DNA from: an uncultured Nitrososphaerales archaeon
GTDB lineage: Archaea; Thermoproteota; Nitrososphaeria; Nitrososphaerales; JACAEJ01
Reading direction: 5' to 3'
DNA: 63,463 nucleotides
NCBI GenBank assembly: GCA_938091495.1
Contig: CALLJF010000021.1
Span: 1 to 63,463 of the forward strand
How positions within the stretch are numbered: position 1 is the stretch's first letter; each line of letters begins with the position of its first letter. Positions 1-63,463 of the stretch are shown here, in pieces. A model generated the notes under the pieces. It made no database searches, was not told the origin of the DNA, and saw only the letters and a list, made by a program, of their open reading frames with translations. The position numbers were made by a program, and so were the translations under genes.

Positions 1-90
1 CCACATTGAATAGCTTCTAGCTGATCCATGTTCTCTAATTATTACAAGGTAGAATTCGCTTAACTCTATACATATGGGGTTTTGATCATG

Positions 91-933
91 TTATTGAAGC
101 CCATCATAAACTTTCTTTAACTTTGAAAGTCTTGGCTTGGCATAATGCTGAAGCAATATGCCTATACTCTTTGGGCTTCTACCTTGTAATAGATTGGCTG
201 TTATAGGGTTCTGAGTTTTATCCAATACATAATCAGCATAGCATGATCTTATTTCTTTCAAGGTGTGCTCTTTACCCAGGACCTTTTTACAAATCTCTTT
301 AAACCTATCAATATAATAATCCCATGAGTGAGAGAAGGGTCTATCTCCCTTTCCTTTTAGCCTTAATAGGCATTCCTTAAGCTCTTGATCTATGAAGCCT
401 CCCCACGCTCTTTTACTCTTCCCTTTATGAACCTTTGAGGCATTATATATACCATGTTCAAGGTCTATATCTTCCCAAGTCAAGCTAAGAGCTTCGCACG
501 GTCTGCTCTGACGGCATATAAGGAGGAAGGCCTTTAACTCATCATCTTGGATTATGTTTAGAACTTTGGTTAATTCCTCATAGGTTAATCTTTCATCCTT
601 GGCTGTTAGATCATCTATTACGTATTGGCCATCTTTGTATTTGTAATCGAACCCCTTAAGGAGATGCTCCATATCAAAAAGGCTCAAGTAAACCTTAAAG
701 GCCTTTATGCTCTTATTATAGCCCCCTTCACTCTGTATTGATAACCATTCTGTTATAGTTTCTTTACTTATCTCTTTATACCTTAATGCAAATCTATTCA
801 TAACACTTAGATATTCCCTTTGGGTTCTAGGGCTATATTTTACTTTAAGGTAATTGGAATAGGCATCCAGATTTATATGAGATGGATTTGCTGAGCTCCG
901 GACTGTCGCAGGTTCAAGTCCTGCCCTCGGCAT
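91..933 (-). CDS. Tyrosine recombinase, SSV1-type integrase C-terminal fragment int(C)
   Basis: Motifs QSRPCEAL (R), HTLKEIR (KxxR), LLQGR and QHY (Y) match the R..KxxR..R..Y signature of SSV1-like integrases. The N-terminal MPRAGLEPAT is the antisense translation of a tRNA 3' end. Confidence 0.85.
   Translation of the reverse strand: MPRAGLEPATVRSSANPSHINLDAYSNYLKVKYSPRTQREYLSVMNRFALRYKEISKETITEWLSIQSEGGYNKSIKAFKVYLSLFDMEHLLKGFDYKYKDGQYVIDDLTAKDERLTYEELTKVLNIIQDDELKAFLLICRQSRPCEALSLTWEDIDLEHGIYNASKVHKGKSKRAWGGFIDQELKECLLRLKGKGDRPFSHSWDYYIDRFKEICKKVLGKEHTLKEIRSCYADYVLDKTQNPITANLLQGRSPKSIGILLQHYAKPRLSKLKKVYDGLQ
897..932 (+). mobile_element. att site: tRNA 3'-half duplication marking the right end of an integrated element that extends left of the window
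   Basis: CCGGA-CTGTC-GCAGG TTCAAGT CCTGC-CCTCGGC-A gives an anticodon 3' strand, variable loop, perfect T-arm, acceptor 3' strand and discriminator. No tRNA 5' half lies upstream, and it overlaps the int start. Confidence 0.85.
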
Positions 934-1170
934 AAAGTTAACTTTTTCAATAAGGAAGGTTTGTATAATCTGTTATAAAGCTCTCTTCCATGTAGTTTTC
1001 CATTTGGCAATTTATTCACCAGAGCATACTGGGCATGAGGACTCTTCTAGATGAAGGCGCTCTAACTTTTGTCAATATTTACCTGCTTTGCATCTGTTAA
1101 TAAAGGGCAAGTAGAGTTACGAATCTAGAGCGATCTCTAGGGTAATTCTACGAAAAAAGATGTATGATTA

Positions 1171-1525
1171 TTAGCGTATTGCCACAAAGACGGTAGCGGT
1201 GGAAGCCCGAGCGCCACTAATATGAAGGATAGTATCACTGATATTATCCAGTATTATCCCTGCCATGATAGCTATAACTAAGGCCTTAATCCAACCGCAG
1301 TCGAAGAAATGTTTGATTAGTGCCAGCCAAATTACTATCATAATAATTGTTCCGAGAATTGATCTAAGCAGGCTAAGAAGCAAAAAGCTGATGATTGCGC
1401 CAATTATTACTCCCAGAACTCCTGTCCAGATGGCGTCAGTGAATTTTGCCTTTTCTTTACCAACGCACCGGAGCAAGTATTACAGCAGCCACGACTATCC
1501 GTATTAGAAGTGTTGTAAAATTCAT
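1171..1525 (-). pseudogene. Small membrane protein gene, apparently frameshifted twice
   Basis: ATG at 1525 gives MNFTTLLIRIVVAAVILAPV then a stop; the hydrophobic frame continues as VGKEKAKFTDAIW. Near 1240-1260 an imperfect 10-bp tandem copy (GGATAATACT/GGATAATATC on minus) shifts away from a hydrophobic IISVILSFILVALG frame. Confidence 0.5.
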
Positions 1526-1642
1526 TTGAATTCCTCTACAAGCTAAGAACAATCAATCTTTCTAGTGGAAATTCGAAATATTTCCAAAAAGCTAATATAT
1601 TGCTAACATAAAGGGTCTTGCATCAAAGTCGAGGTGCAAATA

Positions 1643-1786
1643 ATGAGCAAAAAAGTAGAGGATTCACCACAGCAGAGTAGTTTCGAGTATGACTGTGATT
1701 GTGGCAAGCATTTCGTCAGAATTGGCGAAGCTGTAGCTCACATCAACAAGTTCAAGGATCATCACTTGAGAAGAATGGCTGTTTGA
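1643..1786 (+). CDS. 47-aa small protein with a C2H2-like zinc finger
   Basis: Manual translation: MSKKVEDSPQQSSFEYDCDCGKHFVRIGEAVAHINKFKDHHLRRMAV; GAGGTG RBS at 1631-1636. Too short for the ORF track. Confidence 0.6.
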   Translation: MSKKVEDSPQQSSFEYDCDCGKHFVRIGEAVAHINKFKDHHLRRMAV

Positions 1787-1865
1787 ACCCTTAAGAATTT
1801 GAGGAGAATTTTTAACCCACTATGCTTTTTATTTGCTAGCATTCAGACTTAGAGGTCATCATAAA

Positions 1866-1965
1866 GGCCGCCGCCGGGATTTTCGTATTTACAAATCGAA
1901 CCCGGGCTAGAGGCTCTTTGCTTTGATCCACAGGCCCCTGTGTCTACCACTACACCACGGCGGCC
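1866..1965 (-). tRNA. tRNA-His(GTG) with encoded G-1 and two introns (about 37/38 at 1916-1927; 59/60 at 1880-1894)
   Basis: Acceptor GCCGCCG/CGGCGGC, C73, anticodon GTG. The T-loop insert forms a bulge-helix-bulge (TTCG/CGAA central helix); its removal restores T-loop TTCGATT. Confidence 0.9.
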
Positions 1966-2048
1966 ACGAATATACTAACAAAAAAGGCTTCGTAAAAAGT
2001 TTCTGAAAAAATTAATAGAAGTTTTTGTCTATATGTGTTGGTCTTAAT

Positions 2049-2113
2049 GGTGCACAGCGTGCTTCGACGGGCGAACTGACCTTCTTGGGATGAGGATCCA
2101 ATCGTTGTGCGCC
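2049..2113 (+). ncRNA. Candidate box C/D-like guide RNA with one K-turn, closed by an 11-bp stem
   Basis: Stem GGTGCACAGCG(2049-59)/CGTTGTGCGCC(2103-13), D-type box CTGA(2076-79), CC/GG hairpin and C-type box ATGAGGA(2090-96). Guide CGACGGGCG(2065-73) is complementary to the SSU rRNA 1400-1408 region. Confidence 0.65.
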
Positions 2114-2135
2114 AAGAAAGCCATATTTGACAAGG

Positions 2136-2142
2136 CTTAAAT
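2136..2142 (+). promoter_or_regulatory. TATA box (CTTAAAT) for tRNA-Ala
   Basis: About 25 nt upstream of the tRNA start, preceded by purine-rich CAAGG. The same heptamer recurs upstream of several genes (e.g. 7072-7078). Confidence 0.55.
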
Positions 2143-2164
2143 CAAATCCTATTGAATGAGATCT

Positions 2165-2251
2165 GGGCCGGTAGTCTAGTCTGGTAGTGATGCCCGCTTC
2201 GCAACTTGGCGAAATAGCGGGAGATCGCGGGTTCGAATCCCGCCCGGTCCA
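2165..2251 (+). tRNA. tRNA-Ala(CGC) with a 12-nt intron at 37/38 (2204-2215)
   Basis: Acceptor GGGCCGG/CCGGTCC with G3.U70, A73, anticodon CGC; perfect BHB central helix TTCG/CGAA. Confidence 0.95.
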
Positions 2252-2329
2252 TTTAAATTATTTTGATTATTTTGAACAGTCAAAATACTATGGGATCAAA
2301 AAAAAGGGTGTACGGAATTGACTTTGGTG

Positions 2330-3316
2330 CTATGGTTTTTCGACTTTCGGTGGTAGCATTCCCTTCAGTCTGTCTATGTACTCTGGAAATAGCTTGCTCA
2401 AAGCGCAAGGCGCTTCTGGCAATGGTGTCTTAAACTCAAAGTTGGCTACAGCTAATGCCATTGCGTCCACAGATGCGACTGCAGGGATTACCCAGGGAGC
2501 TGCCTCTATTACACCATACATCAACCAATCTGCACCGAAGGCAATAGGTATGGCCTGACAAGTCGCCTCAACAGCCTTGTATATGTCTATGCCCCACTTC
2601 TCTTTTACAAAGGGCTTCCAGACTGTTGTAGCGTTCGATGGTGCTCCTCCTGCTGCTAATCCTAATTGGTCTTTAACACCATAGATGGCTTTACAACTTA
2701 ACCCTATGCCTGGTATAGCATTGGCAAAAGAAAGATCTACCATCATGCCTTCAATACCAGCATCTTTTGCTACGTCTATTAGACCCTTTGCGGTTGCTGT
2801 GCCCTTAAGTACTGATATGGCTCCTGCTGGACTCTTGTCCTCAACGTTGAAGGCTAGAAGTACCGATGCCTTTATGCCAGCATCTTTTATGGCAGCTACT
2901 TCTTGGGCTGCAGGTTCTGGGGGCATTATGCTGTTATGCACTATTCGATTGGAAAGCCCAACTTCTTTTACATGTTGAAGACCCGCGAGTCTCACATCTA
3001 GAGTCCATGCATCGAGTAGTATGGGATTCTCCGATTTATCTGCTACAAAGTCCAAGTACTTTGGGAAGGCTTCGGCAGATATTCCTACAACATCATACAT
3101 GGATGATAGTCCACAGTCTTCACATAGACTATCTTGCTTGTTTATCAAAGCCTCTGCTGCCTTCTCATCGAAGATTCCTTCTACTGGATCTTCTACTATT
3201 TTGTGCCTCTCATAGAAGATAGTTCCTATCATAACCTTTGGATTCTCTCCCGGCTGTCCTCCGACTTTCATCTTCCCTATCCGAAAAACTTTTTGTGGCG
3301 CATTAAACTTGAACAT
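2330..3316 (-). CDS. mtrH: MtrH-family methyltransferase (tetrahydromethanopterin S-methyltransferase subunit H-like), stand-alone
   Basis: N-terminal MFKF..Q.VF.IG..KVGGQPGENP..MIGTIFY..HKIVED...GIFD..AAE.LIN.Q is typical of the MtrH/MtxH family; start refined to the ATG at 3316. Confidence 0.85.
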   Translation of the reverse strand: MFKFNAPQKVFRIGKMKVGGQPGENPKVMIGTIFYERHKIVEDPVEGIFDEKAAEALINKQDSLCEDCGLSSMYDVVGISAEAFPKYLDFVADKSENPILLDAWTLDVRLAGLQHVKEVGLSNRIVHNSIMPPEPAAQEVAAIKDAGIKASVLLAFNVEDKSPAGAISVLKGTATAKGLIDVAKDAGIEGMMVDLSFANAIPGIGLSCKAIYGVKDQLGLAAGGAPSNATTVWKPFVKEKWGIDIYKAVEATCQAIPIAFGADWLMYGVIEAAPWVIPAVASVDAMALAVANFEFKTPLPEAPCALSKLFPEYIDRLKGMLPPKVEKP

Positions 3317-3435
3317 CCCTTCCACCTGTTTCAGAATAGTAACTATAGTATATATGTGTAACGAATGTATATAACTACGTTAAATTCCGAGCAGAATGGA
3401 ATCTTCAAAAAGAATCTGTAAGAAGGCTCTCTTTG

Positions 3436-4494
3436 TTAAGCACTCAAGTAACCCTTTGCCCTCTCCTTTTTTCTTTCAGAGAGGCTGATCACAGACTTTA
3501 AGCCTGGCTTAACCTGTTCTATGGGCATGAATTCTATGTAGCCTTCGTCACAAGCACCTTTGAATACTTGCTCACCCTTTTTCGATCTGACTATTACTGT
3601 GGACCAACCTTCGGGAGAGCCTACAGATCCTACGGATATATCTGCATGCTCAGCAGTAAAGTCTGTACAGTAGTTGCAGGCACTTCTTGCATAAGGTTTA
3701 ATCTCCTCTAGAGGTATGTTTAGTGCTTCTTTGCCCTCTACATGGGCTATGAACCTGCCTTTGCTTATGGAGAACTTTGTAACGCTCTTGGGCTCTACAC
3801 CCTTTGATGTCAAGAAATTGATCAGATCGTTATATCCAAAACTTTCCATGCAGAAGAGCCCTATTATTAACCTCGTCTTTATCCCAAGCCTATAGGCTGC
3901 TTTCTGAGTATATTGCATCTTTCTAGCAGCTTGAACTTCACAAGGAACTGCTACTATGCCAACTTTACTTTTTCTCTGGTTGTCTACAGCATCTTGTAAT
4001 CCAATGTGAACTGGGCTCATTGTATATTTTGTACCAGCTGACTTTACCAGTTCCTTAGATGCCGAAACCACGCTGGGCCAGCCTTTCCATACACCACCTT
4101 GAACCTCGGATACTACTGCGCTATCGATGATCCCCTTGTCCATGGCGTATATCAACAAAGTTGTTGCTACTCCACCATCTTGGGCAATTTCCAACACATC
4201 TTTGGTCTTCGACCTTGCAGCATAGACTCCTATGTTAACACCTAATAGTTCATTATCATTCCGGACCCTTTTGAAGACTTCTTTATCCATCTGCTTGTAA
4301 TCATAGAAGGTTCTTGGACAGGTGTGCCAACACGTTTCACACTTCTGGCATATACCTACAATCTTTGGCTTCTCGCCCTCGAAACCTAGAACTCTATTAG
4401 GGCAGCCTCCTATACAACCACCACAGAATACACACTTGCCTTTGTTTATAATTTCTAACATAAGCCCCTCAGATGTTTTAGGAACTGTTGACAT
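3436..4494 (-). CDS. FrhB/FdhB-family F420-interacting subunit with N-terminal 2x[4Fe-4S] domain (FpoF-like)
   Basis: CVFCGGCIGGCP and CQKCETCWHTCP, followed by AQDGGVATTLL, VPCEVQA, IGLFCMESF and CNYCTDFTAEHADISVGSVGS. Confidence 0.85.
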   Translation of the reverse strand: MSTVPKTSEGLMLEIINKGKCVFCGGCIGGCPNRVLGFEGEKPKIVGICQKCETCWHTCPRTFYDYKQMDKEVFKRVRNDNELLGVNIGVYAARSKTKDVLEIAQDGGVATTLLIYAMDKGIIDSAVVSEVQGGVWKGWPSVVSASKELVKSAGTKYTMSPVHIGLQDAVDNQRKSKVGIVAVPCEVQAARKMQYTQKAAYRLGIKTRLIIGLFCMESFGYNDLINFLTSKGVEPKSVTKFSISKGRFIAHVEGKEALNIPLEEIKPYARSACNYCTDFTAEHADISVGSVGSPEGWSTVIVRSKKGEQVFKGACDEGYIEFMPIEQVKPGLKSVISLSERKKERAKGYLSA

Positions 4495-4649
4495 TTTCAC
4501 ATACCCTATTAGTTATCTATCTCAAAGATAATTTAAGGATTTTGCTCAAATCCTATAACAATTGCAACTCGATAATAATGATTAAAGAGCTTCTTTAGGT
4601 GAGTTCAAACTGTCATAAGATGGAGTCTATAATTTACTTTTTACAATGG

Positions 4650-5027
4650 TCAGTCCTTTGCGTATTTGATTACAAGTTTTTCGAGTTCTTCTACTGAAGG
4701 GCTCAAGAATCTCTCCAAAAGCTCGCCCTTTTTGAAGACTACATAAGTAGGCAAAGAGAAAATGTAGTACCTGTTTGCAATCTTCTTATATTCATAATTT
4801 TCAAATACATTAAACTTTGCAAAGATCATTTTATCACCATACTCTGCTGCCAATCTATCAAAGCTCGATGGTATTATCAAGCAAGCTGGACATGTAATCG
4901 CCCAAAAGTTTACTATTACAGGCTTTTCTGAGTTTATTATTTGGTCAAAGTTTTCTGGTTTAAGTTCTAATGGTCTATGCCTACTTTTTTCTAATGCCTC
5001 TAATAACTTGTCTGGATCTTCATTCAT
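4650..5027 (-). CDS. Thioredoxin-family protein (CPAC active site)
   Basis: PVIVNFWAITCPAC motif, with a cis-Pro SLPTY motif. Confidence 0.8.
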   Translation of the reverse strand: MNEDPDKLLEALEKSRHRPLELKPENFDQIINSEKPVIVNFWAITCPACLIIPSSFDRLAAEYGDKMIFAKFNVFENYEYKKIANRYYIFSLPTYVVFKKGELLERFLSPSVEELEKLVIKYAKD

Positions 5028-5114
5028 AACTTAGATTAGGAACAGGCATTATTTAAGGTTAGAAAGCCTTTGATTAAAGTTCTTTGCTTATTATACTTCT
5101 GATTCCATCTCTAA

Positions 5115-5525
5115 TTACTTTAAATATTTAGTTATGGTCTTCTCGAGATTCTTCTCTCCGACTGCGCCTATTACCACATCTACAGGTTTGCCCTTCACAA
5201 ATATAATGAAAGTAGGTATAGAGAATACTTGATACTTGTTGGCTATGTCTCCATTTTCATCAACGTTCAACCTACCGAAGATCATCTTATCGCCATATTT
5301 CTTTGCTAACTTCTCAAACACAGGTAGCATATACCTGCATGGTGCGCACCATTCCGCCCAAAAGTCCACTATTACAGGTTTGCTAGAGTTTATCGTCTTT
5401 TCAAAGTTATCTGATGAAAGGTTCGAAGGTTCTTTTGTCTCCATTTTTGTTTCAGTCATCTGGGCTTTTTCCATGATGGATTTAGCTTTTTCTTCTAGAA
5501 TCTTATTAAGTTCTGGGTCACTCAC
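5115..5525 (-). CDS. trxA: Thioredoxin
   Basis: VIVDFWAEWCAPC and SIPTF motifs. Confidence 0.92.
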   Translation of the reverse strand: MSDPELNKILEEKAKSIMEKAQMTETKMETKEPSNLSSDNFEKTINSSKPVIVDFWAEWCAPCRYMLPVFEKLAKKYGDKMIFGRLNVDENGDIANKYQVFSIPTFIIFVKGKPVDVVIGAVGEKNLEKTITKYLK

Positions 5526-5557
5526 AATAAGATAGATGAAAAGTTCCTATTTAAGGA

Positions 5558-5992
5558 TTACAGGTCCAAGAGGAAACGAAGAGTAACTCCTTTTTTACTT
5601 TTCTTTATCTCCATCATATGGTAAGTTACTGCTTTAACTTCAGTCTTAGGCTCATGCTTAGTGATGTCTAAGTCCTCGCCTCTCCCTATGGCTTCTAACT
5701 CATAATTGCTATTCTTCTTACTTATCTTCACATTGAAAGATGAATAAACCCTTCCTTCAGATGTAACTTTTATGAGCAAATCCTCTAACCAGTTGTACAA
5801 AAGGCTCTTCAAATCCCAGCCATTCACTTTTATATAATCCTCAATCTTTTCATCAATTTTTTCTATGTGGACCATCGTATCTACCAAAGCCATACCAGCG
5901 CTCTCGAAGGCTTCTTCCAAATTCTTGCCATGGGCCTCTATGAAGGCATCTACCATATGTTCAAGGAAATTATAGTTCTTCTTTCTAGGCAA
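5558..5992 (-). CDS. Archease (RtcB tRNA-ligase cofactor)
   Basis: Y.FLEH..D...EA.G..LEEAFE.A and TEVKAVTYH motifs. Confidence 0.93.
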   Translation of the reverse strand: MPRKKNYNFLEHMVDAFIEAHGKNLEEAFESAGMALVDTMVHIEKIDEKIEDYIKVNGWDLKSLLYNWLEDLLIKVTSEGRVYSSFNVKISKKNSNYELEAIGRGEDLDITKHEPKTEVKAVTYHMMEIKKSKKGVTLRFLLDL

Positions 5993-6042
5993 TGCTCTTC
6001 AATATATTATTAATTATGGAGTTGATAAGAATTTGTTTATTA

Positions 6043-6990
6043 TTAGAGCCTTAACGCTGACTTTAATCCTTTGTAGCGATTACGAATAGTGACTTCTGTT
6101 ACTCCTGCTGCTTCGGCTATGTCTTTCTGAGTCTTGTTCTCTCCTTCCAACACACATGCAACATATAGCGCTGCTGCAGCTAGACCCATAGGGTCCTTAC
6201 CTGCCGATGTCTTCATTTCCTCAGCCCTCTTCAGTATCTCTAAGGCTCTTCTCTTTGTCTTCTCTGAGAGTTTCGCCTTGCTAGTAATCCTGGAGACACA
6301 TTTCACTGGATCCACAACAGGCATCTTCAAATCCATCTCTCTAAGAAGCAGGCGATAGCATCTCGCTATGTCCTTCTTTCTAATGTTGCTTACAGCGCTT
6401 AAGTCTTTAAGAGTCCTAGGAATCTCTGTGTCTCTGCATGCTGCATATAAAGCTGCGGCTATTAAAGCTGATATGGATCTTCCTCTCACTAGTCCTCTTT
6501 CTAATGCCTTGCGATAGATGTAGGCAGCCCTCTCTATAACAGCATCACTCACATTGAGCTTGTCGGCAAGTCTATCTAATTCACTAAAAGCCTGTCTTAA
6601 GTTCCTGTCTGCGGGTTCATGAACCTGACTTCTGCTATCCCAAGTGCGAAGGCGTTCTATTGTAGCCCTCATAAAGGCTGGGAGGGACTTTCCTGAAGCA
6701 TCTATATCCTTGCTACCGATGACCGTTGCTAAACCCATATCGTGCATAGCAAGGGATGACGGTATTCCTGTGCGACTCCTGTCCTCCTTTTCCTCTTTAG
6801 AGAAGGCGCGCCACTCTGGACCAACCTCTTCTATCTTCTCTTTAACTACAAAGCCACAGTTGCTACAGAATAGTTCACCACTTGTAGAGTCCACTATCAT
6901 AGGCCCTTTTCCACACTTAGGACATTTGTCTATTGATCTCTGTTTATAAAGATCTGAGAGTTTTCTTTCAGAAACCAAAGTATGCACCAA
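6043..6990 (-). CDS. tfb: Transcription initiation factor IIB
   Basis: Zn ribbon CPKC..CSNCG, GPEWRAF, two cyclin repeats, GVTEVTIRNRYK. Confidence 0.97.
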   Translation of the reverse strand: MVHTLVSERKLSDLYKQRSIDKCPKCGKGPMIVDSTSGELFCSNCGFVVKEKIEEVGPEWRAFSKEEKEDRSRTGIPSSLAMHDMGLATVIGSKDIDASGKSLPAFMRATIERLRTWDSRSQVHEPADRNLRQAFSELDRLADKLNVSDAVIERAAYIYRKALERGLVRGRSISALIAAALYAACRDTEIPRTLKDLSAVSNIRKKDIARCYRLLLREMDLKMPVVDPVKCVSRITSKAKLSEKTKRRALEILKRAEEMKTSAGKDPMGLAAAALYVACVLEGENKTQKDIAEAAGVTEVTIRNRYKGLKSALRL

Positions 6991-7158
6991 AAGGTATTTA
7001 TAATAGCACTATTTGGATATATAAGCTTTTCGATAATGGGCTCTAGTGCTCTCAGTTTATTATTTGATAAACTTAAATAATCATGCTAAAAATATGTAAC
7101 AGAGCATTATCAATGCTTATATCTTCCCAGTTTTGCATGAATGTTAAGGGTGCTCTCT

Positions 7159-7374
7159 ATGAGTCAATCGAGTGAAGAACAGTTCACACCAGCAGAAGTC
7201 TTGCAGATAGTAGGAAGGACTGGAGTAGCGGGAGAAATCACACAAGTCAGAGTGAGGATAATGGAGGGAAAAGACAAAGGTAGGATATTGACTAGAAACG
7301 TCAAGGGCCCTGTTAGATTGGGCGATATATTGATGCTTAGAGAGACAGAAAGAGAAGCTAAAAAGATAAAATAG
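7159..7374 (+). CDS. rps28e: 30S ribosomal protein S28e
   Basis: [50 protein letters not shown]. Confidence 0.97.
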
Positions 7375-7384
7375 GCGTTGGCTC

Positions 7385-7573
7385 ATGTTTGCTCAAAAAA
7401 AGTGCAGTTTTTGTGGTAAGGATGTAGCCTTAGGTTACGGAATAATGCTTGTAAGAAACGACGGCTCGATATACTGGTACTGCTCATCAAAATGCAGAAA
7501 GAATTCGTTAAAACTGAGAAGAGACCCTCGTAAGCTTAAGTGGACTACCTTTTATAAGAAAGGGAAAGGATGA
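7385..7573 (+). CDS. rpl24e: 50S ribosomal protein L24e
   Basis: CSFCG...G.G.MLVRNDG..YWYCSSKC.KN..L.R.PRKLKWT. Confidence 0.97.
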   Translation: MFAQKKCSFCGKDVALGYGIMLVRNDGSIYWYCSSKCRKNSLKLRRDPRKLKWTTFYKKGKG

Positions 7574-7995
7574 TGAAGGATAGGACACTTATCCTTATCA
7601 AGCCAGACGCAGTAAAAAAGGGTCTTATAGGAACTATTCTCTCAAGGTTTGAAGATAAAGGATTCAGAATTGCAAAGTTAAAGATGATGAAACTATCTGA
7701 AGAAGACGCAAAGAGGTTTTATGAGGTTCATGTGAGTAAGCCTTTCTTTAATGATTTAGTCTCTTTTATTACATCTGGTCCAATTGTAGCCGCCTTAGTT
7801 GAAGGAAAAAACGTTCAAGAAACAGTAAGGAAGATGATAGGACCCACAAACCCTAAAGATGCTCCAAAAGGCACAATACGTGGAGACTTTGCAACGAGCA
7901 TAACAGAGAACGCTATACATGCTTCAGACTCCCCTGAAAGTTTCTTAAAGGAGTATAAGGTCATCTTTGGCTCTGATCGAGATCATTTTCCTTGA
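7570..7995 (+). CDS. ndk: Nucleoside diphosphate kinase
   Basis: TLILIKPDAV, GTIRGDF and NAIHASDS motifs; conserved rps28e-rpl24e-ndk order. Confidence 0.97.
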   Translation: MMKDRTLILIKPDAVKKGLIGTILSRFEDKGFRIAKLKMMKLSEEDAKRFYEVHVSKPFFNDLVSFITSGPIVAALVEGKNVQETVRKMIGPTNPKDAPKGTIRGDFATSITENAIHASDSPESFLKEYKVIFGSDRDHFP

Positions 7996-8060
7996 CAGAA
8001 CCTTTTTCAGCAAAATTCAAATAAACCTTATGTTACTTTACACTACCCCCAAGTGAGAGA

Positions 8061-9617
8061 ATGAACGTTATAAGAGAGACCCAGAGCATCTGTCCTGAGT
8101 GTAATAAAGTTCTCTCAGCAAAGATATTCGAAAGGGATGGAAAGGTTTGGATCAAGAGGGAATGCCAGGATCACGGTGAAACTGAGGAGCTATATTGGGG
8201 CTCTTATGAGATGTATATGAGGGCTAGCAAATTCAACTTAGAAGGTAAAGGGATAGAGAATCCTAGCATAAAAAAAGAAGCCATAGACTGTCCTTCTGAT
8301 TGTGGTCTTTGCAAGGATCATCTTACTCATACTACTTTGGCAAATATCGTTGTTACGAATCGGTGTGATCTGTCATGCTGGTACTGCTTTTTTTATGCTG
8401 AGAGGGCAGGGTATGTCTATGAACCAAGCTTAGAACAGATAAGAGAAATGGCAAGAAATCTAAGAAATGAAAGACCAGTCCCTGGGAATGCTGTTCAACT
8501 GACAGGGGGAGAACCGTGCCTTAGAGAGGATTTGATAGAAATAATAAAGACAATAAAGGGAGAGGGCATAGATCATGTCCAGTTGAACACCGATGGTATA
8601 AGGCTTGCAACAGATCCTACTTTAGCAAAAAGGGTCAGAGAGGCGGGTACTAATACAGTCTACCTTAGCTTCGATGGTTTAACTCCAAAAACGAACTTCA
8701 AGAACCATTGGGAGATTCCTAGCATATTGGAAAATTGTAGGAGTGTAGGGCTTGGTATAGTCTTGGTACCAACAGTCATAAAAAGCATCAACGATCATGA
8801 AGTAGGTGGCATAGTCGATTTTGCATCAAAGAACATAGATGTAATAAGGGGTGTAAACTTTCAACCTGTATCTCTCACTGGTAGGCTCACAACAGCTGAA
8901 CGTGACAAGTATAGGATAACGATTCCAGATGTAATTCAAAGGATAGAGGATCAGACCAACGGTGAGATTAGCAAGGATGACTTTTATCCAGTACCTTGCA
9001 CTGGTCCTATAACAAGGTTCATAGAAGCTTTGACAGGTAGAGCCCATTATGAACTCTCGGTTCACTTTGCCTGTGGAGCAGCAACTTACCTCTTCAAAGA
9101 AGGCGATAGGTTAATCCCTATAACTAGGTTTGTCGATATAGATGGATTGTTCGAATATCTGGATGAAAAAGCTGATGAGATAGAAAGAGGCAAGAATAGG
9201 TATTGGGTGGCTGTAAAAGTTCTATCAAGGCTTGGCAAGTTCATAGATAAGGAGAAGCAACCTAAAGGATTGAATTTATCAAAGATAATAATCAACGCTC
9301 TAATAAGGCACAATTACGAAGCTTTAGGAGAGTTCCATCATAAGACACTATTCATAGGTATGATGCACTTTATGGATAAATACAATTACGATATAGAAAG
9401 GGTAAGAAGATGTGGGATTCATTATTTGGTTCCAAACGGTTTGATAATACCCTTTTGCGCCTTTAACGTCATCCCTGAATGGTATAGAGACAAGATTCAG
9501 AAGGATTTTGGTATATCTATTGAAGAATGGGAAAAGAAGACTGGGAGAAGGATAAAGGATGATTTTTACGTTAGAAAAGTAAAGCGTGAAGAATTGGCCG
9601 AGGCAAAAATGGCATAA
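8061..9617 (+). CDS. tes: Radical SAM enzyme, tetraether lipid synthase (Tes/GDGT-MAS, MJ0619 family)
   Basis: N-terminal CPEC..C.DHG domain, CPSDCGLC..H, SAM motif CDLSCWYC, and C-terminal C.IHY..P.G.IIPFC..N. Confidence 0.75.
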   Translation: MNVIRETQSICPECNKVLSAKIFERDGKVWIKRECQDHGETEELYWGSYEMYMRASKFNLEGKGIENPSIKKEAIDCPSDCGLCKDHLTHTTLANIVVTNRCDLSCWYCFFYAERAGYVYEPSLEQIREMARNLRNERPVPGNAVQLTGGEPCLREDLIEIIKTIKGEGIDHVQLNTDGIRLATDPTLAKRVREAGTNTVYLSFDGLTPKTNFKNHWEIPSILENCRSVGLGIVLVPTVIKSINDHEVGGIVDFASKNIDVIRGVNFQPVSLTGRLTTAERDKYRITIPDVIQRIEDQTNGEISKDDFYPVPCTGPITRFIEALTGRAHYELSVHFACGAATYLFKEGDRLIPITRFVDIDGLFEYLDEKADEIERGKNRYWVAVKVLSRLGKFIDKEKQPKGLNLSKIIINALIRHNYEALGEFHHKTLFIGMMHFMDKYNYDIERVRRCGIHYLVPNGLIIPFCAFNVIPEWYRDKIQKDFGISIEEWEKKTGRRIKDDFYVRKVKREELAEAKMA

Positions 9618-9621
9618 ATCT

Positions 9622-10473
9622 TTAGAACCGTCTTAAAATCATAAAGTCTGCAAGGTCGATTAAATGCCTCTTTGCGTTAGTATCTTTTAAGGATTTTAAT
9701 CTTTGCTTCGCTTCGATAGCATAACGCTCAGACATCTTTCTCAAATAAGATAGTTTGTCATTTTGCTCTATCTTTAAGGCATTTGCTACTTTATCTTCTT
9801 TGCCCCAATCTTGTATATCGTCTTGTATCTGATAAGCTGTGCCAAGAAGATGACCATAGTTAGATAGAGCCTCAATCTCATCTTCATTACCTCCACCTAC
9901 TATTCCGCCTATCTTTGCAGAGGCTTCAAAAAGTGAAGCAGTCTTTTGAGAGATCAATTTTAAGTATTCATCCCAGCTTAGTTGATAAATCTTTGGATCG
10001 ATCTTTAATTCACCGAATTCGCCTTCACACATGCGAAGGGCGACTGATGATAGCTCCTTTGCAATTTTCTTATCCTCGTATCTTGAAGCTATATCTAGTA
10101 TTATCCCAAATACAAAGTCTGCAGTCAGGAGAGACGCGCCTAGACCATACCTGATGTGAAAAGCTGGTCTATTACGTCTCAGAATTTCATTATCTAATAT
10201 ATCGTCATGAATTATGGATTCTGTGTGAAGGAGCTCTATAGCCACTGCTACAGGTAAGGCATTTGTATCCCTTTTTCCTATGCTCTCTGCTGAGAGTAGA
10301 AGAATTATCGGCCTGATCCTTTTCCCGCCTTCTAAGGCATATCGTAAAGAGCCATAGAAATTTGATTCTTTATAACGGTTTAACTCGACCTTTATAGCCT
10401 CCTCTATTTGGGAATAATAGCCCTTCATCCTTTCCATAAGAATGCTAATGGTTAAGGGTTCTTCATCCTTCAC
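9622..10473 (-). CDS. Polyprenyl diphosphate synthase (GGPP synthase-like)
   Basis: GGKRIRP, ELLHTESIIHDDILD..RR, KTASLF and YQIQDD motifs. Confidence 0.9.
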   Translation of the reverse strand: MKDEEPLTISILMERMKGYYSQIEEAIKVELNRYKESNFYGSLRYALEGGKRIRPIILLLSAESIGKRDTNALPVAVAIELLHTESIIHDDILDNEILRRNRPAFHIRYGLGASLLTADFVFGIILDIASRYEDKKIAKELSSVALRMCEGEFGELKIDPKIYQLSWDEYLKLISQKTASLFEASAKIGGIVGGGNEDEIEALSNYGHLLGTAYQIQDDIQDWGKEDKVANALKIEQNDKLSYLRKMSERYAIEAKQRLKSLKDTNAKRHLIDLADFMILRRF

Positions 10474-10588
10474 AAAGAGGCAACTCCATCATGCACGATT
10501 TTATGAAATTTAGCATATTTACACTTTACGGTCTGAAGATTAGTATGAATTTTGCCGAAATTTGCTATTCACAAGTTAATACATGAAA

Positions 10589-12085
10589 TCATTCTATCTG
10601 AGCCTTTATTATCATAAAAACTGGCCCTCTTAAGTCAATCCTTTTGTTCCTGCTTGTAATAAATCGTAACGCATCTTCTTTCACCTTTATATTAAGCTCT
10701 CCCGATGTGCTGATCATAGCCCTCTTCATAAAGAACTCTCTATTCCCTAATTCTATGGCTTCTTCTATACCATTGGCCACAAATGCTGCTAAAGAATCTA
10801 CATACCTTATCCCAGTTGGTACTCCATGTTCCCTTGCATTCTTTATCAATTCACTACTTGATAATTCTTTATCTTCTTTTGGAATCCCTAAGATGTCTCC
10901 ATTGTAAACTACTATTTCGTTGAAGGCTGCTCGCCCTAAAAGTTTTTTTCCTACTTCATTTTGAATTAGCTTTACTATTACTCTTCTTCCAAGAATTTTG
11001 CCATCATACGCAGTATACTCAAAGGGGCTAGGAGCATCCCCATAAATTTCACAAGCTTTAATGATAGCAGCTTGTATTTCCTTGCCTTGTTCAGTTCTAG
11101 GAATCTTATCTATGGTAATTAAAGAAGCTATCTCTGAATCAGATAGCTCCAACTCAGCGTAGAATTGAGGATAGACTAATTTGCGAATGTCTGAGAAACC
11201 ATAGATGGCCATCGTCAATCTCTCAGCTCCTAGACCCACGTTTAAAACTGGATGCCTTATTTCATACTTTTCAAGAACAGCATTATCATAAATCCCAAAA
11301 TCTGCAACTTCGACCCAATCCTTTTGGCTTTTTGTTCTTATAAAGACTTCAGTTTCTGTATCCTTCTCATAGTAACTAGCACTTCTTTTCTTTTTGACAC
11401 ACTTTATCTCCTCGATTCCAAAAGGCTTTAGCAACCCTTCAGCAACGCTCTTTGCATCCTCTAAGCTCAGTTCCTCATTCATTATAACACTTGAGGCTGA
11501 ATGATAGCACCTAAGATGAGTTGCATCTAGAGTTTGTTCCCTTCGAAAGCAGACATCTATAGAAAAGAGCTTTATAGGAAGCTCTCTACCTTGAAATTCT
11601 TTTAAAGTTAAGAACCATCCTGATGTCATGTGGCTTCTAAGAGTAAGATTGGTAGCAATGGCTCTTTTCTGCTTTAGTTCAGGAAAGGCGCTTAATATAA
11701 TCGAAGCTTTATCTTCGTCTATTGAAAGAGCGTCAGCAAGCCTAGGAATTAGATCCTCCCCATCGAATATCCCCTTTTTATAATCGTGGAAGATCTTCTG
11801 TAATGCTATCTTTTTCTCATGTTCAAGGGTGAATCCGATCTTCTTAAGGAGATCAAGTTTATCTTGGCTAATCCCTATATCAGGTCTAGGGAGAGTTGCG
11901 AGATAGAAGCATCTGTCTAGTATAGTCGGAGCCTCGTTTCCCCATTGCTTGTAAATCTCTTTTTCCTCAATGAAGATAGGATTGTAGACTTCTTTGAAGC
12001 CTAGATCAAGATAAGCATGCCTTAGCTTATCCATGACTTCTGAAAGGGGATGCTTTTCGGCCCTTCCTTGCTTTATAGTCAACAA
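10589..12085 (-). CDS. sepS: O-phosphoseryl-tRNA(Cys) synthetase (SepRS)
   Basis: HPL..V..KLR.AY..LGF.EV.NP, LDRCFYLA.LPRPDIG, TLRSHMTSGWF, FSID.CFRREQ..DATHL..YHSAS and NVGLGAERL motifs. Confidence 0.93.
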   Translation of the reverse strand: MLTIKQGRAEKHPLSEVMDKLRHAYLDLGFKEVYNPIFIEEKEIYKQWGNEAPTILDRCFYLATLPRPDIGISQDKLDLLKKIGFTLEHEKKIALQKIFHDYKKGIFDGEDLIPRLADALSIDEDKASIILSAFPELKQKRAIATNLTLRSHMTSGWFLTLKEFQGRELPIKLFSIDVCFRREQTLDATHLRCYHSASSVIMNEELSLEDAKSVAEGLLKPFGIEEIKCVKKKRSASYYEKDTETEVFIRTKSQKDWVEVADFGIYDNAVLEKYEIRHPVLNVGLGAERLTMAIYGFSDIRKLVYPQFYAELELSDSEIASLITIDKIPRTEQGKEIQAAIIKACEIYGDAPSPFEYTAYDGKILGRRVIVKLIQNEVGKKLLGRAAFNEIVVYNGDILGIPKEDKELSSSELIKNAREHGVPTGIRYVDSLAAFVANGIEEAIELGNREFFMKRAMISTSGELNIKVKEDALRFITSRNKRIDLRGPVFMIIKAQIE

Positions 12086-12244
12086 TATTACCTTCCCTGT
12101 GATGAACCTATTTTCTAGGATAATAAATTTATAAAAATGGCATAAATATATTTGACGTATAGGTAACGTCTAAGAAAGGCATGAGCTATGGGAATAAACA
12201 TATAAGTAAGCCATATTTTCTTGATTCATAAGTAGGTATAGGGA

Positions 12245-12634
12245 TTGCGAACACCATGTGAAATCGTGGTTAAGTATATGTTACCTGCCTTCCGCTCTTA
12301 TGTGGCCAAAGTTCTTATCAACGAATACCATCTCTCTCAAGTGATCGTGGCAAAGCGTCTAGGGACTACTCAAGCTGCGATAAGTCATTACATGGCGTCA
12401 AAAAGAGGGAACAAAAAGCTAGTCCAATTTGAAAGTGTGCCTTTGATGAAGGATATGGCACGAGAAGTGGCAAGGAGAATAGCCAGTGGAAAGTACTCTC
12501 CTGTGGATGTTCTGCCATACTTTTGTAAAATGTGTAAAGCCTTCAGAACCCATGATGTGCTCTGCGTTTTACATAAAGACCTTGTAGTCCTTCCTAGCGA
12601 ATGTGATGTATGTCCTCAACTGGAGCATCTCTAA
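12245..12634 (+). CDS. HTH transcriptional regulator with Cys-rich C-terminus (COG2522-like)
   Basis: PCEIVVK..LPAFRS.VAK.L..EY.LSQ..VAK.LGTTQAAISHY; C-terminal CKMC..C.LH..CDVC. Confidence 0.8.
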   Translation: MRTPCEIVVKYMLPAFRSYVAKVLINEYHLSQVIVAKRLGTTQAAISHYMASKRGNKKLVQFESVPLMKDMAREVARRIASGKYSPVDVLPYFCKMCKAFRTHDVLCVLHKDLVVLPSECDVCPQLEHL

Positions 12635-12729
12635 GAAGTTCGAATATAAGACTTACTAGCTTTTTTAGTCTTGACACAAAGTTTATAGATGCTTATCTTA
12701 TGCCAAGATCTTGGACAAAAACTTTCAGA

Positions 12730-12822
12730 GCCGGGGTGGCCGAGTGGTTAGGCGGTGGGCTGCAGACAACTTAACGCAAAGCTGGGACCCGCTTTATGCA
12801 GGTTCAAATCCTGCCCCCGGCT
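12730..12822 (+). tRNA. tRNA-Cys(GCA) #1 with an approx. 21-nt intron at 37/38 (12766-12786)
   Basis: Acceptor GCCGGGG/CCCCGGC, U73, anticodon stem GTGGG/CCCGC, loop CT-GCA-G..A, T-arm GCAGG TTCAAAT CCTGC; relaxed BHB (3 of 4 central pairs). Confidence 0.88.
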
Positions 12823-12887
12823 TTTATGCTAAAAATAATATTTCCTTTACAAATATGATGAATTAAAAGGGCAATATCGCTCTTGAA

Positions 12888-14435
12888 TCAACCTATGCTT
12901 CCTAGAAGTTCTGAAATATATGTTGATGCGCTAGATGCCATTAGCCCTGGGTATATGCCTAATATCAAAGCAAGAGCAGCAAGGATCATTATAGGTACAA
13001 TCATTATCATAGGCCCTTCGTTTGCATGCATCGTTTTCTCTGTAGGTTGACCATAAAAGACTCTTCTAACAGTCCATAAACCATAGCTGGCAGTCAATAC
13101 AGATGCAACTATGGCTAAAGATGTTATCAGCACTCGAATTGAGTTTGGCTCTAGGAGATGACTAAAGCCTTGAAGAGCTGTATACATGGAACCTGTAAAT
13201 ATGTATAGCTCAGCCCAGAAGCCTATTATGTAAGGAAAGCCCATCAACCCAAGAAAGCCTATCAGCGTGGCTATAGCTGTATAAGGCATCTTTGCTGCAA
13301 GGCCGCCTAGCTCTTTTATACTCCTAGTCTTAAACTCGTGTATCAAAACTCCTGAGACCATGAAGAGTACAGCCTTTCCTAGACCATGACTGACATAGAG
13401 TAATACAGCACCAACTAATCCTATAGTTGAAACTGAAGCTATGCCGAATAGCATATAACCCATCTGACTTATGCTTGAGAATGCGAGGAGCCTCTTTATA
13501 TCATCTTGAGCTAAGGCCATGTATCCTCCGTAGGTCATGGTCACCAAGGCTAGAACTGACAGTATTAGCATGAACTGTGGTGTTGAGGCTTTAACAACTG
13601 CTGGGAATCCTGTGTAGACTATTCTTATGGCAGCGTATCCTCCTATTCCTATCATGGCAGGTGAAAGGAGAGCGCTTATTGGTGTAGGAGCTTCAGCATG
13701 GGCATCTGGAAGCCATGTATGGAGAGGGAATATAGCCATCTTCACGAACAGACCTAATAGCATTGCTACAACTATGGCAATTTGAACACCTAACTCTATA
13801 CCTACCATGCCTTGAGATACTTCGAATATTTCAAAGGTATTTGCTATGAAGCCAGTGGCAACTATACCAGCAAGCAGAGAAAGTGCGCCTGCCTCTGTGA
13901 ACATGAAGTACTTGAAGGCTATCTTTTCTCTCAACCCTGTACCCCAGACTCCTATCAAAGCCCATGATGGTATCAACATTAGTTCGAAGAACAGGAAGAA
14001 GGCAGCAAGGTTTGTGACAAGGACAGTTCCTATCATCCCAGATGCATATAGAAGGTATAATGCGAAGTATTGACCTAGTGCATGCTCATGCTCCATGTAT
14101 TTTACAGAGTATATTGAAATGAGAGTGCAAAGTATGGATATGATAAGAGCTATAGGTGTGCTGAGACCGTCAGCCCTCAAAGTAAAGCTACCTAGGCTTA
14201 AACTTCCAATTTTGGGAAGCCATGAATAAGATGCCTCTATAGCCTCTAAACTTGGCTCTAAGAATAGCCTTAATTGAATATATCCTATGAGAATAGTTGA
14301 GTAAAGCAAGATTACTGATGACAACCAACCAGTTTTCTCCTTAAGGCGATTGCCAAGGACTAAAGCCAAAACAGAGAACGCAGCCGGTACTATTATCGAT
14401 TGGAAAAGAATGAAGCTATTATCTTCTATTATCAT
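12888..14435 (-). CDS. nuoM: Complex I/Fpo antiporter-like subunit M
   Basis: FFLFFELMLIP, KMAIFPLHTWLPDAHAEAPTPISALL and HGLGKAVLF motifs. Confidence 0.9.
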   Translation of the reverse strand: MIIEDNSFILFQSIIVPAAFSVLALVLGNRLKEKTGWLSSVILLYSTILIGYIQLRLFLEPSLEAIEASYSWLPKIGSLSLGSFTLRADGLSTPIALIISILCTLISIYSVKYMEHEHALGQYFALYLLYASGMIGTVLVTNLAAFFLFFELMLIPSWALIGVWGTGLREKIAFKYFMFTEAGALSLLAGIVATGFIANTFEIFEVSQGMVGIELGVQIAIVVAMLLGLFVKMAIFPLHTWLPDAHAEAPTPISALLSPAMIGIGGYAAIRIVYTGFPAVVKASTPQFMLILSVLALVTMTYGGYMALAQDDIKRLLAFSSISQMGYMLFGIASVSTIGLVGAVLLYVSHGLGKAVLFMVSGVLIHEFKTRSIKELGGLAAKMPYTAIATLIGFLGLMGFPYIIGFWAELYIFTGSMYTALQGFSHLLEPNSIRVLITSLAIVASVLTASYGLWTVRRVFYGQPTEKTMHANEGPMIMIVPIMILAALALILGIYPGLMASSASTYISELLGSIG

Positions 14436-14439
14436 GTCA

Positions 14440-16545
14440 TCACACCAGAACCATATAAACCAGTATCAAAAGCAAAATTATTCCAGCTATCATTCCTATG
14501 ACATTATAGTTCAGGAGTCCTGTGTGTGTTCTTCTGAAACGGTTAGAGAAGCCTCTTACAGCATTTGCCAATACATAGTTGAACTTGTCTATGCCACCAA
14601 TCTCTATATGCTTCAAAGCCCAGTTACTGAAGGATATGGTCGGATACACGAATACCTTGTAAAAGAAGGCATTGACATACCATCTTCTGAATAAAAAGTT
14701 CCATAAGGACTTTAAAACTCCTTTAGATCCAACCAGTTTGGCTGGGTCTGGGGATCTTCTGATATATAGCTTATAGGCGATGAAGGCGCCTATGGCAAGG
14801 ACAGTCAAAGATGTTCCTATGGTTATGATAACTGCTAGCTCTTGTGGCAATGCTCCTTCAGTTGCCAATTCTGCTGCCAATAGAGTTGAAGAATGCTCCA
14901 TTCCTAGCAGTCTGCTTAGGTAACTTTCGAATGTATGCTCGAGCCATCCTCCAAAGCCGCCTAATGGGAGTAAAGTAATGGCACCTATGCCAAAGAGTAC
15001 TGTTGCAACGGCCAAAATAGAGTACGGTATCCACATGACCTTTGGGGCTTCATGAACATGATGTCCTTCGTGTTCAAGTTCATGAATATGCTTGCTCTTC
15101 TTGCCTAAAAATGTCAAAGAGAGCATTCTGACGCTATAAAAGGCAGTTATGGCTGCTGTTATGGCAGCTAGTGCAAACATGATCGGTTGTCCAGCCAATA
15201 GAGTAGATTCTAATATGAGGTCTTTGCTCCAGAAGCCACTGAATAGTATAGGAACACCCATCAGAGAGAAGGCGGTTAGAGTCATGCTCCAAAATGTTAT
15301 TGGCATCTCTTTCCTTATCCCACCCATATGATGCAGAAACCTTGATTCAACAGCGTGAATTACAGCTCCCGCAGTCAAGAATAGGGCTGCCTTGAATATA
15401 GCATGGCTCATGAGATGAAAAACCCCTGCTGTATACCCTATGAAGAATTCGAAAGTGGTCCCAGCAACCCCAAGGGCTAGCATCATGTATCCAAGCTGAC
15501 TAACCGTTGAGTAAGCAAGGACCTTCTTTATTTCATTAGATGTTATAGCCTGGGTGCCAGCTACAAAGGCTGTTATAACGCCTATCCATGCAACAACATA
15601 GAAGAAGGAACCCATCTCTGGATAGAATTTTGAAGCTACATACATTATGGGGAATAACCTGCCTACTAAGTATACGCCTGCTTTAACCATCGTTGCTGCA
15701 TGTATTAAAGCGCTAACAGTAGCGGGGCCTGCCATGGCATCTGGTAACCACTCCATGAGAGGTAGTTGGGCTGATTTGCCTATAGGACCACCAAAGAGCA
15801 GAATAGCCGCCGGAACCAGAATCCACATGAATTCATGAGGCAAGTGCTCAACCTTCTCGATCAATTCCATGTAGCTTAGCGTGCCAGTAAAGGCTACTAT
15901 AATTACAATGCCTATCAAAAGGCTTATGTCCCCGATTCTAGTAGTTATGAAAGCCTTCATCCCACAGTGTGAAGGTGGATAAGCTTCTGGAGGTTCGCCT
16001 ACCCAAGTCTTAAGATAATCTTCTTTAGCATCCCTATACCAGAAGCCTATCAAGGCATAACTACAAAGCCCTACCCCTTCCCATCCAAAGAGAGTTTGAA
16101 CGAGATTCTCCGACATAACAAGCAGGAGCATGTTTCCTATGAAAAAGTTCATAAAGAACCAGTATCTAGTCAGACCTGATTCTCCTTTCATATAACCAAG
16201 AGAGTAAACCATTATCAGGAAGCTTATCACAGCTACAACATTTGCCATTATTATGCTGAGCGGGTCTACCAGAACGCCAAACTCGATCTTCGATAATACT
16301 GGAAATCCTTCTAACTCTATCCAAGGTAAGACTTCCCATTTAGGTAATTCTTCTACGCTAAATAGCAATGGTATCAGCATTATAGTCATTGAAGCAGCTA
16401 GGAAAGAGAATAGAACAGCTCCATAATCCCTCAACCTCGGATTTATCTTAGCCAACAATGGAGTTAGGAAAGCCCCGATCATGGGAAAGAGCCAAGATAA
16501 CCAAGCAGGTATCGTTTCTATTCCTACTGTAGGTACTATTGCCAA
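14440..16545 (-). CDS. nuoL: Complex I/Fpo subunit L
   Basis: GWEGVGLCSYALIGFW, GKSAQLPL..WLPDAMAGPATVSALIHAATMVKAGVY, long C-terminal helix. Confidence 0.93.
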   Translation of the reverse strand: MAIVPTVGIETIPAWLSWLFPMIGAFLTPLLAKINPRLRDYGAVLFSFLAASMTIMLIPLLFSVEELPKWEVLPWIELEGFPVLSKIEFGVLVDPLSIIMANVVAVISFLIMVYSLGYMKGESGLTRYWFFMNFFIGNMLLLVMSENLVQTLFGWEGVGLCSYALIGFWYRDAKEDYLKTWVGEPPEAYPPSHCGMKAFITTRIGDISLLIGIVIIVAFTGTLSYMELIEKVEHLPHEFMWILVPAAILLFGGPIGKSAQLPLMEWLPDAMAGPATVSALIHAATMVKAGVYLVGRLFPIMYVASKFYPEMGSFFYVVAWIGVITAFVAGTQAITSNEIKKVLAYSTVSQLGYMMLALGVAGTTFEFFIGYTAGVFHLMSHAIFKAALFLTAGAVIHAVESRFLHHMGGIRKEMPITFWSMTLTAFSLMGVPILFSGFWSKDLILESTLLAGQPIMFALAAITAAITAFYSVRMLSLTFLGKKSKHIHELEHEGHHVHEAPKVMWIPYSILAVATVLFGIGAITLLPLGGFGGWLEHTFESYLSRLLGMEHSSTLLAAELATEGALPQELAVIITIGTSLTVLAIGAFIAYKLYIRRSPDPAKLVGSKGVLKSLWNFLFRRWYVNAFFYKVFVYPTISFSNWALKHIEIGGIDKFNYVLANAVRGFSNRFRRTHTGLLNYNVIGMIAGIILLLILVYMVLV

Positions 16546-16550
16546 CTACA

Positions 16551-18098
16551 TCAACCTCCTATTAACCCTAACAACGATTTAGTGGCCACTTCAGCAAAGC
16601 CCATTATTTCGAAGGGCCACAACCCTAATATGACAGTTATCAAGCCCAATATAACCACAGGCAATACCATTAAGATTGGCACTTCGTGTGCTCTTTCAAC
16701 TTTTGGCTTTGGCGCTCTCAACATAAGGCGCTGCATAAGCCATAAATAATAAGTTGCTGCGAAGATAGCATTTAGCACTACTAGACTCGTAGTCACGACC
16801 ATGAAAGTGTTGCCAGGTACTGTGAAACCAGCAAGTATTATGAATAGCTTGCTCCAGAAGCCACTAAGAGGTGGGACGCCTGCTAATGTCAATAATCCTA
16901 ATGAGAAAGAAGTTCCTGTCCAAGGCATCTTTTTCCCAGCGCCTTCTAGATCAACTAGATCTCTAGTCCCAGCTTCGTGTATGAAACAACCAGCACCAAG
17001 AAAGAGAAGCCCCTTGCCTATTGCATGATTGAAAATGTGAAATATTGCTCCCATTGTGGCTAGTGTGGCTATGCTGTAGCCAGCTGCACCATATATATTC
17101 AGAGCATATGCACCGATGCCAAAGCCAAAGACGATGTATCCTATGTTGACTATGCTCGAGAAAGCAAGAAGGCGTTTTATGTCTCTTTGAAGTAGAGCCA
17201 TGAAGTTGGCTACGCTTAACGTTATGATACCAAATATCACTAACGTTGTACCGAAATCAAAGGCAATTGGGTCAAATATTGTGAAAAGGATTCTTGCAAT
17301 AACGTAAACCCCTGCCTTTATGACCACTCCGGATAACATGGCGCTTATCCCACTTGGAGCTGCTGGGTGAGCATCCGGAAGCCAGAAGTGAAATGGCACT
17401 ATCGATGCTGTCACACCAAAGCCTGCTATTATGGCAACGATGATAAGATATAATATCTGTAAAGGAATCTTCAATGTAGGAATGATGGCCGCAAGTTGAG
17501 ATATATTCAAAGTTCCCGTCAATCCATAAAGAATGGACATGGCATAAAGAGCAGTTAAAGAGCCAATGGTACTCATAACAAGGTACTTAAAGCTGGCTTC
17601 TATCGGCTCCCAACGGTACTTCCTGAATGCTACTAAAGCATAGGAAGAAAGACTCATGGCCTCCCAAAAGATGAACAAATTGAACAAATCTCCTGCAAAA
17701 GAAATCCCAACCAAACCTGCAACAAGGACCATAAGCAAAGAGTAATACTTGTCTAAACCTGTATCATCTTCCATATATTTGACTGAATATATTGAGACAA
17801 ATAAGCCCAAAAGGCAGAATAGAAGAGCCATAAAGACGCTAAATTGATCTACAAAGAAAGATACGCCTCCCATCTTTGGCTCGTAGGGGCTTAAGAAGTA
17901 AGTCAGTTGCCCTTGCCTTTGAACTTCTTCATAGATGCCTAACAAGCTGTATAGGGATAAGCCGAAAATGATAACGGCAAAGGCATCTCTTACCTTCTCA
18001 AACTTTAAGGCTCTGCCAAAATACTCTATTAGTGGAGTTAGTAGCGCTCCTGTGAAGAGTATGATTATGGGCTGTAAAATTATCCATGATTCAGGCAT
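16551..18098 (-). CDS. Complex I/Fpo antiporter-like subunit (N position; MrpD/NuoN-like)
   Basis: DLFNLFIFWEAMSL.SY.L and PFHFWLPDAHPAAPSGISAMLSG motifs; lies between K and L. Confidence 0.85.
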   Translation of the reverse strand: MPESWIILQPIIILFTGALLTPLIEYFGRALKFEKVRDAFAVIIFGLSLYSLLGIYEEVQRQGQLTYFLSPYEPKMGGVSFFVDQFSVFMALLFCLLGLFVSIYSVKYMEDDTGLDKYYSLLMVLVAGLVGISFAGDLFNLFIFWEAMSLSSYALVAFRKYRWEPIEASFKYLVMSTIGSLTALYAMSILYGLTGTLNISQLAAIIPTLKIPLQILYLIIVAIIAGFGVTASIVPFHFWLPDAHPAAPSGISAMLSGVVIKAGVYVIARILFTIFDPIAFDFGTTLVIFGIITLSVANFMALLQRDIKRLLAFSSIVNIGYIVFGFGIGAYALNIYGAAGYSIATLATMGAIFHIFNHAIGKGLLFLGAGCFIHEAGTRDLVDLEGAGKKMPWTGTSFSLGLLTLAGVPPLSGFWSKLFIILAGFTVPGNTFMVVTTSLVVLNAIFAATYYLWLMQRLMLRAPKPKVERAHEVPILMVLPVVILGLITVILGLWPFEIMGFAEVATKSLLGLIGG

Positions 18099-18100
18099 AT

Positions 18101-18415
18101 TCACCACCTCAACCTACTCGTTTTCTTAAGATCGATCGAGCCATAGTGTCTATATGCTTGAATGGTTATCATCAAAGCAAGGCTGGCTACGGCTGCTCCG
18201 ATGACTATCGATATTGCTACAAAGTACTGAGCTAAAGGTAGCAAATCTCCATCTAATATTGTGAAAACTAGGAAGTTTAGATTAACACCTGCTGTTACAA
18301 TTTCAAGACCTATAATAGTTCTTATCATATTTCTTCTCACAACAATCCCATAAAGTCCGATTATGTAAAGAAATATTGCAGTTATAGCATATAATGTGAA
18401 GTCAGGAGTACTCAT
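18101..18415 (-). CDS. nuoK: Complex I/Fpo subunit K
   Basis: IGLYGIV.RRNMIR.IIGLEI...GVNLN; three TM segments. Confidence 0.88.
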   Translation of the reverse strand: MSTPDFTLYAITAIFLYIIGLYGIVVRRNMIRTIIGLEIVTAGVNLNFLVFTILDGDLLPLAQYFVAISIVIGAAVASLALMITIQAYRHYGSIDLKKTSRLRW

Positions 18416-18417
18416 AT

Positions 18418-18717
18418 TCACTCCTCCTCTTCAATCTCCTCCTCAGCGTAACCTTCAATTGCTGTCTCTTCAACATGAACTTCAGGCTTTTCGGCACGAA
18501 ATAGAGAAGAAAGACCTGAAATTGCAGCGAGTATAACAAGGACGAGAAAGATCATGTCAAACCATCTATAACCCCAAAATATTTTGAATATATCTTTAGG
18601 TGAAGGCGGTAATATTATAGACGATGCGTAAAATACTATTGAGAGGAACAAAGGCGAAATGAATATTACAAATAATATCACAATAAGGGCACCAAAAAGT
18701 CTCACAGCTTGGGACAT
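18418..18717 (-). CDS. Complex I/Fpo subunit J, C-terminal half (J2)
   Basis: IFWGYRWFDMIFLVLVILAAISG resembles the NuoJ C-terminus; position between J1 and K. Confidence 0.65.
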   Translation of the reverse strand: MSQAVRLFGALIVILFVIFISPLFLSIVFYASSIILPPSPKDIFKIFWGYRWFDMIFLVLVILAAISGLSSLFRAEKPEVHVEETAIEGYAEEEIEEEE

Positions 18718-18719
18718 CT

Positions 18720-18956
18720 TTACCACCTTTTAATTGTATGTAATGTGATTAAAATTAGAATAACTACTGCTCCTGCATATATAAGAATCTGAAAGATAGT
18801 TGCATAAGGAGCGTTGAGCACGAGAAAAAGAAGAGCTGTAAGAACACTCATAAACAAGAATGCTACAACAGAGTGAATTACTCTCTCAAGCTTAACTGCG
18901 AGGAATGCTGTAATCAATGTTGAAGCAATCAAAAACAACTCGTATATTTCTGCCAT
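18720..18956 (-). CDS. nuoJ: Complex I/Fpo subunit J, N-terminal half (J1)
   Basis: AFLAVK.ERVIHSVVAF and A.YATIFQILIYAGAVVIL (NuoJ TM3 motif). Confidence 0.85.
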   Translation of the reverse strand: MAEIYELFLIASTLITAFLAVKLERVIHSVVAFLFMSVLTALLFLVLNAPYATIFQILIYAGAVVILILITLHTIKRW

Positions 18957-19070
18957 AAGTTAAACCTCCATTACCCCCTAAATTTTCTAAGATTTAAATT
19001 ATTTGTTTTTAAAATCAAAAGGTTTAAAAAAGGACTAAAAAACTCCTCTATAAGGAGTCGTGAGCGCTTT
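18957..19070. promoter_or_regulatory. Back-to-back promoters for the divergent nuoJ.. and nuoA.. operons
   Basis: Plus strand: AAAAGG-TTTAAAAA (19017-19030). Minus strand: TTTAAAT (18992-18998) with a purine-rich upstream element and GGAGGT RBS (18964-18969). Confidence 0.6.
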
Positions 19071-19448
19071 ATGAGCGACACATTTAACCTGCTGGCTCTA
19101 AGTTTATATTTCTTGATTTCTGTTTTAACATCTATATCTCTTTACGGAATGGGCCTAACTTTTGGTGAAAGAAAGCCAAATAAAGAGAAGAACATGTCTT
19201 TCGAGTGTGGACAGGTTCCAATCGGAAAGGCACACATAAGAGTTACTGTGCATTATTATCCTTACGCTCTTATATATGGAGTTTTTGCAGCCTTTGCAAT
19301 CCTTATGCTCATCTCTGCGCCTTATCTTGCCGAATTCGAACTTAAAACCATTCAATTCAACTTGATAGGCCTTCCTCTCATAGCGATAATAGTTTTAGCA
19401 ATAGTATTGATGATTGCAGCAATTTCTTTAAAAAATGCAAGATTATGA
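19071..19448 (+). CDS. nuoA: Complex I/Fpo subunit A
   Basis: K.PNKEKNMSFECGQ.PIG.A and YY.YALI motifs; three TM segments. Confidence 0.88.
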   Translation: MSDTFNLLALSLYFLISVLTSISLYGMGLTFGERKPNKEKNMSFECGQVPIGKAHIRVTVHYYPYALIYGVFAAFAILMLISAPYLAEFELKTIQFNLIGLPLIAIIVLAIVLMIAAISLKNARL

Positions 19449-19930
19449 AGGTGTTAAAAATGCTTGAAAAAATCAGAAAAAGTTTCATGAATATAAAACT
19501 TCTTCGAAAGGTTTTTAATTGGGGGAGGGCGTGGTCTTTATGGTCTGTGCATCTAGAGACTGGTTGTTGTGGTCCAGAGGATATGGCAAGAGCATGCGCA
19601 AGGTTTGATACAGAACGTTTTGGGACCCTTCCTTTCCCCACATTAAGAGAATGTGATTTGATATTCGTGACAGGCTTTGTCACAAAAAAGATGGCAAAAA
19701 GGCTTAAGTTAACTTATGAGCAGATGCCAGAACCAAAATATGTCATAGCTATTGGGCATTGTGCAATTTCTGGTGGATTATGGTGGGACTCTTATAGCGT
19801 AGTCCAAGGCGTAGATGAAATTTTACCTGTTGATGTTTACGTTCCAGGATGTCCTCCAAGACCTGAAGCCTGGATTCAAGGAATAAGGATGCTACAGGAA
19901 AAAATTGCTAAAGAGGGTTTGAAGAAATAA
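19445..19930 (+). CDS. nuoB: Complex I/Fpo subunit B
   Basis: GCCGPE, RFDTERFG, YEQMPEPKYVIAIG.CA.SGG and PVDVYVPGCPPRPE motifs. Confidence 0.95.
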   Translation: MKVLKMLEKIRKSFMNIKLLRKVFNWGRAWSLWSVHLETGCCGPEDMARACARFDTERFGTLPFPTLRECDLIFVTGFVTKKMAKRLKLTYEQMPEPKYVIAIGHCAISGGLWWDSYSVVQGVDEILPVDVYVPGCPPRPEAWIQGIRMLQEKIAKEGLKK

Positions 19931-20433
19931 TGAGTGTAGAAGAAAAAGTTATTGAGAGTGTCAAGACAAGATTTCCTGAAGATATAATCGAAGCCAAGGT
20001 CAAAAGAAAGAATAGAGTCTCTATATCTGTTAGAAGTAATAGAATTTATGATATCGGATTATTCTTAAGAGATGAGCTCGGGTTTAATCATATTACTTCA
20101 GTATCAGGTGTTGATTACATTGATATGAATGAACTTGAGGTCATTTACACTATTTGGTCAATAGATAAAAAGATTTTAGCAAGCTTACGAACAAAAATTC
20201 CAAGAGATAATCCAACCCTTAAATCTCTCATTAACGTATGGGAAGGGGTGCTTTATCATGAAAGAGAAACATGGGAGATGTTTGGGATAAAGTTTGAAGG
20301 ACATCCTGACTTGTCCTCACTTCTCCTCCCTGAAGAATGGGATGGCCCACCACCACTCCGCAAGGACTTTCTCCTTCCAGAGACTCCTCAAGAAAAGTTA
20401 GAGGAGAAGATCAAAAGGGCAGGTGGTTGGTGA
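19930..20433 (+). CDS. nuoC: Complex I/Fpo subunit C
   Basis: ERETWEMFGIKFEGHPDL..LLLPEEW...PLRKDF. Confidence 0.95.
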   Translation: MSVEEKVIESVKTRFPEDIIEAKVKRKNRVSISVRSNRIYDIGLFLRDELGFNHITSVSGVDYIDMNELEVIYTIWSIDKKILASLRTKIPRDNPTLKSLINVWEGVLYHERETWEMFGIKFEGHPDLSSLLLPEEWDGPPPLRKDFLLPETPQEKLEEKIKRAGGW

Positions 20434-21518
20434 ACGTGTCTGTAATGAAATTAAGTATGGGGCCTCAGCACCCTATAACAGGGCACTTTAGGTTTATTTT
20501 AGATGTTGATGGTGATTTAGTTTTAAAGCTTGAACCAGATATAGGTTATACTCACAGAGGAATAGAGAAACTAGCTGAGAAAAGAACATACCTCCAAAAT
20601 TTACCAGTTATTGAGAGAGTTAATAGCTATTGCGATAGTGCAGGAACGATGCTTGGATACCTAGAAGCTATAGAGGAGTTGATGGGTTTAGAGGTACCTG
20701 AAAGAGCTAAGTATCTTAGAGTTATAGCTGCCGAATTAAATAGAATAGCTAGCCATCTATATGCTGCATGTCTATTCTCAGTTGCAACAGGGCTCGAAAC
20801 CATGTTAATGTGGCCCATTAACGATAGGGAGTTAGTATTGGATCTACTTGAGAAGTTAACAGGGCAAAGAATTACTTACACATACCAAACTATAGGAGGA
20901 GTTCGCTTTGATATGCCAGAAGGATTTAAGGAGGAAGCCCTAAAGAGACTTGATTATCTTGAGAAAAGGACCGAAGACTACTATAAGATGCTACTATGGA
21001 ATCATACATTTCATATGAGGACGAAAAAAGTTGGCATATTGAAACCATCCGATGCCATAAAGTTAGGAGTAGTGGGCCCAAACCTTCGAGCTTCTGGAGT
21101 TAAGGTTGATGTTAGAAAGGATGAGCCTTATGAAGTTTATGACAAATTTGACTTTTCGATACCAACAGGGAAGAATGGCGACTCCTATGATAGATTAGAA
21201 GTGAGGTTTAAGGAAGTGGAGCAGAGTATAAACATATTGAGGCAAGCGTTAAAAGATATACCAAAAGGGCCTATAAAGAAATGGGCGCCGCCAATAGTGC
21301 CCAAAGGTGAAGCTTACACTAGGGTTGAAGCAGCCCGAGGAGAGTTTGGCTACTACATTGTAGCGGATGGAACTATGAAGCCGTATAGGCTTAAGATGAG
21401 CCCTCCATCTTTCAGAAATCTAATAGCACTCCCTCACTTATGCAAGAACGTGCCACTTGGTGATATACCTGTGATATACATAAGCCTTGACCTGATACCC
21501 ATGGATGTAGACAGGTGA
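20430..21518 (+). CDS. nuoD: Complex I/Fpo subunit D (no NiFe CxxC motifs)
   Basis: MGPQHP..GHFR, GYTHRGIEKLAE, GEFG and ISLDLIPMDVDR motifs; GTG start overlaps the nuoC stop, RBS AGGTGG. Confidence 0.93.
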   Translation: MNVSVMKLSMGPQHPITGHFRFILDVDGDLVLKLEPDIGYTHRGIEKLAEKRTYLQNLPVIERVNSYCDSAGTMLGYLEAIEELMGLEVPERAKYLRVIAAELNRIASHLYAACLFSVATGLETMLMWPINDRELVLDLLEKLTGQRITYTYQTIGGVRFDMPEGFKEEALKRLDYLEKRTEDYYKMLLWNHTFHMRTKKVGILKPSDAIKLGVVGPNLRASGVKVDVRKDEPYEVYDKFDFSIPTGKNGDSYDRLEVRFKEVEQSINILRQALKDIPKGPIKKWAPPIVPKGEAYTRVEAARGEFGYYIVADGTMKPYRLKMSPPSFRNLIALPHLCKNVPLGDIPVIYISLDLIPMDVDR

Positions 21519-21523
21519 TAAAA

Positions 21524-22573
21524 ATGATACCGATATTGAGTTTTTCTGAGTTTATCGAGTTAATATTGAAGGTTTTGATCTTTCCCGGCCTAGCGTTCCC
21601 ATTATTATTTGCCATGATAGTGATCTGGTTTGAACGTAAATTCCTTGCAAGGATAATGCTTAGAATAGGACCGCTTCACGTAGGGCCTCTCAATAGAACA
21701 GGATTATTCCAACCAATCGCCGATTTCCTCAAGCTGATTCAGAAGGAGATCATAGTCCCAGATAATGCCTATAAATTCCTCTATAATATTGCTCCGATAA
21801 TGGCATCCATAGTCGCTTCGATGAGTGTAGCCTTCATACCATACGCTCCAAAGCCAGACGGTGGCTACTGGATGATATACTACACGCCATTGAGCTTATT
21901 GGTAATTTTAGCTATCTTCACTGCTAGACCGTTCATAATGGTTGGGGCAGGATGGGCATCTAATAGCAAGTACTGCACTATAGGTGCATTGAGGGCTGCT
22001 TTGCAACTCCTGGCTTACGAAGTACCTATTACACTTTCCTTAGCTAGCATAGTGATAATGAGTGGGACTTTTGACTTGGCCAAGATCGTTGAGACTCAGT
22101 CATCAATTTGGTTCATAATCCTTCAACCCATCGGCTTCATAGTCATATTAATCGCTATGATGGCTGAACTTTCAAGAAGACCGTTCGATATACCTCTTGC
22201 TGAACAAGAGGTAGTATTCGGTTGGCCAACAGAATATACTGGCACTCAGTTCGCCCTTGTGATGGTCTCAGAGTACTTTGACCTTTGCGCTGTCACCTCT
22301 CTTATAACCGTGCTCTTCTTAGGTGGATGGAGCGGACCTGTCATACCACTTTTAAATGATATATCTCCAATTTTATCAGGAGTATTTTGGTTCTTTCTTA
22401 AGATGGCAATATTAACAGTAATCATAATAATGGGAAGAGGCATTTATCCCCGTCTGAGAATAGATCAACTACTTGATACTGGTTGGACACTTTTGATTCC
22501 ATTAGCCATTATACAGATAATCATTACGCTTTTAACAGCGCAATGGTGGCTTCCATTAGTAAGAGGTGCTTGA
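21524..22573 (+). CDS. nuoH: Complex I/Fpo subunit H
   Basis: ERKFLARI..RIGP..VG, GLFQPIADFLKL..KE and R.PFD.P.AEQE motifs. Confidence 0.95.
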   Translation: MIPILSFSEFIELILKVLIFPGLAFPLLFAMIVIWFERKFLARIMLRIGPLHVGPLNRTGLFQPIADFLKLIQKEIIVPDNAYKFLYNIAPIMASIVASMSVAFIPYAPKPDGGYWMIYYTPLSLLVILAIFTARPFIMVGAGWASNSKYCTIGALRAALQLLAYEVPITLSLASIVIMSGTFDLAKIVETQSSIWFIILQPIGFIVILIAMMAELSRRPFDIPLAEQEVVFGWPTEYTGTQFALVMVSEYFDLCAVTSLITVLFLGGWSGPVIPLLNDISPILSGVFWFFLKMAILTVIIIMGRGIYPRLRIDQLLDTGWTLLIPLAIIQIIITLLTAQWWLPLVRGA

Positions 22574-23010
22574 TATTGGTCGTAGATATAATTAGACCTT
22601 TCTTCCTAGGCTTTTACCATGCTTTTAAGAGGACATTTACCGTTAAGCACCCGTTTGTAAGGTTAAAGCCAACAGATAGGTATAGAGGCAGAGTCGTACT
22701 CAATATAGATAGATGCATCAGTTGTAGATCATGTGTGAACGTATGCCCTAACAAGGCATTAGAAATGGTCAAGTTTGAAAAGAAACTAATTCCTCAGTAT
22801 GATGCTGGGCGTTGTTGCTTATGCAACTTGTGCGTAGAGATATGCCCTGCGATAGCTCTTTCTATGAGTTATGAAGTTGAATTTAGCGAGTACACAAGAA
22901 AGGGTTTAATACATACACCGGATAGATTCAGTCAACCACCAAAGCCAATAGCTGAGAAGACTGTAACAGTAAAGATTCTGGATAAAAAGCGTGGTGTAGC
23001 TCATAAATAG
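22570..23010 (+). CDS. nuoI: Complex I/Fpo subunit I (2x[4Fe-4S])
   Basis: CISCRSCVNVCP and CCLCNLCVEICP; TTG start with GAGGTG RBS overlaps the nuoH stop. Confidence 0.93.
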   Translation: MILVVDIIRPFFLGFYHAFKRTFTVKHPFVRLKPTDRYRGRVVLNIDRCISCRSCVNVCPNKALEMVKFEKKLIPQYDAGRCCLCNLCVEICPAIALSMSYEVEFSEYTRKGLIHTPDRFSQPPKPIAEKTVTVKILDKKRGVAHK

Positions 23011-23093
23011 CAATTTATGGGCATTGTCTAGACTTATACATTAAACGTAAATTAAAAAGCATCCAATATATCCTTCAAATAGGGTGCAAAAGA

Positions 23094-24386
23094 TTGTACG
23101 ATATAGTTGTGGCAGGAGCAGGTATATCGGGCTGTATCATTTCTTATCTTTTGGCAAAAAAGGGCTTTAAAGTCTGTCTTATTGATGTGAAAAGAGCCGA
23201 AGACGTTGGGGATAAGGTTTGTGGTGATGCTTTGATCGGTAGAGGGCTTGATCTATTGGGCTTTGAACCTCCTAGCGGTGCTATAACGAATGTAGCCTCA
23301 GCCCTACGCTTTTATGCTTCTGGTATGGCGCCTATCACACTAAAGACAAGAGTCTTTCTTTTGGATAGGCCAAGGTTTGGGCAATACTTTCTTCATAAGG
23401 CTGTAGATAATGGCTCCATATTCGTAGATAAGTGCAGAGCCTTCGCTCCGATACTGGAAGGTGATAAAATTATAGGTATTAAAGCTAGAACCGACAATTC
23501 TCAGGTCGAGCTTTTTGCAAAAGTCACAATAGATGCTAGTGGTATTAACTGTGCAATAAGAAGAAATCTGCCCAAGGATTGGTGGGTTTCTAAGCCGATT
23601 GGGAGAAACAATTTAGCATTATGCTACAGAGAGATTAGAAAGTTAAAAGAATCAAAAGTTAACACAGAGTATTGTGATGTATTTTATGATGGAAAAGTGG
23701 TACCTAAAGGGTACTATTGGATCTTTCCAAAACGAGATGATTTAGTTAATGTAGGGCTTGGTGCCAGAATGACCACAATAAACTATGACCTTAAAGAGAG
23801 GCTCTACAAACACATACTCTCTAATCCAGTTTTTAACGAATCAGAAATATTAGCTAGTGGTTTTGGCATGTTACCAATAAGTCCTCCTTTGAGTTGCTCT
23901 ACAGCATCAGGCTTCATAGCAATTGGGGATGCGGCTGAACAAGTAAATCCTTTCATAGGCGAGGGTATTCGCCCATCCATCATATCTGCCTATATCGCTG
24001 CTGAAACTATAACAAAGTCAAAAGACTTCGATCAAGACCATTTATGGAGCTATAACGTAGACTTCATGAAGAAGCTTGGCATAAGGCATGCCATGTTTGC
24101 AGCTTTTGGTTCCTTCTTTGAGAGACTTAACTACGAAGAGGTTAAACCCTTGCTTTCTGTGTATGAAGGTGGTGCATACAAATTTGATGATTTTGAAGAT
24201 TTTAACATAGGCTTGCTTTTAACTCTTAAAGCTTTTTTGAAAGGCTTTAAGCAACTTAAATCTATACGAAGGGAGATATCTATCATAAAATCCGTCCTTT
24301 CAATATACAAAGATTATCCTGATTCTCCTAAAACCTTTTTAGAATGGATGCATAAGGCTGAGGGATTCTGGAAAGATTATTCCTAA
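23094..24386 (+). CDS. Geranylgeranyl reductase-family FAD oxidoreductase
   Basis: YDIVVAGAGISG, KVCGDA, GYYWIFPK..VNVGLG and IGDAA.QVNPFIGEGI motifs. Confidence 0.88.
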   Translation: MYDIVVAGAGISGCIISYLLAKKGFKVCLIDVKRAEDVGDKVCGDALIGRGLDLLGFEPPSGAITNVASALRFYASGMAPITLKTRVFLLDRPRFGQYFLHKAVDNGSIFVDKCRAFAPILEGDKIIGIKARTDNSQVELFAKVTIDASGINCAIRRNLPKDWWVSKPIGRNNLALCYREIRKLKESKVNTEYCDVFYDGKVVPKGYYWIFPKRDDLVNVGLGARMTTINYDLKERLYKHILSNPVFNESEILASGFGMLPISPPLSCSTASGFIAIGDAAEQVNPFIGEGIRPSIISAYIAAETITKSKDFDQDHLWSYNVDFMKKLGIRHAMFAAFGSFFERLNYEEVKPLLSVYEGGAYKFDDFEDFNIGLLLTLKAFLKGFKQLKSIRREISIIKSVLSIYKDYPDSPKTFLEWMHKAEGFWKDYS

Positions 24387-24474
24387 AACTTATGACTTGA
24401 AACTGATCGTAACAAGAAGCATACTATAAGAAAAAGGCTAATAAATGGCATCTAGAATATTTTTTTGATAAAGT

Positions 24475-25392
24475 TTGTCAAAGCTGAATATCTGGATGAA
24501 GATGATAAGAGCTCCCTTCCTGTCTTTAGTAATCATATTCACTCCAGTAACTCTAGCAATGGCTTGGAATAGAGGCTACTTCAATCCTCTCGATGCAGTT
24601 TTGACTTTTATAGGTGTGCTATGCCTTCATGCCAGCGCAAATACTTTTAACAATTATTTCGATTATAAGAGTGGAATAGATGTTATAACTATTCCTACGC
24701 CCTTTAGCGGAGGTAGCAAAGTGCTTTCAAATAAGGAGCTCAAACCTAAGAGTGCCTTAAAGTTGGCATCTGGGCTCTTGGCTATAGGAGCAACCATAGG
24801 TATTTACTTCTCATTTATAAGATTCGAATTTACTTCTTATGGTTGGGTAATAGCGACTCTACTGCTAATCTCAGCCATATCCATCTACTTCTATTCAACG
24901 AAGTTCGCAAGTTGGGGCTTAGGCGAGCTCTTCGTAGGTTTAAACTTCGGCCCTCTCCTTTCTATGGGTGTATACTATGTTCAGGCAAGAACAATCAGTC
25001 TAGAACCTATTCTCATAGGAACGGTATTGGGAATATTGACAGCGGGAGTTCTTTACATAAACGAGTTTCCAGATTATGATGCAGACAAGTCCAAGGGGAG
25101 ATACCATTTGATTGTGAGAATGGGAAAAGATAAGGCGACCAAGGGGTTCAAAGTCTTGATGTTTAGTGCCTATGCCTTGATCATACTAGGTGTGATTAGT
25201 CAAGTTATCCCATTCACTACTCTTATAGGCTTAGCAACGCTACCATTTGCCATTAAAGCTTCTAAAATCTTGAATAAAAACTACGACTCACCTGTGGCTT
25301 TGACTCCAGGCATGGCATCGACTATAATGTGTACTCTGTTGACAGGTGTAACACTAACAATCGCTTATCTGATCAGCGGTTTCTACTTATAA
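24475..25392 (+). CDS. menA: UbiA-family prenyltransferase, MenA-like
   Basis: WMKMIRAPFL, N..NNYFDYKSG.D, PFSGGS and INEFPDYDAD...GR..L motifs; multi-TM. Confidence 0.8.
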   Translation: MSKLNIWMKMIRAPFLSLVIIFTPVTLAMAWNRGYFNPLDAVLTFIGVLCLHASANTFNNYFDYKSGIDVITIPTPFSGGSKVLSNKELKPKSALKLASGLLAIGATIGIYFSFIRFEFTSYGWVIATLLLISAISIYFYSTKFASWGLGELFVGLNFGPLLSMGVYYVQARTISLEPILIGTVLGILTAGVLYINEFPDYDADKSKGRYHLIVRMGKDKATKGFKVLMFSAYALIILGVISQVIPFTTLIGLATLPFAIKASKILNKNYDSPVALTPGMASTIMCTLLTGVTLTIAYLISGFYL

Positions 25393-25401
25393 CTTCAAAA
25401 A

Positions 25402-26625
25402 GTGATAATACAGTTGAGCGAGAGGCATTACGATGCTATAGTCGTTGGTGCAGGTCCTGCAGGTTCTTCCGTTGCAAGAAAAGCCGCTGAGCAAGGCGTT
25501 AATGTGCTTATTATAGACAGGAAAAGGGATATAGGATACCCTATACAATGTGGAGAGCTTGTTCCAACTGTGGAAGAATTTCCAAACATCCTTCCAAGGG
25601 CAAAGAGGGCTGAAAAGCTCTTTAACCTGCCTAAATGGGTTATATCGAATACTTGTTCAAGAGTAGCTGTTATCGGTCCATCGAAGAAGATCCATGAGTT
25701 TAATTTTGGTCAAAACATACTTGATAGAAGCAGATTCGATAAATGGCTTGTAATGAATGCCACTAAGGCTGGGGCAGAATTATGGACCTGTTGCAATGCT
25801 ATTAAAGCAGAGAGTGATGGCAGGGAAGTCCTAGTAAAAAAAGAGGGAAAGATTCTTAGACTTAAAGCGAATGTATTGGTTGCAGCAGATGGTCCATCAT
25901 CAAACATGGCAAAAAATCTTGGATTAGGTTCAAGCAATCCTAAAGATTTGATAGTGACTATGGAGTATTTGATGGGAGGAGTTGAAATCGATGCTGATTT
26001 GACTGAGGTTTACTTTGGAAAAGAATACGCGCCAGGAGGCTATGCCTGGATAATCCCTAAAGGAGAAAGCATGGCAAATGTCGGACTTGGTATAAGAACA
26101 TCTTTTTCTGAGAGAGGAGTATCTTTGAAGGATTATCTTGATAGGTTCATTAACAAGCATCCTATAGCCTCAAAGAAGTTTCAGAAAGGAGCAATACTAT
26201 CAAGGACTGGAGGGTTGGTTCCAGTTGGTGGACCTATTGAAAAGACATATAGTGAAAATGCCATAGTTGTAGGTGATGCTGCCGGTCAAGTCATGGCAAC
26301 AAATGGAGGGGGGATTCCACCAGCAGTTATCTGTGGGGATATAGGTGGGGAAGCTATTGTTCAAAAATTAAGAGGAGAGAATGATCTATCTTTTTATGAA
26401 AAAGAATGGAAGAGCGAAGTTGGAAAGGAACTTGATGCAGGTGTAAAGATAAGAAAGATAGTGGATATTGCTTTGCGCAGCGATAAACTTGCTGAGAGAA
26501 TCTTCGAAATATTCGAAGGGAAGATCGTAAGAGAAGTGATTCTTTGTCGTCTATCTATGCCCTTAAATCTCGTTTATAAGACCGTGATGGGTCTAAGACG
26601 AACCCTGAAAGTTTTGGAGAGATGA
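25402..26625 (+). CDS. Geranylgeranyl reductase (DGGGPL reductase-like)
   Basis: YDAIVVGAGPAGS, P..CGE, APGGYAWIIPKG...ANVGLG and VGDAAGQV.ATNGGGI motifs. Confidence 0.9.
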   Translation: MIIQLSERHYDAIVVGAGPAGSSVARKAAEQGVNVLIIDRKRDIGYPIQCGELVPTVEEFPNILPRAKRAEKLFNLPKWVISNTCSRVAVIGPSKKIHEFNFGQNILDRSRFDKWLVMNATKAGAELWTCCNAIKAESDGREVLVKKEGKILRLKANVLVAADGPSSNMAKNLGLGSSNPKDLIVTMEYLMGGVEIDADLTEVYFGKEYAPGGYAWIIPKGESMANVGLGIRTSFSERGVSLKDYLDRFINKHPIASKKFQKGAILSRTGGLVPVGGPIEKTYSENAIVVGDAAGQVMATNGGGIPPAVICGDIGGEAIVQKLRGENDLSFYEKEWKSEVGKELDAGVKIRKIVDIALRSDKLAERIFEIFEGKIVREVILCRLSMPLNLVYKTVMGLRRTLKVLER

Positions 26626-26854
26626 AGTTTCATTTGTTTTTTTCTATGATCTCTAGGTCTGAATACAATGTATTATCCATTACATCTAACGAATCTTTTT
26701 GCATCGCCTCTAATCCTATCTTCCAATTTTTAGTATCACTATGAAATTATTGGCAAATCAGACTAATAAATTGCTTTGAAAATTCAATTTGTTTGAACTA
26801 GGACTTGAAACTTTAAAGAAAAAAGTTATTAGCCTTTTTGTTGTTGCATCGGAT

Positions 26855-27259
26855 ATGGGATTTCTTGGGACGAGGGCTATCTGGCTATCCGACCAAAATG
26901 TATTATTACAAATAGCTATACTTGCCATCCTGATAATAGGCATAAACTTTGCCAAGAAGAACCTCGTAGTGCATGGTAGGATTCAAACGCTTGCAGTCAT
27001 CTTGAATGCTATTTTGATACTCTTTATAATGATCCCATCGCTAATAGGAGGTTTTGGTTTCTTCCTTGCTGAGCTTTACTCAGTTGGGACATTGATCGTT
27101 CTTGGCCATGCAACCCTTGGAAGCATAACAGAGGTTCTTGGAGCCATACTTATCTTCAGAAAGTTTGGGAATGTAAAGAGATGGATGAGAATTGAATCTT
27201 CTCTCTGGTTCATATCAATTTTTCTGGGCTTCTCTATTTACATATATTACTATGTTTAA
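26855..27259 (+). CDS. DUF420-like four-TM membrane protein
   Basis: MGFLGT.A..LSD..VLLQI, KK....HG..Q..A..LN and second His in GHATLG; start refined to ATG 26855. Confidence 0.6.
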   Translation: MGFLGTRAIWLSDQNVLLQIAILAILIIGINFAKKNLVVHGRIQTLAVILNAILILFIMIPSLIGGFGFFLAELYSVGTLIVLGHATLGSITEVLGAILIFRKFGNVKRWMRIESSLWFISIFLGFSIYIYYYV

Positions 27260-27312
27260 CCCTAACCACTCTTCAGCGTATTCCTAACATTCCTGATTTT
27301 TCAAGATTTAGT

Positions 27313-27810
27313 CTATTTTGCTCTCCTTGCTAAGGCTACATATACATTGATTATTGATATCAGGAATCCAAGTATGGCAATTCCAATCAAGATTCCAATC
27401 GGCTGAACGTACCCAATTATACTCTCGTGGATTTGGGGTATTGGAACTCCGTTCAGAAGACCAGTACCTCCAACGAATCCTGACCAGCCAAGAAGCCACG
27501 TTGAACCCAAAAGTCCTATCTCCCATAGGATCAAGCCCAGCCAAGTTGCTTTACTATTGGGTGTTTTGTTCTTGACAGCTGAAATTATGTAATGAACCGT
27601 CCCACAACCTAGTATTCCTGCACATCCAACTATCATAAAAGTAATGTAGCCCACAAAGAACCATGTTCCGACCGAACCTCCCGCGATTATCTGTGGCAAT
27701 CTCAGGTTAACAATCTCAGGTGGAATTATTATGAGGGCAGTCCATATAGCAGTCACTATAGCGTTGAATGAAGCAAAGTAGAAGAATCTCATGAATTGAC
27801 CATTGGTCAT
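27313..27810 (-). CDS. Conserved membrane protein, unknown function
   Basis: Four to five TM segments; IIAGGS.GTWF..GY and IHE motifs resemble a Nitrososphaeria hypothetical family (from recall); start taken at MTNG. Confidence 0.65.
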   Translation of the reverse strand: MTNGQFMRFFYFASFNAIVTAIWTALIIIPPEIVNLRLPQIIAGGSVGTWFFVGYITFMIVGCAGILGCGTVHYIISAVKNKTPNSKATWLGLILWEIGLLGSTWLLGWSGFVGGTGLLNGVPIPQIHESIIGYVQPIGILIGIAILGFLISIINVYVALARRAK

Positions 27811-27903
27811 GCCACTGTAATGGTAATGTGGGTTTAAAAATTTTTGTGTCCATTGCAATAATATTGCTAATTTTTAAAGTTTAATGGCTTGTTTACTAAC
27901 AAG

Positions 27904-28006
27904 TGGCGGGCTCGCGGGGACTTGAACCCCGGACCTACAGCTTAGGAGGCTCGGCCAAGAGTCTGCCGCGCTTTCCGGTATTATATCCATGCTGCGCTAC
28001 GAGCCC
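27904..28006 (-). tRNA. tRNA-Arg(CCT) with encoded CCA and two non-canonical introns (D-loop about 20/21 at 27973-27984; 30/31 at 27950-27962)
   Basis: Acceptor GGGCTCG/CGAGCCC, G73-CCA, T-arm CGGGG TTCAAGT CCCCG. Removing the inserts restores D-stem GCGC/GCGC and anticodon stem GCAGC/GCTGT; BHB central helix CGGC/GCCG for the second intron. Confidence 0.9.
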
Positions 28007-28246
28007 GTTAGGCGTATTTATAAATACGCCTCACTGATGTTAACATAAAGATTCATTTAAGGTTTAGCGTGAAAGATTGAGCTTTAGCGAACGAGACATG
28101 TTATCTTAGTTAAATAATTAGCCAAATCTCTCTCGAAGAGCAAAATTTTTCCTATATTACTCCCAGAATATCCTGTGCTTCTCATTCTTTTATCCTCTGA
28201 TGGGAGTAAATAGTATCGAACTCTTTTGCATTTATTTAAATTTAGA

Positions 28247-28651
28247 TCAACTAGTCCCTAAGGGAGGCTTTTTCTGCACATATCTGTAGTTTCTTTGAGT
28301 TCCTTGCCTTGTAAGCATGTTCTCTCTTACTAACTCTGTCAAAGAGTGAGATACAGCAGTTCTATCGTAATGGTAACCTCGCCTTGCCAATTCATTATGA
28401 ACATCGCCTAAACTTTTAGCATCAGAGAACCAGCCTTCAGACCATAAGTTCTCTATCAATCCTCTACAAGTTAAGGCTCCTCTTGGCTTTTCTGAGATTT
28501 CTGTTTTAACTTCAGGTACAGAACTCAAGCCTGAAAGAACGCTCTCTATAGTCTCCTTGACCTTACTCTCTTCACACTCTATCTCCACTTCCCAGTTTCC
28601 TTTCTTTAGCCTTATCCTTACTATGCTAGGTCTTGACAAACTCTCTCCCAT
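28247..28651 (-). CDS. Conserved winged-helix-like DNA-binding protein
   Basis: RIRLKKG.WEVEIEC N-domain plus LW.EGWF..AKSL.DVH.EL.RRGYHYDRTAVSHSLT.LVRE..L.R.G..RNY.Y; start refined to MGES. Confidence 0.7.
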   Translation of the reverse strand: MGESLSRPSIVRIRLKKGNWEVEIECEESKVKETIESVLSGLSSVPEVKTEISEKPRGALTCRGLIENLWSEGWFSDAKSLGDVHNELARRGYHYDRTAVSHSLTELVRENMLTRQGTQRNYRYVQKKPPLGTS

Positions 28652-28718
28652 CTTGTTTATTGTTGCACAAGTTGCGCAACATTTATTAACCAGGCTCTTT
28701 TCTATATTGTTGAACAAG

Positions 28719-29777
28719 ATGGGCAAGCAATTAAACCTTCCGATTGGTGAAAAAGTTCTTCCAGATACATCCCTCATAGCTGAATCAATTACTAAAAAGC
28801 TGTTTCATAACGTTGCATCACGCATTTTAAAACTTTCGAGCAAGAGGGTAATTTTTAGCACAGATAACTCTAATATGAAGCCTATCGGGGGATGGCCTTC
28901 AAATGAGGAGATAGAAGCAAAAGAGTTTTCAACTGTATCTCAGCCAACAATCTTAGCAGCTTTAGATTCATCTTGCATTCATGTGGCAGATGTTGAAGAT
29001 GGCTCTATTTATGCAGCCCGTGTTGCATCTGCCTTTTTTTACGATCAAAAGCCCCAAAATCATGTGAGAATAGGACCAATAATATTTTATTTGAACGAGC
29101 AGAACTTAATGGATGAGGAATATGCAGATGAAAGGCTCTCTAGACTCGTTCTGCTAGATGATTCATTGGCTAAATCTATGATAAGGGTAAGGTTGGAGAG
29201 AGCCTTTGCCATGGAATTGGCTAAAAATCTTTCGGGAGGCATTATCATGATCGACGGTTCTCTTAGAAGTTCTGTCTTTGATATAGAATTTTCTAATCTT
29301 TTGGATATTTTAAAATTAGCAAAAAGGAATGACAATAGAATCATAGGAATCTCAAAATCCTCACGGCATAGAATATTGAACAAGCTATCAGGAAGGCTTC
29401 ACTTAATAGGAAAAGCTCCCATCTACTCTGATATTCATCAACTGATAAGTCCCATACTCAAAGGAATTGAGGGGCGTGTCTTACTTGTTAAGTTCACTAA
29501 TGATGGTTTGGTCTTTAGGGTTGATGTCAGCAAATTTGACGATGAATTTGATGATACTTTATCGAAAGTAAGATATAATGACTGCTTCTTCAGAGGATAC
29601 CCAGAATCACTAAGACTTGCTCATCATCTCTCAATATTCACAGGCTCTGAGGATACATCTATCAAAAGCTATCTATTAAAGAACCTAGGTGTAATAGAAC
29701 TCCCAGCAGAAGACCCTCGCAAGATAGCATTAGGTAGCCTAAAGGTAAAATCTCTAAGGAAGGTTGTATTCAGATGA
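28719..29777 (+). CDS. nurA: NurA-family nuclease
   Basis: LAALDSS, IMIDGSL, IGISKSS and GYPESLRLAH motifs; coupled to a downstream HerA-like ATPase. Confidence 0.8.
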   Translation: MGKQLNLPIGEKVLPDTSLIAESITKKLFHNVASRILKLSSKRVIFSTDNSNMKPIGGWPSNEEIEAKEFSTVSQPTILAALDSSCIHVADVEDGSIYAARVASAFFYDQKPQNHVRIGPIIFYLNEQNLMDEEYADERLSRLVLLDDSLAKSMIRVRLERAFAMELAKNLSGGIIMIDGSLRSSVFDIEFSNLLDILKLAKRNDNRIIGISKSSRHRILNKLSGRLHLIGKAPIYSDIHQLISPILKGIEGRVLLVKFTNDGLVFRVDVSKFDDEFDDTLSKVRYNDCFFRGYPESLRLAHHLSIFTGSEDTSIKSYLLKNLGVIELPAEDPRKIALGSLKVKSLRKVVFR

Positions 29778-31255
29778 GAGTAATAGAAAAATCTGGGAAT
29801 GAAGTTCTTCTTTTGGCATTACCAAATGAGAAATTGTCACGTGGAGAATACATCCTAATAGAGGATAGAATTCAAAGAACGAGAATGATAGTTCAAGTCT
29901 ACGATGAATCTTATCTAGACTGGCCTGAGCTTATGAATGATCTTGTAAGAGAGGAGATATTGAACAATTCTGCTCAAAGAATAGAACATGATCCTTTAGA
30001 GATAAAGACTATATCCTACCTTATCAGAGACATGAAGTTACTTAGGTGCAAGATTAGGGGTATTGTCAACGGAGATAATCTGACCCTAAATGATTCTTGG
30101 CTTCCATCAAGGGTAACAACGAAAGCTACTAGGTTATCCATTTCCGAGCTTTTCTCTCTTACAAAAAGGGAAGGTTATAGAATAATATCCATAGGAATTA
30201 CTAACAGCGGAGAAGTTTTTCATATTAATGCTGAAGCGCTTGATGGTAGGCTTAACATAATCACTGGTAAAAAAGGTACAGGAAAGTCTCACTTAGCAAA
30301 ATTGATCGTTAGCAAGTTAGTCGAGTATGGCGCATATGTGATTGTTTTTGATTTAAATGATGAATATGGGGGAATAGGATGGAATAAGGATGGAAAGCCA
30401 AATTCTATAGGCGATAAGGTCGTAAGCCTTACACCAGGAGTCTCCTTACGCTTTACTCTTGATTACATAGGCTTATCAGGCATGATAAACATGCTTCAGC
30501 ATACCTTAGATATTCCTGGGGCTTCTTTGAGAGAGTTCATAAGAATTTGGGAGTTTTTGGAGTCTCAAGGCTCATTAAAAATGAGTAATCTTGGAGATGC
30601 TATTCAGAAGTGGAGATGTAACGAATTGATCAGAGACGCTTTATTCTCAAGATACCATACAATGCTCTCCTCTTATTTGTTTTCGGATGATCCTGAGGGA
30701 TCAACAAAATTTGAAGATCTATTTTCAAAACTTAAGAAAGGAGGAGTCATCATAATCTCTCTTAGCCGTCTTCAGCCACAAGTGAGAAAAATGTCTGTAG
30801 AACTCATATTGAGCAAAATTGTCCATCTCCTTGAAAGGAACAGAATCCCGCCTATCTTTCTATTCGCAGAAGAAGCCCATCTTTACCTCAGAGATACTTA
30901 CTGGGATGATATTGTCACAAGGATGAGGCACTTTGGAGTTTTCACTACTTTCATAACAAATCAGCCAGACGCGATAAAAGACTGTATATATAGGCAGGCT
31001 GATAATCTCTTCATATTTAACTTCACCAACGACGTCGATCTTGAAACTATCTCTCGCGCTTCCACAACCGATTCAGATACGATAAAATCCATTGCAAAAA
31101 CATTGCCACCAAGGGCTTGCATGATACTGGGAAAAGTTGTGAACGATTTACCTGTAGTAATCACAGTAAAGCCCACAGATATGCTTACCTTGGGAGAGAC
31201 CAGCCTTTTCTTTAAAGATTACATAAAAGACAATCTAAGAAAAGCGTGCAACTAA
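29774..31255 (+). CDS. herA: HerA-family (DUF87) ATPase/helicase
   Basis: Walker A GKKGTGKS, FDLNDEY, Walker B FAEEAH and R.RHFG....ITNQP motifs. Confidence 0.85.
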   Translation: MRVIEKSGNEVLLLALPNEKLSRGEYILIEDRIQRTRMIVQVYDESYLDWPELMNDLVREEILNNSAQRIEHDPLEIKTISYLIRDMKLLRCKIRGIVNGDNLTLNDSWLPSRVTTKATRLSISELFSLTKREGYRIISIGITNSGEVFHINAEALDGRLNIITGKKGTGKSHLAKLIVSKLVEYGAYVIVFDLNDEYGGIGWNKDGKPNSIGDKVVSLTPGVSLRFTLDYIGLSGMINMLQHTLDIPGASLREFIRIWEFLESQGSLKMSNLGDAIQKWRCNELIRDALFSRYHTMLSSYLFSDDPEGSTKFEDLFSKLKKGGVIIISLSRLQPQVRKMSVELILSKIVHLLERNRIPPIFLFAEEAHLYLRDTYWDDIVTRMRHFGVFTTFITNQPDAIKDCIYRQADNLFIFNFTNDVDLETISRASTTDSDTIKSIAKTLPPRACMILGKVVNDLPVVITVKPTDMLTLGETSLFFKDYIKDNLRKACN

Positions 31256-31324
31256 TTTTGATAGAGATGTGTAACTGATTTTCGACAAAAGCTTAATATC
31301 TGTTAGCTAATTACTAAAGTCTTA

Positions 31325-32014
31325 ATGCTTTCCGACATAGACGATGTTCTTGCGAAGATAGCCGGAAATGTCGTAGCGAATCCAAACCCTTGTAGCGCTC
31401 TAAAGGTTTGGAGGAAGAGGCTTAACGTAAAACAGATTCAACTTGCAAGGGAGATGAAAATATCCCCTTCTGTCTTGAGCGATTATGAAAGCGGAAGGCG
31501 TTCTTCGCCAGGGGTAATTTTCATAAAAAAATATATTGAAGCACTAATAAAATTGGATAGGGATCATCAGCGCATCCTTGACGGGATCATGGAGCCTAAA
31601 GACAAGTCTGCAATAATTGCTATAGGGGAATTCAAAGAGCCTGTTCATGCAAGAACGATAGTTGAATTGGTAAATGGTTTGGTTCTAAAAGGTGAAGAAC
31701 GCCTTACCATGAATATCTATGGCTACACAATATTGGATAGCATAAAAGCAATATACGATCTATCAGGCTTCGACTTTTATAGAATCTTTGGTGCTACTAC
31801 AGAAAGAGCTTTGATCTTTACCAAAGTAGGTCTAGGGCGATCTCCCCTCGTTGCAATAAGAGTATCACAACTAAAACCTAGAATGGTAATTCTTCAAGGA
31901 CCGAAGGTTGTAGACCCTCTGGCTATAGACTTGGCTGAGAAAGAGAGAATAATCTTTGTCTTATCGTCTTTTTCGGATGAAAAATCATTCATAGAAGCAT
32001 TAAGCAAACTATAA
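31325..32014 (+). CDS. HTH-domain protein (COG1709-like predicted regulator)
   Basis: IAG.VV..PNP..ALK.WR, ISPSVLSDYESGRR.SPG and FTKVG.GRSPLVAIRV..LKP motifs. Confidence 0.85.
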   Translation: MLSDIDDVLAKIAGNVVANPNPCSALKVWRKRLNVKQIQLAREMKISPSVLSDYESGRRSSPGVIFIKKYIEALIKLDRDHQRILDGIMEPKDKSAIIAIGEFKEPVHARTIVELVNGLVLKGEERLTMNIYGYTILDSIKAIYDLSGFDFYRIFGATTERALIFTKVGLGRSPLVAIRVSQLKPRMVILQGPKVVDPLAIDLAEKERIIFVLSSFSDEKSFIEALSKL

Positions 32015-32076
32015 TCTATTAAATTTGACAAAAAAGTATTTGAATCAGTTATTTTAATCGTAAAAAATGGCAGACC

Positions 32077-32889
32077 ATGTCGTCTTCAGTCATAGAACCA
32101 ATTGTTTACTTTCTTGTTGTTATTACTTTTGGGTTGATAGCTTTCAAAGCCAAGGCTGTAGACTTTGGTGGTCTCATTGCTTCTATCTTTATAGGGTATA
32201 TGATTCTTTTGGGCAGTGGTTGGTACTGGTTTCTTATAATGCTTGTCTTCTTCACGATTACCACTCAGTTTACAAAATTTAAGTACGGCTATAAAGAGAG
32301 GCTTGGCTTTGCTCAAGAAAAGGGAGGAGTTAGGAGTTGGCCTAATGTATTGGCGAATGGAGGCGCTGCCGCCTTTTTTTCTGTGATGGAGTTTCGTTTT
32401 GGTGGAGGAATTTATGCAGTAGCCTTCCTCGGCGCCGTGGCTTCGGCTACAGCAGATACTCTTGCTACAGAAGTAGGCTTGTTAAGTAAAAAAGAGCCTA
32501 GGCTTATAACCAATTTGAAGAAGAAAGTTCCTGCAGGAACATCTGGTGGAATCACTCCCATTGGGACCATAGCCGCCTTTTTTGCATCTTTTATTATAGG
32601 GATAACGGCAACGATTCTTAATATCGTAGGAGAAGCTTCACCAATAAAGATACTGGCTATAGTAACCTTAGGAGGCATCATAGGGTCTATCACCGATAGT
32701 ATTCTTGGAGCTACTATTCAAAGAAAAGGCTTATGTGAAAATTGCGGAAAGATGACTGAGAGTTCAAAGCATTGTGGTAAGATTACAAAGAAACTGAGGG
32801 GAATAGGTTTTGTAGATAACAACGTAGTGAACTTCTCTTCCACCGTTATTGGCTCCCTTATAACATTAACCTTCTTTATTCTAACTTAA
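32077..32889 (+). CDS. DUF92/TMEM19-family membrane protein
   Basis: R.W.NVLANGG, ADTLATEVG, GT.GGIT..GT and DS.LGAT.Q motifs. Confidence 0.9.
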   Translation: MSSSVIEPIVYFLVVITFGLIAFKAKAVDFGGLIASIFIGYMILLGSGWYWFLIMLVFFTITTQFTKFKYGYKERLGFAQEKGGVRSWPNVLANGGAAAFFSVMEFRFGGGIYAVAFLGAVASATADTLATEVGLLSKKEPRLITNLKKKVPAGTSGGITPIGTIAAFFASFIIGITATILNIVGEASPIKILAIVTLGGIIGSITDSILGATIQRKGLCENCGKMTESSKHCGKITKKLRGIGFVDNNVVNFSSTVIGSLITLTFFILT

Positions 32890-32907
32890 GATTAAGTCTA
32901 TTATAAA

Positions 32908-34641
32908 TTAGGGATCAGAAGGGCGCAAAAGCCCTAATAAATGATCAGGAAGGTCTTTTATAGTTAACCTCTTTTGTTTCCATGTATCTCTATCTCTTAT
33001 AGTTACAGTATCATCATCTAAAGTCTGGTAATCTATTGTTATAGCAAAGGGCACCCCAATCTCATCAGCCCTAGCATATCTTCTCCCTATGGAGCCGGAA
33101 TCATCGTATATGGCATCTATCCCTCTCCTCCTCAAATCCTCCCATACTGCTACGGATTTTTCTTGTAATTTATCCTTTGAAACCAACGGAAAGACCGCTG
33201 CTTGAACTGGCGCTAGATATGGGGGAATTCTCAGTATGGCTCTATCTTCCTTCTCTGAATATGCATGTTCAAGAGTTGCGTAAACTAACCTCTCTATCCC
33301 AAAACTAGGTTCTACAACATGAGGGATAAAGCGCCTGACTTTGACCTCTTCTTCAACATCAACAAATTCAATCGCTTCCTTCGGCAATTTTAAACCTTCA
33401 ACCACTATTGCTCCACTGTTATCAATCTCTCTCTTTGCATCCTCTGGACTCATTTCCTTCAGTCTTTTCATTAAATCATTGAATTTGTCTGGGAAAATTT
33501 CTTTGATCTTTTTCGAATTAATGTTCATCTTCAAATGCTTAACCTTGATTGGTTCTTCCAACTGTACTGAAACAGATAGATCGACTGAGCTCTTCTTCAT
33601 ATGAGATGATAAATCATAATCAGTTCTGTAAGCATGTCCAGCCACTTCGACCCATCCAAATTTATCTAATAATACTTCATGATCATAAGTTTGAGCTGAA
33701 TAATGAGCTCTCTCACTTGGAAGCTTTGCGTGAAACCTCTGCTTATCCTCGGGTATTCCCAGCTTTATTGCGAATTTCTTTGACAATACCATGAAGTATG
33801 CAAGCCACTCTTGTTTTATGATCCCCTTACTCAAAGCATCTTTAACACTGATTATTAGAGGCTCTTCAATTCCTTTTTCGACCAAATCTTCTGGAAGTAT
33901 CCTAAGCTCTTCATTTTCCACTTGATTTAATAGAGGACATTTAGGGTTCAAAGGATCGAAAAAGAGCTCAATTTCCATCATTGAGAACTCTCTTAGCCTT
34001 ATTACACCTTGCCTTGGAGAGATTTCATTCCTAAAGGCTTTTCCTATCTGTGCAACACCAAGAGGCATCTTTCCTCTAGATATTTCATAAATACGCTTGA
34101 ACTCTGTGAAAATTCCTTGGGCAGTTTCAGGACGCATAAACCCCTCGCTTTCACTGTAAGGTCCTATGGTTGTTTCGAACATAGTCAGAAAGTGCCTTAC
34201 ACTCCACTTTGTATTTCCACAATCTGGGCATTTTACATCTCCCTTGTTGATCTCTCTCTCCGTGTCTTCTATGCTCATCCCTTCTGAAATCTGGCGATTG
34301 TATTCCATGAGCAAATGATCTGCTCTGAACTTCTTATGACATTTTGAGCACTCTGCCATTGGGTCTTTGAAGCTTCCTACATGGCCTGATGCTTCAAACA
34401 CAACGTAAGGGGATATTAAGGGTGTATCAACTTCAGTAAAATTATGTCTATGAATGAAATAATCTCTCCATAATCTTATTGTTTTATCTTTGAGCTTCAC
34501 ACCCAATTCCCCAAAGGATACGAAACCGCCTACTCCACCGTAGATTTCTAGGGCTTGCCAGAAGAAGCCTCTTCTCCTCGCCAACTCAGCCAATTTGTCA
34601 GCCTTGCTCTCTCTTTTCGACTCCAATGTATCTCTTTGCAA
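32908..34641 (-). CDS. glyS: Glycyl-tRNA synthetase (archaeal/eukaryal type)
   Basis: RRRGFFW...IYGGVGG, RPETAQG.F, FRNEISPRQG..RLREF and EPSFGIER motifs. Confidence 0.97.
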   Translation of the reverse strand: MQRDTLESKRESKADKLAELARRRGFFWQALEIYGGVGGFVSFGELGVKLKDKTIRLWRDYFIHRHNFTEVDTPLISPYVVFEASGHVGSFKDPMAECSKCHKKFRADHLLMEYNRQISEGMSIEDTEREINKGDVKCPDCGNTKWSVRHFLTMFETTIGPYSESEGFMRPETAQGIFTEFKRIYEISRGKMPLGVAQIGKAFRNEISPRQGVIRLREFSMMEIELFFDPLNPKCPLLNQVENEELRILPEDLVEKGIEEPLIISVKDALSKGIIKQEWLAYFMVLSKKFAIKLGIPEDKQRFHAKLPSERAHYSAQTYDHEVLLDKFGWVEVAGHAYRTDYDLSSHMKKSSVDLSVSVQLEEPIKVKHLKMNINSKKIKEIFPDKFNDLMKRLKEMSPEDAKREIDNSGAIVVEGLKLPKEAIEFVDVEEEVKVRRFIPHVVEPSFGIERLVYATLEHAYSEKEDRAILRIPPYLAPVQAAVFPLVSKDKLQEKSVAVWEDLRRRGIDAIYDDSGSIGRRYARADEIGVPFAITIDYQTLDDDTVTIRDRDTWKQKRLTIKDLPDHLLGLLRPSDP

Positions 34642-34716
34642 AATTCCATCGGATAGGATTAAAGGATTACTATGCTATAGCTTCTACATTATTAGTCAAC
34701 TCAAAAATCTGGCATA

Positions 34717-34738
34717 TGAATCATAAGTATGTGATTCA
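34717..34738. promoter_or_regulatory. Inverted repeat TGAATCATA-N4-TGTGATTCA, candidate operator between glyS and the GYD gene
   Basis: 8 of 9 positions complementary; located in a divergent intergenic region. Confidence 0.3.
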
Positions 34739-34794
34739 CAACTGAAGCTGATGACAAACCTTATCTTAAGGGGGATAAATCAAACTTGATAAAA

Positions 34795-35063
34795 ATGCCC
34801 CAATATATCATTCTTATAAATTGGACAGATCAAGGGATAAAGACCATAAGAGCAAAGCTCTTATAGAAAAAGCCGGTGGAAAATGGCAAGCCATATATTT
34901 CACGTTTGGTCAGTATGACGCTGTGGGAATAGCAGAGTTCCCTAGTGATGAGGCGGCAGTATCCGCTTTTCTAGCTCTGGGAAGTTTGGGCAATGTTCGC
35001 ACCACAACCCTAAAAGCCTTCAAACAAGCTGATTTCGTCAAAATTATCGAAAAACTCCTGTGA
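34795..35063 (+). pseudogene. GYD-domain protein, frameshifted
   Basis: ATG 34795 gives MPQYIILINWTDQGIKT, with stop at 34864. Another frame carries KALIEKAGG..YFTFGQYDAV.IAEFP..LGNVRTTTLKAF. The linking segment typical of the family appears deleted. Confidence 0.75.
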
Positions 35064-35178
35064 CAGAAACTATTTTGCTAGTTTCTAATCACACCTTTTT
35101 TATAAAATTAGAATTTAAGAAGTTAGATTGGTAAACGAACCTCTAGCTAATTAGGATATATAAGCATCCCACAATAAA

Positions 35179-35859
35179 CTATTCCATCGTAGCATGAATC
35201 AAAACATGATCTTTGTCAAAGGGTTCAAGTTCAATAACTTGCTCTATCTTGAAGCCTGCTTTCTTAAGCTTTTCTTCCTCCTCTTTGAAGACTCTAGAAG
35301 GTTTCTTTGTTACGTCTATACTTCTCGATTTGACGGCTAGAAGGAGATGGCCATTTTTCTTCAAAAAATGCTTGCAATTGGTAATTGCTATATCTGTTTG
35401 GTCCGGCTGGGCTATGTCACAATAAACAAGATCGACCTGCCCAAATGTAGAATAATAATTCTCATGCTTTCTTGCATCTTCGATAATAGGTATCATGTTC
35501 TTTCTATACTTTACACATCTCTCCATGAGTTCTCTTGCCACTCTAGGAGAAATTTCAACACAGAATATTATCCCTTTATCTCCTACTATGTCTGAAATAT
35601 GACTTGCAGTAGTCCCTGTAGAAGCTCCCAAGTAGAGGACTTTACTACCTTCCTTAAGCGGTAAATACTTGAGCCCATTTATTATGGCTGCAGAAAGCTT
35701 ACTTCTAAAAGGGTCCCACAGCCTGTATTCAATACCTTTATCAACGATCAGTCTTTCGCCATAAACTTGAACTCCTGGAACAAGGTTGATGGTGGCTATC
35801 TTCTCTTCACCATTTACCGTCAACCAATAGACTCCTTGAAAGTCACTTCTTTTTTCCAC
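35179..35859 (-). CDS. flpA: Fibrillarin-like rRNA/tRNA 2'-O-methyltransferase
   Basis: YR.WDPFRSKL.AA, VLYLGASTGTT.SH.SD and DIAQPDQ motifs. Confidence 0.97.
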   Translation of the reverse strand: MEKRSDFQGVYWLTVNGEEKIATINLVPGVQVYGERLIVDKGIEYRLWDPFRSKLSAAIINGLKYLPLKEGSKVLYLGASTGTTASHISDIVGDKGIIFCVEISPRVARELMERCVKYRKNMIPIIEDARKHENYYSTFGQVDLVYCDIAQPDQTDIAITNCKHFLKKNGHLLLAVKSRSIDVTKKPSRVFKEEEEKLKKAGFKIEQVIELEPFDKDHVLIHATME

Positions 35860-37039
35860 TTCTCTTCACTTTTTTTAACTTCTTAACTCTCTTTTCTTCT
35901 CTAGGTGGCTCGCTGTATTTTACCTTAATTTCTTCTAATCTTTTTTGAAGTTTCTGCTCGATTTCTTTCTCTTCGCTCCCTCTGAAGGCATCGATTCTCG
36001 CTGCTATGGCTATCTTTGTCGCTAATGATCTTGCTATTTTGCCTCTCTGCCATTTTGGAGCGGAATGGACGGCTGGATGTTGAAAGATAATGCCATGTTT
36101 TGGAGGCCTTGTACCAGTGCGCAAAGCCCTGAAGAGGGCCTTCTCTGCCCCAAGAACTTGTATAGTGCTAGCAGGTAGCATAGCTAACTTCTCCAAACCT
36201 CCTGCCTTGGCCATCAGTCTAGCTCCTATGGTAGCTCCTACTATAGATGTTATGTTTGGTGCTATCGTTCTCATATTTCTCTCAACATAGCCTGAAAGCT
36301 TATCTCTAAGAGAATCCATTTTTATCACTTCTTCAGCTATTGCCAATATTCTCCTCAAATCCTCTTCACGAAGATCTCCTCCCTTAGATTTTTCAGTTGA
36401 GATAGATACGGCCTCAGCCTTCTTAATAGAGAACCCAAACTTTACAAGCTCTTCTTCTCTTATATTCTTCCTCTCACCAAATTTGTTAACGAATTTTGAA
36501 TACGTTAACGGATCGTCGATTAGAGAGCTGAGTTCAGGAAAATGTAATCCATACCACTCTTTTACTCTTGTAGCAAGAATATTCAAGGTTTTGTCCACTT
36601 CATCGAGAGCCTGTATGGCTTCTATTACATGGAGGTCTGGCCTTGCTGAAACTTCTCTTAACTTGATTTCAGATAAAGTTATGGCAAAATTCCTAATTTT
36701 GTCTCTAGCATCATCCTCAGAGCTTGCTAAGCCTGATTTTATCATGAGTTCTATCTTTCTTGACCTAAGCACATCCCTCAAATCACTTGGGAACTCTTCA
36801 ACTTTGAAACCTTCTCTGCCTAGCTCTTTCCTCAACTCGTCTTCGACTATCACCAATGCCTCCAAATCATTCATAGAATTTGATAAAATTTCCTTAAATT
36901 CTAAAGGCAATTCTCCTCTTCTTAACCTCTCATAATTCTCAACCTTTGCATCCTCTGGATACTTCCATGTTGAAACAACGTTAAACTTCTCATCTAATAT
37001 CATTGCTCCAATCTCAGACAAGTACAATATGCCCCTCAT
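35843..37039 (-). CDS. nop5: C/D box RNP protein Nop5 (Nop56/58)
   Basis: EWYGLHFPEL, APN...VGA..GARL and PASTIQVLGAEKALFRAL....PPKHG motifs. Confidence 0.97.
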   Translation of the reverse strand: MRGILYLSEIGAMILDEKFNVVSTWKYPEDAKVENYERLRRGELPLEFKEILSNSMNDLEALVIVEDELRKELGREGFKVEEFPSDLRDVLRSRKIELMIKSGLASSEDDARDKIRNFAITLSEIKLREVSARPDLHVIEAIQALDEVDKTLNILATRVKEWYGLHFPELSSLIDDPLTYSKFVNKFGERKNIREEELVKFGFSIKKAEAVSISTEKSKGGDLREEDLRRILAIAEEVIKMDSLRDKLSGYVERNMRTIAPNITSIVGATIGARLMAKAGGLEKLAMLPASTIQVLGAEKALFRALRTGTRPPKHGIIFQHPAVHSAPKWQRGKIARSLATKIAIAARIDAFRGSEEKEIEQKLQKRLEEIKVKYSEPPREEKRVKKLKKVKRSGKKK

Positions 37040-37232
37040 CTTCTCTATACCCTCAAGATAGAGAATATGGGTTCAATATAAAATGTTACGGGTACTCTGG
37101 AATTGGATTTATACCATCGCGCTCATTTTTTAAATCAACGAAACTCTTCATGCTTATCTCGATAAGACTAGTGATTGAGAGTAAGCGCAGAAAGGTTATG
37201 AATTTCTTCATGCTTCCGCAGTGTATAAATAA

Positions 37233-37835
37233 GTGAAAAACTTACTATTACATTTGCCAGGGGTGGAGTTTATCTCCCAAATAGCAGAACGCGACATCAA
37301 AATCTTAAAGGCAATATATGAAATGGAAAAGGCTACACCAGAAGAGCTAGCCAAAAAACTGGGCGAACCTTATACAGTTTCAGATTTGACCGCCTATCTG
37401 AACCGTTTAGAGATGGAGAACCTTTTAGAAAAAGTTCAAGAAGAACCATTGACCTATAAATTATCTGGCCTAGGCCTCATAGCCGTAGGCGCCTTACCTG
37501 AAAAAGCGAGAAGAGTTTTTTTGTTGGTATCCTCAGACAAATCCTTCTTTTTTTACACTGGAGTAGGACCAGAAAACTTCACAGGAATCATCGCTCGCAG
37601 TCTCTCAGACTTCAGAGAGAAGGTTAAAACAGTGGATGTGAAATCATTAGAGTTTCACATTCCAAGGCATGACATAGAAAGATGGGTTAGAGATGTGTTA
37701 GAAGATGAAGGACTAGCTAAAGAAATTGAACAGATCAGGCAGCTAAAACTTGAGGGTGAGCCGCTGAGAAATCGCATTTTAAATACGGTGGATTTCCGTA
37801 TCAAAGAACTAACTTCTGTCTTCAAATTCGCGTAG
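37233..37835 (+). CDS. Winged-HTH protein fused to a DUF5752-like domain
   Basis: N-terminal wHTH pattern; C-terminal FFFYTG.G...ARSL.DF.EKVK.V...SLEFH...D.E.WV.DVL.D..LA..I. Confidence 0.7.
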   Translation: MKNLLLHLPGVEFISQIAERDIKILKAIYEMEKATPEELAKKLGEPYTVSDLTAYLNRLEMENLLEKVQEEPLTYKLSGLGLIAVGALPEKARRVFLLVSSDKSFFFYTGVGPENFTGIIARSLSDFREKVKTVDVKSLEFHIPRHDIERWVRDVLEDEGLAKEIEQIRQLKLEGEPLRNRILNTVDFRIKELTSVFKFA

Positions 37836-38039
37836 TACCAAATGAGGTGTGCTTTGCTGTAGCAGCTTTTTACTCCTAGAGCCGTATCTTTAAGCAATTA
37901 TGAGACTTGTTAAATTCATAATATTTCCAAGATGCCTAGATCAAATTTGCAATATTCTGAAATTCAAAGACTATTAAATAAGCCATAACGAACTAACCGA
38001 AAAACTTTAATTTTTATCAATCCTATAGACGCAGGAGAC

Positions 38040-38330
38040 ATGCAGACTGCAAAACCTTGTTCTCCCACATGTGCATTCTTTAGATGTGGTCGCAAAGCCT
38101 TACAGATAAGGGGTTCTAGGCCTTGGTGTAGCTTTACTAATGATTACTGTGATGTCAAACTTTGTGCATTTTTGCAGTGTGTGAGAGGTAAGCTGATTTC
38201 AGGAAACATGTGTGGGCTGATGGTTAAAAGGTTAACCATCGATAAGCTACGCCCTGAAGATTTCAGTGTTGAAATAAAGCTCAAAGGAAAGCTTGCAAAG
38301 CGTTTGGGCGAAGATAGAGATATAGTGTAA
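38040..38330 (+). CDS. Conserved Cys-rich hypothetical protein
   Basis: CSPTCAFFRC, C.FTND.C...C.F..C....L...G.C; likely metal-binding. Confidence 0.7.
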   Translation: MQTAKPCSPTCAFFRCGRKALQIRGSRPWCSFTNDYCDVKLCAFLQCVRGKLISGNMCGLMVKRLTIDKLRPEDFSVEIKLKGKLAKRLGEDRDIV

Positions 38331-38381
38331 AAATAAAAAAGGCCGTGTTGGCACATAGCCTACGGCATCACAGGATACTGG

Positions 38382-38636
38382 TTAAATTACTTGCCCAACT
38401 GCATAGCTTGGTTTAACTTGGGTTATCTTTATCTTGACACTATCTCCTTGCTTTGTATTTGGCACGAAGATAACGAAGCCTTGAACCCTTGTCAAACCAT
38501 CTCCTCGTCTACTTATCTCCGATATAGTGATGTCCAGTTCATCACCAACCTTAACAGGTTTAGGCCTGAAGAAGGTTCTTGGAAACTTTCGACGTGGAAA
38601 ACCTTGCTGTTGGGGTTGTATCTCCTCTTCAGACAA
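38382..38636 (-). CDS. Single TRAM-domain RNA chaperone
   Basis: PKPVKVGDELD.TI.EISRRGDG..RVQGFVIFVP..K.GD.VK.KI..V. Confidence 0.93.
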   Translation of the reverse strand: MSEEEIQPQQQGFPRRKFPRTFFRPKPVKVGDELDITISEISRRGDGLTRVQGFVIFVPNTKQGDSVKIKITQVKPSYAVGQVI

Positions 38637-38706
38637 TTACTGCGTCCTTCCTTTCTTGATCGAATTTGCGTCATGCCTATATTTAAGCCTTATTTTAAAT
38701 CTATTG

Positions 38707-39498
38707 ATGTCAAAGTCGGACAATTATGTTAAAGCTGGAGACAATGTAGTAATCTACTTTACGGATAAGAAGAAGTGGTTAGTAAGAGCTAAAGCTGATG
38801 AAAAGCTTCATACACATCTAGGATACATAGAATTAGGCTCTACTATAGGAAAAGAGTACGGCTCATCTGTAAAAACAAGCTTGGGAGAGAGATTTTGGAT
38901 ACTCAAGCCAACCATAATTGATCTAATCCTTAAGGCTGAGAGGAAGACCCAGATAGTTTATCCTAAGGATCTTGGAATGATAGCAAGTATGACTGGCATA
39001 TCTTCTGGCTTCACAGTTGTAGAAGCTGGCACTGGTAGTGGTGTGCTTACAACTTTCCTTGCCAATTTGGTAAAGCCTGACGGTCATGTATTCTCATATG
39101 AGATTAGGCCTGAATTCATAGAGATGGCGAGAAAGAACATAGACAGGGCTGGTCTGAGTGATTTTGTCACCATTAAGCAGAGTGATGCAAAGAAAGGCTT
39201 TGATGAGAAAGATGTGGACGCTGTGATAATAGACGTAGGCGATCCTTGGACTTTGGTAAGAGTTGCATGGGAGGCTCTAAAAGGTGGAGGAGTCATTGCT
39301 TCTGTATCTCCAACAATGAACCAGGTTGAGAAACTAGTGGCTGAGCTTGCTAATGTTGGTTTTGTGAAAATAGAAAGCTTAGAATTGCTATTAAGAAATC
39401 TTGAAGTAAGAACTGGTATGACAAGGCCTTCTATGAGGATGATAGGACATACTGCATATCTTACATTCGCAAGAAAGATAATAATGCATGAAGTGTAA
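38707..39498 (+). CDS. trmI: tRNA (adenine57/58-N1)-methyltransferase
   Basis: R.TQIVYPKD, VVEAGTGSG.LT, YEIRPEF, V...P...QV and R....M..HTAYL motifs; start refined to ATG 38707. Confidence 0.93.
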   Translation: MSKSDNYVKAGDNVVIYFTDKKKWLVRAKADEKLHTHLGYIELGSTIGKEYGSSVKTSLGERFWILKPTIIDLILKAERKTQIVYPKDLGMIASMTGISSGFTVVEAGTGSGVLTTFLANLVKPDGHVFSYEIRPEFIEMARKNIDRAGLSDFVTIKQSDAKKGFDEKDVDAVIIDVGDPWTLVRVAWEALKGGGVIASVSPTMNQVEKLVAELANVGFVKIESLELLLRNLEVRTGMTRPSMRMIGHTAYLTFARKIIMHEV

Positions 39499-39530
39499 AG
39501 GTTAAATCCATATCATAACATCGCTTAAAT

Positions 39531-40178
39531 GTGAACGAATTGGACAGGTTAGAAATGATTGAAGATACAATTTTTATCCTGTACCTATCTCCTTTACTGA
39601 TCAATGGTTTATATGCTCTTTACCTCTCATTTGCTCTAAACTTGCCTCCATCCGATGTTTATCTTGGAGTTGCCAATAATATTATCATCTTACTAGCAAG
39701 CGTACTAGTAGTACTCATAGCGTTAGTAATGGAGGTAAGGATCAGTCCCAAAGACACTAGGATCAAGAAGATAGAAGAAAATGTCTCAAGAATGAGAATT
39801 CTGGCATTCTTATTCATAATTTTATCTCTCGTTTCTGTTTTCGTTGCAAGTGGCTACTCTTCTGACATGTTCAAAACTCTTGACCTTTATTTGGAAGGAA
39901 GATATGCTATACTATACCCTCTTTTTCTACTAGCTTTGTCTTTCGTTTTATCTCCTTTAATAACGCATTTCTTCAAATTCTCTTTGATAATCTTCGAGAT
40001 AATTCCTATCGTTTTGATGACAGCATCTCCTTTGTTGCTCTATATCCTTTGGCGCATGGGATTGTCCTACAGTATCATTTTCTCCATTTCTCTTCTAACG
40101 TTCATAGCAGGTGTTGCCTTATTCTTGTATGGCTTAAGAGTTGAGGGAAAGAGTAAAACTGCATCTATATCATCTTAA
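39531..40178 (+). CDS. Multi-pass membrane protein, unknown function
   Basis: About six hydrophobic segments; no recognised motif. Confidence 0.7.
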   Translation: MNELDRLEMIEDTIFILYLSPLLINGLYALYLSFALNLPPSDVYLGVANNIIILLASVLVVLIALVMEVRISPKDTRIKKIEENVSRMRILAFLFIILSLVSVFVASGYSSDMFKTLDLYLEGRYAILYPLFLLALSFVLSPLITHFFKFSLIIFEIIPIVLMTASPLLLYILWRMGLSYSIIFSISLLTFIAGVALFLYGLRVEGKSKTASISS

Positions 40179-40217
40179 AATTTAGTTAATGCATTTGTTC
40201 AAAGTAAGCAGTTTGTC

Positions 40218-40598
40218 TTAATCTTTACTTAATCTTACAACATCTTCTAAAAGAATCTCTAAAAAAGACAAGTATTCAGAATCCTGAAATTCGATAACAT
40301 CGTAGGCATTCATTTGCTTTGCCATTCTTAACGCTAATATATGGTAGCAGACATCATCCTTTCCACTGAGCACTCGATAATAAAAGTGCTTGCATGAGCA
40401 GTAAGGTTGTGAATCGTCGACTAGCTGATCTCCTTCTTTTCCAACGACTGTCCATATTTCACGCTTGCTTGGAGAGAACTTATGGAGCTTTACGCTCTTA
40501 TCTTCCATAAGTTTTAGAGCCTTTTCTAACTTTTTGCCATAGCAACCATATTTGGCATAGAATTCTTCGTAATTCGATTTAGAGATCAATGGAACCAA
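40218..40598 (-). CDS. SWIM zinc-finger protein
   Basis: YCSCKHF...VCYHILA (CxC..CxH). Confidence 0.85.
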   Translation of the reverse strand: MVPLISKSNYEEFYAKYGCYGKKLEKALKLMEDKSVKLHKFSPSKREIWTVVGKEGDQLVDDSQPYCSCKHFYYRVLSGKDDVCYHILALRMAKQMNAYDVIEFQDSEYLSFLEILLEDVVRLSKD

Positions 40599-40700
40599 TC
40601 ATCCATCAATAGTATGTAAATATATGCTCAATTAAATGAAATTTTAAGATCGTGATGATAAAGCAAAACAAATAAGCATAGCCTTTTTAGCCTTAAATTA

Positions 40701-40785
40701 GCCCCGGTAGCTCAGCTGGAAGAATTTATCCAATAGCGATTGCCTTGTAAGCAGTAGGTCGCGGGATCGAGACCCGCCCGGGGCT
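40701..40785 (+). tRNA. tRNA-Thr(TGT) with a 12-nt intron at 22/23 (40723-40734)
   Basis: Acceptor GCCCCGG/CCGGGGC, anticodon arm ATTGC CT TGT AA GCAGT; BHB central helix TGGA/TCCA with AGA/ATA bulges; T-loop ATCGAGA. Confidence 0.9.
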
Positions 40786-40824
40786 TTAAAAAGAAATCTT
40801 ATATAACAAACAGTCAAACCTAAA

Positions 40825-41169
40825 ATGAAAATGAGTTACAAAGAAGGTTTCATGATAGTTACAACGCCCAGTGTTCCAGGCTATCATATAAAGAAAGTTT
40901 TAGGAATTGTCTCAGGCCTGACTGCAAGGACAAGAGGAGCGGGTGGAAAGTTTGTTGCTGCTATACAATCCATACTAGGAGGGGAAGTATCTGCCTTCGC
41001 TTCAGAGCTTGAGAAGGCGAGAATCGAAGCTATAGAAAGGGCTAAAGAGAATGCAAGGAGAATGGGCGCAAATTCAATAGTAGGTCTTGATATAGAGACT
41101 TCAGAGGTTTTTGAAGGGGTTGTAGTGATCTCTGCAACAGGCACAGCAGTAATAATAGAGCCAGAATAA
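40825..41169 (+). CDS. YbjQ/UPF0145-family protein
   Basis: MIVTT..VPGY.I..VLGIV.G, LE.AR.EA.ER....A...GAN..VG and ATGTAV motifs. Confidence 0.93.
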   Translation: MKMSYKEGFMIVTTPSVPGYHIKKVLGIVSGLTARTRGAGGKFVAAIQSILGGEVSAFASELEKARIEAIERAKENARRMGANSIVGLDIETSEVFEGVVVISATGTAVIIEPE

Positions 41170-41185
41170 CCTAGTAATTGAAATC

Positions 41186-41995
41186 TTAACTCTCCGTCCA
41201 TGTATCTAATGGCTTAAAAGTTTCCAAAAGCTTGATCCTCATCCCATCTACTGCTGCTATGGTATCAACTCCTGTAACCTTTGCCATCCTCTCAGCCTCC
41301 TTTTCAGGAGGGGCCCTTAACATCTTAACACCGAAATGTGTGATCAAAACCTTTTTTGGAGATATAATCTTGACCATCTTAATTGCATCGTCTATGCATA
41401 GATGATAAGGAAATTTTTCGTTGCCAGGTCTTAAAACACTTAGAATCAAGAGATTAGGATGTTCGGCGCCTTTTATTATTTCTTCGTTGAACTCTGTATC
41501 TGGAAAGTAGGATATTGGGTGCTTTCCATCATCCAATCTAAAGCCTATAGCATAAGGGTCTGTATGAAGGGTCTTTAAGGCTTTTATCTTGATCTTATCA
41601 TAAACTATAGTATCGCCAGCTATCATAGATTTGACGACTTTAGGTAGGCGCTTATGATAAATAGAAATGGCAGGATGCCCCAAATCGTTTACATGCTCCA
41701 AAACGCTCTTCGCTCCAACCAATAGCCCTCTCTTTACATTCGCTCCTCTTGTGGCTGCTTCTATGTAGATTTCAGCATCAGTGTAATGGTCTGGATGCCT
41801 ATGAGAGATTAATACGCCTTTTACTGAGAAGGGATTCAGACCCATTTGATTAAAGTGAGATATAGAGCCAGGACCAGGGTCTATTACGAATATGCCATCA
41901 TCTATGATAAACGCTAGTCCGCCAGTTCTTCTCTCTTGCTTTATGGTAACCATCCTGCTTCCTCCGCTACCTAATACGATTAGTTCTCTTATCAT
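41186..41995 (-). CDS. Metallo-beta-lactamase-fold hydrolase
   Basis: VLGSGG, IDPGPGS, ISHRHPDH, YFPDT and ITHFG motifs. Confidence 0.9.
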   Translation of the reverse strand: MIRELIVLGSGGSRMVTIKQERRTGGLAFIIDDGIFVIDPGPGSISHFNQMGLNPFSVKGVLISHRHPDHYTDAEIYIEAATRGANVKRGLLVGAKSVLEHVNDLGHPAISIYHKRLPKVVKSMIAGDTIVYDKIKIKALKTLHTDPYAIGFRLDDGKHPISYFPDTEFNEEIIKGAEHPNLLILSVLRPGNEKFPYHLCIDDAIKMVKIISPKKVLITHFGVKMLRAPPEKEAERMAKVTGVDTIAAVDGMRIKLLETFKPLDTWTES

Positions 41996-42076
41996 TACAA
42001 ATGTATTGTCTGAATCTATTATTAGCCTTTTAGAAAATAGAAACTGTTATTTTATGGCGCATAGAATAATATTTAA

Positions 42077-42149
42077 GCCGAGGTGACGGAATCTGGTTAC
42101 GTACCCGCCTGCAGAGCGGGTTATAGGGGTTCAAATCCCCTCCTCGGCT
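42077..42149 (+). tRNA. tRNA-Cys(GCA) #2, intronless
   Basis: Acceptor GCCGAGG/CCTCGGC, U73, anticodon arm CCCGC CT GCA GA GCGGG, T-arm AGGGG TTCAAAT CCCCT. Confidence 0.93.
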
Positions 42150-42231
42150 CTCATATACGGACTCAAATAATCTGCTCTCCTTGCCTTTGTGCCGTAAGAA
42201 TTATAAATGAAAGAATTTTAAAATATCAATC

Positions 42232-42603
42232 ATGAAGATCGAACTTTTGTATATCTTGGATTGTCCTTGGTGTGTAAAAACTAAAGAATTAATTAGAGAA
42301 AGCTTGAAAGAACTTAAAATAAAGGCTAATATCGAAGAGATTCTGATCGATACCAGTGAGAAAGCAAGAAAATATCATTTTGTTGGCTCACCGACTATCA
42401 GGATTGACGGGAGAGATGTTCAGGAAGAAGTTAGCAAGGGCAGGTGTTTGTCTTGTGAGGAAATTGCTGAACATACTCAAGGAGCGACAGAATTTGTAAA
42501 ACAAGAATGTGGTTGTGGATGCAGGATTTATTTTTATAAAGGCAAACAGTATCCTTATCCGCCAAAAGAAATGATTAAAGAGGTTATTAAGAAACATATG
42601 TAA
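42232..42603 (+). CDS. Thioredoxin-fold protein (DUF2703-like), CPWC motif
   Basis: MKIELLY..DCPWC, F.GSPTIRIDGRDV and CRIY...PP..MI motifs. Confidence 0.75.
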   Translation: MKIELLYILDCPWCVKTKELIRESLKELKIKANIEEILIDTSEKARKYHFVGSPTIRIDGRDVQEEVSKGRCLSCEEIAEHTQGATEFVKQECGCGCRIYFYKGKQYPYPPKEMIKEVIKKHM

Positions 42604-43083
42604 TTTTTAGGCATGCTTTGGCAAACGCCAAGCGAAACGAAGTTTTGCTTACCCTCCTCCCAATTGGGTCGTATAACATGCTCTGACAGTTTTTGAAACC
42701 GGATTCGCGTATACCTGCTCAGACCCAAGGCTCTCATAAAAAACCAATCAGAACCAAGGATGATAACTTACAATCGTATTCTTGGAGATAACCCTTCCCT
42801 TGACAAGCCGGTACAAGGCAGTTAGATGGTCTCTCACTCCTCTATCAATTAAGAAGTGCTTGGTTACAAATTCCTTTCCTCTCTTGTCCATCTTTTTTGC
42901 CTCCTTTAGATGTTTTAACAGGTAGAGAATTTTTCTGCAGCCTCTTGAACTGTAGAGATGAGAAAGTCATTCCAATCATCTTTTATCTGTAATGTCATCC
43001 CTCCCTACTCTTCCTGCTCCAACTAACTGGCTGTATCTCGATATTGGAGGCAGAGGTGGGAGGCCTATGGCTTTCATTTGTCA
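42604..43083 (-). pseudogene. Degraded gene remnant (fragmented coding-like frames)
   Basis: Short coding-like pieces in shifting frames (e.g. KILYLLKHLKEAKKMDKRGKEFVTKHFLIDRGVRDHLTALY..., MRALGLSRYTRIRF...); family not recognised. Confidence 0.35.
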
Positions 43084-43209
43084 TTTACTTCAATTTTACC
43101 TATTTTAAATTGGTACTCAAACTCTTTTGATTCAAGCAGAATTCCACAAAGATTATTTAAAAAACATACTTACAGATTAAACTGATTCCATCAAAGATTT
43201 GTGATAAAG

Positions 43210-44619
43210 ATGACTATAAGAGTCTATAATTCACACACAAGAAAGAAAGAAGATTTTAAACCTATTAGCGATAAAAAGGTAAGAATGTTTGTGTGCGGTC
43301 CAACTGTTTACGATCTCTCACATTTAGGGCATGCTAGGACTTATATTGCCTATGATGTAATTGCGAGATGGCTTCGCTACAGAGGATTTAACCTATTCTA
43401 CTTAATGAACATAACTGACATTGATGATAAGATCATCAAAAGAGCGAGAGAGAAAAATGAAGACCCATTAAAGTTAGCGCGAAGATTCGAAGAATCTTTC
43501 TTCCAAGATATTGCATCTTTGCAAATAGATACCATCGATGTTTATGCTCGTGCATCGGAGCATATGCCAGAAATCATAGATCAAATTGAGAGGCTGATCG
43601 AGAAGGGGTTTGCATACATTACTCAGACAGGGGTTTATTTTGATGTTTCTAAATTCGAGGATTACGGAAAATTATCTCATCAAGATCCTGAAGAGTTGAA
43701 GAGGCATAGAATCGAGCCCGATCCAAGCAAAAGAAACAAACAGGATTTTTCCCTTTGGAAGATGAGGAAAGAAGGAGAGCCTTATTGGAATTCTCCTTGG
43801 GGGGAGGGGAGACCAGGATGGCACATAGAAGATACTGCCATTGCTGAGAAGTATCTTGGTCAGCAGTATGATATCCATGGCGGCGGTATTGATTTAATCT
43901 TCCCTCATCATGAAGCAGAGATAGCCCAGATGGAATCCATCTCAGGGAAAAAACCCATGGTTAGGTATTGGCTCCATACAGGCTTTTTAAAAGTAGAAGG
44001 AAAGAAGATGGCAAAATCCTTAGGAAACTTTATCACGATTCAAGACGCATTAAAAAGATACGATGTAGAAGCATTGAGATTGTTCTTTTCATCAACTCAT
44101 TACCGTAGCCCTATAGATTTTCATGAGAAAAAAATAGAACAGGCCAAGACAGCTTTAGAAGCCCTTTATGAGACTATTAATAGCATTAGGAGATCAGTTA
44201 AGAGCATGGGTGATTTAACAGAGGATGAGAAGGCTTTAGAAAGAATGATAGAAGAGAGTAGAAGAAGATTTGGAGAAGCCATGGATAATGATTTTAATAC
44301 TCCCTTAGCATTATCCTGTTTGTTCGATTTGGCTAAATATGTGAACAGATTATTTGATACACAGAAGAGCATCAACAAAAGATTGGCTGACTATCTCATT
44401 AATACCTTTAGAGAGTTGGGAGGAATAATAGGCATACTTCAAAAAGAAGAGGTAAAAGAAGAACTTCCAGAGGAGTTAAGACTGCTTATAGAGGAAAGAG
44501 AGAGGGCAAGAGAAAGGAAGGATTGGAAGACTGCTGATGAAATAAGAAAAAAATTAGAAGAACTTGGAATAATTCTTGAGGATACCTCACAAGGCGTGAA
44601 ATGGAAAAAGAAGATATAG
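43210..44619 (+). CDS. cysS: Cysteinyl-tRNA synthetase (class I)
   Basis: CGPTVYD.SHLGHAR, GRPGWHIED, DIHGGG.DL.FPHHE.EIAQ and KMAKSLGN motifs. Confidence 0.97.
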   Translation: MTIRVYNSHTRKKEDFKPISDKKVRMFVCGPTVYDLSHLGHARTYIAYDVIARWLRYRGFNLFYLMNITDIDDKIIKRAREKNEDPLKLARRFEESFFQDIASLQIDTIDVYARASEHMPEIIDQIERLIEKGFAYITQTGVYFDVSKFEDYGKLSHQDPEELKRHRIEPDPSKRNKQDFSLWKMRKEGEPYWNSPWGEGRPGWHIEDTAIAEKYLGQQYDIHGGGIDLIFPHHEAEIAQMESISGKKPMVRYWLHTGFLKVEGKKMAKSLGNFITIQDALKRYDVEALRLFFSSTHYRSPIDFHEKKIEQAKTALEALYETINSIRRSVKSMGDLTEDEKALERMIEESRRRFGEAMDNDFNTPLALSCLFDLAKYVNRLFDTQKSINKRLADYLINTFRELGGIIGILQKEEVKEELPEELRLLIEERERARERKDWKTADEIRKKLEELGIILEDTSQGVKWKKKI

Positions 44620-44621
44620 TT

Positions 44622-45482
44622 TTAGCCTTTTCTTAGACCTCTCTCTGCTAAGACGATACCTATGAATGAAAATATGACCGCAAATGCTATAAGAACCTCA
44701 AAATTCAGAGCTATTCTTGAGACATCCAAACCAACGGAGGAGCTATGCAGTATAAAAGCTCTGACAAGGTCTGAGGCATATGAGATAGGGTTAACCTTCG
44801 CTATAGATTGTAACCAATCTGGCATCATGTTTATAGGGAATAGAGCACTGCTAGCGAACATAAGAGGTAAGTTGAGTAGGTTGATGACTGCCATATGTGC
44901 CTCCCAACTCTTTATTCTTATAGTCAAGGCTATGAAAAAGGATGAGAGCCCTAAGCTTAATAGAAAGAGCCCTGCGAAGACTCCTAGTAGGTCTAATACA
45001 TTAAAGGCATTTCCAGCTTTTAATCCAAAGGCAAAGGCTATGGAGAATACTAGAGCGACTTGAAAAAGACCTCTAATAACACTTGAAGTAACCTTTGCCA
45101 TGACTATGGAGCCTCGAGCTATAGGGGCAACTAAGAGCTTGTTGAGGAAGCCAAACCTTCTATCCCAGACTACAGACATGCCGCTGAACATCGAAGTGAA
45201 AAGTATTACTACAGAAAGCATCCCAGCAGCCATATAGGTAAAATAGTCTAAAGTCCCTCCAAAAATGCTTCCTATCGTCTGATTGAATATTACTCCTATT
45301 TGCTGAGTGATTTCTGGAGGTAGGTTCGATAATGGTATCTGAACCAATCCTGTAAGGTTAAAGGCTTGTCCAAATAGACCTAACCATATTACTGGCTGAA
45401 TGATCATCATGAAGACCAGTATAGGCTCTCTAATCCACTTCTTAACTTCACGAATTGTTAAAGCCCATATCTCAGATATCAT
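44622..45482 (-). CDS. ABC-2 type exporter permease
   Basis: DRRFGFLNKLLVAPI.R..I and P.W......NP..Y motifs; six TM segments. Confidence 0.92.
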   Translation of the reverse strand: MISEIWALTIREVKKWIREPILVFMMIIQPVIWLGLFGQAFNLTGLVQIPLSNLPPEITQQIGVIFNQTIGSIFGGTLDYFTYMAAGMLSVVILFTSMFSGMSVVWDRRFGFLNKLLVAPIARGSIVMAKVTSSVIRGLFQVALVFSIAFAFGLKAGNAFNVLDLLGVFAGLFLLSLGLSSFFIALTIRIKSWEAHMAVINLLNLPLMFASSALFPINMMPDWLQSIAKVNPISYASDLVRAFILHSSSVGLDVSRIALNFEVLIAFAVIFSFIGIVLAERGLRKG

Positions 45483-46474
45483 TGTCTTGCCCTTCTGATG
45501 TTCCTCATCATTCTCATGACTTCCTCACGGTTTCCTTCATTCTCCCTTAAAGATCTGCCAGTATACTCCAAGTATACCTGATCTAGTGTAGGCTTTATCA
45601 AAGAGACAGTGCTTACTTTCAAGTTCATCTTCAGAATGCCTTCAATTATGTTTGGTAGCGCCTCTTCGCCTTTAGCAACCTTTATCTTGTAAGTCTCGCT
45701 CTTTCTCTTGACATCTATCACATAAGGCATTTTAGCAATAGCTTCACTAAAATCCTTTGAATTATCGAATAAAGCCAGTTCTATAACATCCCCTCCTATA
45801 CCATCCTTGAGCTCCTTCGGCTTACCCAATGCTCTTATCTTCCCATAATCTATGATGGCAATTCTATTACACAAGGCATCGGCCTCTTCCATATAATGAG
45901 TTGTCATGAAGATGGTCATTCCACGCTCCTCTTTCAATTTCTTAATATAATCCCAAATTACAGTTCTAGTCTGGACATCCAATCCTAGAGTAGGCTCATC
46001 GAGAAAGAGAATCTTTGGATAGTGAATAAGTCCTTCAGCCAATTCCAGTCTTTTCCTCATGCCTCCTGAATAGGTCTCAACTTTCCTGTTCGCTGCATCC
46101 TCAAGTTCAACCAACCTTAATACTTCTTCTATCCTTTTCTTTGCAACATCTTTTGGTACATGATAGAGCATTGCCTGTAGCATCATGTTCTCCATCCCAG
46201 TTAAATCTTCATCAACGGTCAAATCTTGTGGCACTAACCCTATCAAGCTCCTCACTTTGTTGGCATCCTTTACTATGTCGAATCCAGCAACCTTTGCACT
46301 TCCTTCAGTAGGATTCATAAGAGTCGTGAGCATGTTTATGGTAGTAGTCTTACCTGCACCGTTTGGTCCGAGAAAGCCGAAGATCTCCCCCTCTTCTACA
46401 GCGAAGGATACGTGATCAACTGCAATTAACTTACCAAATACCTTTGTTAAATCCTTAGTTTCAATTATGGCCAT
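45479..46474 (-). CDS. ABC exporter ATP-binding subunit (DrrA-like)
   Basis: GPNGAGKTT, YSGGMRKRLE and LDEPTLGLD motifs. Confidence 0.95.
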   Translation of the reverse strand: MAIIETKDLTKVFGKLIAVDHVSFAVEEGEIFGFLGPNGAGKTTTINMLTTLMNPTEGSAKVAGFDIVKDANKVRSLIGLVPQDLTVDEDLTGMENMMLQAMLYHVPKDVAKKRIEEVLRLVELEDAANRKVETYSGGMRKRLELAEGLIHYPKILFLDEPTLGLDVQTRTVIWDYIKKLKEERGMTIFMTTHYMEEADALCNRIAIIDYGKIRALGKPKELKDGIGGDVIELALFDNSKDFSEAIAKMPYVIDVKRKSETYKIKVAKGEEALPNIIEGILKMNLKVSTVSLIKPTLDQVYLEYTGRSLRENEGNREEVMRMMRNIRRARQ

Positions 46475-46476
46475 TT

Positions 46477-46950
46477 TTAATCACCTTCAAGAAGAATTTT
46501 GCCTATCTTTTCTCTTGTTTCTTTAATAATGTCTTCTATCTTTTCAGTTTCTTTAGGGGTCAGATTCCAATAATTCGTGATAATTAATCTTGCAAGCCTT
46601 CTTAACTCTCTATTTAAGCTCATCCTTTCATGCCCGAAAATCTCATGCTTCTTTATGATATCTTCTATAGTTTCTTTTCTCTTTGCAATGAATTCTCTAC
46701 CCTTATCAGTAATGGAATAAATTCTCTTTCCAGACTCTTCCTTTACACTGACATAGCCTAAGTCTTCAAGCATTTGAAGAGTTGGGTAAACCAAACCAGC
46801 GCTAGGGGTATAAAACCCTGAGAATCTATCACAAATAGCCCTCATGATCTCATATCCATGCATAGGTCTATCCTTAAGCGTTTCAAGCATTATGTACTTG
46901 AAAGCTCCTTTCTCCATCAGTCGTCTTGCTCTAGGAAAGAAATGGAACAC
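46477..46950 (-). CDS. PadR-family transcriptional regulator
   Basis: L..RPMHGYEIM..I, Y.PSAG.VYPTLQMLED.G and K.Y.IT.KG motifs. Confidence 0.93.
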   Translation of the reverse strand: MFHFFPRARRLMEKGAFKYIMLETLKDRPMHGYEIMRAICDRFSGFYTPSAGLVYPTLQMLEDLGYVSVKEESGKRIYSITDKGREFIAKRKETIEDIIKKHEIFGHERMSLNRELRRLARLIITNYWNLTPKETEKIEDIIKETREKIGKILLEGD

Positions 46951-46958
46951 GTTATTAA

Positions 46959-46966
46959 GATATATC
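46959..46966. promoter_or_regulatory. Palindrome GATATATC, candidate PadR operator
   Basis: Lies between the minus-strand TATA (about 46973-46981) and the padR start codon. Confidence 0.35.
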
Positions 46967-47018
46967 GAAATATATTTAAATATTACTTTTAGAGGGTAAG
47001 TTTTCGGGTGGTTAATTT

Positions 47019-47309
47019 TTACTTCTTTTTCCTAAGCAGAAGGCGTAAGCCCCAATCAGTTACGAAACCGAGAATGAATGAGTCTACCATCAAGATAAAA
47101 AATGTAAGCGTTAAGAGAGGATTTCGGGGCAACTCATAAAAGATAAATATCGTGAGGAGAGCAAACCAAGGATTTTGAAGATACTGTGCTAGCTCCGAAG
47201 AGCCTGAATATGACCCAATCAGAAAGAAGACTGATGACGTGACATATATGAAAATAGACAGTCGCAAAGCTGAAAACTCTATCCACCTGATCTTACTCTT
47301 CCCATTCAT
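47019..47309 (-). CDS. Small membrane protein
   Basis: Two to three hydrophobic segments and a basic C-terminus. Confidence 0.55.
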   Translation of the reverse strand: MNGKSKIRWIEFSALRLSIFIYVTSSVFFLIGSYSGSSELAQYLQNPWFALLTIFIFYELPRNPLLTLTFFILMVDSFILGFVTDWGLRLLLRKKK

Positions 47310-47530
47310 TTCTAATAAGTACGCCTGATTATTTGATGACTCTAGGATAATAAGAATTACAGGATCAATTTCATGAGTTTGCGCTTACAGAGATGAGATA
47401 TTTGGTGAAAATAGCAATCCCTAAATAAAGGCTCATTCATAATAACCATAGTTATAAAGGGTTGAAAGAAAAATCGGTTAAAAAAAGTAAAGAAAATATA
47501 TAATCGAATTTGTACGTGATGTGTTAAAAT

Positions 47531-48070
47531 ATGATTGAAATTAGATGGCATGGGCGAGGTGGGCAAGGTGCAGTTACTGCTACAGAACTATTAGCCAAGG
47601 CTGCTGTCAAGCAAGGACTAAACGCTCAAGCTTTTGCTATGTTTGGACCTGAGAGGCGTGGTTCTCCAGTAGTAGCTTTTACAAGAATAGATAAAGAACC
47701 TATAGAAGTTAGATCTCATATTTACGAACCAGATATAGTGGTCACATTAGATCCGACTATCATAAACATTGTAGATATCTCCACTGGCTTAAAGCCCAGT
47801 AGTACTCTTGTGATAAACTCTAAATCCTCTCCAAAAGAACTAAAGAAATCTTTTCCTAATTTTAGAATTGCTACTGTCGATGCAACATCAATAGCCCTAA
47901 AAAGGCTGGGCGTACCTATAACAAACACTGTCATGCTAGGAGCCCTTGTGAAAGCAACAAAGATCGTAGAACTTAGTAATGTAGAGAAAGTCGTTTCTGA
48001 GAGGTTCAATCGAATTAATGTTGAAGCTGTAAAAGAAGCTTTTAATGAAACTGTCGTGCTGGAGGCTTAA
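47531..48070 (+). CDS. porC: Pyruvate/2-oxoacid:ferredoxin oxidoreductase gamma subunit
   Basis: IEIRWHGRGGQGAVTA, FGPERRG.PV and NT.MLGAL motifs. Confidence 0.93.
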   Translation: MIEIRWHGRGGQGAVTATELLAKAAVKQGLNAQAFAMFGPERRGSPVVAFTRIDKEPIEVRSHIYEPDIVVTLDPTIINIVDISTGLKPSSTLVINSKSSPKELKKSFPNFRIATVDATSIALKRLGVPITNTVMLGALVKATKIVELSNVEKVVSERFNRINVEAVKEAFNETVVLEA

Positions 48071-48072
48071 GG

Positions 48073-48357
48073 ATGGGAAGACTACCCAAATGGAACGAGA
48101 TGCAGGAAGGTTTCATAACCAATACTCTATCTGAATCCATCAATAAGACAGGCACTTGGCGCACTTTTAAACCAATTATAGATCACTCAAGATGCACCAA
48201 GTGTGGTTGGTGTGTGATTTACTGTCCTGAACCTTGTATTAGCTTCGAATCCTCAGGCGATGGTAAAGTAGTCATAGACTACGATTTCTGCAAAGGCTGT
48301 GGCATATGTGCTGAAGAATGCCCTATCAAGTGCATAGATATGGTCATGGAGGAGTAA
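48073..48357 (+). CDS. porD: 2-oxoacid:ferredoxin oxidoreductase delta subunit
   Basis: KTG.WRTFKP, CTKCGWCVIYCP and CKGCGICAEECP motifs. Confidence 0.93.
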   Translation: MGRLPKWNEMQEGFITNTLSESINKTGTWRTFKPIIDHSRCTKCGWCVIYCPEPCISFESSGDGKVVIDYDFCKGCGICAEECPIKCIDMVMEE

Positions 48358-48360
48358 AAG

Positions 48361-49545
48361 TTGCAAAAAGTCGAACCTTTTCTCTTATCAGGAAATCTTG
48401 CCATAGCTTACGCTATAAAGCAACTTAATGTAGATGTAGTGTCAGCTTACCCCATTACGCCACAAACTACAATTATTGAGAAGATTTCAGAATATGTTGC
48501 AAAAGGAGAGTTAAAAGCTAATTTTATGCTGGTTGAATCGGAGCATTCAGCTATTTCAGCATGCTTGTCTGCAGCTGCCAGTGGGGCAAGGGTCTTTACA
48601 TCTAGTAGCTCACAAGGGCTACTTTTAATGCACGAAATACTTTTCATAACATCTGCACTAAGGCTTCCAGTAGTAATGGTTGTAGCCAATAGATCTGTTT
48701 CAGCGCCAATAAACATATGGAACGATCATGGAGACATAATGCCCCAAAGAGATACAGGCTGGATTCAGTTTTTCGTAGAATCTGCTCAAGAGGCTTACGA
48801 TAAAGTCATTCAAGCATATAGGATAGCTGAAGACAAACGGGTCAGGCTTCCCATTATGGTTAACATGGATGGCATAGTCTTGAGTCATACCTATGAGCCT
48901 GTATACCCCCTTAGCGATTCAGAAGTTGCCTCATTTTCGCCTTGGAATTTAAGTTTGAAAAGACTGGACCCAGATAACCCTTTGACCATTGGTGGTTTCT
49001 GCTATCCCGATTACTATTTTGAGACCAGGTACCAATCCTCAAAAGCATTAGAAGACTCTCTCCCTATAATATCTAAAGTGGATAAAGAGTTTGGCAAGCT
49101 ATCAGGAAGAAGTTATGGTCTGGTATCTCCATTAAAGTGTGACGATGCTGATGCGATTTTGGTCTCCATAGGTTCAATATCTACAACCATTAGGGCTACT
49201 GTGAAGAAACTTAGAGAGAAGGGTAAAAAAGTGGGAATGGTAAGCCTTAAACTCTTCAGACCTTTCCCTCTTAATGAGTTGATCAAATCCATAAAGAATG
49301 CAAAGGCAATAGGCATTATTGATAGAGCTCTTTCGCCAGGAGCTGTGGCAGGACCGTTATTTACTGATGTAACCTCAGCTCTGTACTTATCAAAGATGAG
49401 CATACCAGCTGTGAACTTCTTTGTGGGATTAGGGGGGAGAGATGTAAAGGTAGAAGATATTGAAAGTATGTTCGCCAATCTCAAAAAGATACTCAAATCT
49501 GGGAAGATCGAGAAGCATTCATACTATGTTGGTTTGAGGGAATAG
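48361..49545 (+). CDS. porA: 2-oxoacid:ferredoxin oxidoreductase alpha subunit
   Basis: AYPITPQT, VESEHSA.S, TSSSSQGL and INIWNDH.D motifs. Confidence 0.93.
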   Translation: MQKVEPFLLSGNLAIAYAIKQLNVDVVSAYPITPQTTIIEKISEYVAKGELKANFMLVESEHSAISACLSAAASGARVFTSSSSQGLLLMHEILFITSALRLPVVMVVANRSVSAPINIWNDHGDIMPQRDTGWIQFFVESAQEAYDKVIQAYRIAEDKRVRLPIMVNMDGIVLSHTYEPVYPLSDSEVASFSPWNLSLKRLDPDNPLTIGGFCYPDYYFETRYQSSKALEDSLPIISKVDKEFGKLSGRSYGLVSPLKCDDADAILVSIGSISTTIRATVKKLREKGKKVGMVSLKLFRPFPLNELIKSIKNAKAIGIIDRALSPGAVAGPLFTDVTSALYLSKMSIPAVNFFVGLGGRDVKVEDIESMFANLKKILKSGKIEKHSYYVGLRE

Positions 49546-49546
49546 A

Positions 49547-50455
49547 ATGCCATTCAAGAACTTAAAAGAAATCATTGTTAGACAGGATTTCTTCAGCCCT
49601 GGCCATGGCCTTTGTGCTGGGTGTGGTGCAGCCCAGATAGCAAGAATTGTGATGAAGATAGCTGGAAAAAATAGCATCATGATAAATGCAACAGGCTGCC
49701 TAGAAGTTTCTACTACTACATATCCATGGACGGCATGGAAGGTCCCTTACATACACGTAGCCTTTGAAAATGCAGCCGCTGTTGCTTCAGGGATAAGGGC
49801 TGCTTACGATGCTTTGATCATGAAAAAGAAATTGGACAAAGATGTGAATGTGGTTGTTCTAGCTGGCGATGGTGGTACTGCCGATATAGGATTGCAGGCT
49901 TTAAGCGGGGCCTTCGAGAGAGGAGATCGTATCGTTTATATCTGCTATGATAATGAAGCTTACATGAACACTGGCATTCAAAGAAGTGGAGCAACGCCTT
50001 ATGATGCATGGACTACAACTAGCCCTGCAGGCCAAAAGACATTGAAAAAGGATCTGATGGGAATAGCCATAGCTCATAGAGTGAAATATGCAGCTACGGC
50101 TACAATATCATACTTATTGGATGCAGCAAACAAAGTTGAAAAAGCGCTATCTATAAGCGGTCCATCTTTCATACATTGGCTTCAGCCCTGCACTATAGGA
50201 TGGAGATATGACCCAAAGTTGACAGTTAAACTAAGTAGGTTAGCCGTCAAGACAGGTCTATGGCCCCTCTATGAACATTATGATGGATTCAATAAACTTA
50301 CGGTGCAAGTACCTAGAAGAACTCCAGTTTTGGAGTACCTTAAGCTTCAGGGAAGGTTTAGGCACATAATGGATAATCAAGAAGAATTGGCAAAGATCCA
50401 ATCTTATGCCGATGAGCTTGCTACTAAATTTGGATTAGGACCTGTAACTGAATAA
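49547..50455 (+). CDS. porB: 2-oxoacid:ferredoxin oxidoreductase beta subunit
   Basis: GHGLCAGCG, TGCLEV, TPP motif GDGG..DIG.Q.LSG...YDNEAYMNTG.QRS. Confidence 0.93.
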   Translation: MPFKNLKEIIVRQDFFSPGHGLCAGCGAAQIARIVMKIAGKNSIMINATGCLEVSTTTYPWTAWKVPYIHVAFENAAAVASGIRAAYDALIMKKKLDKDVNVVVLAGDGGTADIGLQALSGAFERGDRIVYICYDNEAYMNTGIQRSGATPYDAWTTTSPAGQKTLKKDLMGIAIAHRVKYAATATISYLLDAANKVEKALSISGPSFIHWLQPCTIGWRYDPKLTVKLSRLAVKTGLWPLYEHYDGFNKLTVQVPRRTPVLEYLKLQGRFRHIMDNQEELAKIQSYADELATKFGLGPVTE

Positions 50456-50577
50456 TTTTGTAAATAAAATACTCCAGGTATAAATATCATCATATAATAT
50501 GGAAGACTTATATGCTAGGATTGTTAAAAGTATTGTATTACGCTTAAAGAGTTAACTAGATTAAAGGAGGTGATAAT

Positions 50578-51705
50578 TTGCATAGCTCTATCGTAAAGTA
50601 CTATGTAAGGCTTAAGTTTGATGTAGAAGGTGTAGTAGAAAAAGCTGACTTAATAGGAGCTATTTTCGGACAGACAGAGGGTCTATTCGGTCCTGAGATG
50701 AACCTTAACGAGCTACAAAAGACTTGGAAGGTCGGTAGAATCGAAGTTAATTTAGAATCTAAAGGAAACAGAACCTATGGGGAAGTCTTGATCCCTATGT
50801 CTACTGACATATCTACCGCTGCCCTAATAGCTGCTGCTGTAGAGAATGTGGATAAGGTAGGTCCTTGTTCAGCACGCTTTACTCTCATAGGAATTGAGGA
50901 TGTAAGAGAATCCAAGAGAAGAATCATAGCTGAGAGGGCAAAGAGCATCGTAAAGGAATGGGCATTAAAGTCCGTAAGCGAAAGTGAAGAATTGCTGAAG
51001 GATATAATGGAAGTTGCTAGGCGCTCAAAGCTCATCACTTATGGCAAGGAAGAATTGCCAGCTGGTCCAGGGATTCATACTTCAGATACCATAATAATCG
51101 TTGAAGGAAGAGCCGATGTGATAAACTTGCTAAGGGCTGGAATAGAAAATGTCATAGCCGTTGAAGGTGTAAAGATACCTGAAACAGTTGTAAAACTATC
51201 TAAAGATAAGAAGATCATAGCCTTTTTAGATGGGGATAGAGGTGGCGATTTGATATTGAAGGAGCTTTCCCAAATGATGAGAATCGACAAAGTCCTGAGG
51301 GCACCCCCAGGAAGAGAAGTCGAAGATTTGACGCCTTTGGAAATTCTTGAGATATTGAAAAAAGAAGTACAGATGCAGCCCGCTGAAGAAGCCCCTACTC
51401 ATTTAGGAGGATTGTCAGCAAAAGTCAAAGAATCTTTCTCTAGTATCCATGGTACCCTAGAAGCCATAATACTGGATGAGAAATTTGATCAAATTGCAAG
51501 GGTTCCAGTCAACGAGCTTGTTCAACGTCTAGAGAATACAGAAGGAGCCAAGTATCTGATCTTTGATGGTATAATAACTCAGCGCTTAGTAGACTTAGCC
51601 CTAAAGAAGGGAATGATCGCAATCATTGGTCATAGAATGGGAGATATAGCGGAGAAACCTTCTGATATATCGTTGAAGACCTTCGATGAATTCGGGCTGG
51701 AATGA
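50578..51705 (+). CDS. dnaG: Archaeal DnaG-like protein (TOPRIM)
   Basis: GVVEKADLIGAIFGQTEGL.G, IIVEGRADV.NL and F.DGDRGG motifs. Confidence 0.95.
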   Translation: MHSSIVKYYVRLKFDVEGVVEKADLIGAIFGQTEGLFGPEMNLNELQKTWKVGRIEVNLESKGNRTYGEVLIPMSTDISTAALIAAAVENVDKVGPCSARFTLIGIEDVRESKRRIIAERAKSIVKEWALKSVSESEELLKDIMEVARRSKLITYGKEELPAGPGIHTSDTIIIVEGRADVINLLRAGIENVIAVEGVKIPETVVKLSKDKKIIAFLDGDRGGDLILKELSQMMRIDKVLRAPPGREVEDLTPLEILEILKKEVQMQPAEEAPTHLGGLSAKVKESFSSIHGTLEAIILDEKFDQIARVPVNELVQRLENTEGAKYLIFDGIITQRLVDLALKKGMIAIIGHRMGDIAEKPSDISLKTFDEFGLE

Positions 51706-51718
51706 ACTCTAAAAGTAA

Positions 51719-52783
51719 ATGATCATTCATAAATTCATAAAGAACAAAGGCTTAGTGTATCTAACTTTAGAAGATGCTGACGATCTTTGGTGTTTAAAGA
51801 GAATAATAGAGAACGGGGATCTAGTTTCAGGTGAAACGACCCGAGTAATAAAGCGTGAAGGGTTATACTCTAGGCCTGATAAAGGAGAGCGTGTAAGAGT
51901 TAGGGTTACAGTGAGAGTTGAGAGCGCAAAACTTGACAGTAGTCTTGGAAGATTAAGGATATCTGGTAAGATTGTAGAAATACCAGAGGATATAATTGCA
52001 AAAGGATCTTCTCATTCTATCGTTGTTACACCGAATTATAGTTTATCATTACAGAAAGATCGCTGGAAAGATCTAGATCTGCGCATATTGAAGGACAGTG
52101 TAAGAACGTCAGAACGCTTCATACTAATCGCTATGGATGGTAGAGAGGCTGGCATTGGAACCGTTAAAGGGACTCATCTTCAAATCCTACCGACAATAGA
52201 ATCTGGTTTAATGGGAAAACATTACGACATAAAAACAAAACCATCAAATCTTTACTTTGATCAAGTAGCTCAAATAATCCTATTAGGATATGAGCCATTA
52301 ACAAAGATATTTTTGGCAGGACCAGGTCATGTGAAAAACTCCTTTGCCAGTTTTTTGTTAAAACTAAGAGGTGATCTTAAAGAAAATTTGAAATTGATAG
52401 ATGGAATAGACGTTGCAGGCGAAGATGGAATATACATGATACTTCGCTCCCCTCAGTTCAAGAAACAAATTGAAGAAAGCAAACTGGCTCAGGTATCTAA
52501 CCTATTAGAGCAAGCTATAAAAAGAATAAGCGATGGTGATAAAAAGGTAGCCTATACCTTTAACGAAGTCAAAGAAGCCAGCAATTTAGGTGCCGTAGAT
52601 TCCGTGTTAATATCTGACAAGATTTTTGATTATGGCACAAACGATGATGATCTTGCAGACCTTCTTAATTCTGTGGAAACGTTTCGTGGTAAGAGCTACA
52701 TGATAGATTCAAGTACTGAAATCAGCTCTCAAGTTATGGCATTGGGTGGAATAGTCGCTCTTCTAAGGTTCTCCCCCAAGTAA
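51719..52783 (+). CDS. pelA: Pelota (mRNA surveillance / ribosome rescue)
   Basis: E..DDLW.L..II..GD.V...T.R, LRI.G.I and GGI.ALLRF motifs. Confidence 0.9.
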   Translation: MIIHKFIKNKGLVYLTLEDADDLWCLKRIIENGDLVSGETTRVIKREGLYSRPDKGERVRVRVTVRVESAKLDSSLGRLRISGKIVEIPEDIIAKGSSHSIVVTPNYSLSLQKDRWKDLDLRILKDSVRTSERFILIAMDGREAGIGTVKGTHLQILPTIESGLMGKHYDIKTKPSNLYFDQVAQIILLGYEPLTKIFLAGPGHVKNSFASFLLKLRGDLKENLKLIDGIDVAGEDGIYMILRSPQFKKQIEESKLAQVSNLLEQAIKRISDGDKKVAYTFNEVKEASNLGAVDSVLISDKIFDYGTNDDDLADLLNSVETFRGKSYMIDSSTEISSQVMALGGIVALLRFSPK

Positions 52784-52799
52784 AATATTATTCAATTCG

Positions 52800-53117
52800 T
52801 TAATCAATTACATTTTCATTTAACCACGATAAATATTTCTCATTAACGTATTCAGGGGCTATTTCTACTATCTCGGGAACTTCATAAGGGTGATTCTTTC
52901 TGATGGAATCTTTCAATTTGTCTGTGCCCTTTTCTGTAGTTTTAAAGAGTATTAAGAATTCTTCAGTATCTTCTATCTTTCCCTTCCATGCATAAATTGA
53001 TCTAACCTTAGTTATGTTTACACATGCAGCAAGCTTGGCCTTTATAGAATCCTTGGCAATTTTCTCAGCGCTCATCTGATCCGGGCAAGTGGTAATTATC
53101 ATCTTCATTTTGATCAT
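52800..53117 (-). CDS. cutA: CutA divalent-cation tolerance protein
   Basis: LAACVNI...SIY.WKG.IE...E and HPYEVPEI motifs. Confidence 0.95.
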   Translation of the reverse strand: MIKMKMIITTCPDQMSAEKIAKDSIKAKLAACVNITKVRSIYAWKGKIEDTEEFLILFKTTEKGTDKLKDSIRKNHPYEVPEIVEIAPEYVNEKYLSWLNENVID

Positions 53118-53156
53118 GATAGATAAATAAAGAGGTATATCTAATCTTTTTTCATA

Positions 53157-54602
53157 TCAGATCGTCAAATATGGGACAGCTATCATAAATATTACCAATG
53201 ATACCATGGCTAAAGTTACTCCGGTAGTTATTCTCGACATGCTTTTCTCACTTAGTCTATTTTTCCCTATTGCTTGTAAGAATACTTTGAAGGCTTGCCC
53301 GCCATCCAGTGGGTAAATTGGCAAAGCGTTGAATATAGCAAGGTTGATGTTGATGAACCATATCCAGAAAAATAGATTCGCCAATGGATAGAACACATCA
53401 CCTATGCTTGATGTGTAGAATCTATACATAACATCAGAGAACGGTATATTATTCGGTGCCAATGTAGGCAGCAGTAAATGGATCAAGGGCGTCGTAGAGC
53501 TAAGGCTCCAGTATCTTTCTAGCGTCTCAACTATTCCTACGGATAATATACCAAGGTTCTCAGAAGGAGTTCTTAGCGTTACACCAAGAAAAGCCCGTGA
53601 GCTATTCTGTGGATCACTCGCAAGTATGATGGAAAAATCTTTTATTTCTTCTCCTCTCTCGACTTTTAGAATAACATTGTCTCCTGGTTTAAATGTAGCA
53701 AGGGTTTCGTTGAGCTTATTTAATGATGTGATCTTGGTTCCATTCAATTCTGTTATAATATCCCCAGGAAGAACTCCCGCTTTTTGAGCAGGAAAATCTT
53801 GCAAAACTCCTGCTATAGCTGGGCCATCAGGCATCTTCAATGTATAGTTCAGTTTTATATCACCCCTTGCGATAGTTAAGGTTACATTTTCACCTGCATG
53901 AAGTTCTAAAGCCTTATCAAGATCTGATTGAAAAGTTAAATTCGACCCATTAATGCTTGTGATTATATCGCCAAACGTTATGCCCTCCTGAAAACTCTTA
54001 ATCACTCCAACTCCACTAGCTATGGGAATCATAGAACTTACGATCAATATCAAGCATAAGAGCGCTATCCCGGCTGTTATTATATTGGCTCCTGGTCCTG
54101 CTGCCAATACTCTTCCTGAATCTTTTGCCTTTGCCTTCTTAAGCTCCTTTTCATCTATATCTACAAAAGCTCCTATAGGTAATATTAACAATAATATTAT
54201 CCCACTAGATTTAACCGATAGTCCTGTAGACCTGGCAAGTATCCCGTGCATCCCTTCATGAACTATCATGGCTATTATCAAAGCGATCCATCCATAAACT
54301 ATTGGTAAATAGGGGTTTATGCCTGGTATTCCTAGGTTTATCAAAGGATTGAACTGTCCTGCAAAGCTTCTAAGAGTGGCGCTTGAAATAAGGGCTATGA
54401 CCGCCCTTAGTATAAGGTAAAAACCTACAAATGCAGCTATAGGAAGCATATATAACAAAAGCCATCCAAGTTTTTTGATGGATCTTAATCGAGCCAGTCT
54501 ATCGATAAGTGATAGACCTTTCTTAGTCCTTATCAGGATGAAGGGAAAGCTTATCTCTACTGTCTTTGCTTCTTTTTGATCTTCTTTAGAGCTATCTGCC
54601 AA
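53157..54602 (-). CDS. Site-2 protease (M50) with PDZ domains
   Basis: HEGMHG, GAFV, AGP..N and NALPIYPLDGG motifs; PDZ segment PA..AG...GD.I..LNG. Confidence 0.92.
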   Translation of the reverse strand: MADSSKEDQKEAKTVEISFPFILIRTKKGLSLIDRLARLRSIKKLGWLLLYMLPIAAFVGFYLILRAVIALISSATLRSFAGQFNPLINLGIPGINPYLPIVYGWIALIIAMIVHEGMHGILARSTGLSVKSSGIILLLILPIGAFVDIDEKELKKAKAKDSGRVLAAGPGANIITAGIALLCLILIVSSMIPIASGVGVIKSFQEGITFGDIITSINGSNLTFQSDLDKALELHAGENVTLTIARGDIKLNYTLKMPDGPAIAGVLQDFPAQKAGVLPGDIITELNGTKITSLNKLNETLATFKPGDNVILKVERGEEIKDFSIILASDPQNSSRAFLGVTLRTPSENLGILSVGIVETLERYWSLSSTTPLIHLLLPTLAPNNIPFSDVMYRFYTSSIGDVFYPLANLFFWIWFININLAIFNALPIYPLDGGQAFKVFLQAIGKNRLSEKSMSRITTGVTLAMVSLVIFMIAVPYLTI

Positions 54603-54716
54603 TTATGCTGGACACTAACCTATAGCTATGAAAAAGCATGTTATAAAATATTTTAATCTCATCGAATAAATTTAAGTTTAGCATAATGCTAATGATCATA
54701 GGAGAAAAATCGAACT

Positions 54717-55646
54717 TTGCAATATGTTAGATGCATTAAATGCGACAATAGAGCCATATACTATAGAGCATACTCTGGTGAGAAACTCTGTAATTCTTGC
54801 TTCTGCTCCTCTATTATTGAAAAAGTAAAAAGAACAATAGCGAAATATGATCTATTAAAGTATGGCGATGCCATAGGCGTAGCAGTCTCGGGTGGAAAGG
54901 ATAGCTTAACATTACTAAGAATACTTAATGAATTAAGTAAACCTCATGCATCAAAGATCTTTGCCATAACCATAGATGAGGGAATATATGGCTACCGTGA
55001 AGAGGCTATTGATATATGCAAAAATTTTACTGAAGAGCTCAACATTCCTCATCATATATTCTCATTCGAAGAGCTTTTTGGATTCAGCCTAGATGACGTC
55101 ATCAAGATTAGAAAGAGTAAGTTTTCAGCTTGCTCTGTTTGCGGAATTTTGAGAAGAAGAGCCTTGGATATTGCTGCCAAAGAGTTAAAGGTTGATGCTA
55201 TTGCTACTGCCCATAACCTTGACGATTTTCTTCAAACCTTCATGATAAACTTGCTGAATGGAGATATTGACAGGATAAAATGGCTTAATCCTCTGATAAA
55301 GCCGAGAAGCGAGTTTGTTGTGAGAAGAGTAAAACCTTTAATGGAGATTTATGAGAAGGAAATAGCTTTATATGCCTTTCTCAAAAATACTCAATTTCAG
55401 ACTGTTACTTGCCCATATATGAACGAGAGCATCAGATCAGAGATAAGATTAATGATGAATTCTTTAGAAGATGAGCATCCTGGAATAAAGTACAGTGCTT
55501 TGAATTCCGCCATAAAACTATCACAAAGTTTGATGACAGATGAAAGAGAGCTAAAGGCCTGTAAAACATGTAATTTTCCTTCTTCCAGCGATTTTTGCTC
55601 TGTATGTAAGATTTTAGAGATGGTAAAAAGAAACATGTATATATGA
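54717..55646 (+). CDS. tRNA 2-thiolation protein (NcsA/TtuA/Ctu1, TIGR00269-like)
   Basis: PP-loop AVSGGKDS, CSVCG..RR, ATAHNLDD, N- and C-terminal Zn fingers. Confidence 0.9.
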   Translation: MQYVRCIKCDNRAIYYRAYSGEKLCNSCFCSSIIEKVKRTIAKYDLLKYGDAIGVAVSGGKDSLTLLRILNELSKPHASKIFAITIDEGIYGYREEAIDICKNFTEELNIPHHIFSFEELFGFSLDDVIKIRKSKFSACSVCGILRRRALDIAAKELKVDAIATAHNLDDFLQTFMINLLNGDIDRIKWLNPLIKPRSEFVVRRVKPLMEIYEKEIALYAFLKNTQFQTVTCPYMNESIRSEIRLMMNSLEDEHPGIKYSALNSAIKLSQSLMTDERELKACKTCNFPSSSDFCSVCKILEMVKRNMYI

Positions 55647-55663
55647 AAACCGTCGATAGTAAA

Positions 55664-55988
55664 CTTGCGGCGATAGGTAGGGCTGGGAGGATAGCCGTCT
55701 CCCGTTCCTGAAAACGGCTATACGCAGGAGCCAGTAACCTATGGGTAAAGCATGCTGATCGAGATACCCGCCAGTCATGCATGGATGAAGTCACGCCGTG
55801 GTGGGTAGTCACAAGAGGCGAATCCTTCGAAGGAAGGAGATCGACCTTCAACTGTTGAATCGGGTGAGGTCCGGGAGGGAGCAACCCTAAGGCAGGGTGG
55901 CTACGCTGTCACGTCCACGTGATAGACTCAGCAGGCTGGAGATGGGGCTTGATCAATATGTGAAAACTATAGGAGCTATCGCCGCAAG
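55664..55988 (+). ncRNA. ffs: Signal recognition particle (7S) RNA
   Basis: Helix 1 CTTGCGGCGATAG/CTATCGCCGCAAG (13 bp); Alu helices GGGAG/CTCCC and GTTCCTG/CAGGAGC with kissing loops ATAGCCGT/ACGGCTAT; helix 6 CCTTC-GAAG-GAAGG; helix 8 AGGTCC-GGGA-GGGAGCAACC. Confidence 0.95.
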
Positions 55989-56031
55989 ATTAAGATAAAA
56001 ATATTAAGTAATTCCATATAAGTTTCATAGC

Positions 56032-56116
56032 GCTGCGGTAGCCAAGCCAGGCAAGGCGACGGCTTGCTAAGCCGTTTCCCCTCTGGGGATCGTGGGTTCG
56101 AGTCCCACCCGCAGCG
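56032..56116 (+). tRNA. tRNA-Ser(GCT)
   Basis: Acceptor GCTGCGG/CCGCAGC, G73, anticodon arm ACGGC TT GCT AA GCCGT, long variable arm CCCC/GGGG. Confidence 0.96.
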
Positions 56117-56213
56117 TCCACTTCGTGAATAAGATGTTGCTATTAATGGGGCCTGGCCTTATGTTCTACTACAGATTAGTATGTGTAGAAGATAACGAAG
56201 TAAAAGGAAAAAT

Positions 56214-56429
56214 TCACAAATCTTCACTATCCTCATTACCTAGTCTTATAATCTCCTTGCTTCTCAGACGCCTAAGGTCATCATACCAAAGGCCGTAAAG
56301 CTTGTTACATTCTTTACATCTTACCCCATAATCTGAATAGAAGAGAATATCTCCGTTGCAGGAGCATTTACCATAAACTCCCTTCTCCTCTAATACTTGA
56401 ATTAAGCGTACTTTCTTCTGCCTGGCCAT
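56214..56429 (-). CDS. Small zinc-ribbon protein
   Basis: CSC.G.ILFYSDYGVRCKEC; coding-like composition. Confidence 0.65.
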   Translation of the reverse strand: MARQKKVRLIQVLEEKGVYGKCSCNGDILFYSDYGVRCKECNKLYGLWYDDLRRLRSKEIIRLGNEDSEDL

Positions 56430-56775
56430 ATCTTAATATCTCAAAGGCTTATAACAAGATAACAAACTTAACGAGAAAATCTCTTAGAAGAATGAACCTT
56501 TAATCAATAACAAGATAACAACACTATCAAAAAAATTTTTTTGTTAGACATCAACCTTTATCATCTTCGAGGAGCCTTCTTTCGATGATTCTTTGATTAT
56601 ATATCCATCTACCAACTTCCCTTTCTAACTTTGATTCCATTATTCTAAAACGATCTATACAAAGAAATAGTAGCATGGCTAAGGTTCAAATTCACAATTT
56701 ATCTTTGAACTTTCTTAAAACGTTTTTAAACAATAGACTTATAGGTATTGTAAAAATTATGTGTAAGGTGATAGA

Positions 56776-57142
56776 ATGTCCAAGAAGTTGTTAAGTAAAT
56801 TTGAGAAGAAGATGGGTTTCACTCCAGAGATTATGAGTGTAGCGGCAAAGCTAGATCCAAAGATGGGAGAATTCTATAAATTCTGTGACTTTACAATACA
56901 GGAGGGTGGTGCCCTATCATCGAAGATGGAGATGCTCATGATAATGGTTATGGGTGCGCAAAGGCACTGTAAAGAATGTGTATTCAGCAATGAGAGGTAC
57001 ATATAACAAAGGTGCAACAGAAGCGAAGATATTAGAAGCCATAAGAGTAATGGTAGTTAAGGGAGGAGGCCAGGCCATCGCTGCTCGTAAGGATGCTCTT
57101 CAAATGCTGAAGGATAAGAAGTTCAAAAAAGGAACTTGCTAA
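56776..57142 (+). pseudogene. Carboxymuconolactone decarboxylase/AhpD-family gene, frameshifted
   Basis: First frame: GALSSK..ML..V.GAQRHCKECV. Second frame: SAMRG.YNKGATEA.ILEA..V....GG. The junction TGTGTATTCAGCAATG at about 56977-56992 is out of frame. Confidence 0.75.
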
Positions 57143-57193
57143 ATAAACGTATCCTCACATAAATAATGTCATTGAATCGTAGTAATCATAAGA

Positions 57194-57871
57194 TTAGAAA
57201 TTAAGATGAGTATATGATGATAGCATATGCATAATCTCTTTTGCCCTTTCCTTTGCCTTTTTCTCTAGTTCATCATCGATAGTCTTCTTTTTGATGAATT
57301 CTTGAAGAATTCGTGTCACTTTTTTTGCCTTCATCGTAGCATCATCCCAATTAATAGGTTTAAAGCCCTGAAGTTTCTTTGGCCCTTCGTTACCACCTTC
57401 TGAATAGTACCAATCTCTAAAATCCGCCCAACATCCAGCATGAAAGAGTAAATAGCCTATGGGCGTTACTATCGGAGGTATCCCAAGACTTAATGCTCTA
57501 GCCGTATTCTTATGCACATTGCTTTCACCCCAGCTCATACTGTAGGCTACCATTATGCTACCTCCTGCTGGGATTAAATTGCCTAAGACCTTGAAGAGCT
57601 TTACATCAAGACCAGAATCTGCCAGATTAACAGTTACTCCATCAGAAGATATAGTCTCATAATAATCTTCGTCTATCCAACCCTTTATTCCTAAAGAAAT
57701 TCTACCAGAACTATATATCCCAACAAAAACAGGGGGTCTGAACCTTTTTCCATTTCTTACAAGATAGAACTCAAAGTACCTCTGCTCAAAATAGTGCCTT
57801 TTCTTGACTTCTACGTGAATTTCATAGCTATCCAATTGCTTGCCTTCAAAGATGCAAAGGATATGCTGCAA
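57194..57871 (-). CDS. DUF1122-family protein
   Basis: F.GIYSSGR..GI.GWI, LF..L..LIP.GG.IMV.Y and FRDWYYSEGG.EGP.KLQG.K motifs. Confidence 0.8.
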   Translation of the reverse strand: MQHILCIFEGKQLDSYEIHVEVKKRHYFEQRYFEFYLVRNGKRFRPPVFVGIYSSGRISLGIKGWIDEDYYETISSDGVTVNLADSGLDVKLFKVLGNLIPAGGSIMVAYSMSWGESNVHKNTARALSLGIPPIVTPIGYLLFHAGCWADFRDWYYSEGGNEGPKKLQGFKPINWDDATMKAKKVTRILQEFIKKKTIDDELEKKAKERAKEIMHMLSSYTHLNF

Positions 57872-57919
57872 TCTCTCTAACTTTGATTAGTGAAAGAGAC
57901 TTTAAAGATTTATTCCAAT

Positions 57920-59044
57920 TTATGAGCCAAAGCCTTCGCACTTATACTTTGTAAGAGGTTCAACTCCGTCTGATTTTACCAAAAAGGTATCTTCACACTT
58001 CAAAGAGCCTATTCTAGGGATCATCAAAGGAGCATGGACGAAAGCAAGGACCATGTTTTCAGAAACTTTGAACTGTCTTTGAGCAGATAGAATCGTTGTT
58101 ATTGGATCTTCCTCTACCAGAAGACCTACTCCATGGGCAAAGCCTGTTAGATAGTACTTCTCATAATCATTCTTTTCAAGTATTTTCTTTATTTCATTCT
58201 CAACGTCGATGAACTTTACTCCAGGCTTAACATTATCCTTTGCCTTTTCATATGCATCATGTAGGGCTTGATGAGCCTTTTTCGCTTCTTCTGATGCTTT
58301 GCCAACAAATATGGTTCTGGTTATGTTGCTATTGTATCCTATACAATCTGCAGAAACCACTACTGAGACTGCGCAATTGTTTCTAACCTTAACATCATTA
58401 CGAGGCTCTGCATGGGCCCTTGGATTTGGACCAGCGTTCACATATACATGAGGAGATTCTGAACCTGCTTTTATCATATCGTATATGGCTTCAGCAGCAA
58501 TATCGAGCTCACTAACTCCAATTGAAATAGAATTCAAAGCTTTATCCAAACCTTTCTCAGCTATCTTGGAAGCCTTCTTTATCGCTTCGATCTCATCGTA
58601 ATCCTTTATCATTCTGAGATTCATTATCATACCATGAACGTTTCTCACTTCTATCTTAGGGTTGAGAGTCTTAAAGAGTTCAAAAAAGGCTACATAAGAG
58701 TCTCTCTCAACACTATAGTCAAAGCCAATTGTTTTGTAATTATGATCTCTTATCCATCCAGTAATGCCTTTCATCAAATCTTCAACTTTTCTATAAGTAA
58801 CAACATCTTTGATCCAAGTCTTGCTTAGGAATTCTTCTACCTCTTGCTCAACTATGAATGCTGTAGGTTCTCCCTCAGCAGGTATCATTAAAGATGGTCT
58901 TAGCCACTTTATGCCAGTAAAATACATGAAGGAGGATAAAGTTCTGATGTTCGAAGCTTCTATTTTGGATTCTTTCATCGACTCTTGGAACTTTTCAACT
59001 CTTTTCCTTAAGCTATCTTTATTGAACATTTGGTAATCATCCAC
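57920..59044 (-). CDS. M24 (Xaa-Pro peptidase/creatinase) fold protein with non-canonical metal ligands
   Basis: LRMIKD..EIE.I..A, GY.S.ITRT, HGVGL and .EDT.LV motifs; ligand substitutions described in findings. Confidence 0.85.
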   Translation of the reverse strand: MDDYQMFNKDSLRKRVEKFQESMKESKIEASNIRTLSSFMYFTGIKWLRPSLMIPAEGEPTAFIVEQEVEEFLSKTWIKDVVTYRKVEDLMKGITGWIRDHNYKTIGFDYSVERDSYVAFFELFKTLNPKIEVRNVHGMIMNLRMIKDYDEIEAIKKASKIAEKGLDKALNSISIGVSELDIAAEAIYDMIKAGSESPHVYVNAGPNPRAHAEPRNDVKVRNNCAVSVVVSADCIGYNSNITRTIFVGKASEEAKKAHQALHDAYEKAKDNVKPGVKFIDVENEIKKILEKNDYEKYYLTGFAHGVGLLVEEDPITTILSAQRQFKVSENMVLAFVHAPLMIPRIGSLKCEDTFLVKSDGVEPLTKYKCEGFGS

Positions 59045-59100
59045 CTTAATCTAGGCTTTGCACAGATCATTAATATAAGCTTTAAACACGAGTAAAGAAA

Positions 59101-59667
59101 TTATAACTTTCTGACTATAAGGATGACTCTTTGAAGGAATGTAATAAGAGCCAATATTAGAACTACAATAACTCCATAGTTGACATATCCTAAAATGCTG
59201 ACGATTGATAATACAAGTATTCTTTCTGCTCTCTCACCTATGCCAGTCCCTGAGAGATTTATCCCTAAAGATTCCCCCCTAGCTCTAGCATAGCTGACAA
59301 GTAGAGAGAAGGACAAAGCCATTAAAACCAAAACAGCATCACTAAAGCCTCCTATTAGTATACCAATGTATACTAACAACTCTCCCAATCTGTCAAAAGT
59401 AGAATCTATGAAGGCTCCTCTTGATGAGACTAAGCCTTTAACCCTTGCCACTGAGCCATCCAATACATCCGCAAAGCCCGATATTAGCAAAAATACCCCG
59501 CCATAAAACCCGTCTTTAAAGAATATACTTGAGTAAAGTAAGCCTGATAGAAAAGCCATTGTTAACCCAAAGGATGACCAGAAGAAGGGAGGCAAGCCGG
59601 CTTTAGCAACTAGTACGCCTAACTTGTTAAAAAATGGTTCAAAGATTTTCCTAAATTTGTTGAGCAT
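59101..59667 (-). CDS. CDP-alcohol phosphatidyltransferase (archaetidylinositol phosphate synthase-like)
   Basis: D.LDG..AR.....S.RGAF.DS..DR and SY.RAR.E..G....G..ER.ER motifs. Confidence 0.9.
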   Translation of the reverse strand: MLNKFRKIFEPFFNKLGVLVAKAGLPPFFWSSFGLTMAFLSGLLYSSIFFKDGFYGGVFLLISGFADVLDGSVARVKGLVSSRGAFIDSTFDRLGELLVYIGILIGGFSDAVLVLMALSFSLLVSYARARGESLGINLSGTGIGERAERILVLSIVSILGYVNYGVIVVLILALITFLQRVILIVRKL

Positions 59668-59760
59668 AGCCCCTATATCTTTTTATGATGGAATATAAAT
59701 GTATGAAAAAGCTCTAAAGTCAAATTGCTCAATTTTATATTCTAGTATTTTGTAGCTTCT

Positions 59761-59979
59761 ATGATGGCTTTGGGTAAGGTTCAGAAGGGCGTAATATGCT
59801 CTGTGATAGATTGTAACAATGAAGCTATTCGCTCGTTGGGCAGAGACAAATTTTCAGCGTCTGATCTAAAATTAAAGGAAGGAAGAAGGGTTTACCTTTG
59901 TGAGCATCATTACAAAGTGTGGAAGAAAGAAACAAAAAAGATGAGAGAATTAGATAGGCTAAGGTATGGTCAAAAATAG
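59761..59979 (+). CDS. Conserved small Zn-binding protein (CxxxxC..CxxH)
   Basis: GKV.KGV.CSV.DC...A.RSL and RVYLCEHHYK.WKK.TK motifs. Confidence 0.75.
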   Translation: MMALGKVQKGVICSVIDCNNEAIRSLGRDKFSASDLKLKEGRRVYLCEHHYKVWKKETKKMRELDRLRYGQK

Positions 59980-60020
59980 TTATATACAGGATAACCTGTT
60001 ATTCCATAAGGCGTAGTCAT

Positions 60021-60413
60021 ATGGCTGAAAAACCAACAGCTGCGTTTATCTTATCTCTGATCGGGGCTATATTAATCCTCATTGATGGTCTATGGGTGGC
60101 TGTCACATTTTCTATCCTGGGTGGCATAGGTTTTTTGTTGCCAGGGTTTGAGTGGCTAGGTGGTTTGTTTCTCATTGTAGCTGCAGTAGCCATTATACTG
60201 GGTATACTCGCCCTCATCGGCGCCATGATGATGAACACTACAAATAAAGATAAAGTCAGAACAGGGTCGATCCTTGTACTGGTCTTCTCGATAATAAGTC
60301 TGATCGGAGGAGGTGGTTTCTTCATAGGTTTCATTCTATGCCTAATAGGCAGTATACTAGGACTTACATGGAAACCCACAGCTACAGCCCCGCCCCCACC
60401 GCCTCCTACGTAA
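60021..60413 (+). CDS. Small membrane protein with a poly-Pro tail (DUF4064-like)
   Basis: KPTAAF.LSLIG..L, IISL..GGGF.IGFIL.LIG.ILGLTW and C-terminal APPPPPPT. Confidence 0.75.
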   Translation: MAEKPTAAFILSLIGAILILIDGLWVAVTFSILGGIGFLLPGFEWLGGLFLIVAAVAIILGILALIGAMMMNTTNKDKVRTGSILVLVFSIISLIGGGGFFIGFILCLIGSILGLTWKPTATAPPPPPPT

Positions 60414-60424
60414 AGGAGGCTTTT

Positions 60425-60580
60425 TTATTCTCTACTAATCCTGTTAAGATAGTCAAAAAGCTGGCGGGCGTAGTTACTTAGTCCATCGACACGTTTAACT
60501 ATTTCAGCGAATTGAACTTCTAAACGTGTAACCCTCTCTTTAAGTTCAGCTATATCCCTATCATAAGATTTTTCAGACAA
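60425..60580 (-). CDS. 51-aa coiled-coil small protein
   Basis: Manual translation from TTG: MSEKSYDRDIAELKERVTRLEVQFAEIVKRVDGLSNYARQLFDYLNRISRE; clear heptad pattern; converges on a T-rich tract at 60419-60426. Confidence 0.55.
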   Translation of the reverse strand: MSEKSYDRDIAELKERVTRLEVQFAEIVKRVDGLSNYARQLFDYLNRISRE

Positions 60581-60709
60581 ATTCTCTCGTCATTAAATTT
60601 GGATTTATGACTATTTGAGCTTTGTGCAAAATTTCCTTAAACTGGTTGGATTTGTTTATAAATCCATGGCCAATTCTATATACCTTAGTTTGTGGCGCTT
60701 GGTGAGGTA

Positions 60710-62101
60710 ATGAAGATGGTAAATTTCCAAGCAGGCAATTACTATTTAATGGATAAAGATGGACAAGTACACACTATAGATAGCGCAAAAATAAAAGATC
60801 AAAACCTTCAAGCTTTAATCGAAAATGAAGTGTATAAAAAGAGCGTTGCTAAAAAGGCCCCACACATAGAATTAATGAAAAAACTCAAGTTGGTAGGATA
60901 TGAAGGATTATCTGAGCCAGGTCACATAAGACTAACCCCAAAAGGAACCCTGATCTTTGATTTATTGGCTGATAGGGCTTTACAAATAGCTTTAGAGTTA
61001 GGGGCGAATCCCATCAAAACACCAATCCTTTATGATCTTGATCTTAAGCCCGTGAGTGAACACGCTAAGCTTTTTGGTCAAAGGATGTATAAACTAAAGA
61101 GCGGTAAGAGAACCTTTGCTTTAAGGTATGCTGCTTGCTTCGGACAATTCTCTTTCCTCTCAGATTCAATTATATCTTACCGAGATTTACCTCTTAAGAT
61201 CTTCGAATTAGCTGATAGCTACAGGCTTGAGCAGAGGGGAGAATTGATAGGGCTTGCAAGGTTAAGGAAGTTTCATATGCCAGATATGCATATACTATGC
61301 CATGACCTGGAAGAGGCTAAAGTCGAATTTAAGAAAATTTATAAAAAATGCTTTGAGGAAGGGGAAAAATTCGGTTGGGATTATGTGAGCCTATATAATG
61401 TTAGTAAGGGCTTTCTTGACGATCCTAAAGGATTTGATTATATTAGATCTTTGGTAAAGATGGAAGGAAATCAGGTCTTAATTAATGTAGTTGAGTCTGG
61501 CATGTATTATTGGGTCCTTAACATTGAATTTAATTTCGTCAGCCAACAAAAACGTATCATCGAGAGCTCTACTGCCCAGATAGATGTTGGGAATGCTGAA
61601 AGGTTCAACATATCTTATGTAGATGAGGAAGGTAAGGAAAGAAGGCCTGTAATAATCCATACAGCAGTTATAGGATCTTTGGAAAGATTCATGGCAGACT
61701 TATTGGAAAGGGCATCGAGTTTAGAAATTCCCTCTTTGCCAACATGGATCTGCCCAGTTCAAGTTAGGCTCATCAACGTAAGTAATGACTCTTTAGACTT
61801 TACAATAAAATTGGCTGAGAAGTTTAATCATAATAATATTCGGGCTGATGTTGATGATAGAAATGAGAGTGTGGCAAAGAGGATAGCCAGTGCCGAAGTT
61901 GAATGGATACCATACATAATAGTTATAGGCAAGAAAGAAGTTAATGGTGGAAAATTGCCAGTTAGGATAAGGTCTTTAAGAAAGACGATAGATATGAGCG
62001 AGGAAGATTTGTCAAAGAAAGTTAAAGATGAAACTCAGGGTTGGCCATACCGTCCTTTATACTTTAACATGCTCTTATCAAAAAGGCCAAAATTTGTCTA
62101 A
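60710..62101 (+). CDS. thrS: Threonyl-tRNA synthetase, catalytic and anticodon domains only
   Basis: RYAACFGQF, YRLEQRGEL.GL.RLR.F.MPDMH and IHTAVIGSLER motifs; no N-terminal editing domain; RBS GGTGAGGT. Confidence 0.92.
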   Translation: MKMVNFQAGNYYLMDKDGQVHTIDSAKIKDQNLQALIENEVYKKSVAKKAPHIELMKKLKLVGYEGLSEPGHIRLTPKGTLIFDLLADRALQIALELGANPIKTPILYDLDLKPVSEHAKLFGQRMYKLKSGKRTFALRYAACFGQFSFLSDSIISYRDLPLKIFELADSYRLEQRGELIGLARLRKFHMPDMHILCHDLEEAKVEFKKIYKKCFEEGEKFGWDYVSLYNVSKGFLDDPKGFDYIRSLVKMEGNQVLINVVESGMYYWVLNIEFNFVSQQKRIIESSTAQIDVGNAERFNISYVDEEGKERRPVIIHTAVIGSLERFMADLLERASSLEIPSLPTWICPVQVRLINVSNDSLDFTIKLAEKFNHNNIRADVDDRNESVAKRIASAEVEWIPYIIVIGKKEVNGGKLPVRIRSLRKTIDMSEEDLSKKVKDETQGWPYRPLYFNMLLSKRPKFV

Positions 62102-62988
62102 GGCTTTCTACTATTCTGAGATAAATAAGATAAGCCAATAATTTCATTCATAAGCTTTGCAGCTACTACGGCTGTAATGCCACTATCATAAAGAGGTGTG
62201 AGCTCTACTATATCAAATCCTATGATCTTCTTTCCCTTTAATGAATAGAGAAACTCTAATAGTTTATGTAGAGATAGGCCATCAGGCTCAGGGTTGCCTA
62301 CTCCTGGGGCGAATGATGGATCCAGTGCATCTAAATCAATACTTACATAAACGTTTTCGAAATCCTTGAGAAAATCTAGTAATAACATTTCTGCATTCGG
62401 AATAGTTCGTATAGTTTGCAGTGATATCAGAGATAGTCTTATCTTATCAGCAATCTTCCATTCGTCTCTGCTAGCAGCCCTAGAACCGATATGAATGATA
62501 GATTCAGTTCCTACCTTATCTGTCAAGCGCCTAAGAAAAGTTGCATGGCTTAACTTCAGTCCAGCAAACTCATCTCTTAAGTCTAAATGAGCATCGAATA
62601 TTATGAGTGCGGTGTCTTTAGGCATGGAAAGATATGCGCCAAAAGTTAAAGTATGCTCCCCACCGAGAATGCCAAAAGTTACTCCTTCTTGAACTAGTTC
62701 TCTCACAACTTTTTCTACTGAATAAACCATATCATCAACATCATTGGTTAGTTTTAAGTTTCCGAGGTCTAACAAACTCAAACTTTCTAGATCAACATCT
62801 AAGAAAAGAGAATAAACTTCAATGTTCATGTAGGCTTGCCTGATAGCATTAGGACCAAATCTTGCACCAGGTCTAAATGTTACAGTTGAATCAAAAGGAA
62901 CGCCAAAGATTTTTACAATAGGCTCCATACCCTCTTTTATAACGGTTATTAAAGGCTCTGATGTGAGGAAAAGATCCTTATAGCTCAT
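62098..62988 (-). CDS. speB: Agmatinase
   Basis: GVPFDST..FRPGARFGP, GGEHT, DAHLDLRD and SIDLDALDP..APGVG.PEP.G motifs. Confidence 0.93.
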   Translation of the reverse strand: MSYKDLFLTSEPLITVIKEGMEPIVKIFGVPFDSTVTFRPGARFGPNAIRQAYMNIEVYSLFLDVDLESLSLLDLGNLKLTNDVDDMVYSVEKVVRELVQEGVTFGILGGEHTLTFGAYLSMPKDTALIIFDAHLDLRDEFAGLKLSHATFLRRLTDKVGTESIIHIGSRAASRDEWKIADKIRLSLISLQTIRTIPNAEMLLLDFLKDFENVYVSIDLDALDPSFAPGVGNPEPDGLSLHKLLEFLYSLKGKKIIGFDIVELTPLYDSGITAVVAAKLMNEIIGLSYLSQNSRKP

Positions 62989-62989
62989 T

Positions 62990-63463
62990 CTAACTTAACC
63001 TTTCTAAGAGTGAAGCAACTATTAAGGGGAATGCCAATGTTACCTCACTTACTACCACAACCTTCCTTGCATCCTTGTCTATCTTCCCCCAAGACACAGC
63101 TTCATCCAATGTTGCACCAGAAAGCCCTCCAGTCTCCGGTCTATCAAGAGTTATCTGTATGACGTAGTTCAACTTTTTCCTTTCGAAGTAAAAGGATTGG
63201 AATACATAATTCTTGGGCACTCCTCCTCCAAGGATCACTGCCCCTACATTATCATACATCTTTCTTATAGCCCAAATCTCCTGAAGATCCATGAATGCAT
63301 CGACACGCAAAGTATCTTTTTTCTCTTTATTGTGCATCGCTGCCATAAGGCCATAAACAGAGTCTTGAATGGCAGGGGCAAATATCCTTACATTATTAAG
63401 GTAGGCAGACTTAAGTATTGAATCCTTGCCTGGCAAGCGCTTAGCTATCTCCATAAGAAACTC
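62990..63463 (-). CDS. dys: Deoxyhypusine synthase (C-terminal part; runs off the window end)
   Basis: PAIQDS, GAVILGGGVPKN and ETGGLSGA.LDEAVSWGK motifs; frame is open to the window edge. Confidence 0.92.
   Translation of the reverse strand, partial: EFLMEIAKRLPGKDSILKSAYLNNVRIFAPAIQDSVYGLMAAMHNKEKKDTLRVDAFMDLQEIWAIRKMYDNVGAVILGGGVPKNYVFQSFYFERKKLNYVIQITLDRPETGGLSGATLDEAVSWGKIDKDARKVVVVSEVTLAFPLIVASLLERLS

Follow-up and report, generated by a model that had tools for sequence, protein, structure and literature searches.

Whether SepRS (O-phosphoseryl-tRNA synthetase) and CysRS (cysteinyl-tRNA synthetase) draw on a shared tRNA pool or on separate ones is a question that, to our knowledge, has been approached biochemically in Methanosarcina mazei only. 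For the dual pathway of this organism, the accounts given in PMC9976931 and PMC8762117 of the work of Hauenstein & Perona (2008) describe tRNA-Cys isoacceptors that are favoured either by SepRS or by CysRS. The identity of tRNA-Cys for both enzymes resides in G34, C35, A36 and U73, with G37, A47 and A59 as minor elements for SepRS (PMC9976931). Genes of the tRNA-dependent route linked to a tRNA gene are also known, as in the tRNA-Cys–SepCysSn–SepCysS–SepRS operon of Ca. Bathyarchaeota BA2 and in the clade VII SepCysS found with tRNA-Cys (Mukai et al. 2017, PMC5424206). Finally, methanogens with a non-U73 tRNA-Cys and a co-varying CysRS were proposed to have a pair orthogonal to SepRS (Perona et al. 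2018, as cited in PMC8762117).

The window considered here, a contig of 63,463 nucleotides, comes from a hot-spring archaeon that is placed in Ca. Methylarchaceae (Nitrososphaeria), a family related to methanogens; the genome of this organism is available as a MAG of 1.39 Mb in 59 contigs with 38 tRNA genes. It was compared with the other members of a family set of 10 genomes (G000–G009, G000 being the source genome), some of which are independent assemblies from China and Kamchatka, and with 51 other genomes of the same order. Profile, Rfam and ARAGORN matches confirmed sepS, cysS and two distinct tRNA-Cys(GCA) genes at the places given in the original prediction; the latter, here T1 (sepS side) and T2 (cysS side), are the only tRNA-Cys genes of the source genome according to the tRNA-Cys model R1. 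SepCysS, proposed as a check, was found at G000:C14:20209-21351, on a different contig (TIGR02539, 383.3 bits versus a cut-off of 365.25), and both routes are complete in the source genome as judged from its predicted genes. The genome thus combines two distinct tRNA-Cys genes with SepRS/SepCysS and CysRS. The comparison with Methanosarcina made at the outset is appropriate for the presence of dual routes in one genome, but not for the host, which is of the Nitrososphaeria lineage rather than a Methanosarcina-like euryarchaeon. As far as the available accounts of M. mazei go, the likeness lies in a cell that possesses both SepRS/SepCysS and CysRS along with at least two tRNA-Cys(GCA), and in differences located in the tRNA core instead of the anticodon or discriminator base; unlike M. 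mazei, the present case comes from the phylum Thermoproteota, and its tRNAs are only approximately 69% identical, each of them physically paired with an enzyme gene.

The sepS gene (10589..12085, minus strand) encodes a SepRS of 498 residues with a full-length match to TIGR00470 well above the curated cut-off (569.7 versus 380.65 bits); its close homologues carry PF01409 and PF18006. It is a short form, the match spanning positions 44–533 of the 533-position profile, and all family orthologues begin at profile position 40–45. T1 (12730..12822, plus strand; Rfam, 51.1 bits) lies head-to-head with sepS at a distance of 645 bp, an orientation found in all nine assessable family genomes. When introns are allowed, ARAGORN reads it as Cys(GCA) with exon 1 at 12730–12765, a 21-nt intron between positions 37 and 38 (12766–12786) and exon 2 at 12787–12822; the ‘aca’ anticodon returned by its default no-intron mode is an intron artefact. 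Approximately 43 nt 5′ of T1, the BRE/TATA-type element ACACAAAGTTTATAG (12674..12688, plus strand) contains a TTTATAG core following an A-rich segment, which is kept in front of 9/9 sepS-linked T1 genes of four genera, and it may act as a promoter. The sepS–T1 interval of the window contains an open frame of 129 aa (12245..12634, plus strand) that has no Pfam or NCBIfam match and is probably not part of the system: the sepS–T1 gap of some relatives, just 204–244 bp, has no space for it. This frame is unrelated to the conserved ORF of approximately 110 aa that is found 5′ of sepS in loci L178 and L179, a homologue of which was sought in the source genome and not found.

On the other side of the window, cysS (43201..44619, plus strand) encodes a CysRS of 472 residues (TIGR00435, 557.3 bits versus a cut-off of 340) with the class I motifs HLGH and KMAKS. 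The end of the gene is as first given (43210–44619), while the start then chosen is an ATG that lies three codons into the frame opened by a GTG at 43201. T2 (42077..42149, plus strand; Rfam and ARAGORN) is an intronless tRNA-Cys(GCA) with A10:U25, G12:C23, A26 and a long D-loop, and precedes cysS by about 1.05 kb in the same orientation. Orthologues of T2 are present in eight of the ten family genomes; in six of these (G000, G002, G003, G005, G007 and G009) T2 is just 5′ of cysS and co-oriented with it, and in G001 and G004 the two genes are on separate contigs. In one sister genus, g4, only 8–10 nt separate T2 from the cysS ATG (G009 and G007), a compact case in which tRNA and synthetase seem to share one transcript.

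The interval between T2 and cysS of the window holds a gene for a thioredoxin-like DUF2703/DF-family protein (42232..42603, plus strand; NF049942, 87 bits; PF10865, PF13192), which is missing from the short g4 junction, followed by a stretch of approximately 600 bp (42604..43200) with short frames of 30–60 aa only; a permissive Rfam scan gave no match within 42150–43250. An A/T-rich promoter-like element, ATTATTTAAAAA (approx. 43152–43163), is found in the last 50 nt or so before cysS, and the last 80 nt or so are kept in G002 and G003. Upstream, the segment immediately 5′ of T2 is conserved across genera, and a divergent gene (41186..41995, minus strand) encodes an MBL-fold hydrolase with weak likeness to RNase Z (TIGR02651, E = 1.7e-11, far under the cut-off). 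A neighbouring tRNA (40701..40785, plus strand; Rfam, 48.9 bits) is read as Thr(UGU) with a D-loop intron, and G004 also has a tRNA at this distance from its T2; the Tyr(ata) assigned to a neighbouring tRNA by ARAGORN in default mode is again an intron artefact.

By taking into account these arrangements, it is probable, if only just, that the family inherited two modules for the synthesis of Cys-tRNA, that each has kept its own tRNA-Cys paralogue, and that each enzyme prefers the neighbouring tRNA. The first module would consist of sepS and T1, with SepCysS encoded elsewhere in the source genome. The second would consist of T2 and cysS, the older form of which was probably a single transcript: with the cysS start codon 8–10 nt past T2, as in g4, excision of the tRNA would generate the 5′ end of the mRNA, and in the genus of the window T2 and cysS would now be parted by a gene insertion and a newly gained promoter-like element. 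The tRNA-Cys pool would be split accordingly, T1 serving for the cysteine built on the tRNA from phosphoserine and T2 for the direct charging of free cysteine. The tRNA-bound route, initially considered as the sole source of cysteine, is probably not the only one in the source genome, because a CysK/CysM-type cysteine synthase scores above its cut-off.

Both pairings are found as modules in other lineages. SepRS is present in 10/10 family genomes and in none of the 51 other genomes of the order, and a profile search for its relatives in named genomes returned family members only; the nearest outside SepRS, located through the protein database and contig look-ups, is that of L178 (52% identical). 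The L178 contig has the operon tRNA-Cys–SepCysS–orf–SepRS, and its tRNA is the best T1 match outside the family bins (80.6%), with a T-stem that differs from that of T1. In genus g4 (G007, G008 and G009) an extra T1 copy lies approximately 250–370 bp upstream of SepCysS, bringing the tRNA–enzyme pairs to three, and this tRNA-linked SepCysS is 70–72% identical to that of L178. As in the operons described by Mukai et al. (2017), tRNA-Cys is linked to genes of the tRNA-dependent route, although the co-oriented form is seen just at the g4 SepCysS loci and in L178; unlike in those operons, T1 of the window diverges from sepS, SepCysS is unlinked and a second tRNA-Cys of the same genome is tied to cysS.

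The family CysRS, in turn, does not group with the CysRS of three sampled sister families, but falls in a clade (support 100/99) with Methanobacteria, Bathyarchaeia and Thermoplasmata, and the AU test rejects its grouping with two of the sister families (f6 and f19; p = 1.7e-96). The closest CysRS to that of the family is found in the MAG L017. Among the CysRS that group with the family's, tRNA-Cys is directly 5′ of cysS at 6/6 Methanobacteria loci and one Thermoplasmata locus; in Methanobacterium MAGs it is a C73 tRNA-Cys. With the non-U73 methanogens, as these are presented in PMC8762117, the present case shares the idea of a tRNA-Cys preferred by one of the two enzymes. The C73 tRNA-Cys of the Methanobacterium MAGs is placed directly 5′ of cysS like T2, but both tRNAs here keep U73, so that discrimination between them, if any, has to rely on the D-arm, the core or the stems. 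The recurrence of the pair makes the proposed acquisition of CysRS and T2 as a module plausible; the SepRS side, however, is at least as module-like. Since both pairings exist as modules elsewhere, the module idea is partly supported for both routes, which appear to move between archaeal lineages as tRNA-plus-enzyme units, any direction of transfer being inferred. Such modular movement bears on how cysteine coding evolved.

Direct reading of the two tRNAs agrees with the original prediction on GCA, G37 and U73 in both and on the acceptor stems (GCCGGGG in T1, GCCGAGG in T2). The differences at position 15 (G in T1, A in T2) and in the variable loop (5 versus 4 nt) hold for the window, but are not fixed in the relatives, as G15 is found in the T2 of G005 and the variable loop of T2 is 4 or 5 nt long. 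Across the family, 19 alignment columns have no base in common between T1 and T2. The fixed differences include pairs 5:68, 10:25 and 12:23, the D-loop length, base 26, three anticodon-stem pairs and the T-stem pairs 50:64 and 51:63, and provide a short list of candidate positions for enzyme choice. The cloverleaf stems are 100% paired in both tRNAs with compensatory changes in 11/20 pairs, which demonstrates, at the level of gene comparison, that these differences are under structural selection. In a pattern scan, A10:U25 tRNA-Cys proved widespread in Euryarchaeota among the matches listed, so that it does not single out one particular CysRS clade.

These data also bear on the view that the linkage is only historical, namely that the tRNAs travelled with the enzyme genes and were kept for dosage or by chance, with both enzymes charging both tRNAs about equally. 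We regard it as somewhat unlikely, but as an alternative to be taken seriously. All known identity elements are common to T1 and T2 (GCA, U73, G37 and A59; A47 is plainly there in T1 and also occurs in T2 forms with a 5-nt loop, its numbering being ambiguous in the 4-nt loop of the window T2), so that both hold the known determinants for both enzymes with no evident anti-determinant. A single tRNA serving both enzymes has been reported for M. acetivorans and M. maripaludis. Adjacency of tRNA and cysS, furthermore, characterizes the CysRS clade as a whole, a Methanosphaera MAG (L015) included, and this genus is named among the methanogens without SepRS/SepCysS (review PMC9499178), so that linkage is possible with no need to discriminate; adjacency by itself does not demonstrate dedication. 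On the other hand, the paralogues have stayed distinct at the 19 positions over four genera, even though gene conversion can evidently take place, as G009 carries two T1 copies that are identical down to their introns. Neither a T1- nor a T2-type gene, nor any second, diverged type of tRNA-Cys, is present in the other families of the order, most of which show a single top-scoring tRNA-Cys that has another acceptor stem. Ca. Methylarchaceae may be considered a clean natural case of two deeply diverged tRNA-Cys, each tied to an enzyme and stable over four genera.

A stricter version of the preferred reading, in which the pairs are naturally insulated so that CysRS largely rejects T1 and SepRS largely rejects T2, seems doubtful. 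Rejection would operate through the D-arm and core (10:25, 12:23, 26 and D-loop size), the anticodon, G37 and U73 being identical. If true, the tRNA pool would be partitioned between amino-acid biosynthesis and translation. SepRS-based systems serve to put phosphoserine into proteins, and tRNAs that are ignored by CysRS would thus be of practical value; insulated pairs would offer a natural template for such systems without CysRS cross-reaction.

Quite improbable, in our estimate, is that T1 is tuned mainly for the handling of the intermediate and not for enzyme choice, T2 being an ordinary translational tRNA. T-stem pairs 50:64 and 51:63, along with the core, might lower elongation-factor binding of T1 or favour the SepRS–SepCysS hand-over, keeping phosphoseryl-tRNA off the ribosome. 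Both pairs are among the fixed differences and among those setting the affinity for bacterial EF-Tu, and the extra g4 copy of T1 neighbours the gene for SepCysS, the enzyme that acts second in the route. However, the affinity basis is that of bacterial EF-Tu and not of archaeal EF1A, the operon-linked L178 tRNA has a different T-stem, and, for the route to feed translation, Cys-T1 still has to be delivered to the ribosome.

The suggestion that splicing of T1 gates the tRNA-dependent route is very improbable. Archaeal BHB tRNA introns have a 4-bp helix between two 3-nt bulges that contain the splice sites. An intron is present at 37/38 in 12/12 T1 genes examined, and 11 of them preserve the 4-bp helix together with the 3-nt bulge of the 3′ splice site; since conservation does not extend to the outer helix past the 5′ splice site, the motif is probably a relaxed BHB form. 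The single-sequence fold by itself is not significant. T2 is intronless in 7/8 genomes, but that of G005 has two introns, and introns are the norm in the source genome, at least 20 of its 38 tRNA genes being 92 nt or longer and too long to be intron-free, which weakens a route-specific gate. We know of no case of regulated archaeal tRNA splicing. A search for RNA-sequencing runs found none with the cysS region, and the sepS region matched DNA metagenomes only.

A binning or assembly artefact joining tRNA–enzyme pairs of different organisms, to be considered for any MAG in 59 contigs, is hardly credible with the two pairs 30 kb apart on one 63-kb contig and both recurring in relatives from China and Kamchatka whose genomes were assembled independently. 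By our own arithmetic, assuming a genome of 1.39 Mb with a single gene of each, the chance that a particular tRNA gene lies no more than 1.1 kb from a particular other gene is approximately 0.0016; for two pairings of this sort to arise by chance is very unlikely, and both syntenies, which the original prediction had proposed to check in relatives, are kept across four genera.

Two complete cysteinylation routes are present, together with two conserved, structurally selected tRNA-Cys paralogues, each of which is stably paired with one route. In the window, sepS (10589-12085, minus strand; SepRS model, 569.7 bits) lies head to head with T1, an intron-bearing tRNA-Cys(GCA) gene (12730-12822; 21-nt intron after position 37), at a spacing of 645 bp, and cysS (43201-44619, plus strand; CysRS model, 557.3 bits) is located approximately 1.05 kb downstream of T2, an intronless tRNA-Cys(GCA) gene on the same strand (42077-42149). 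Both tRNA genes were detected by Rfam and ARAGORN, the Cys(GCA) identity of T1 deriving from an ARAGORN run with introns allowed. By direct reading of the window, both carry G37 and U73, and the differences in acceptor stem (GCCGGGG in T1 versus GCCGAGG in T2) and anticodon stem listed in the original prediction were recovered; those at position 15 (G in T1, A in T2) and in the variable loop (5 versus 4 nt) are also present in the window, but they are not fixed in the family.

The window corresponds to contig C21 of a MAG of 1.39 Mb (39% G+C, 96.6% complete), the close relatives of which are hot-spring MAGs labelled Nitrososphaeria/Nitrososphaerales and 'Candidatus Methylarchaceae archaeon HK01M'. 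Ca. Methylarchaceae, the family concerned here, have been described as cytochrome-b-containing, methyl-reducing methanogens within the Thermoproteota, in a paper that makes no mention of SepRS or tRNA (PMC9478090). The mcrA gene was detected in five of the ten family genomes, including one (G002) of the same genus as the window, and was not found in the window's own 96.6% complete assembly. The whole genome contains one sepS, one cysS and two tRNA-Cys genes, and SepCysS, which it had been proposed to seek elsewhere in the genome, is present on another contig (C14:20209-21351; 383 bits versus a cut-off of 365). The genome further has an above-cut-off match for a CysK/CysM-type cysteine synthase, so that free-cysteine synthesis is probably available; no such match was obtained in genus g4 (G007, G008 and G009).

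SepRS was found in all ten family genomes, which span four genera, and in none of 51 further genomes from the GTDB order that includes the family; CysRS occurs throughout this order. The synteny of sepS and T1 expected in relatives holds in all nine genomes with an assessable contig, where the two genes are divergent and 204-870 bp apart, and a TTTATAG-type promoter element approximately 45 nt upstream is conserved in all nine sepS-linked T1 genes. Orthologues of T2 are present in eight of the ten genomes, and for these the expected synteny is borne out in part: T2 is upstream of, and co-oriented with, cysS in G000 (the window's genome), G002, G003, G005, G007 and G009, but in G001 and G004 the two genes are on separate contigs. 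The discriminator base of T2 is 8 nt from the cysS ATG in G009 and 10 nt in G007, a gap too small for a separate promoter, so that co-transcription would be the simplest reading in these genomes. In the window's genus the interval contains an inserted thioredoxin-like DUF2703 gene plus about 600 bp, and cysS has its own conserved A/T-rich element upstream. In genus g4 an extra copy of T1 is found about 250-370 bp upstream of SepCysS and in the same orientation, and each of sepS, SepCysS and cysS has a tRNA-Cys neighbour, except in G008, where neither cysS nor T2 was found. The T2 gene was also not found in the G006 MAG (89% complete); joint loss or assembly gaps could account for what is missing in these two genomes. 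The cysS gene of G006 (L142, G006:C51, 2792-4186, minus strand) has a single in-frame TAA codon at the position of the conserved THYRSP-motif His.

The spliced T1 and T2 sequences of the family all fold as cloverleaves, with every stem position paired in every sequence, and 11 of the 20 stem pairs are altered on both sides across their alignment. At 19 alignment columns no base is ever common to T1 and T2 (5:68, 10:25, 12:23, two extra D-loop bases, 26, 27:43, 29:41, 31:39, 50:64 and 51:63). The two T1 copies of G009 are identical, introns included, indicating that T1 copies can homogenise mutually, and those of G007 and of G008 differ; T1 and T2 have been kept separate although such homogenisation can occur. 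The approximately 40 nt from the TATA-like box to the 5' end of T1 (12689-12729 in the window, GCTTATCTTAYGCCAAAATC..., and orthologous sites) are unusually conserved for a tRNA leader across the four genera.

The fixed differences are concentrated in the D-stem, at base 26 and in the tRNA core, the region in which class I synthetases contact the inside corner of the tRNA, as in the E. coli CysRS–tRNA complex. This clustering supports the proposal that SepRS and CysRS would each prefer the neighbouring tRNA, T1 carrying phosphoserine for conversion to Cys-tRNA by SepCysS, and CysRS attaching free cysteine directly to T2. From the sequences, a full explanation combining two routes, paired tRNAs and such a preference seems, on balance, probable. 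The linkage could instead be purely historical, with both enzymes cross-charging both tRNAs: every known determinant for both enzymes is present in both T1 and T2, and a tRNA–cysS pair is also found in a MAG of Methanosphaera, a genus that PMC9499178 names among methanogens without SepRS. This alternative is considered less likely. Preference of each enzyme for its neighbour has a parallel in a 2022 review (PMC8762117), where enzyme-specific use of tRNA-Cys is also proposed for those methanogens whose discriminator bases are unusual; in Methanobacterium MAGs it is the tRNA-Cys with C73 that adjoins cysS, which fits the notion that the neighbour is the partner.

Splicing of T1 had also been suggested to gate its route. 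In the family, the T1 intron is always present at 37/38 and is 16-21 nt long; its sequence is variable, but its 4-bp pairing with the anticodon loop is conserved, as is a bulge of 3 nt at the 3' splice site. Among the T2 genes only that of G005 has introns, two in number. However, of the 38 tRNA genes in the window's genome, 20 or more are at least 92 nt long, and hence intron-bearing, only 10 being of 76 nt or less. The T1 intron is therefore the rule rather than a special control point, and the gating idea finds little support.

As to the origin of the T2–cysS pair, the family CysRS is 40-46% identical to that of sister families and 58-61% identical to those of a Methanobacterium MAG and an unclassified Thermoproteota MAG. 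In a tree of 28 sequences chosen for their likeness to the query, it is placed apart from the CysRS of three sampled sister families, in line with the predicted acquisition, and within a clade (support 100/99) with Methanobacteria, Bathyarchaeia, Thermoplasmata and some CPR bacteria. Constraining it with two sister families (f6 and f19) changed the log-likelihood by -146 units (p-AU 1.7e-96), for a group named after the tree had been seen and taxa picked by similarity to the query. The other families of the order have no T1- or T2-type genes and mostly one top-scoring tRNA-Cys, with a GGNGGGG-type acceptor stem, which is near cysS only in G025 among nine other-family genomes checked. Within the CysRS clade, tRNA-Cys is directly upstream of cysS in six of six Methanobacteria loci and in one Thermoplasmata locus; it also adjoins cysS in Iainarchaeum and a Woesearchaeota MAG, which are outside the clade or unplaced in it. 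The A5:U68 pair is common to T2 and the Methanobacteria cysS-linked tRNAs, and A10:U25 to T2, the Methanobacteria tRNAs and the Thermoplasmata tRNA. That A10:U25 is widespread in euryarchaeal tRNA-Cys, among the matches listed, argues for T2 being a euryarchaeal-type tRNA rather than that of one particular donor.

On the SepRS side, the nearest enzymes from outside the family show 52-53% identity and have the same short N-terminus. One of them is encoded in a tRNA-Cys–SepCysS–orf112–SepRS cluster (locus L178), whose tRNA resembles T1 more than any other outside the family bins (80.6% versus at most 78% for tRNAs of the order). Two classes of SepCysS, with a mutual identity of only 37-39%, occur in the family, namely the tRNA-linked one of g4 (L132, L134) and that of the window's genome (L001), both being present in G009 (second copy, L140); the tRNA-linked form is 70-72% identical to SepCysS of the L178 cluster. 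Because the tRNA–cysS and tRNA-Cys–SepCysS–SepRS arrangements recur in other lineages, both routes resemble modules of tRNA plus enzyme that occur outside the family as well. Thus, the proposed acquisition of a CysRS module agrees with the recurrence of cysS–tRNA pairs in the CysRS clade, but module character is not confined to the CysRS side.

An ORF of approximately 110 aa directly precedes the short-type SepRS both in L178 (3596-3934) and in L179, a second locus outside the family (3605-3931); the two are 49% identical, with no Pfam match and no homologue in the window's genome. Intronless T1-like tRNA-Cys genes are found in L178 (2021-2092) and in the G008 bin (L141, G008:C151, 1731-1802). 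G18 is missing from both (D-loop AAUAGUUA in the G008 gene and AGCAGUUA in that of L178), and position 55 is G instead of U (T-loop UGCAAAU), a pattern suggestive of covariation at the elbow contact. In G008 this gene lies behind proC on a contig of 2 kb, and it may have been binned wrongly from a lineage like that of L178.

Mukai et al. 2017 (PMC5424206) had already described tRNA-Cys genes linked to those for SepRS/SepCysS, the presence of SepRS in 'Thaumarchaeota AK59' and other TACK archaea, and the duplication of SepCysS; tRNA-Cys isoacceptor preference has been measured in M. mazei, as related in PMC9976931 and PMC8762117. No description was found in the literature of the SepRS system of Ca. 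Methylarchaceae, of both modules in one genome, each with a diverged tRNA keeping U73, G37 and GCA, of the three-fold tRNA–enzyme pairing in one genus, or of the 8-10 nt tRNA–cysS junction.

Other features of the window concern the surroundings of its tRNA genes. The gene between T2 and cysS (42232-42603, plus strand), inserted in this genus only, encodes a thioredoxin-like DUF2703 or 'DF family (seleno)protein' with a CPWC motif. Divergent from the adjoining T2 is a gene for an MBL-fold hydrolase (41186-41995, minus strand) with weak partial likeness to RNase Z; their junction sequence is conserved across genera, and a tie to tRNA 3' processing is speculation. The tRNA at 40701-40785 (plus strand), called Tyr(ata) by ARAGORN, was reassigned by hand to tRNA-Thr(UGU), the D-loop of which holds an insert of approximately 13 nt, at a site not canonical for introns; G004 has a tRNA equally far from T2. 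A 100-nt tRNA at 27907-28006 (minus strand), detected by Rfam only (41.2 bits) and missed by ARAGORN, is presumably intron-bearing. Finally, the segment 55670-56116 contains an archaeal SRP RNA (121 bits) and, no more than 50 nt after it, tRNA-Ser(GCU).
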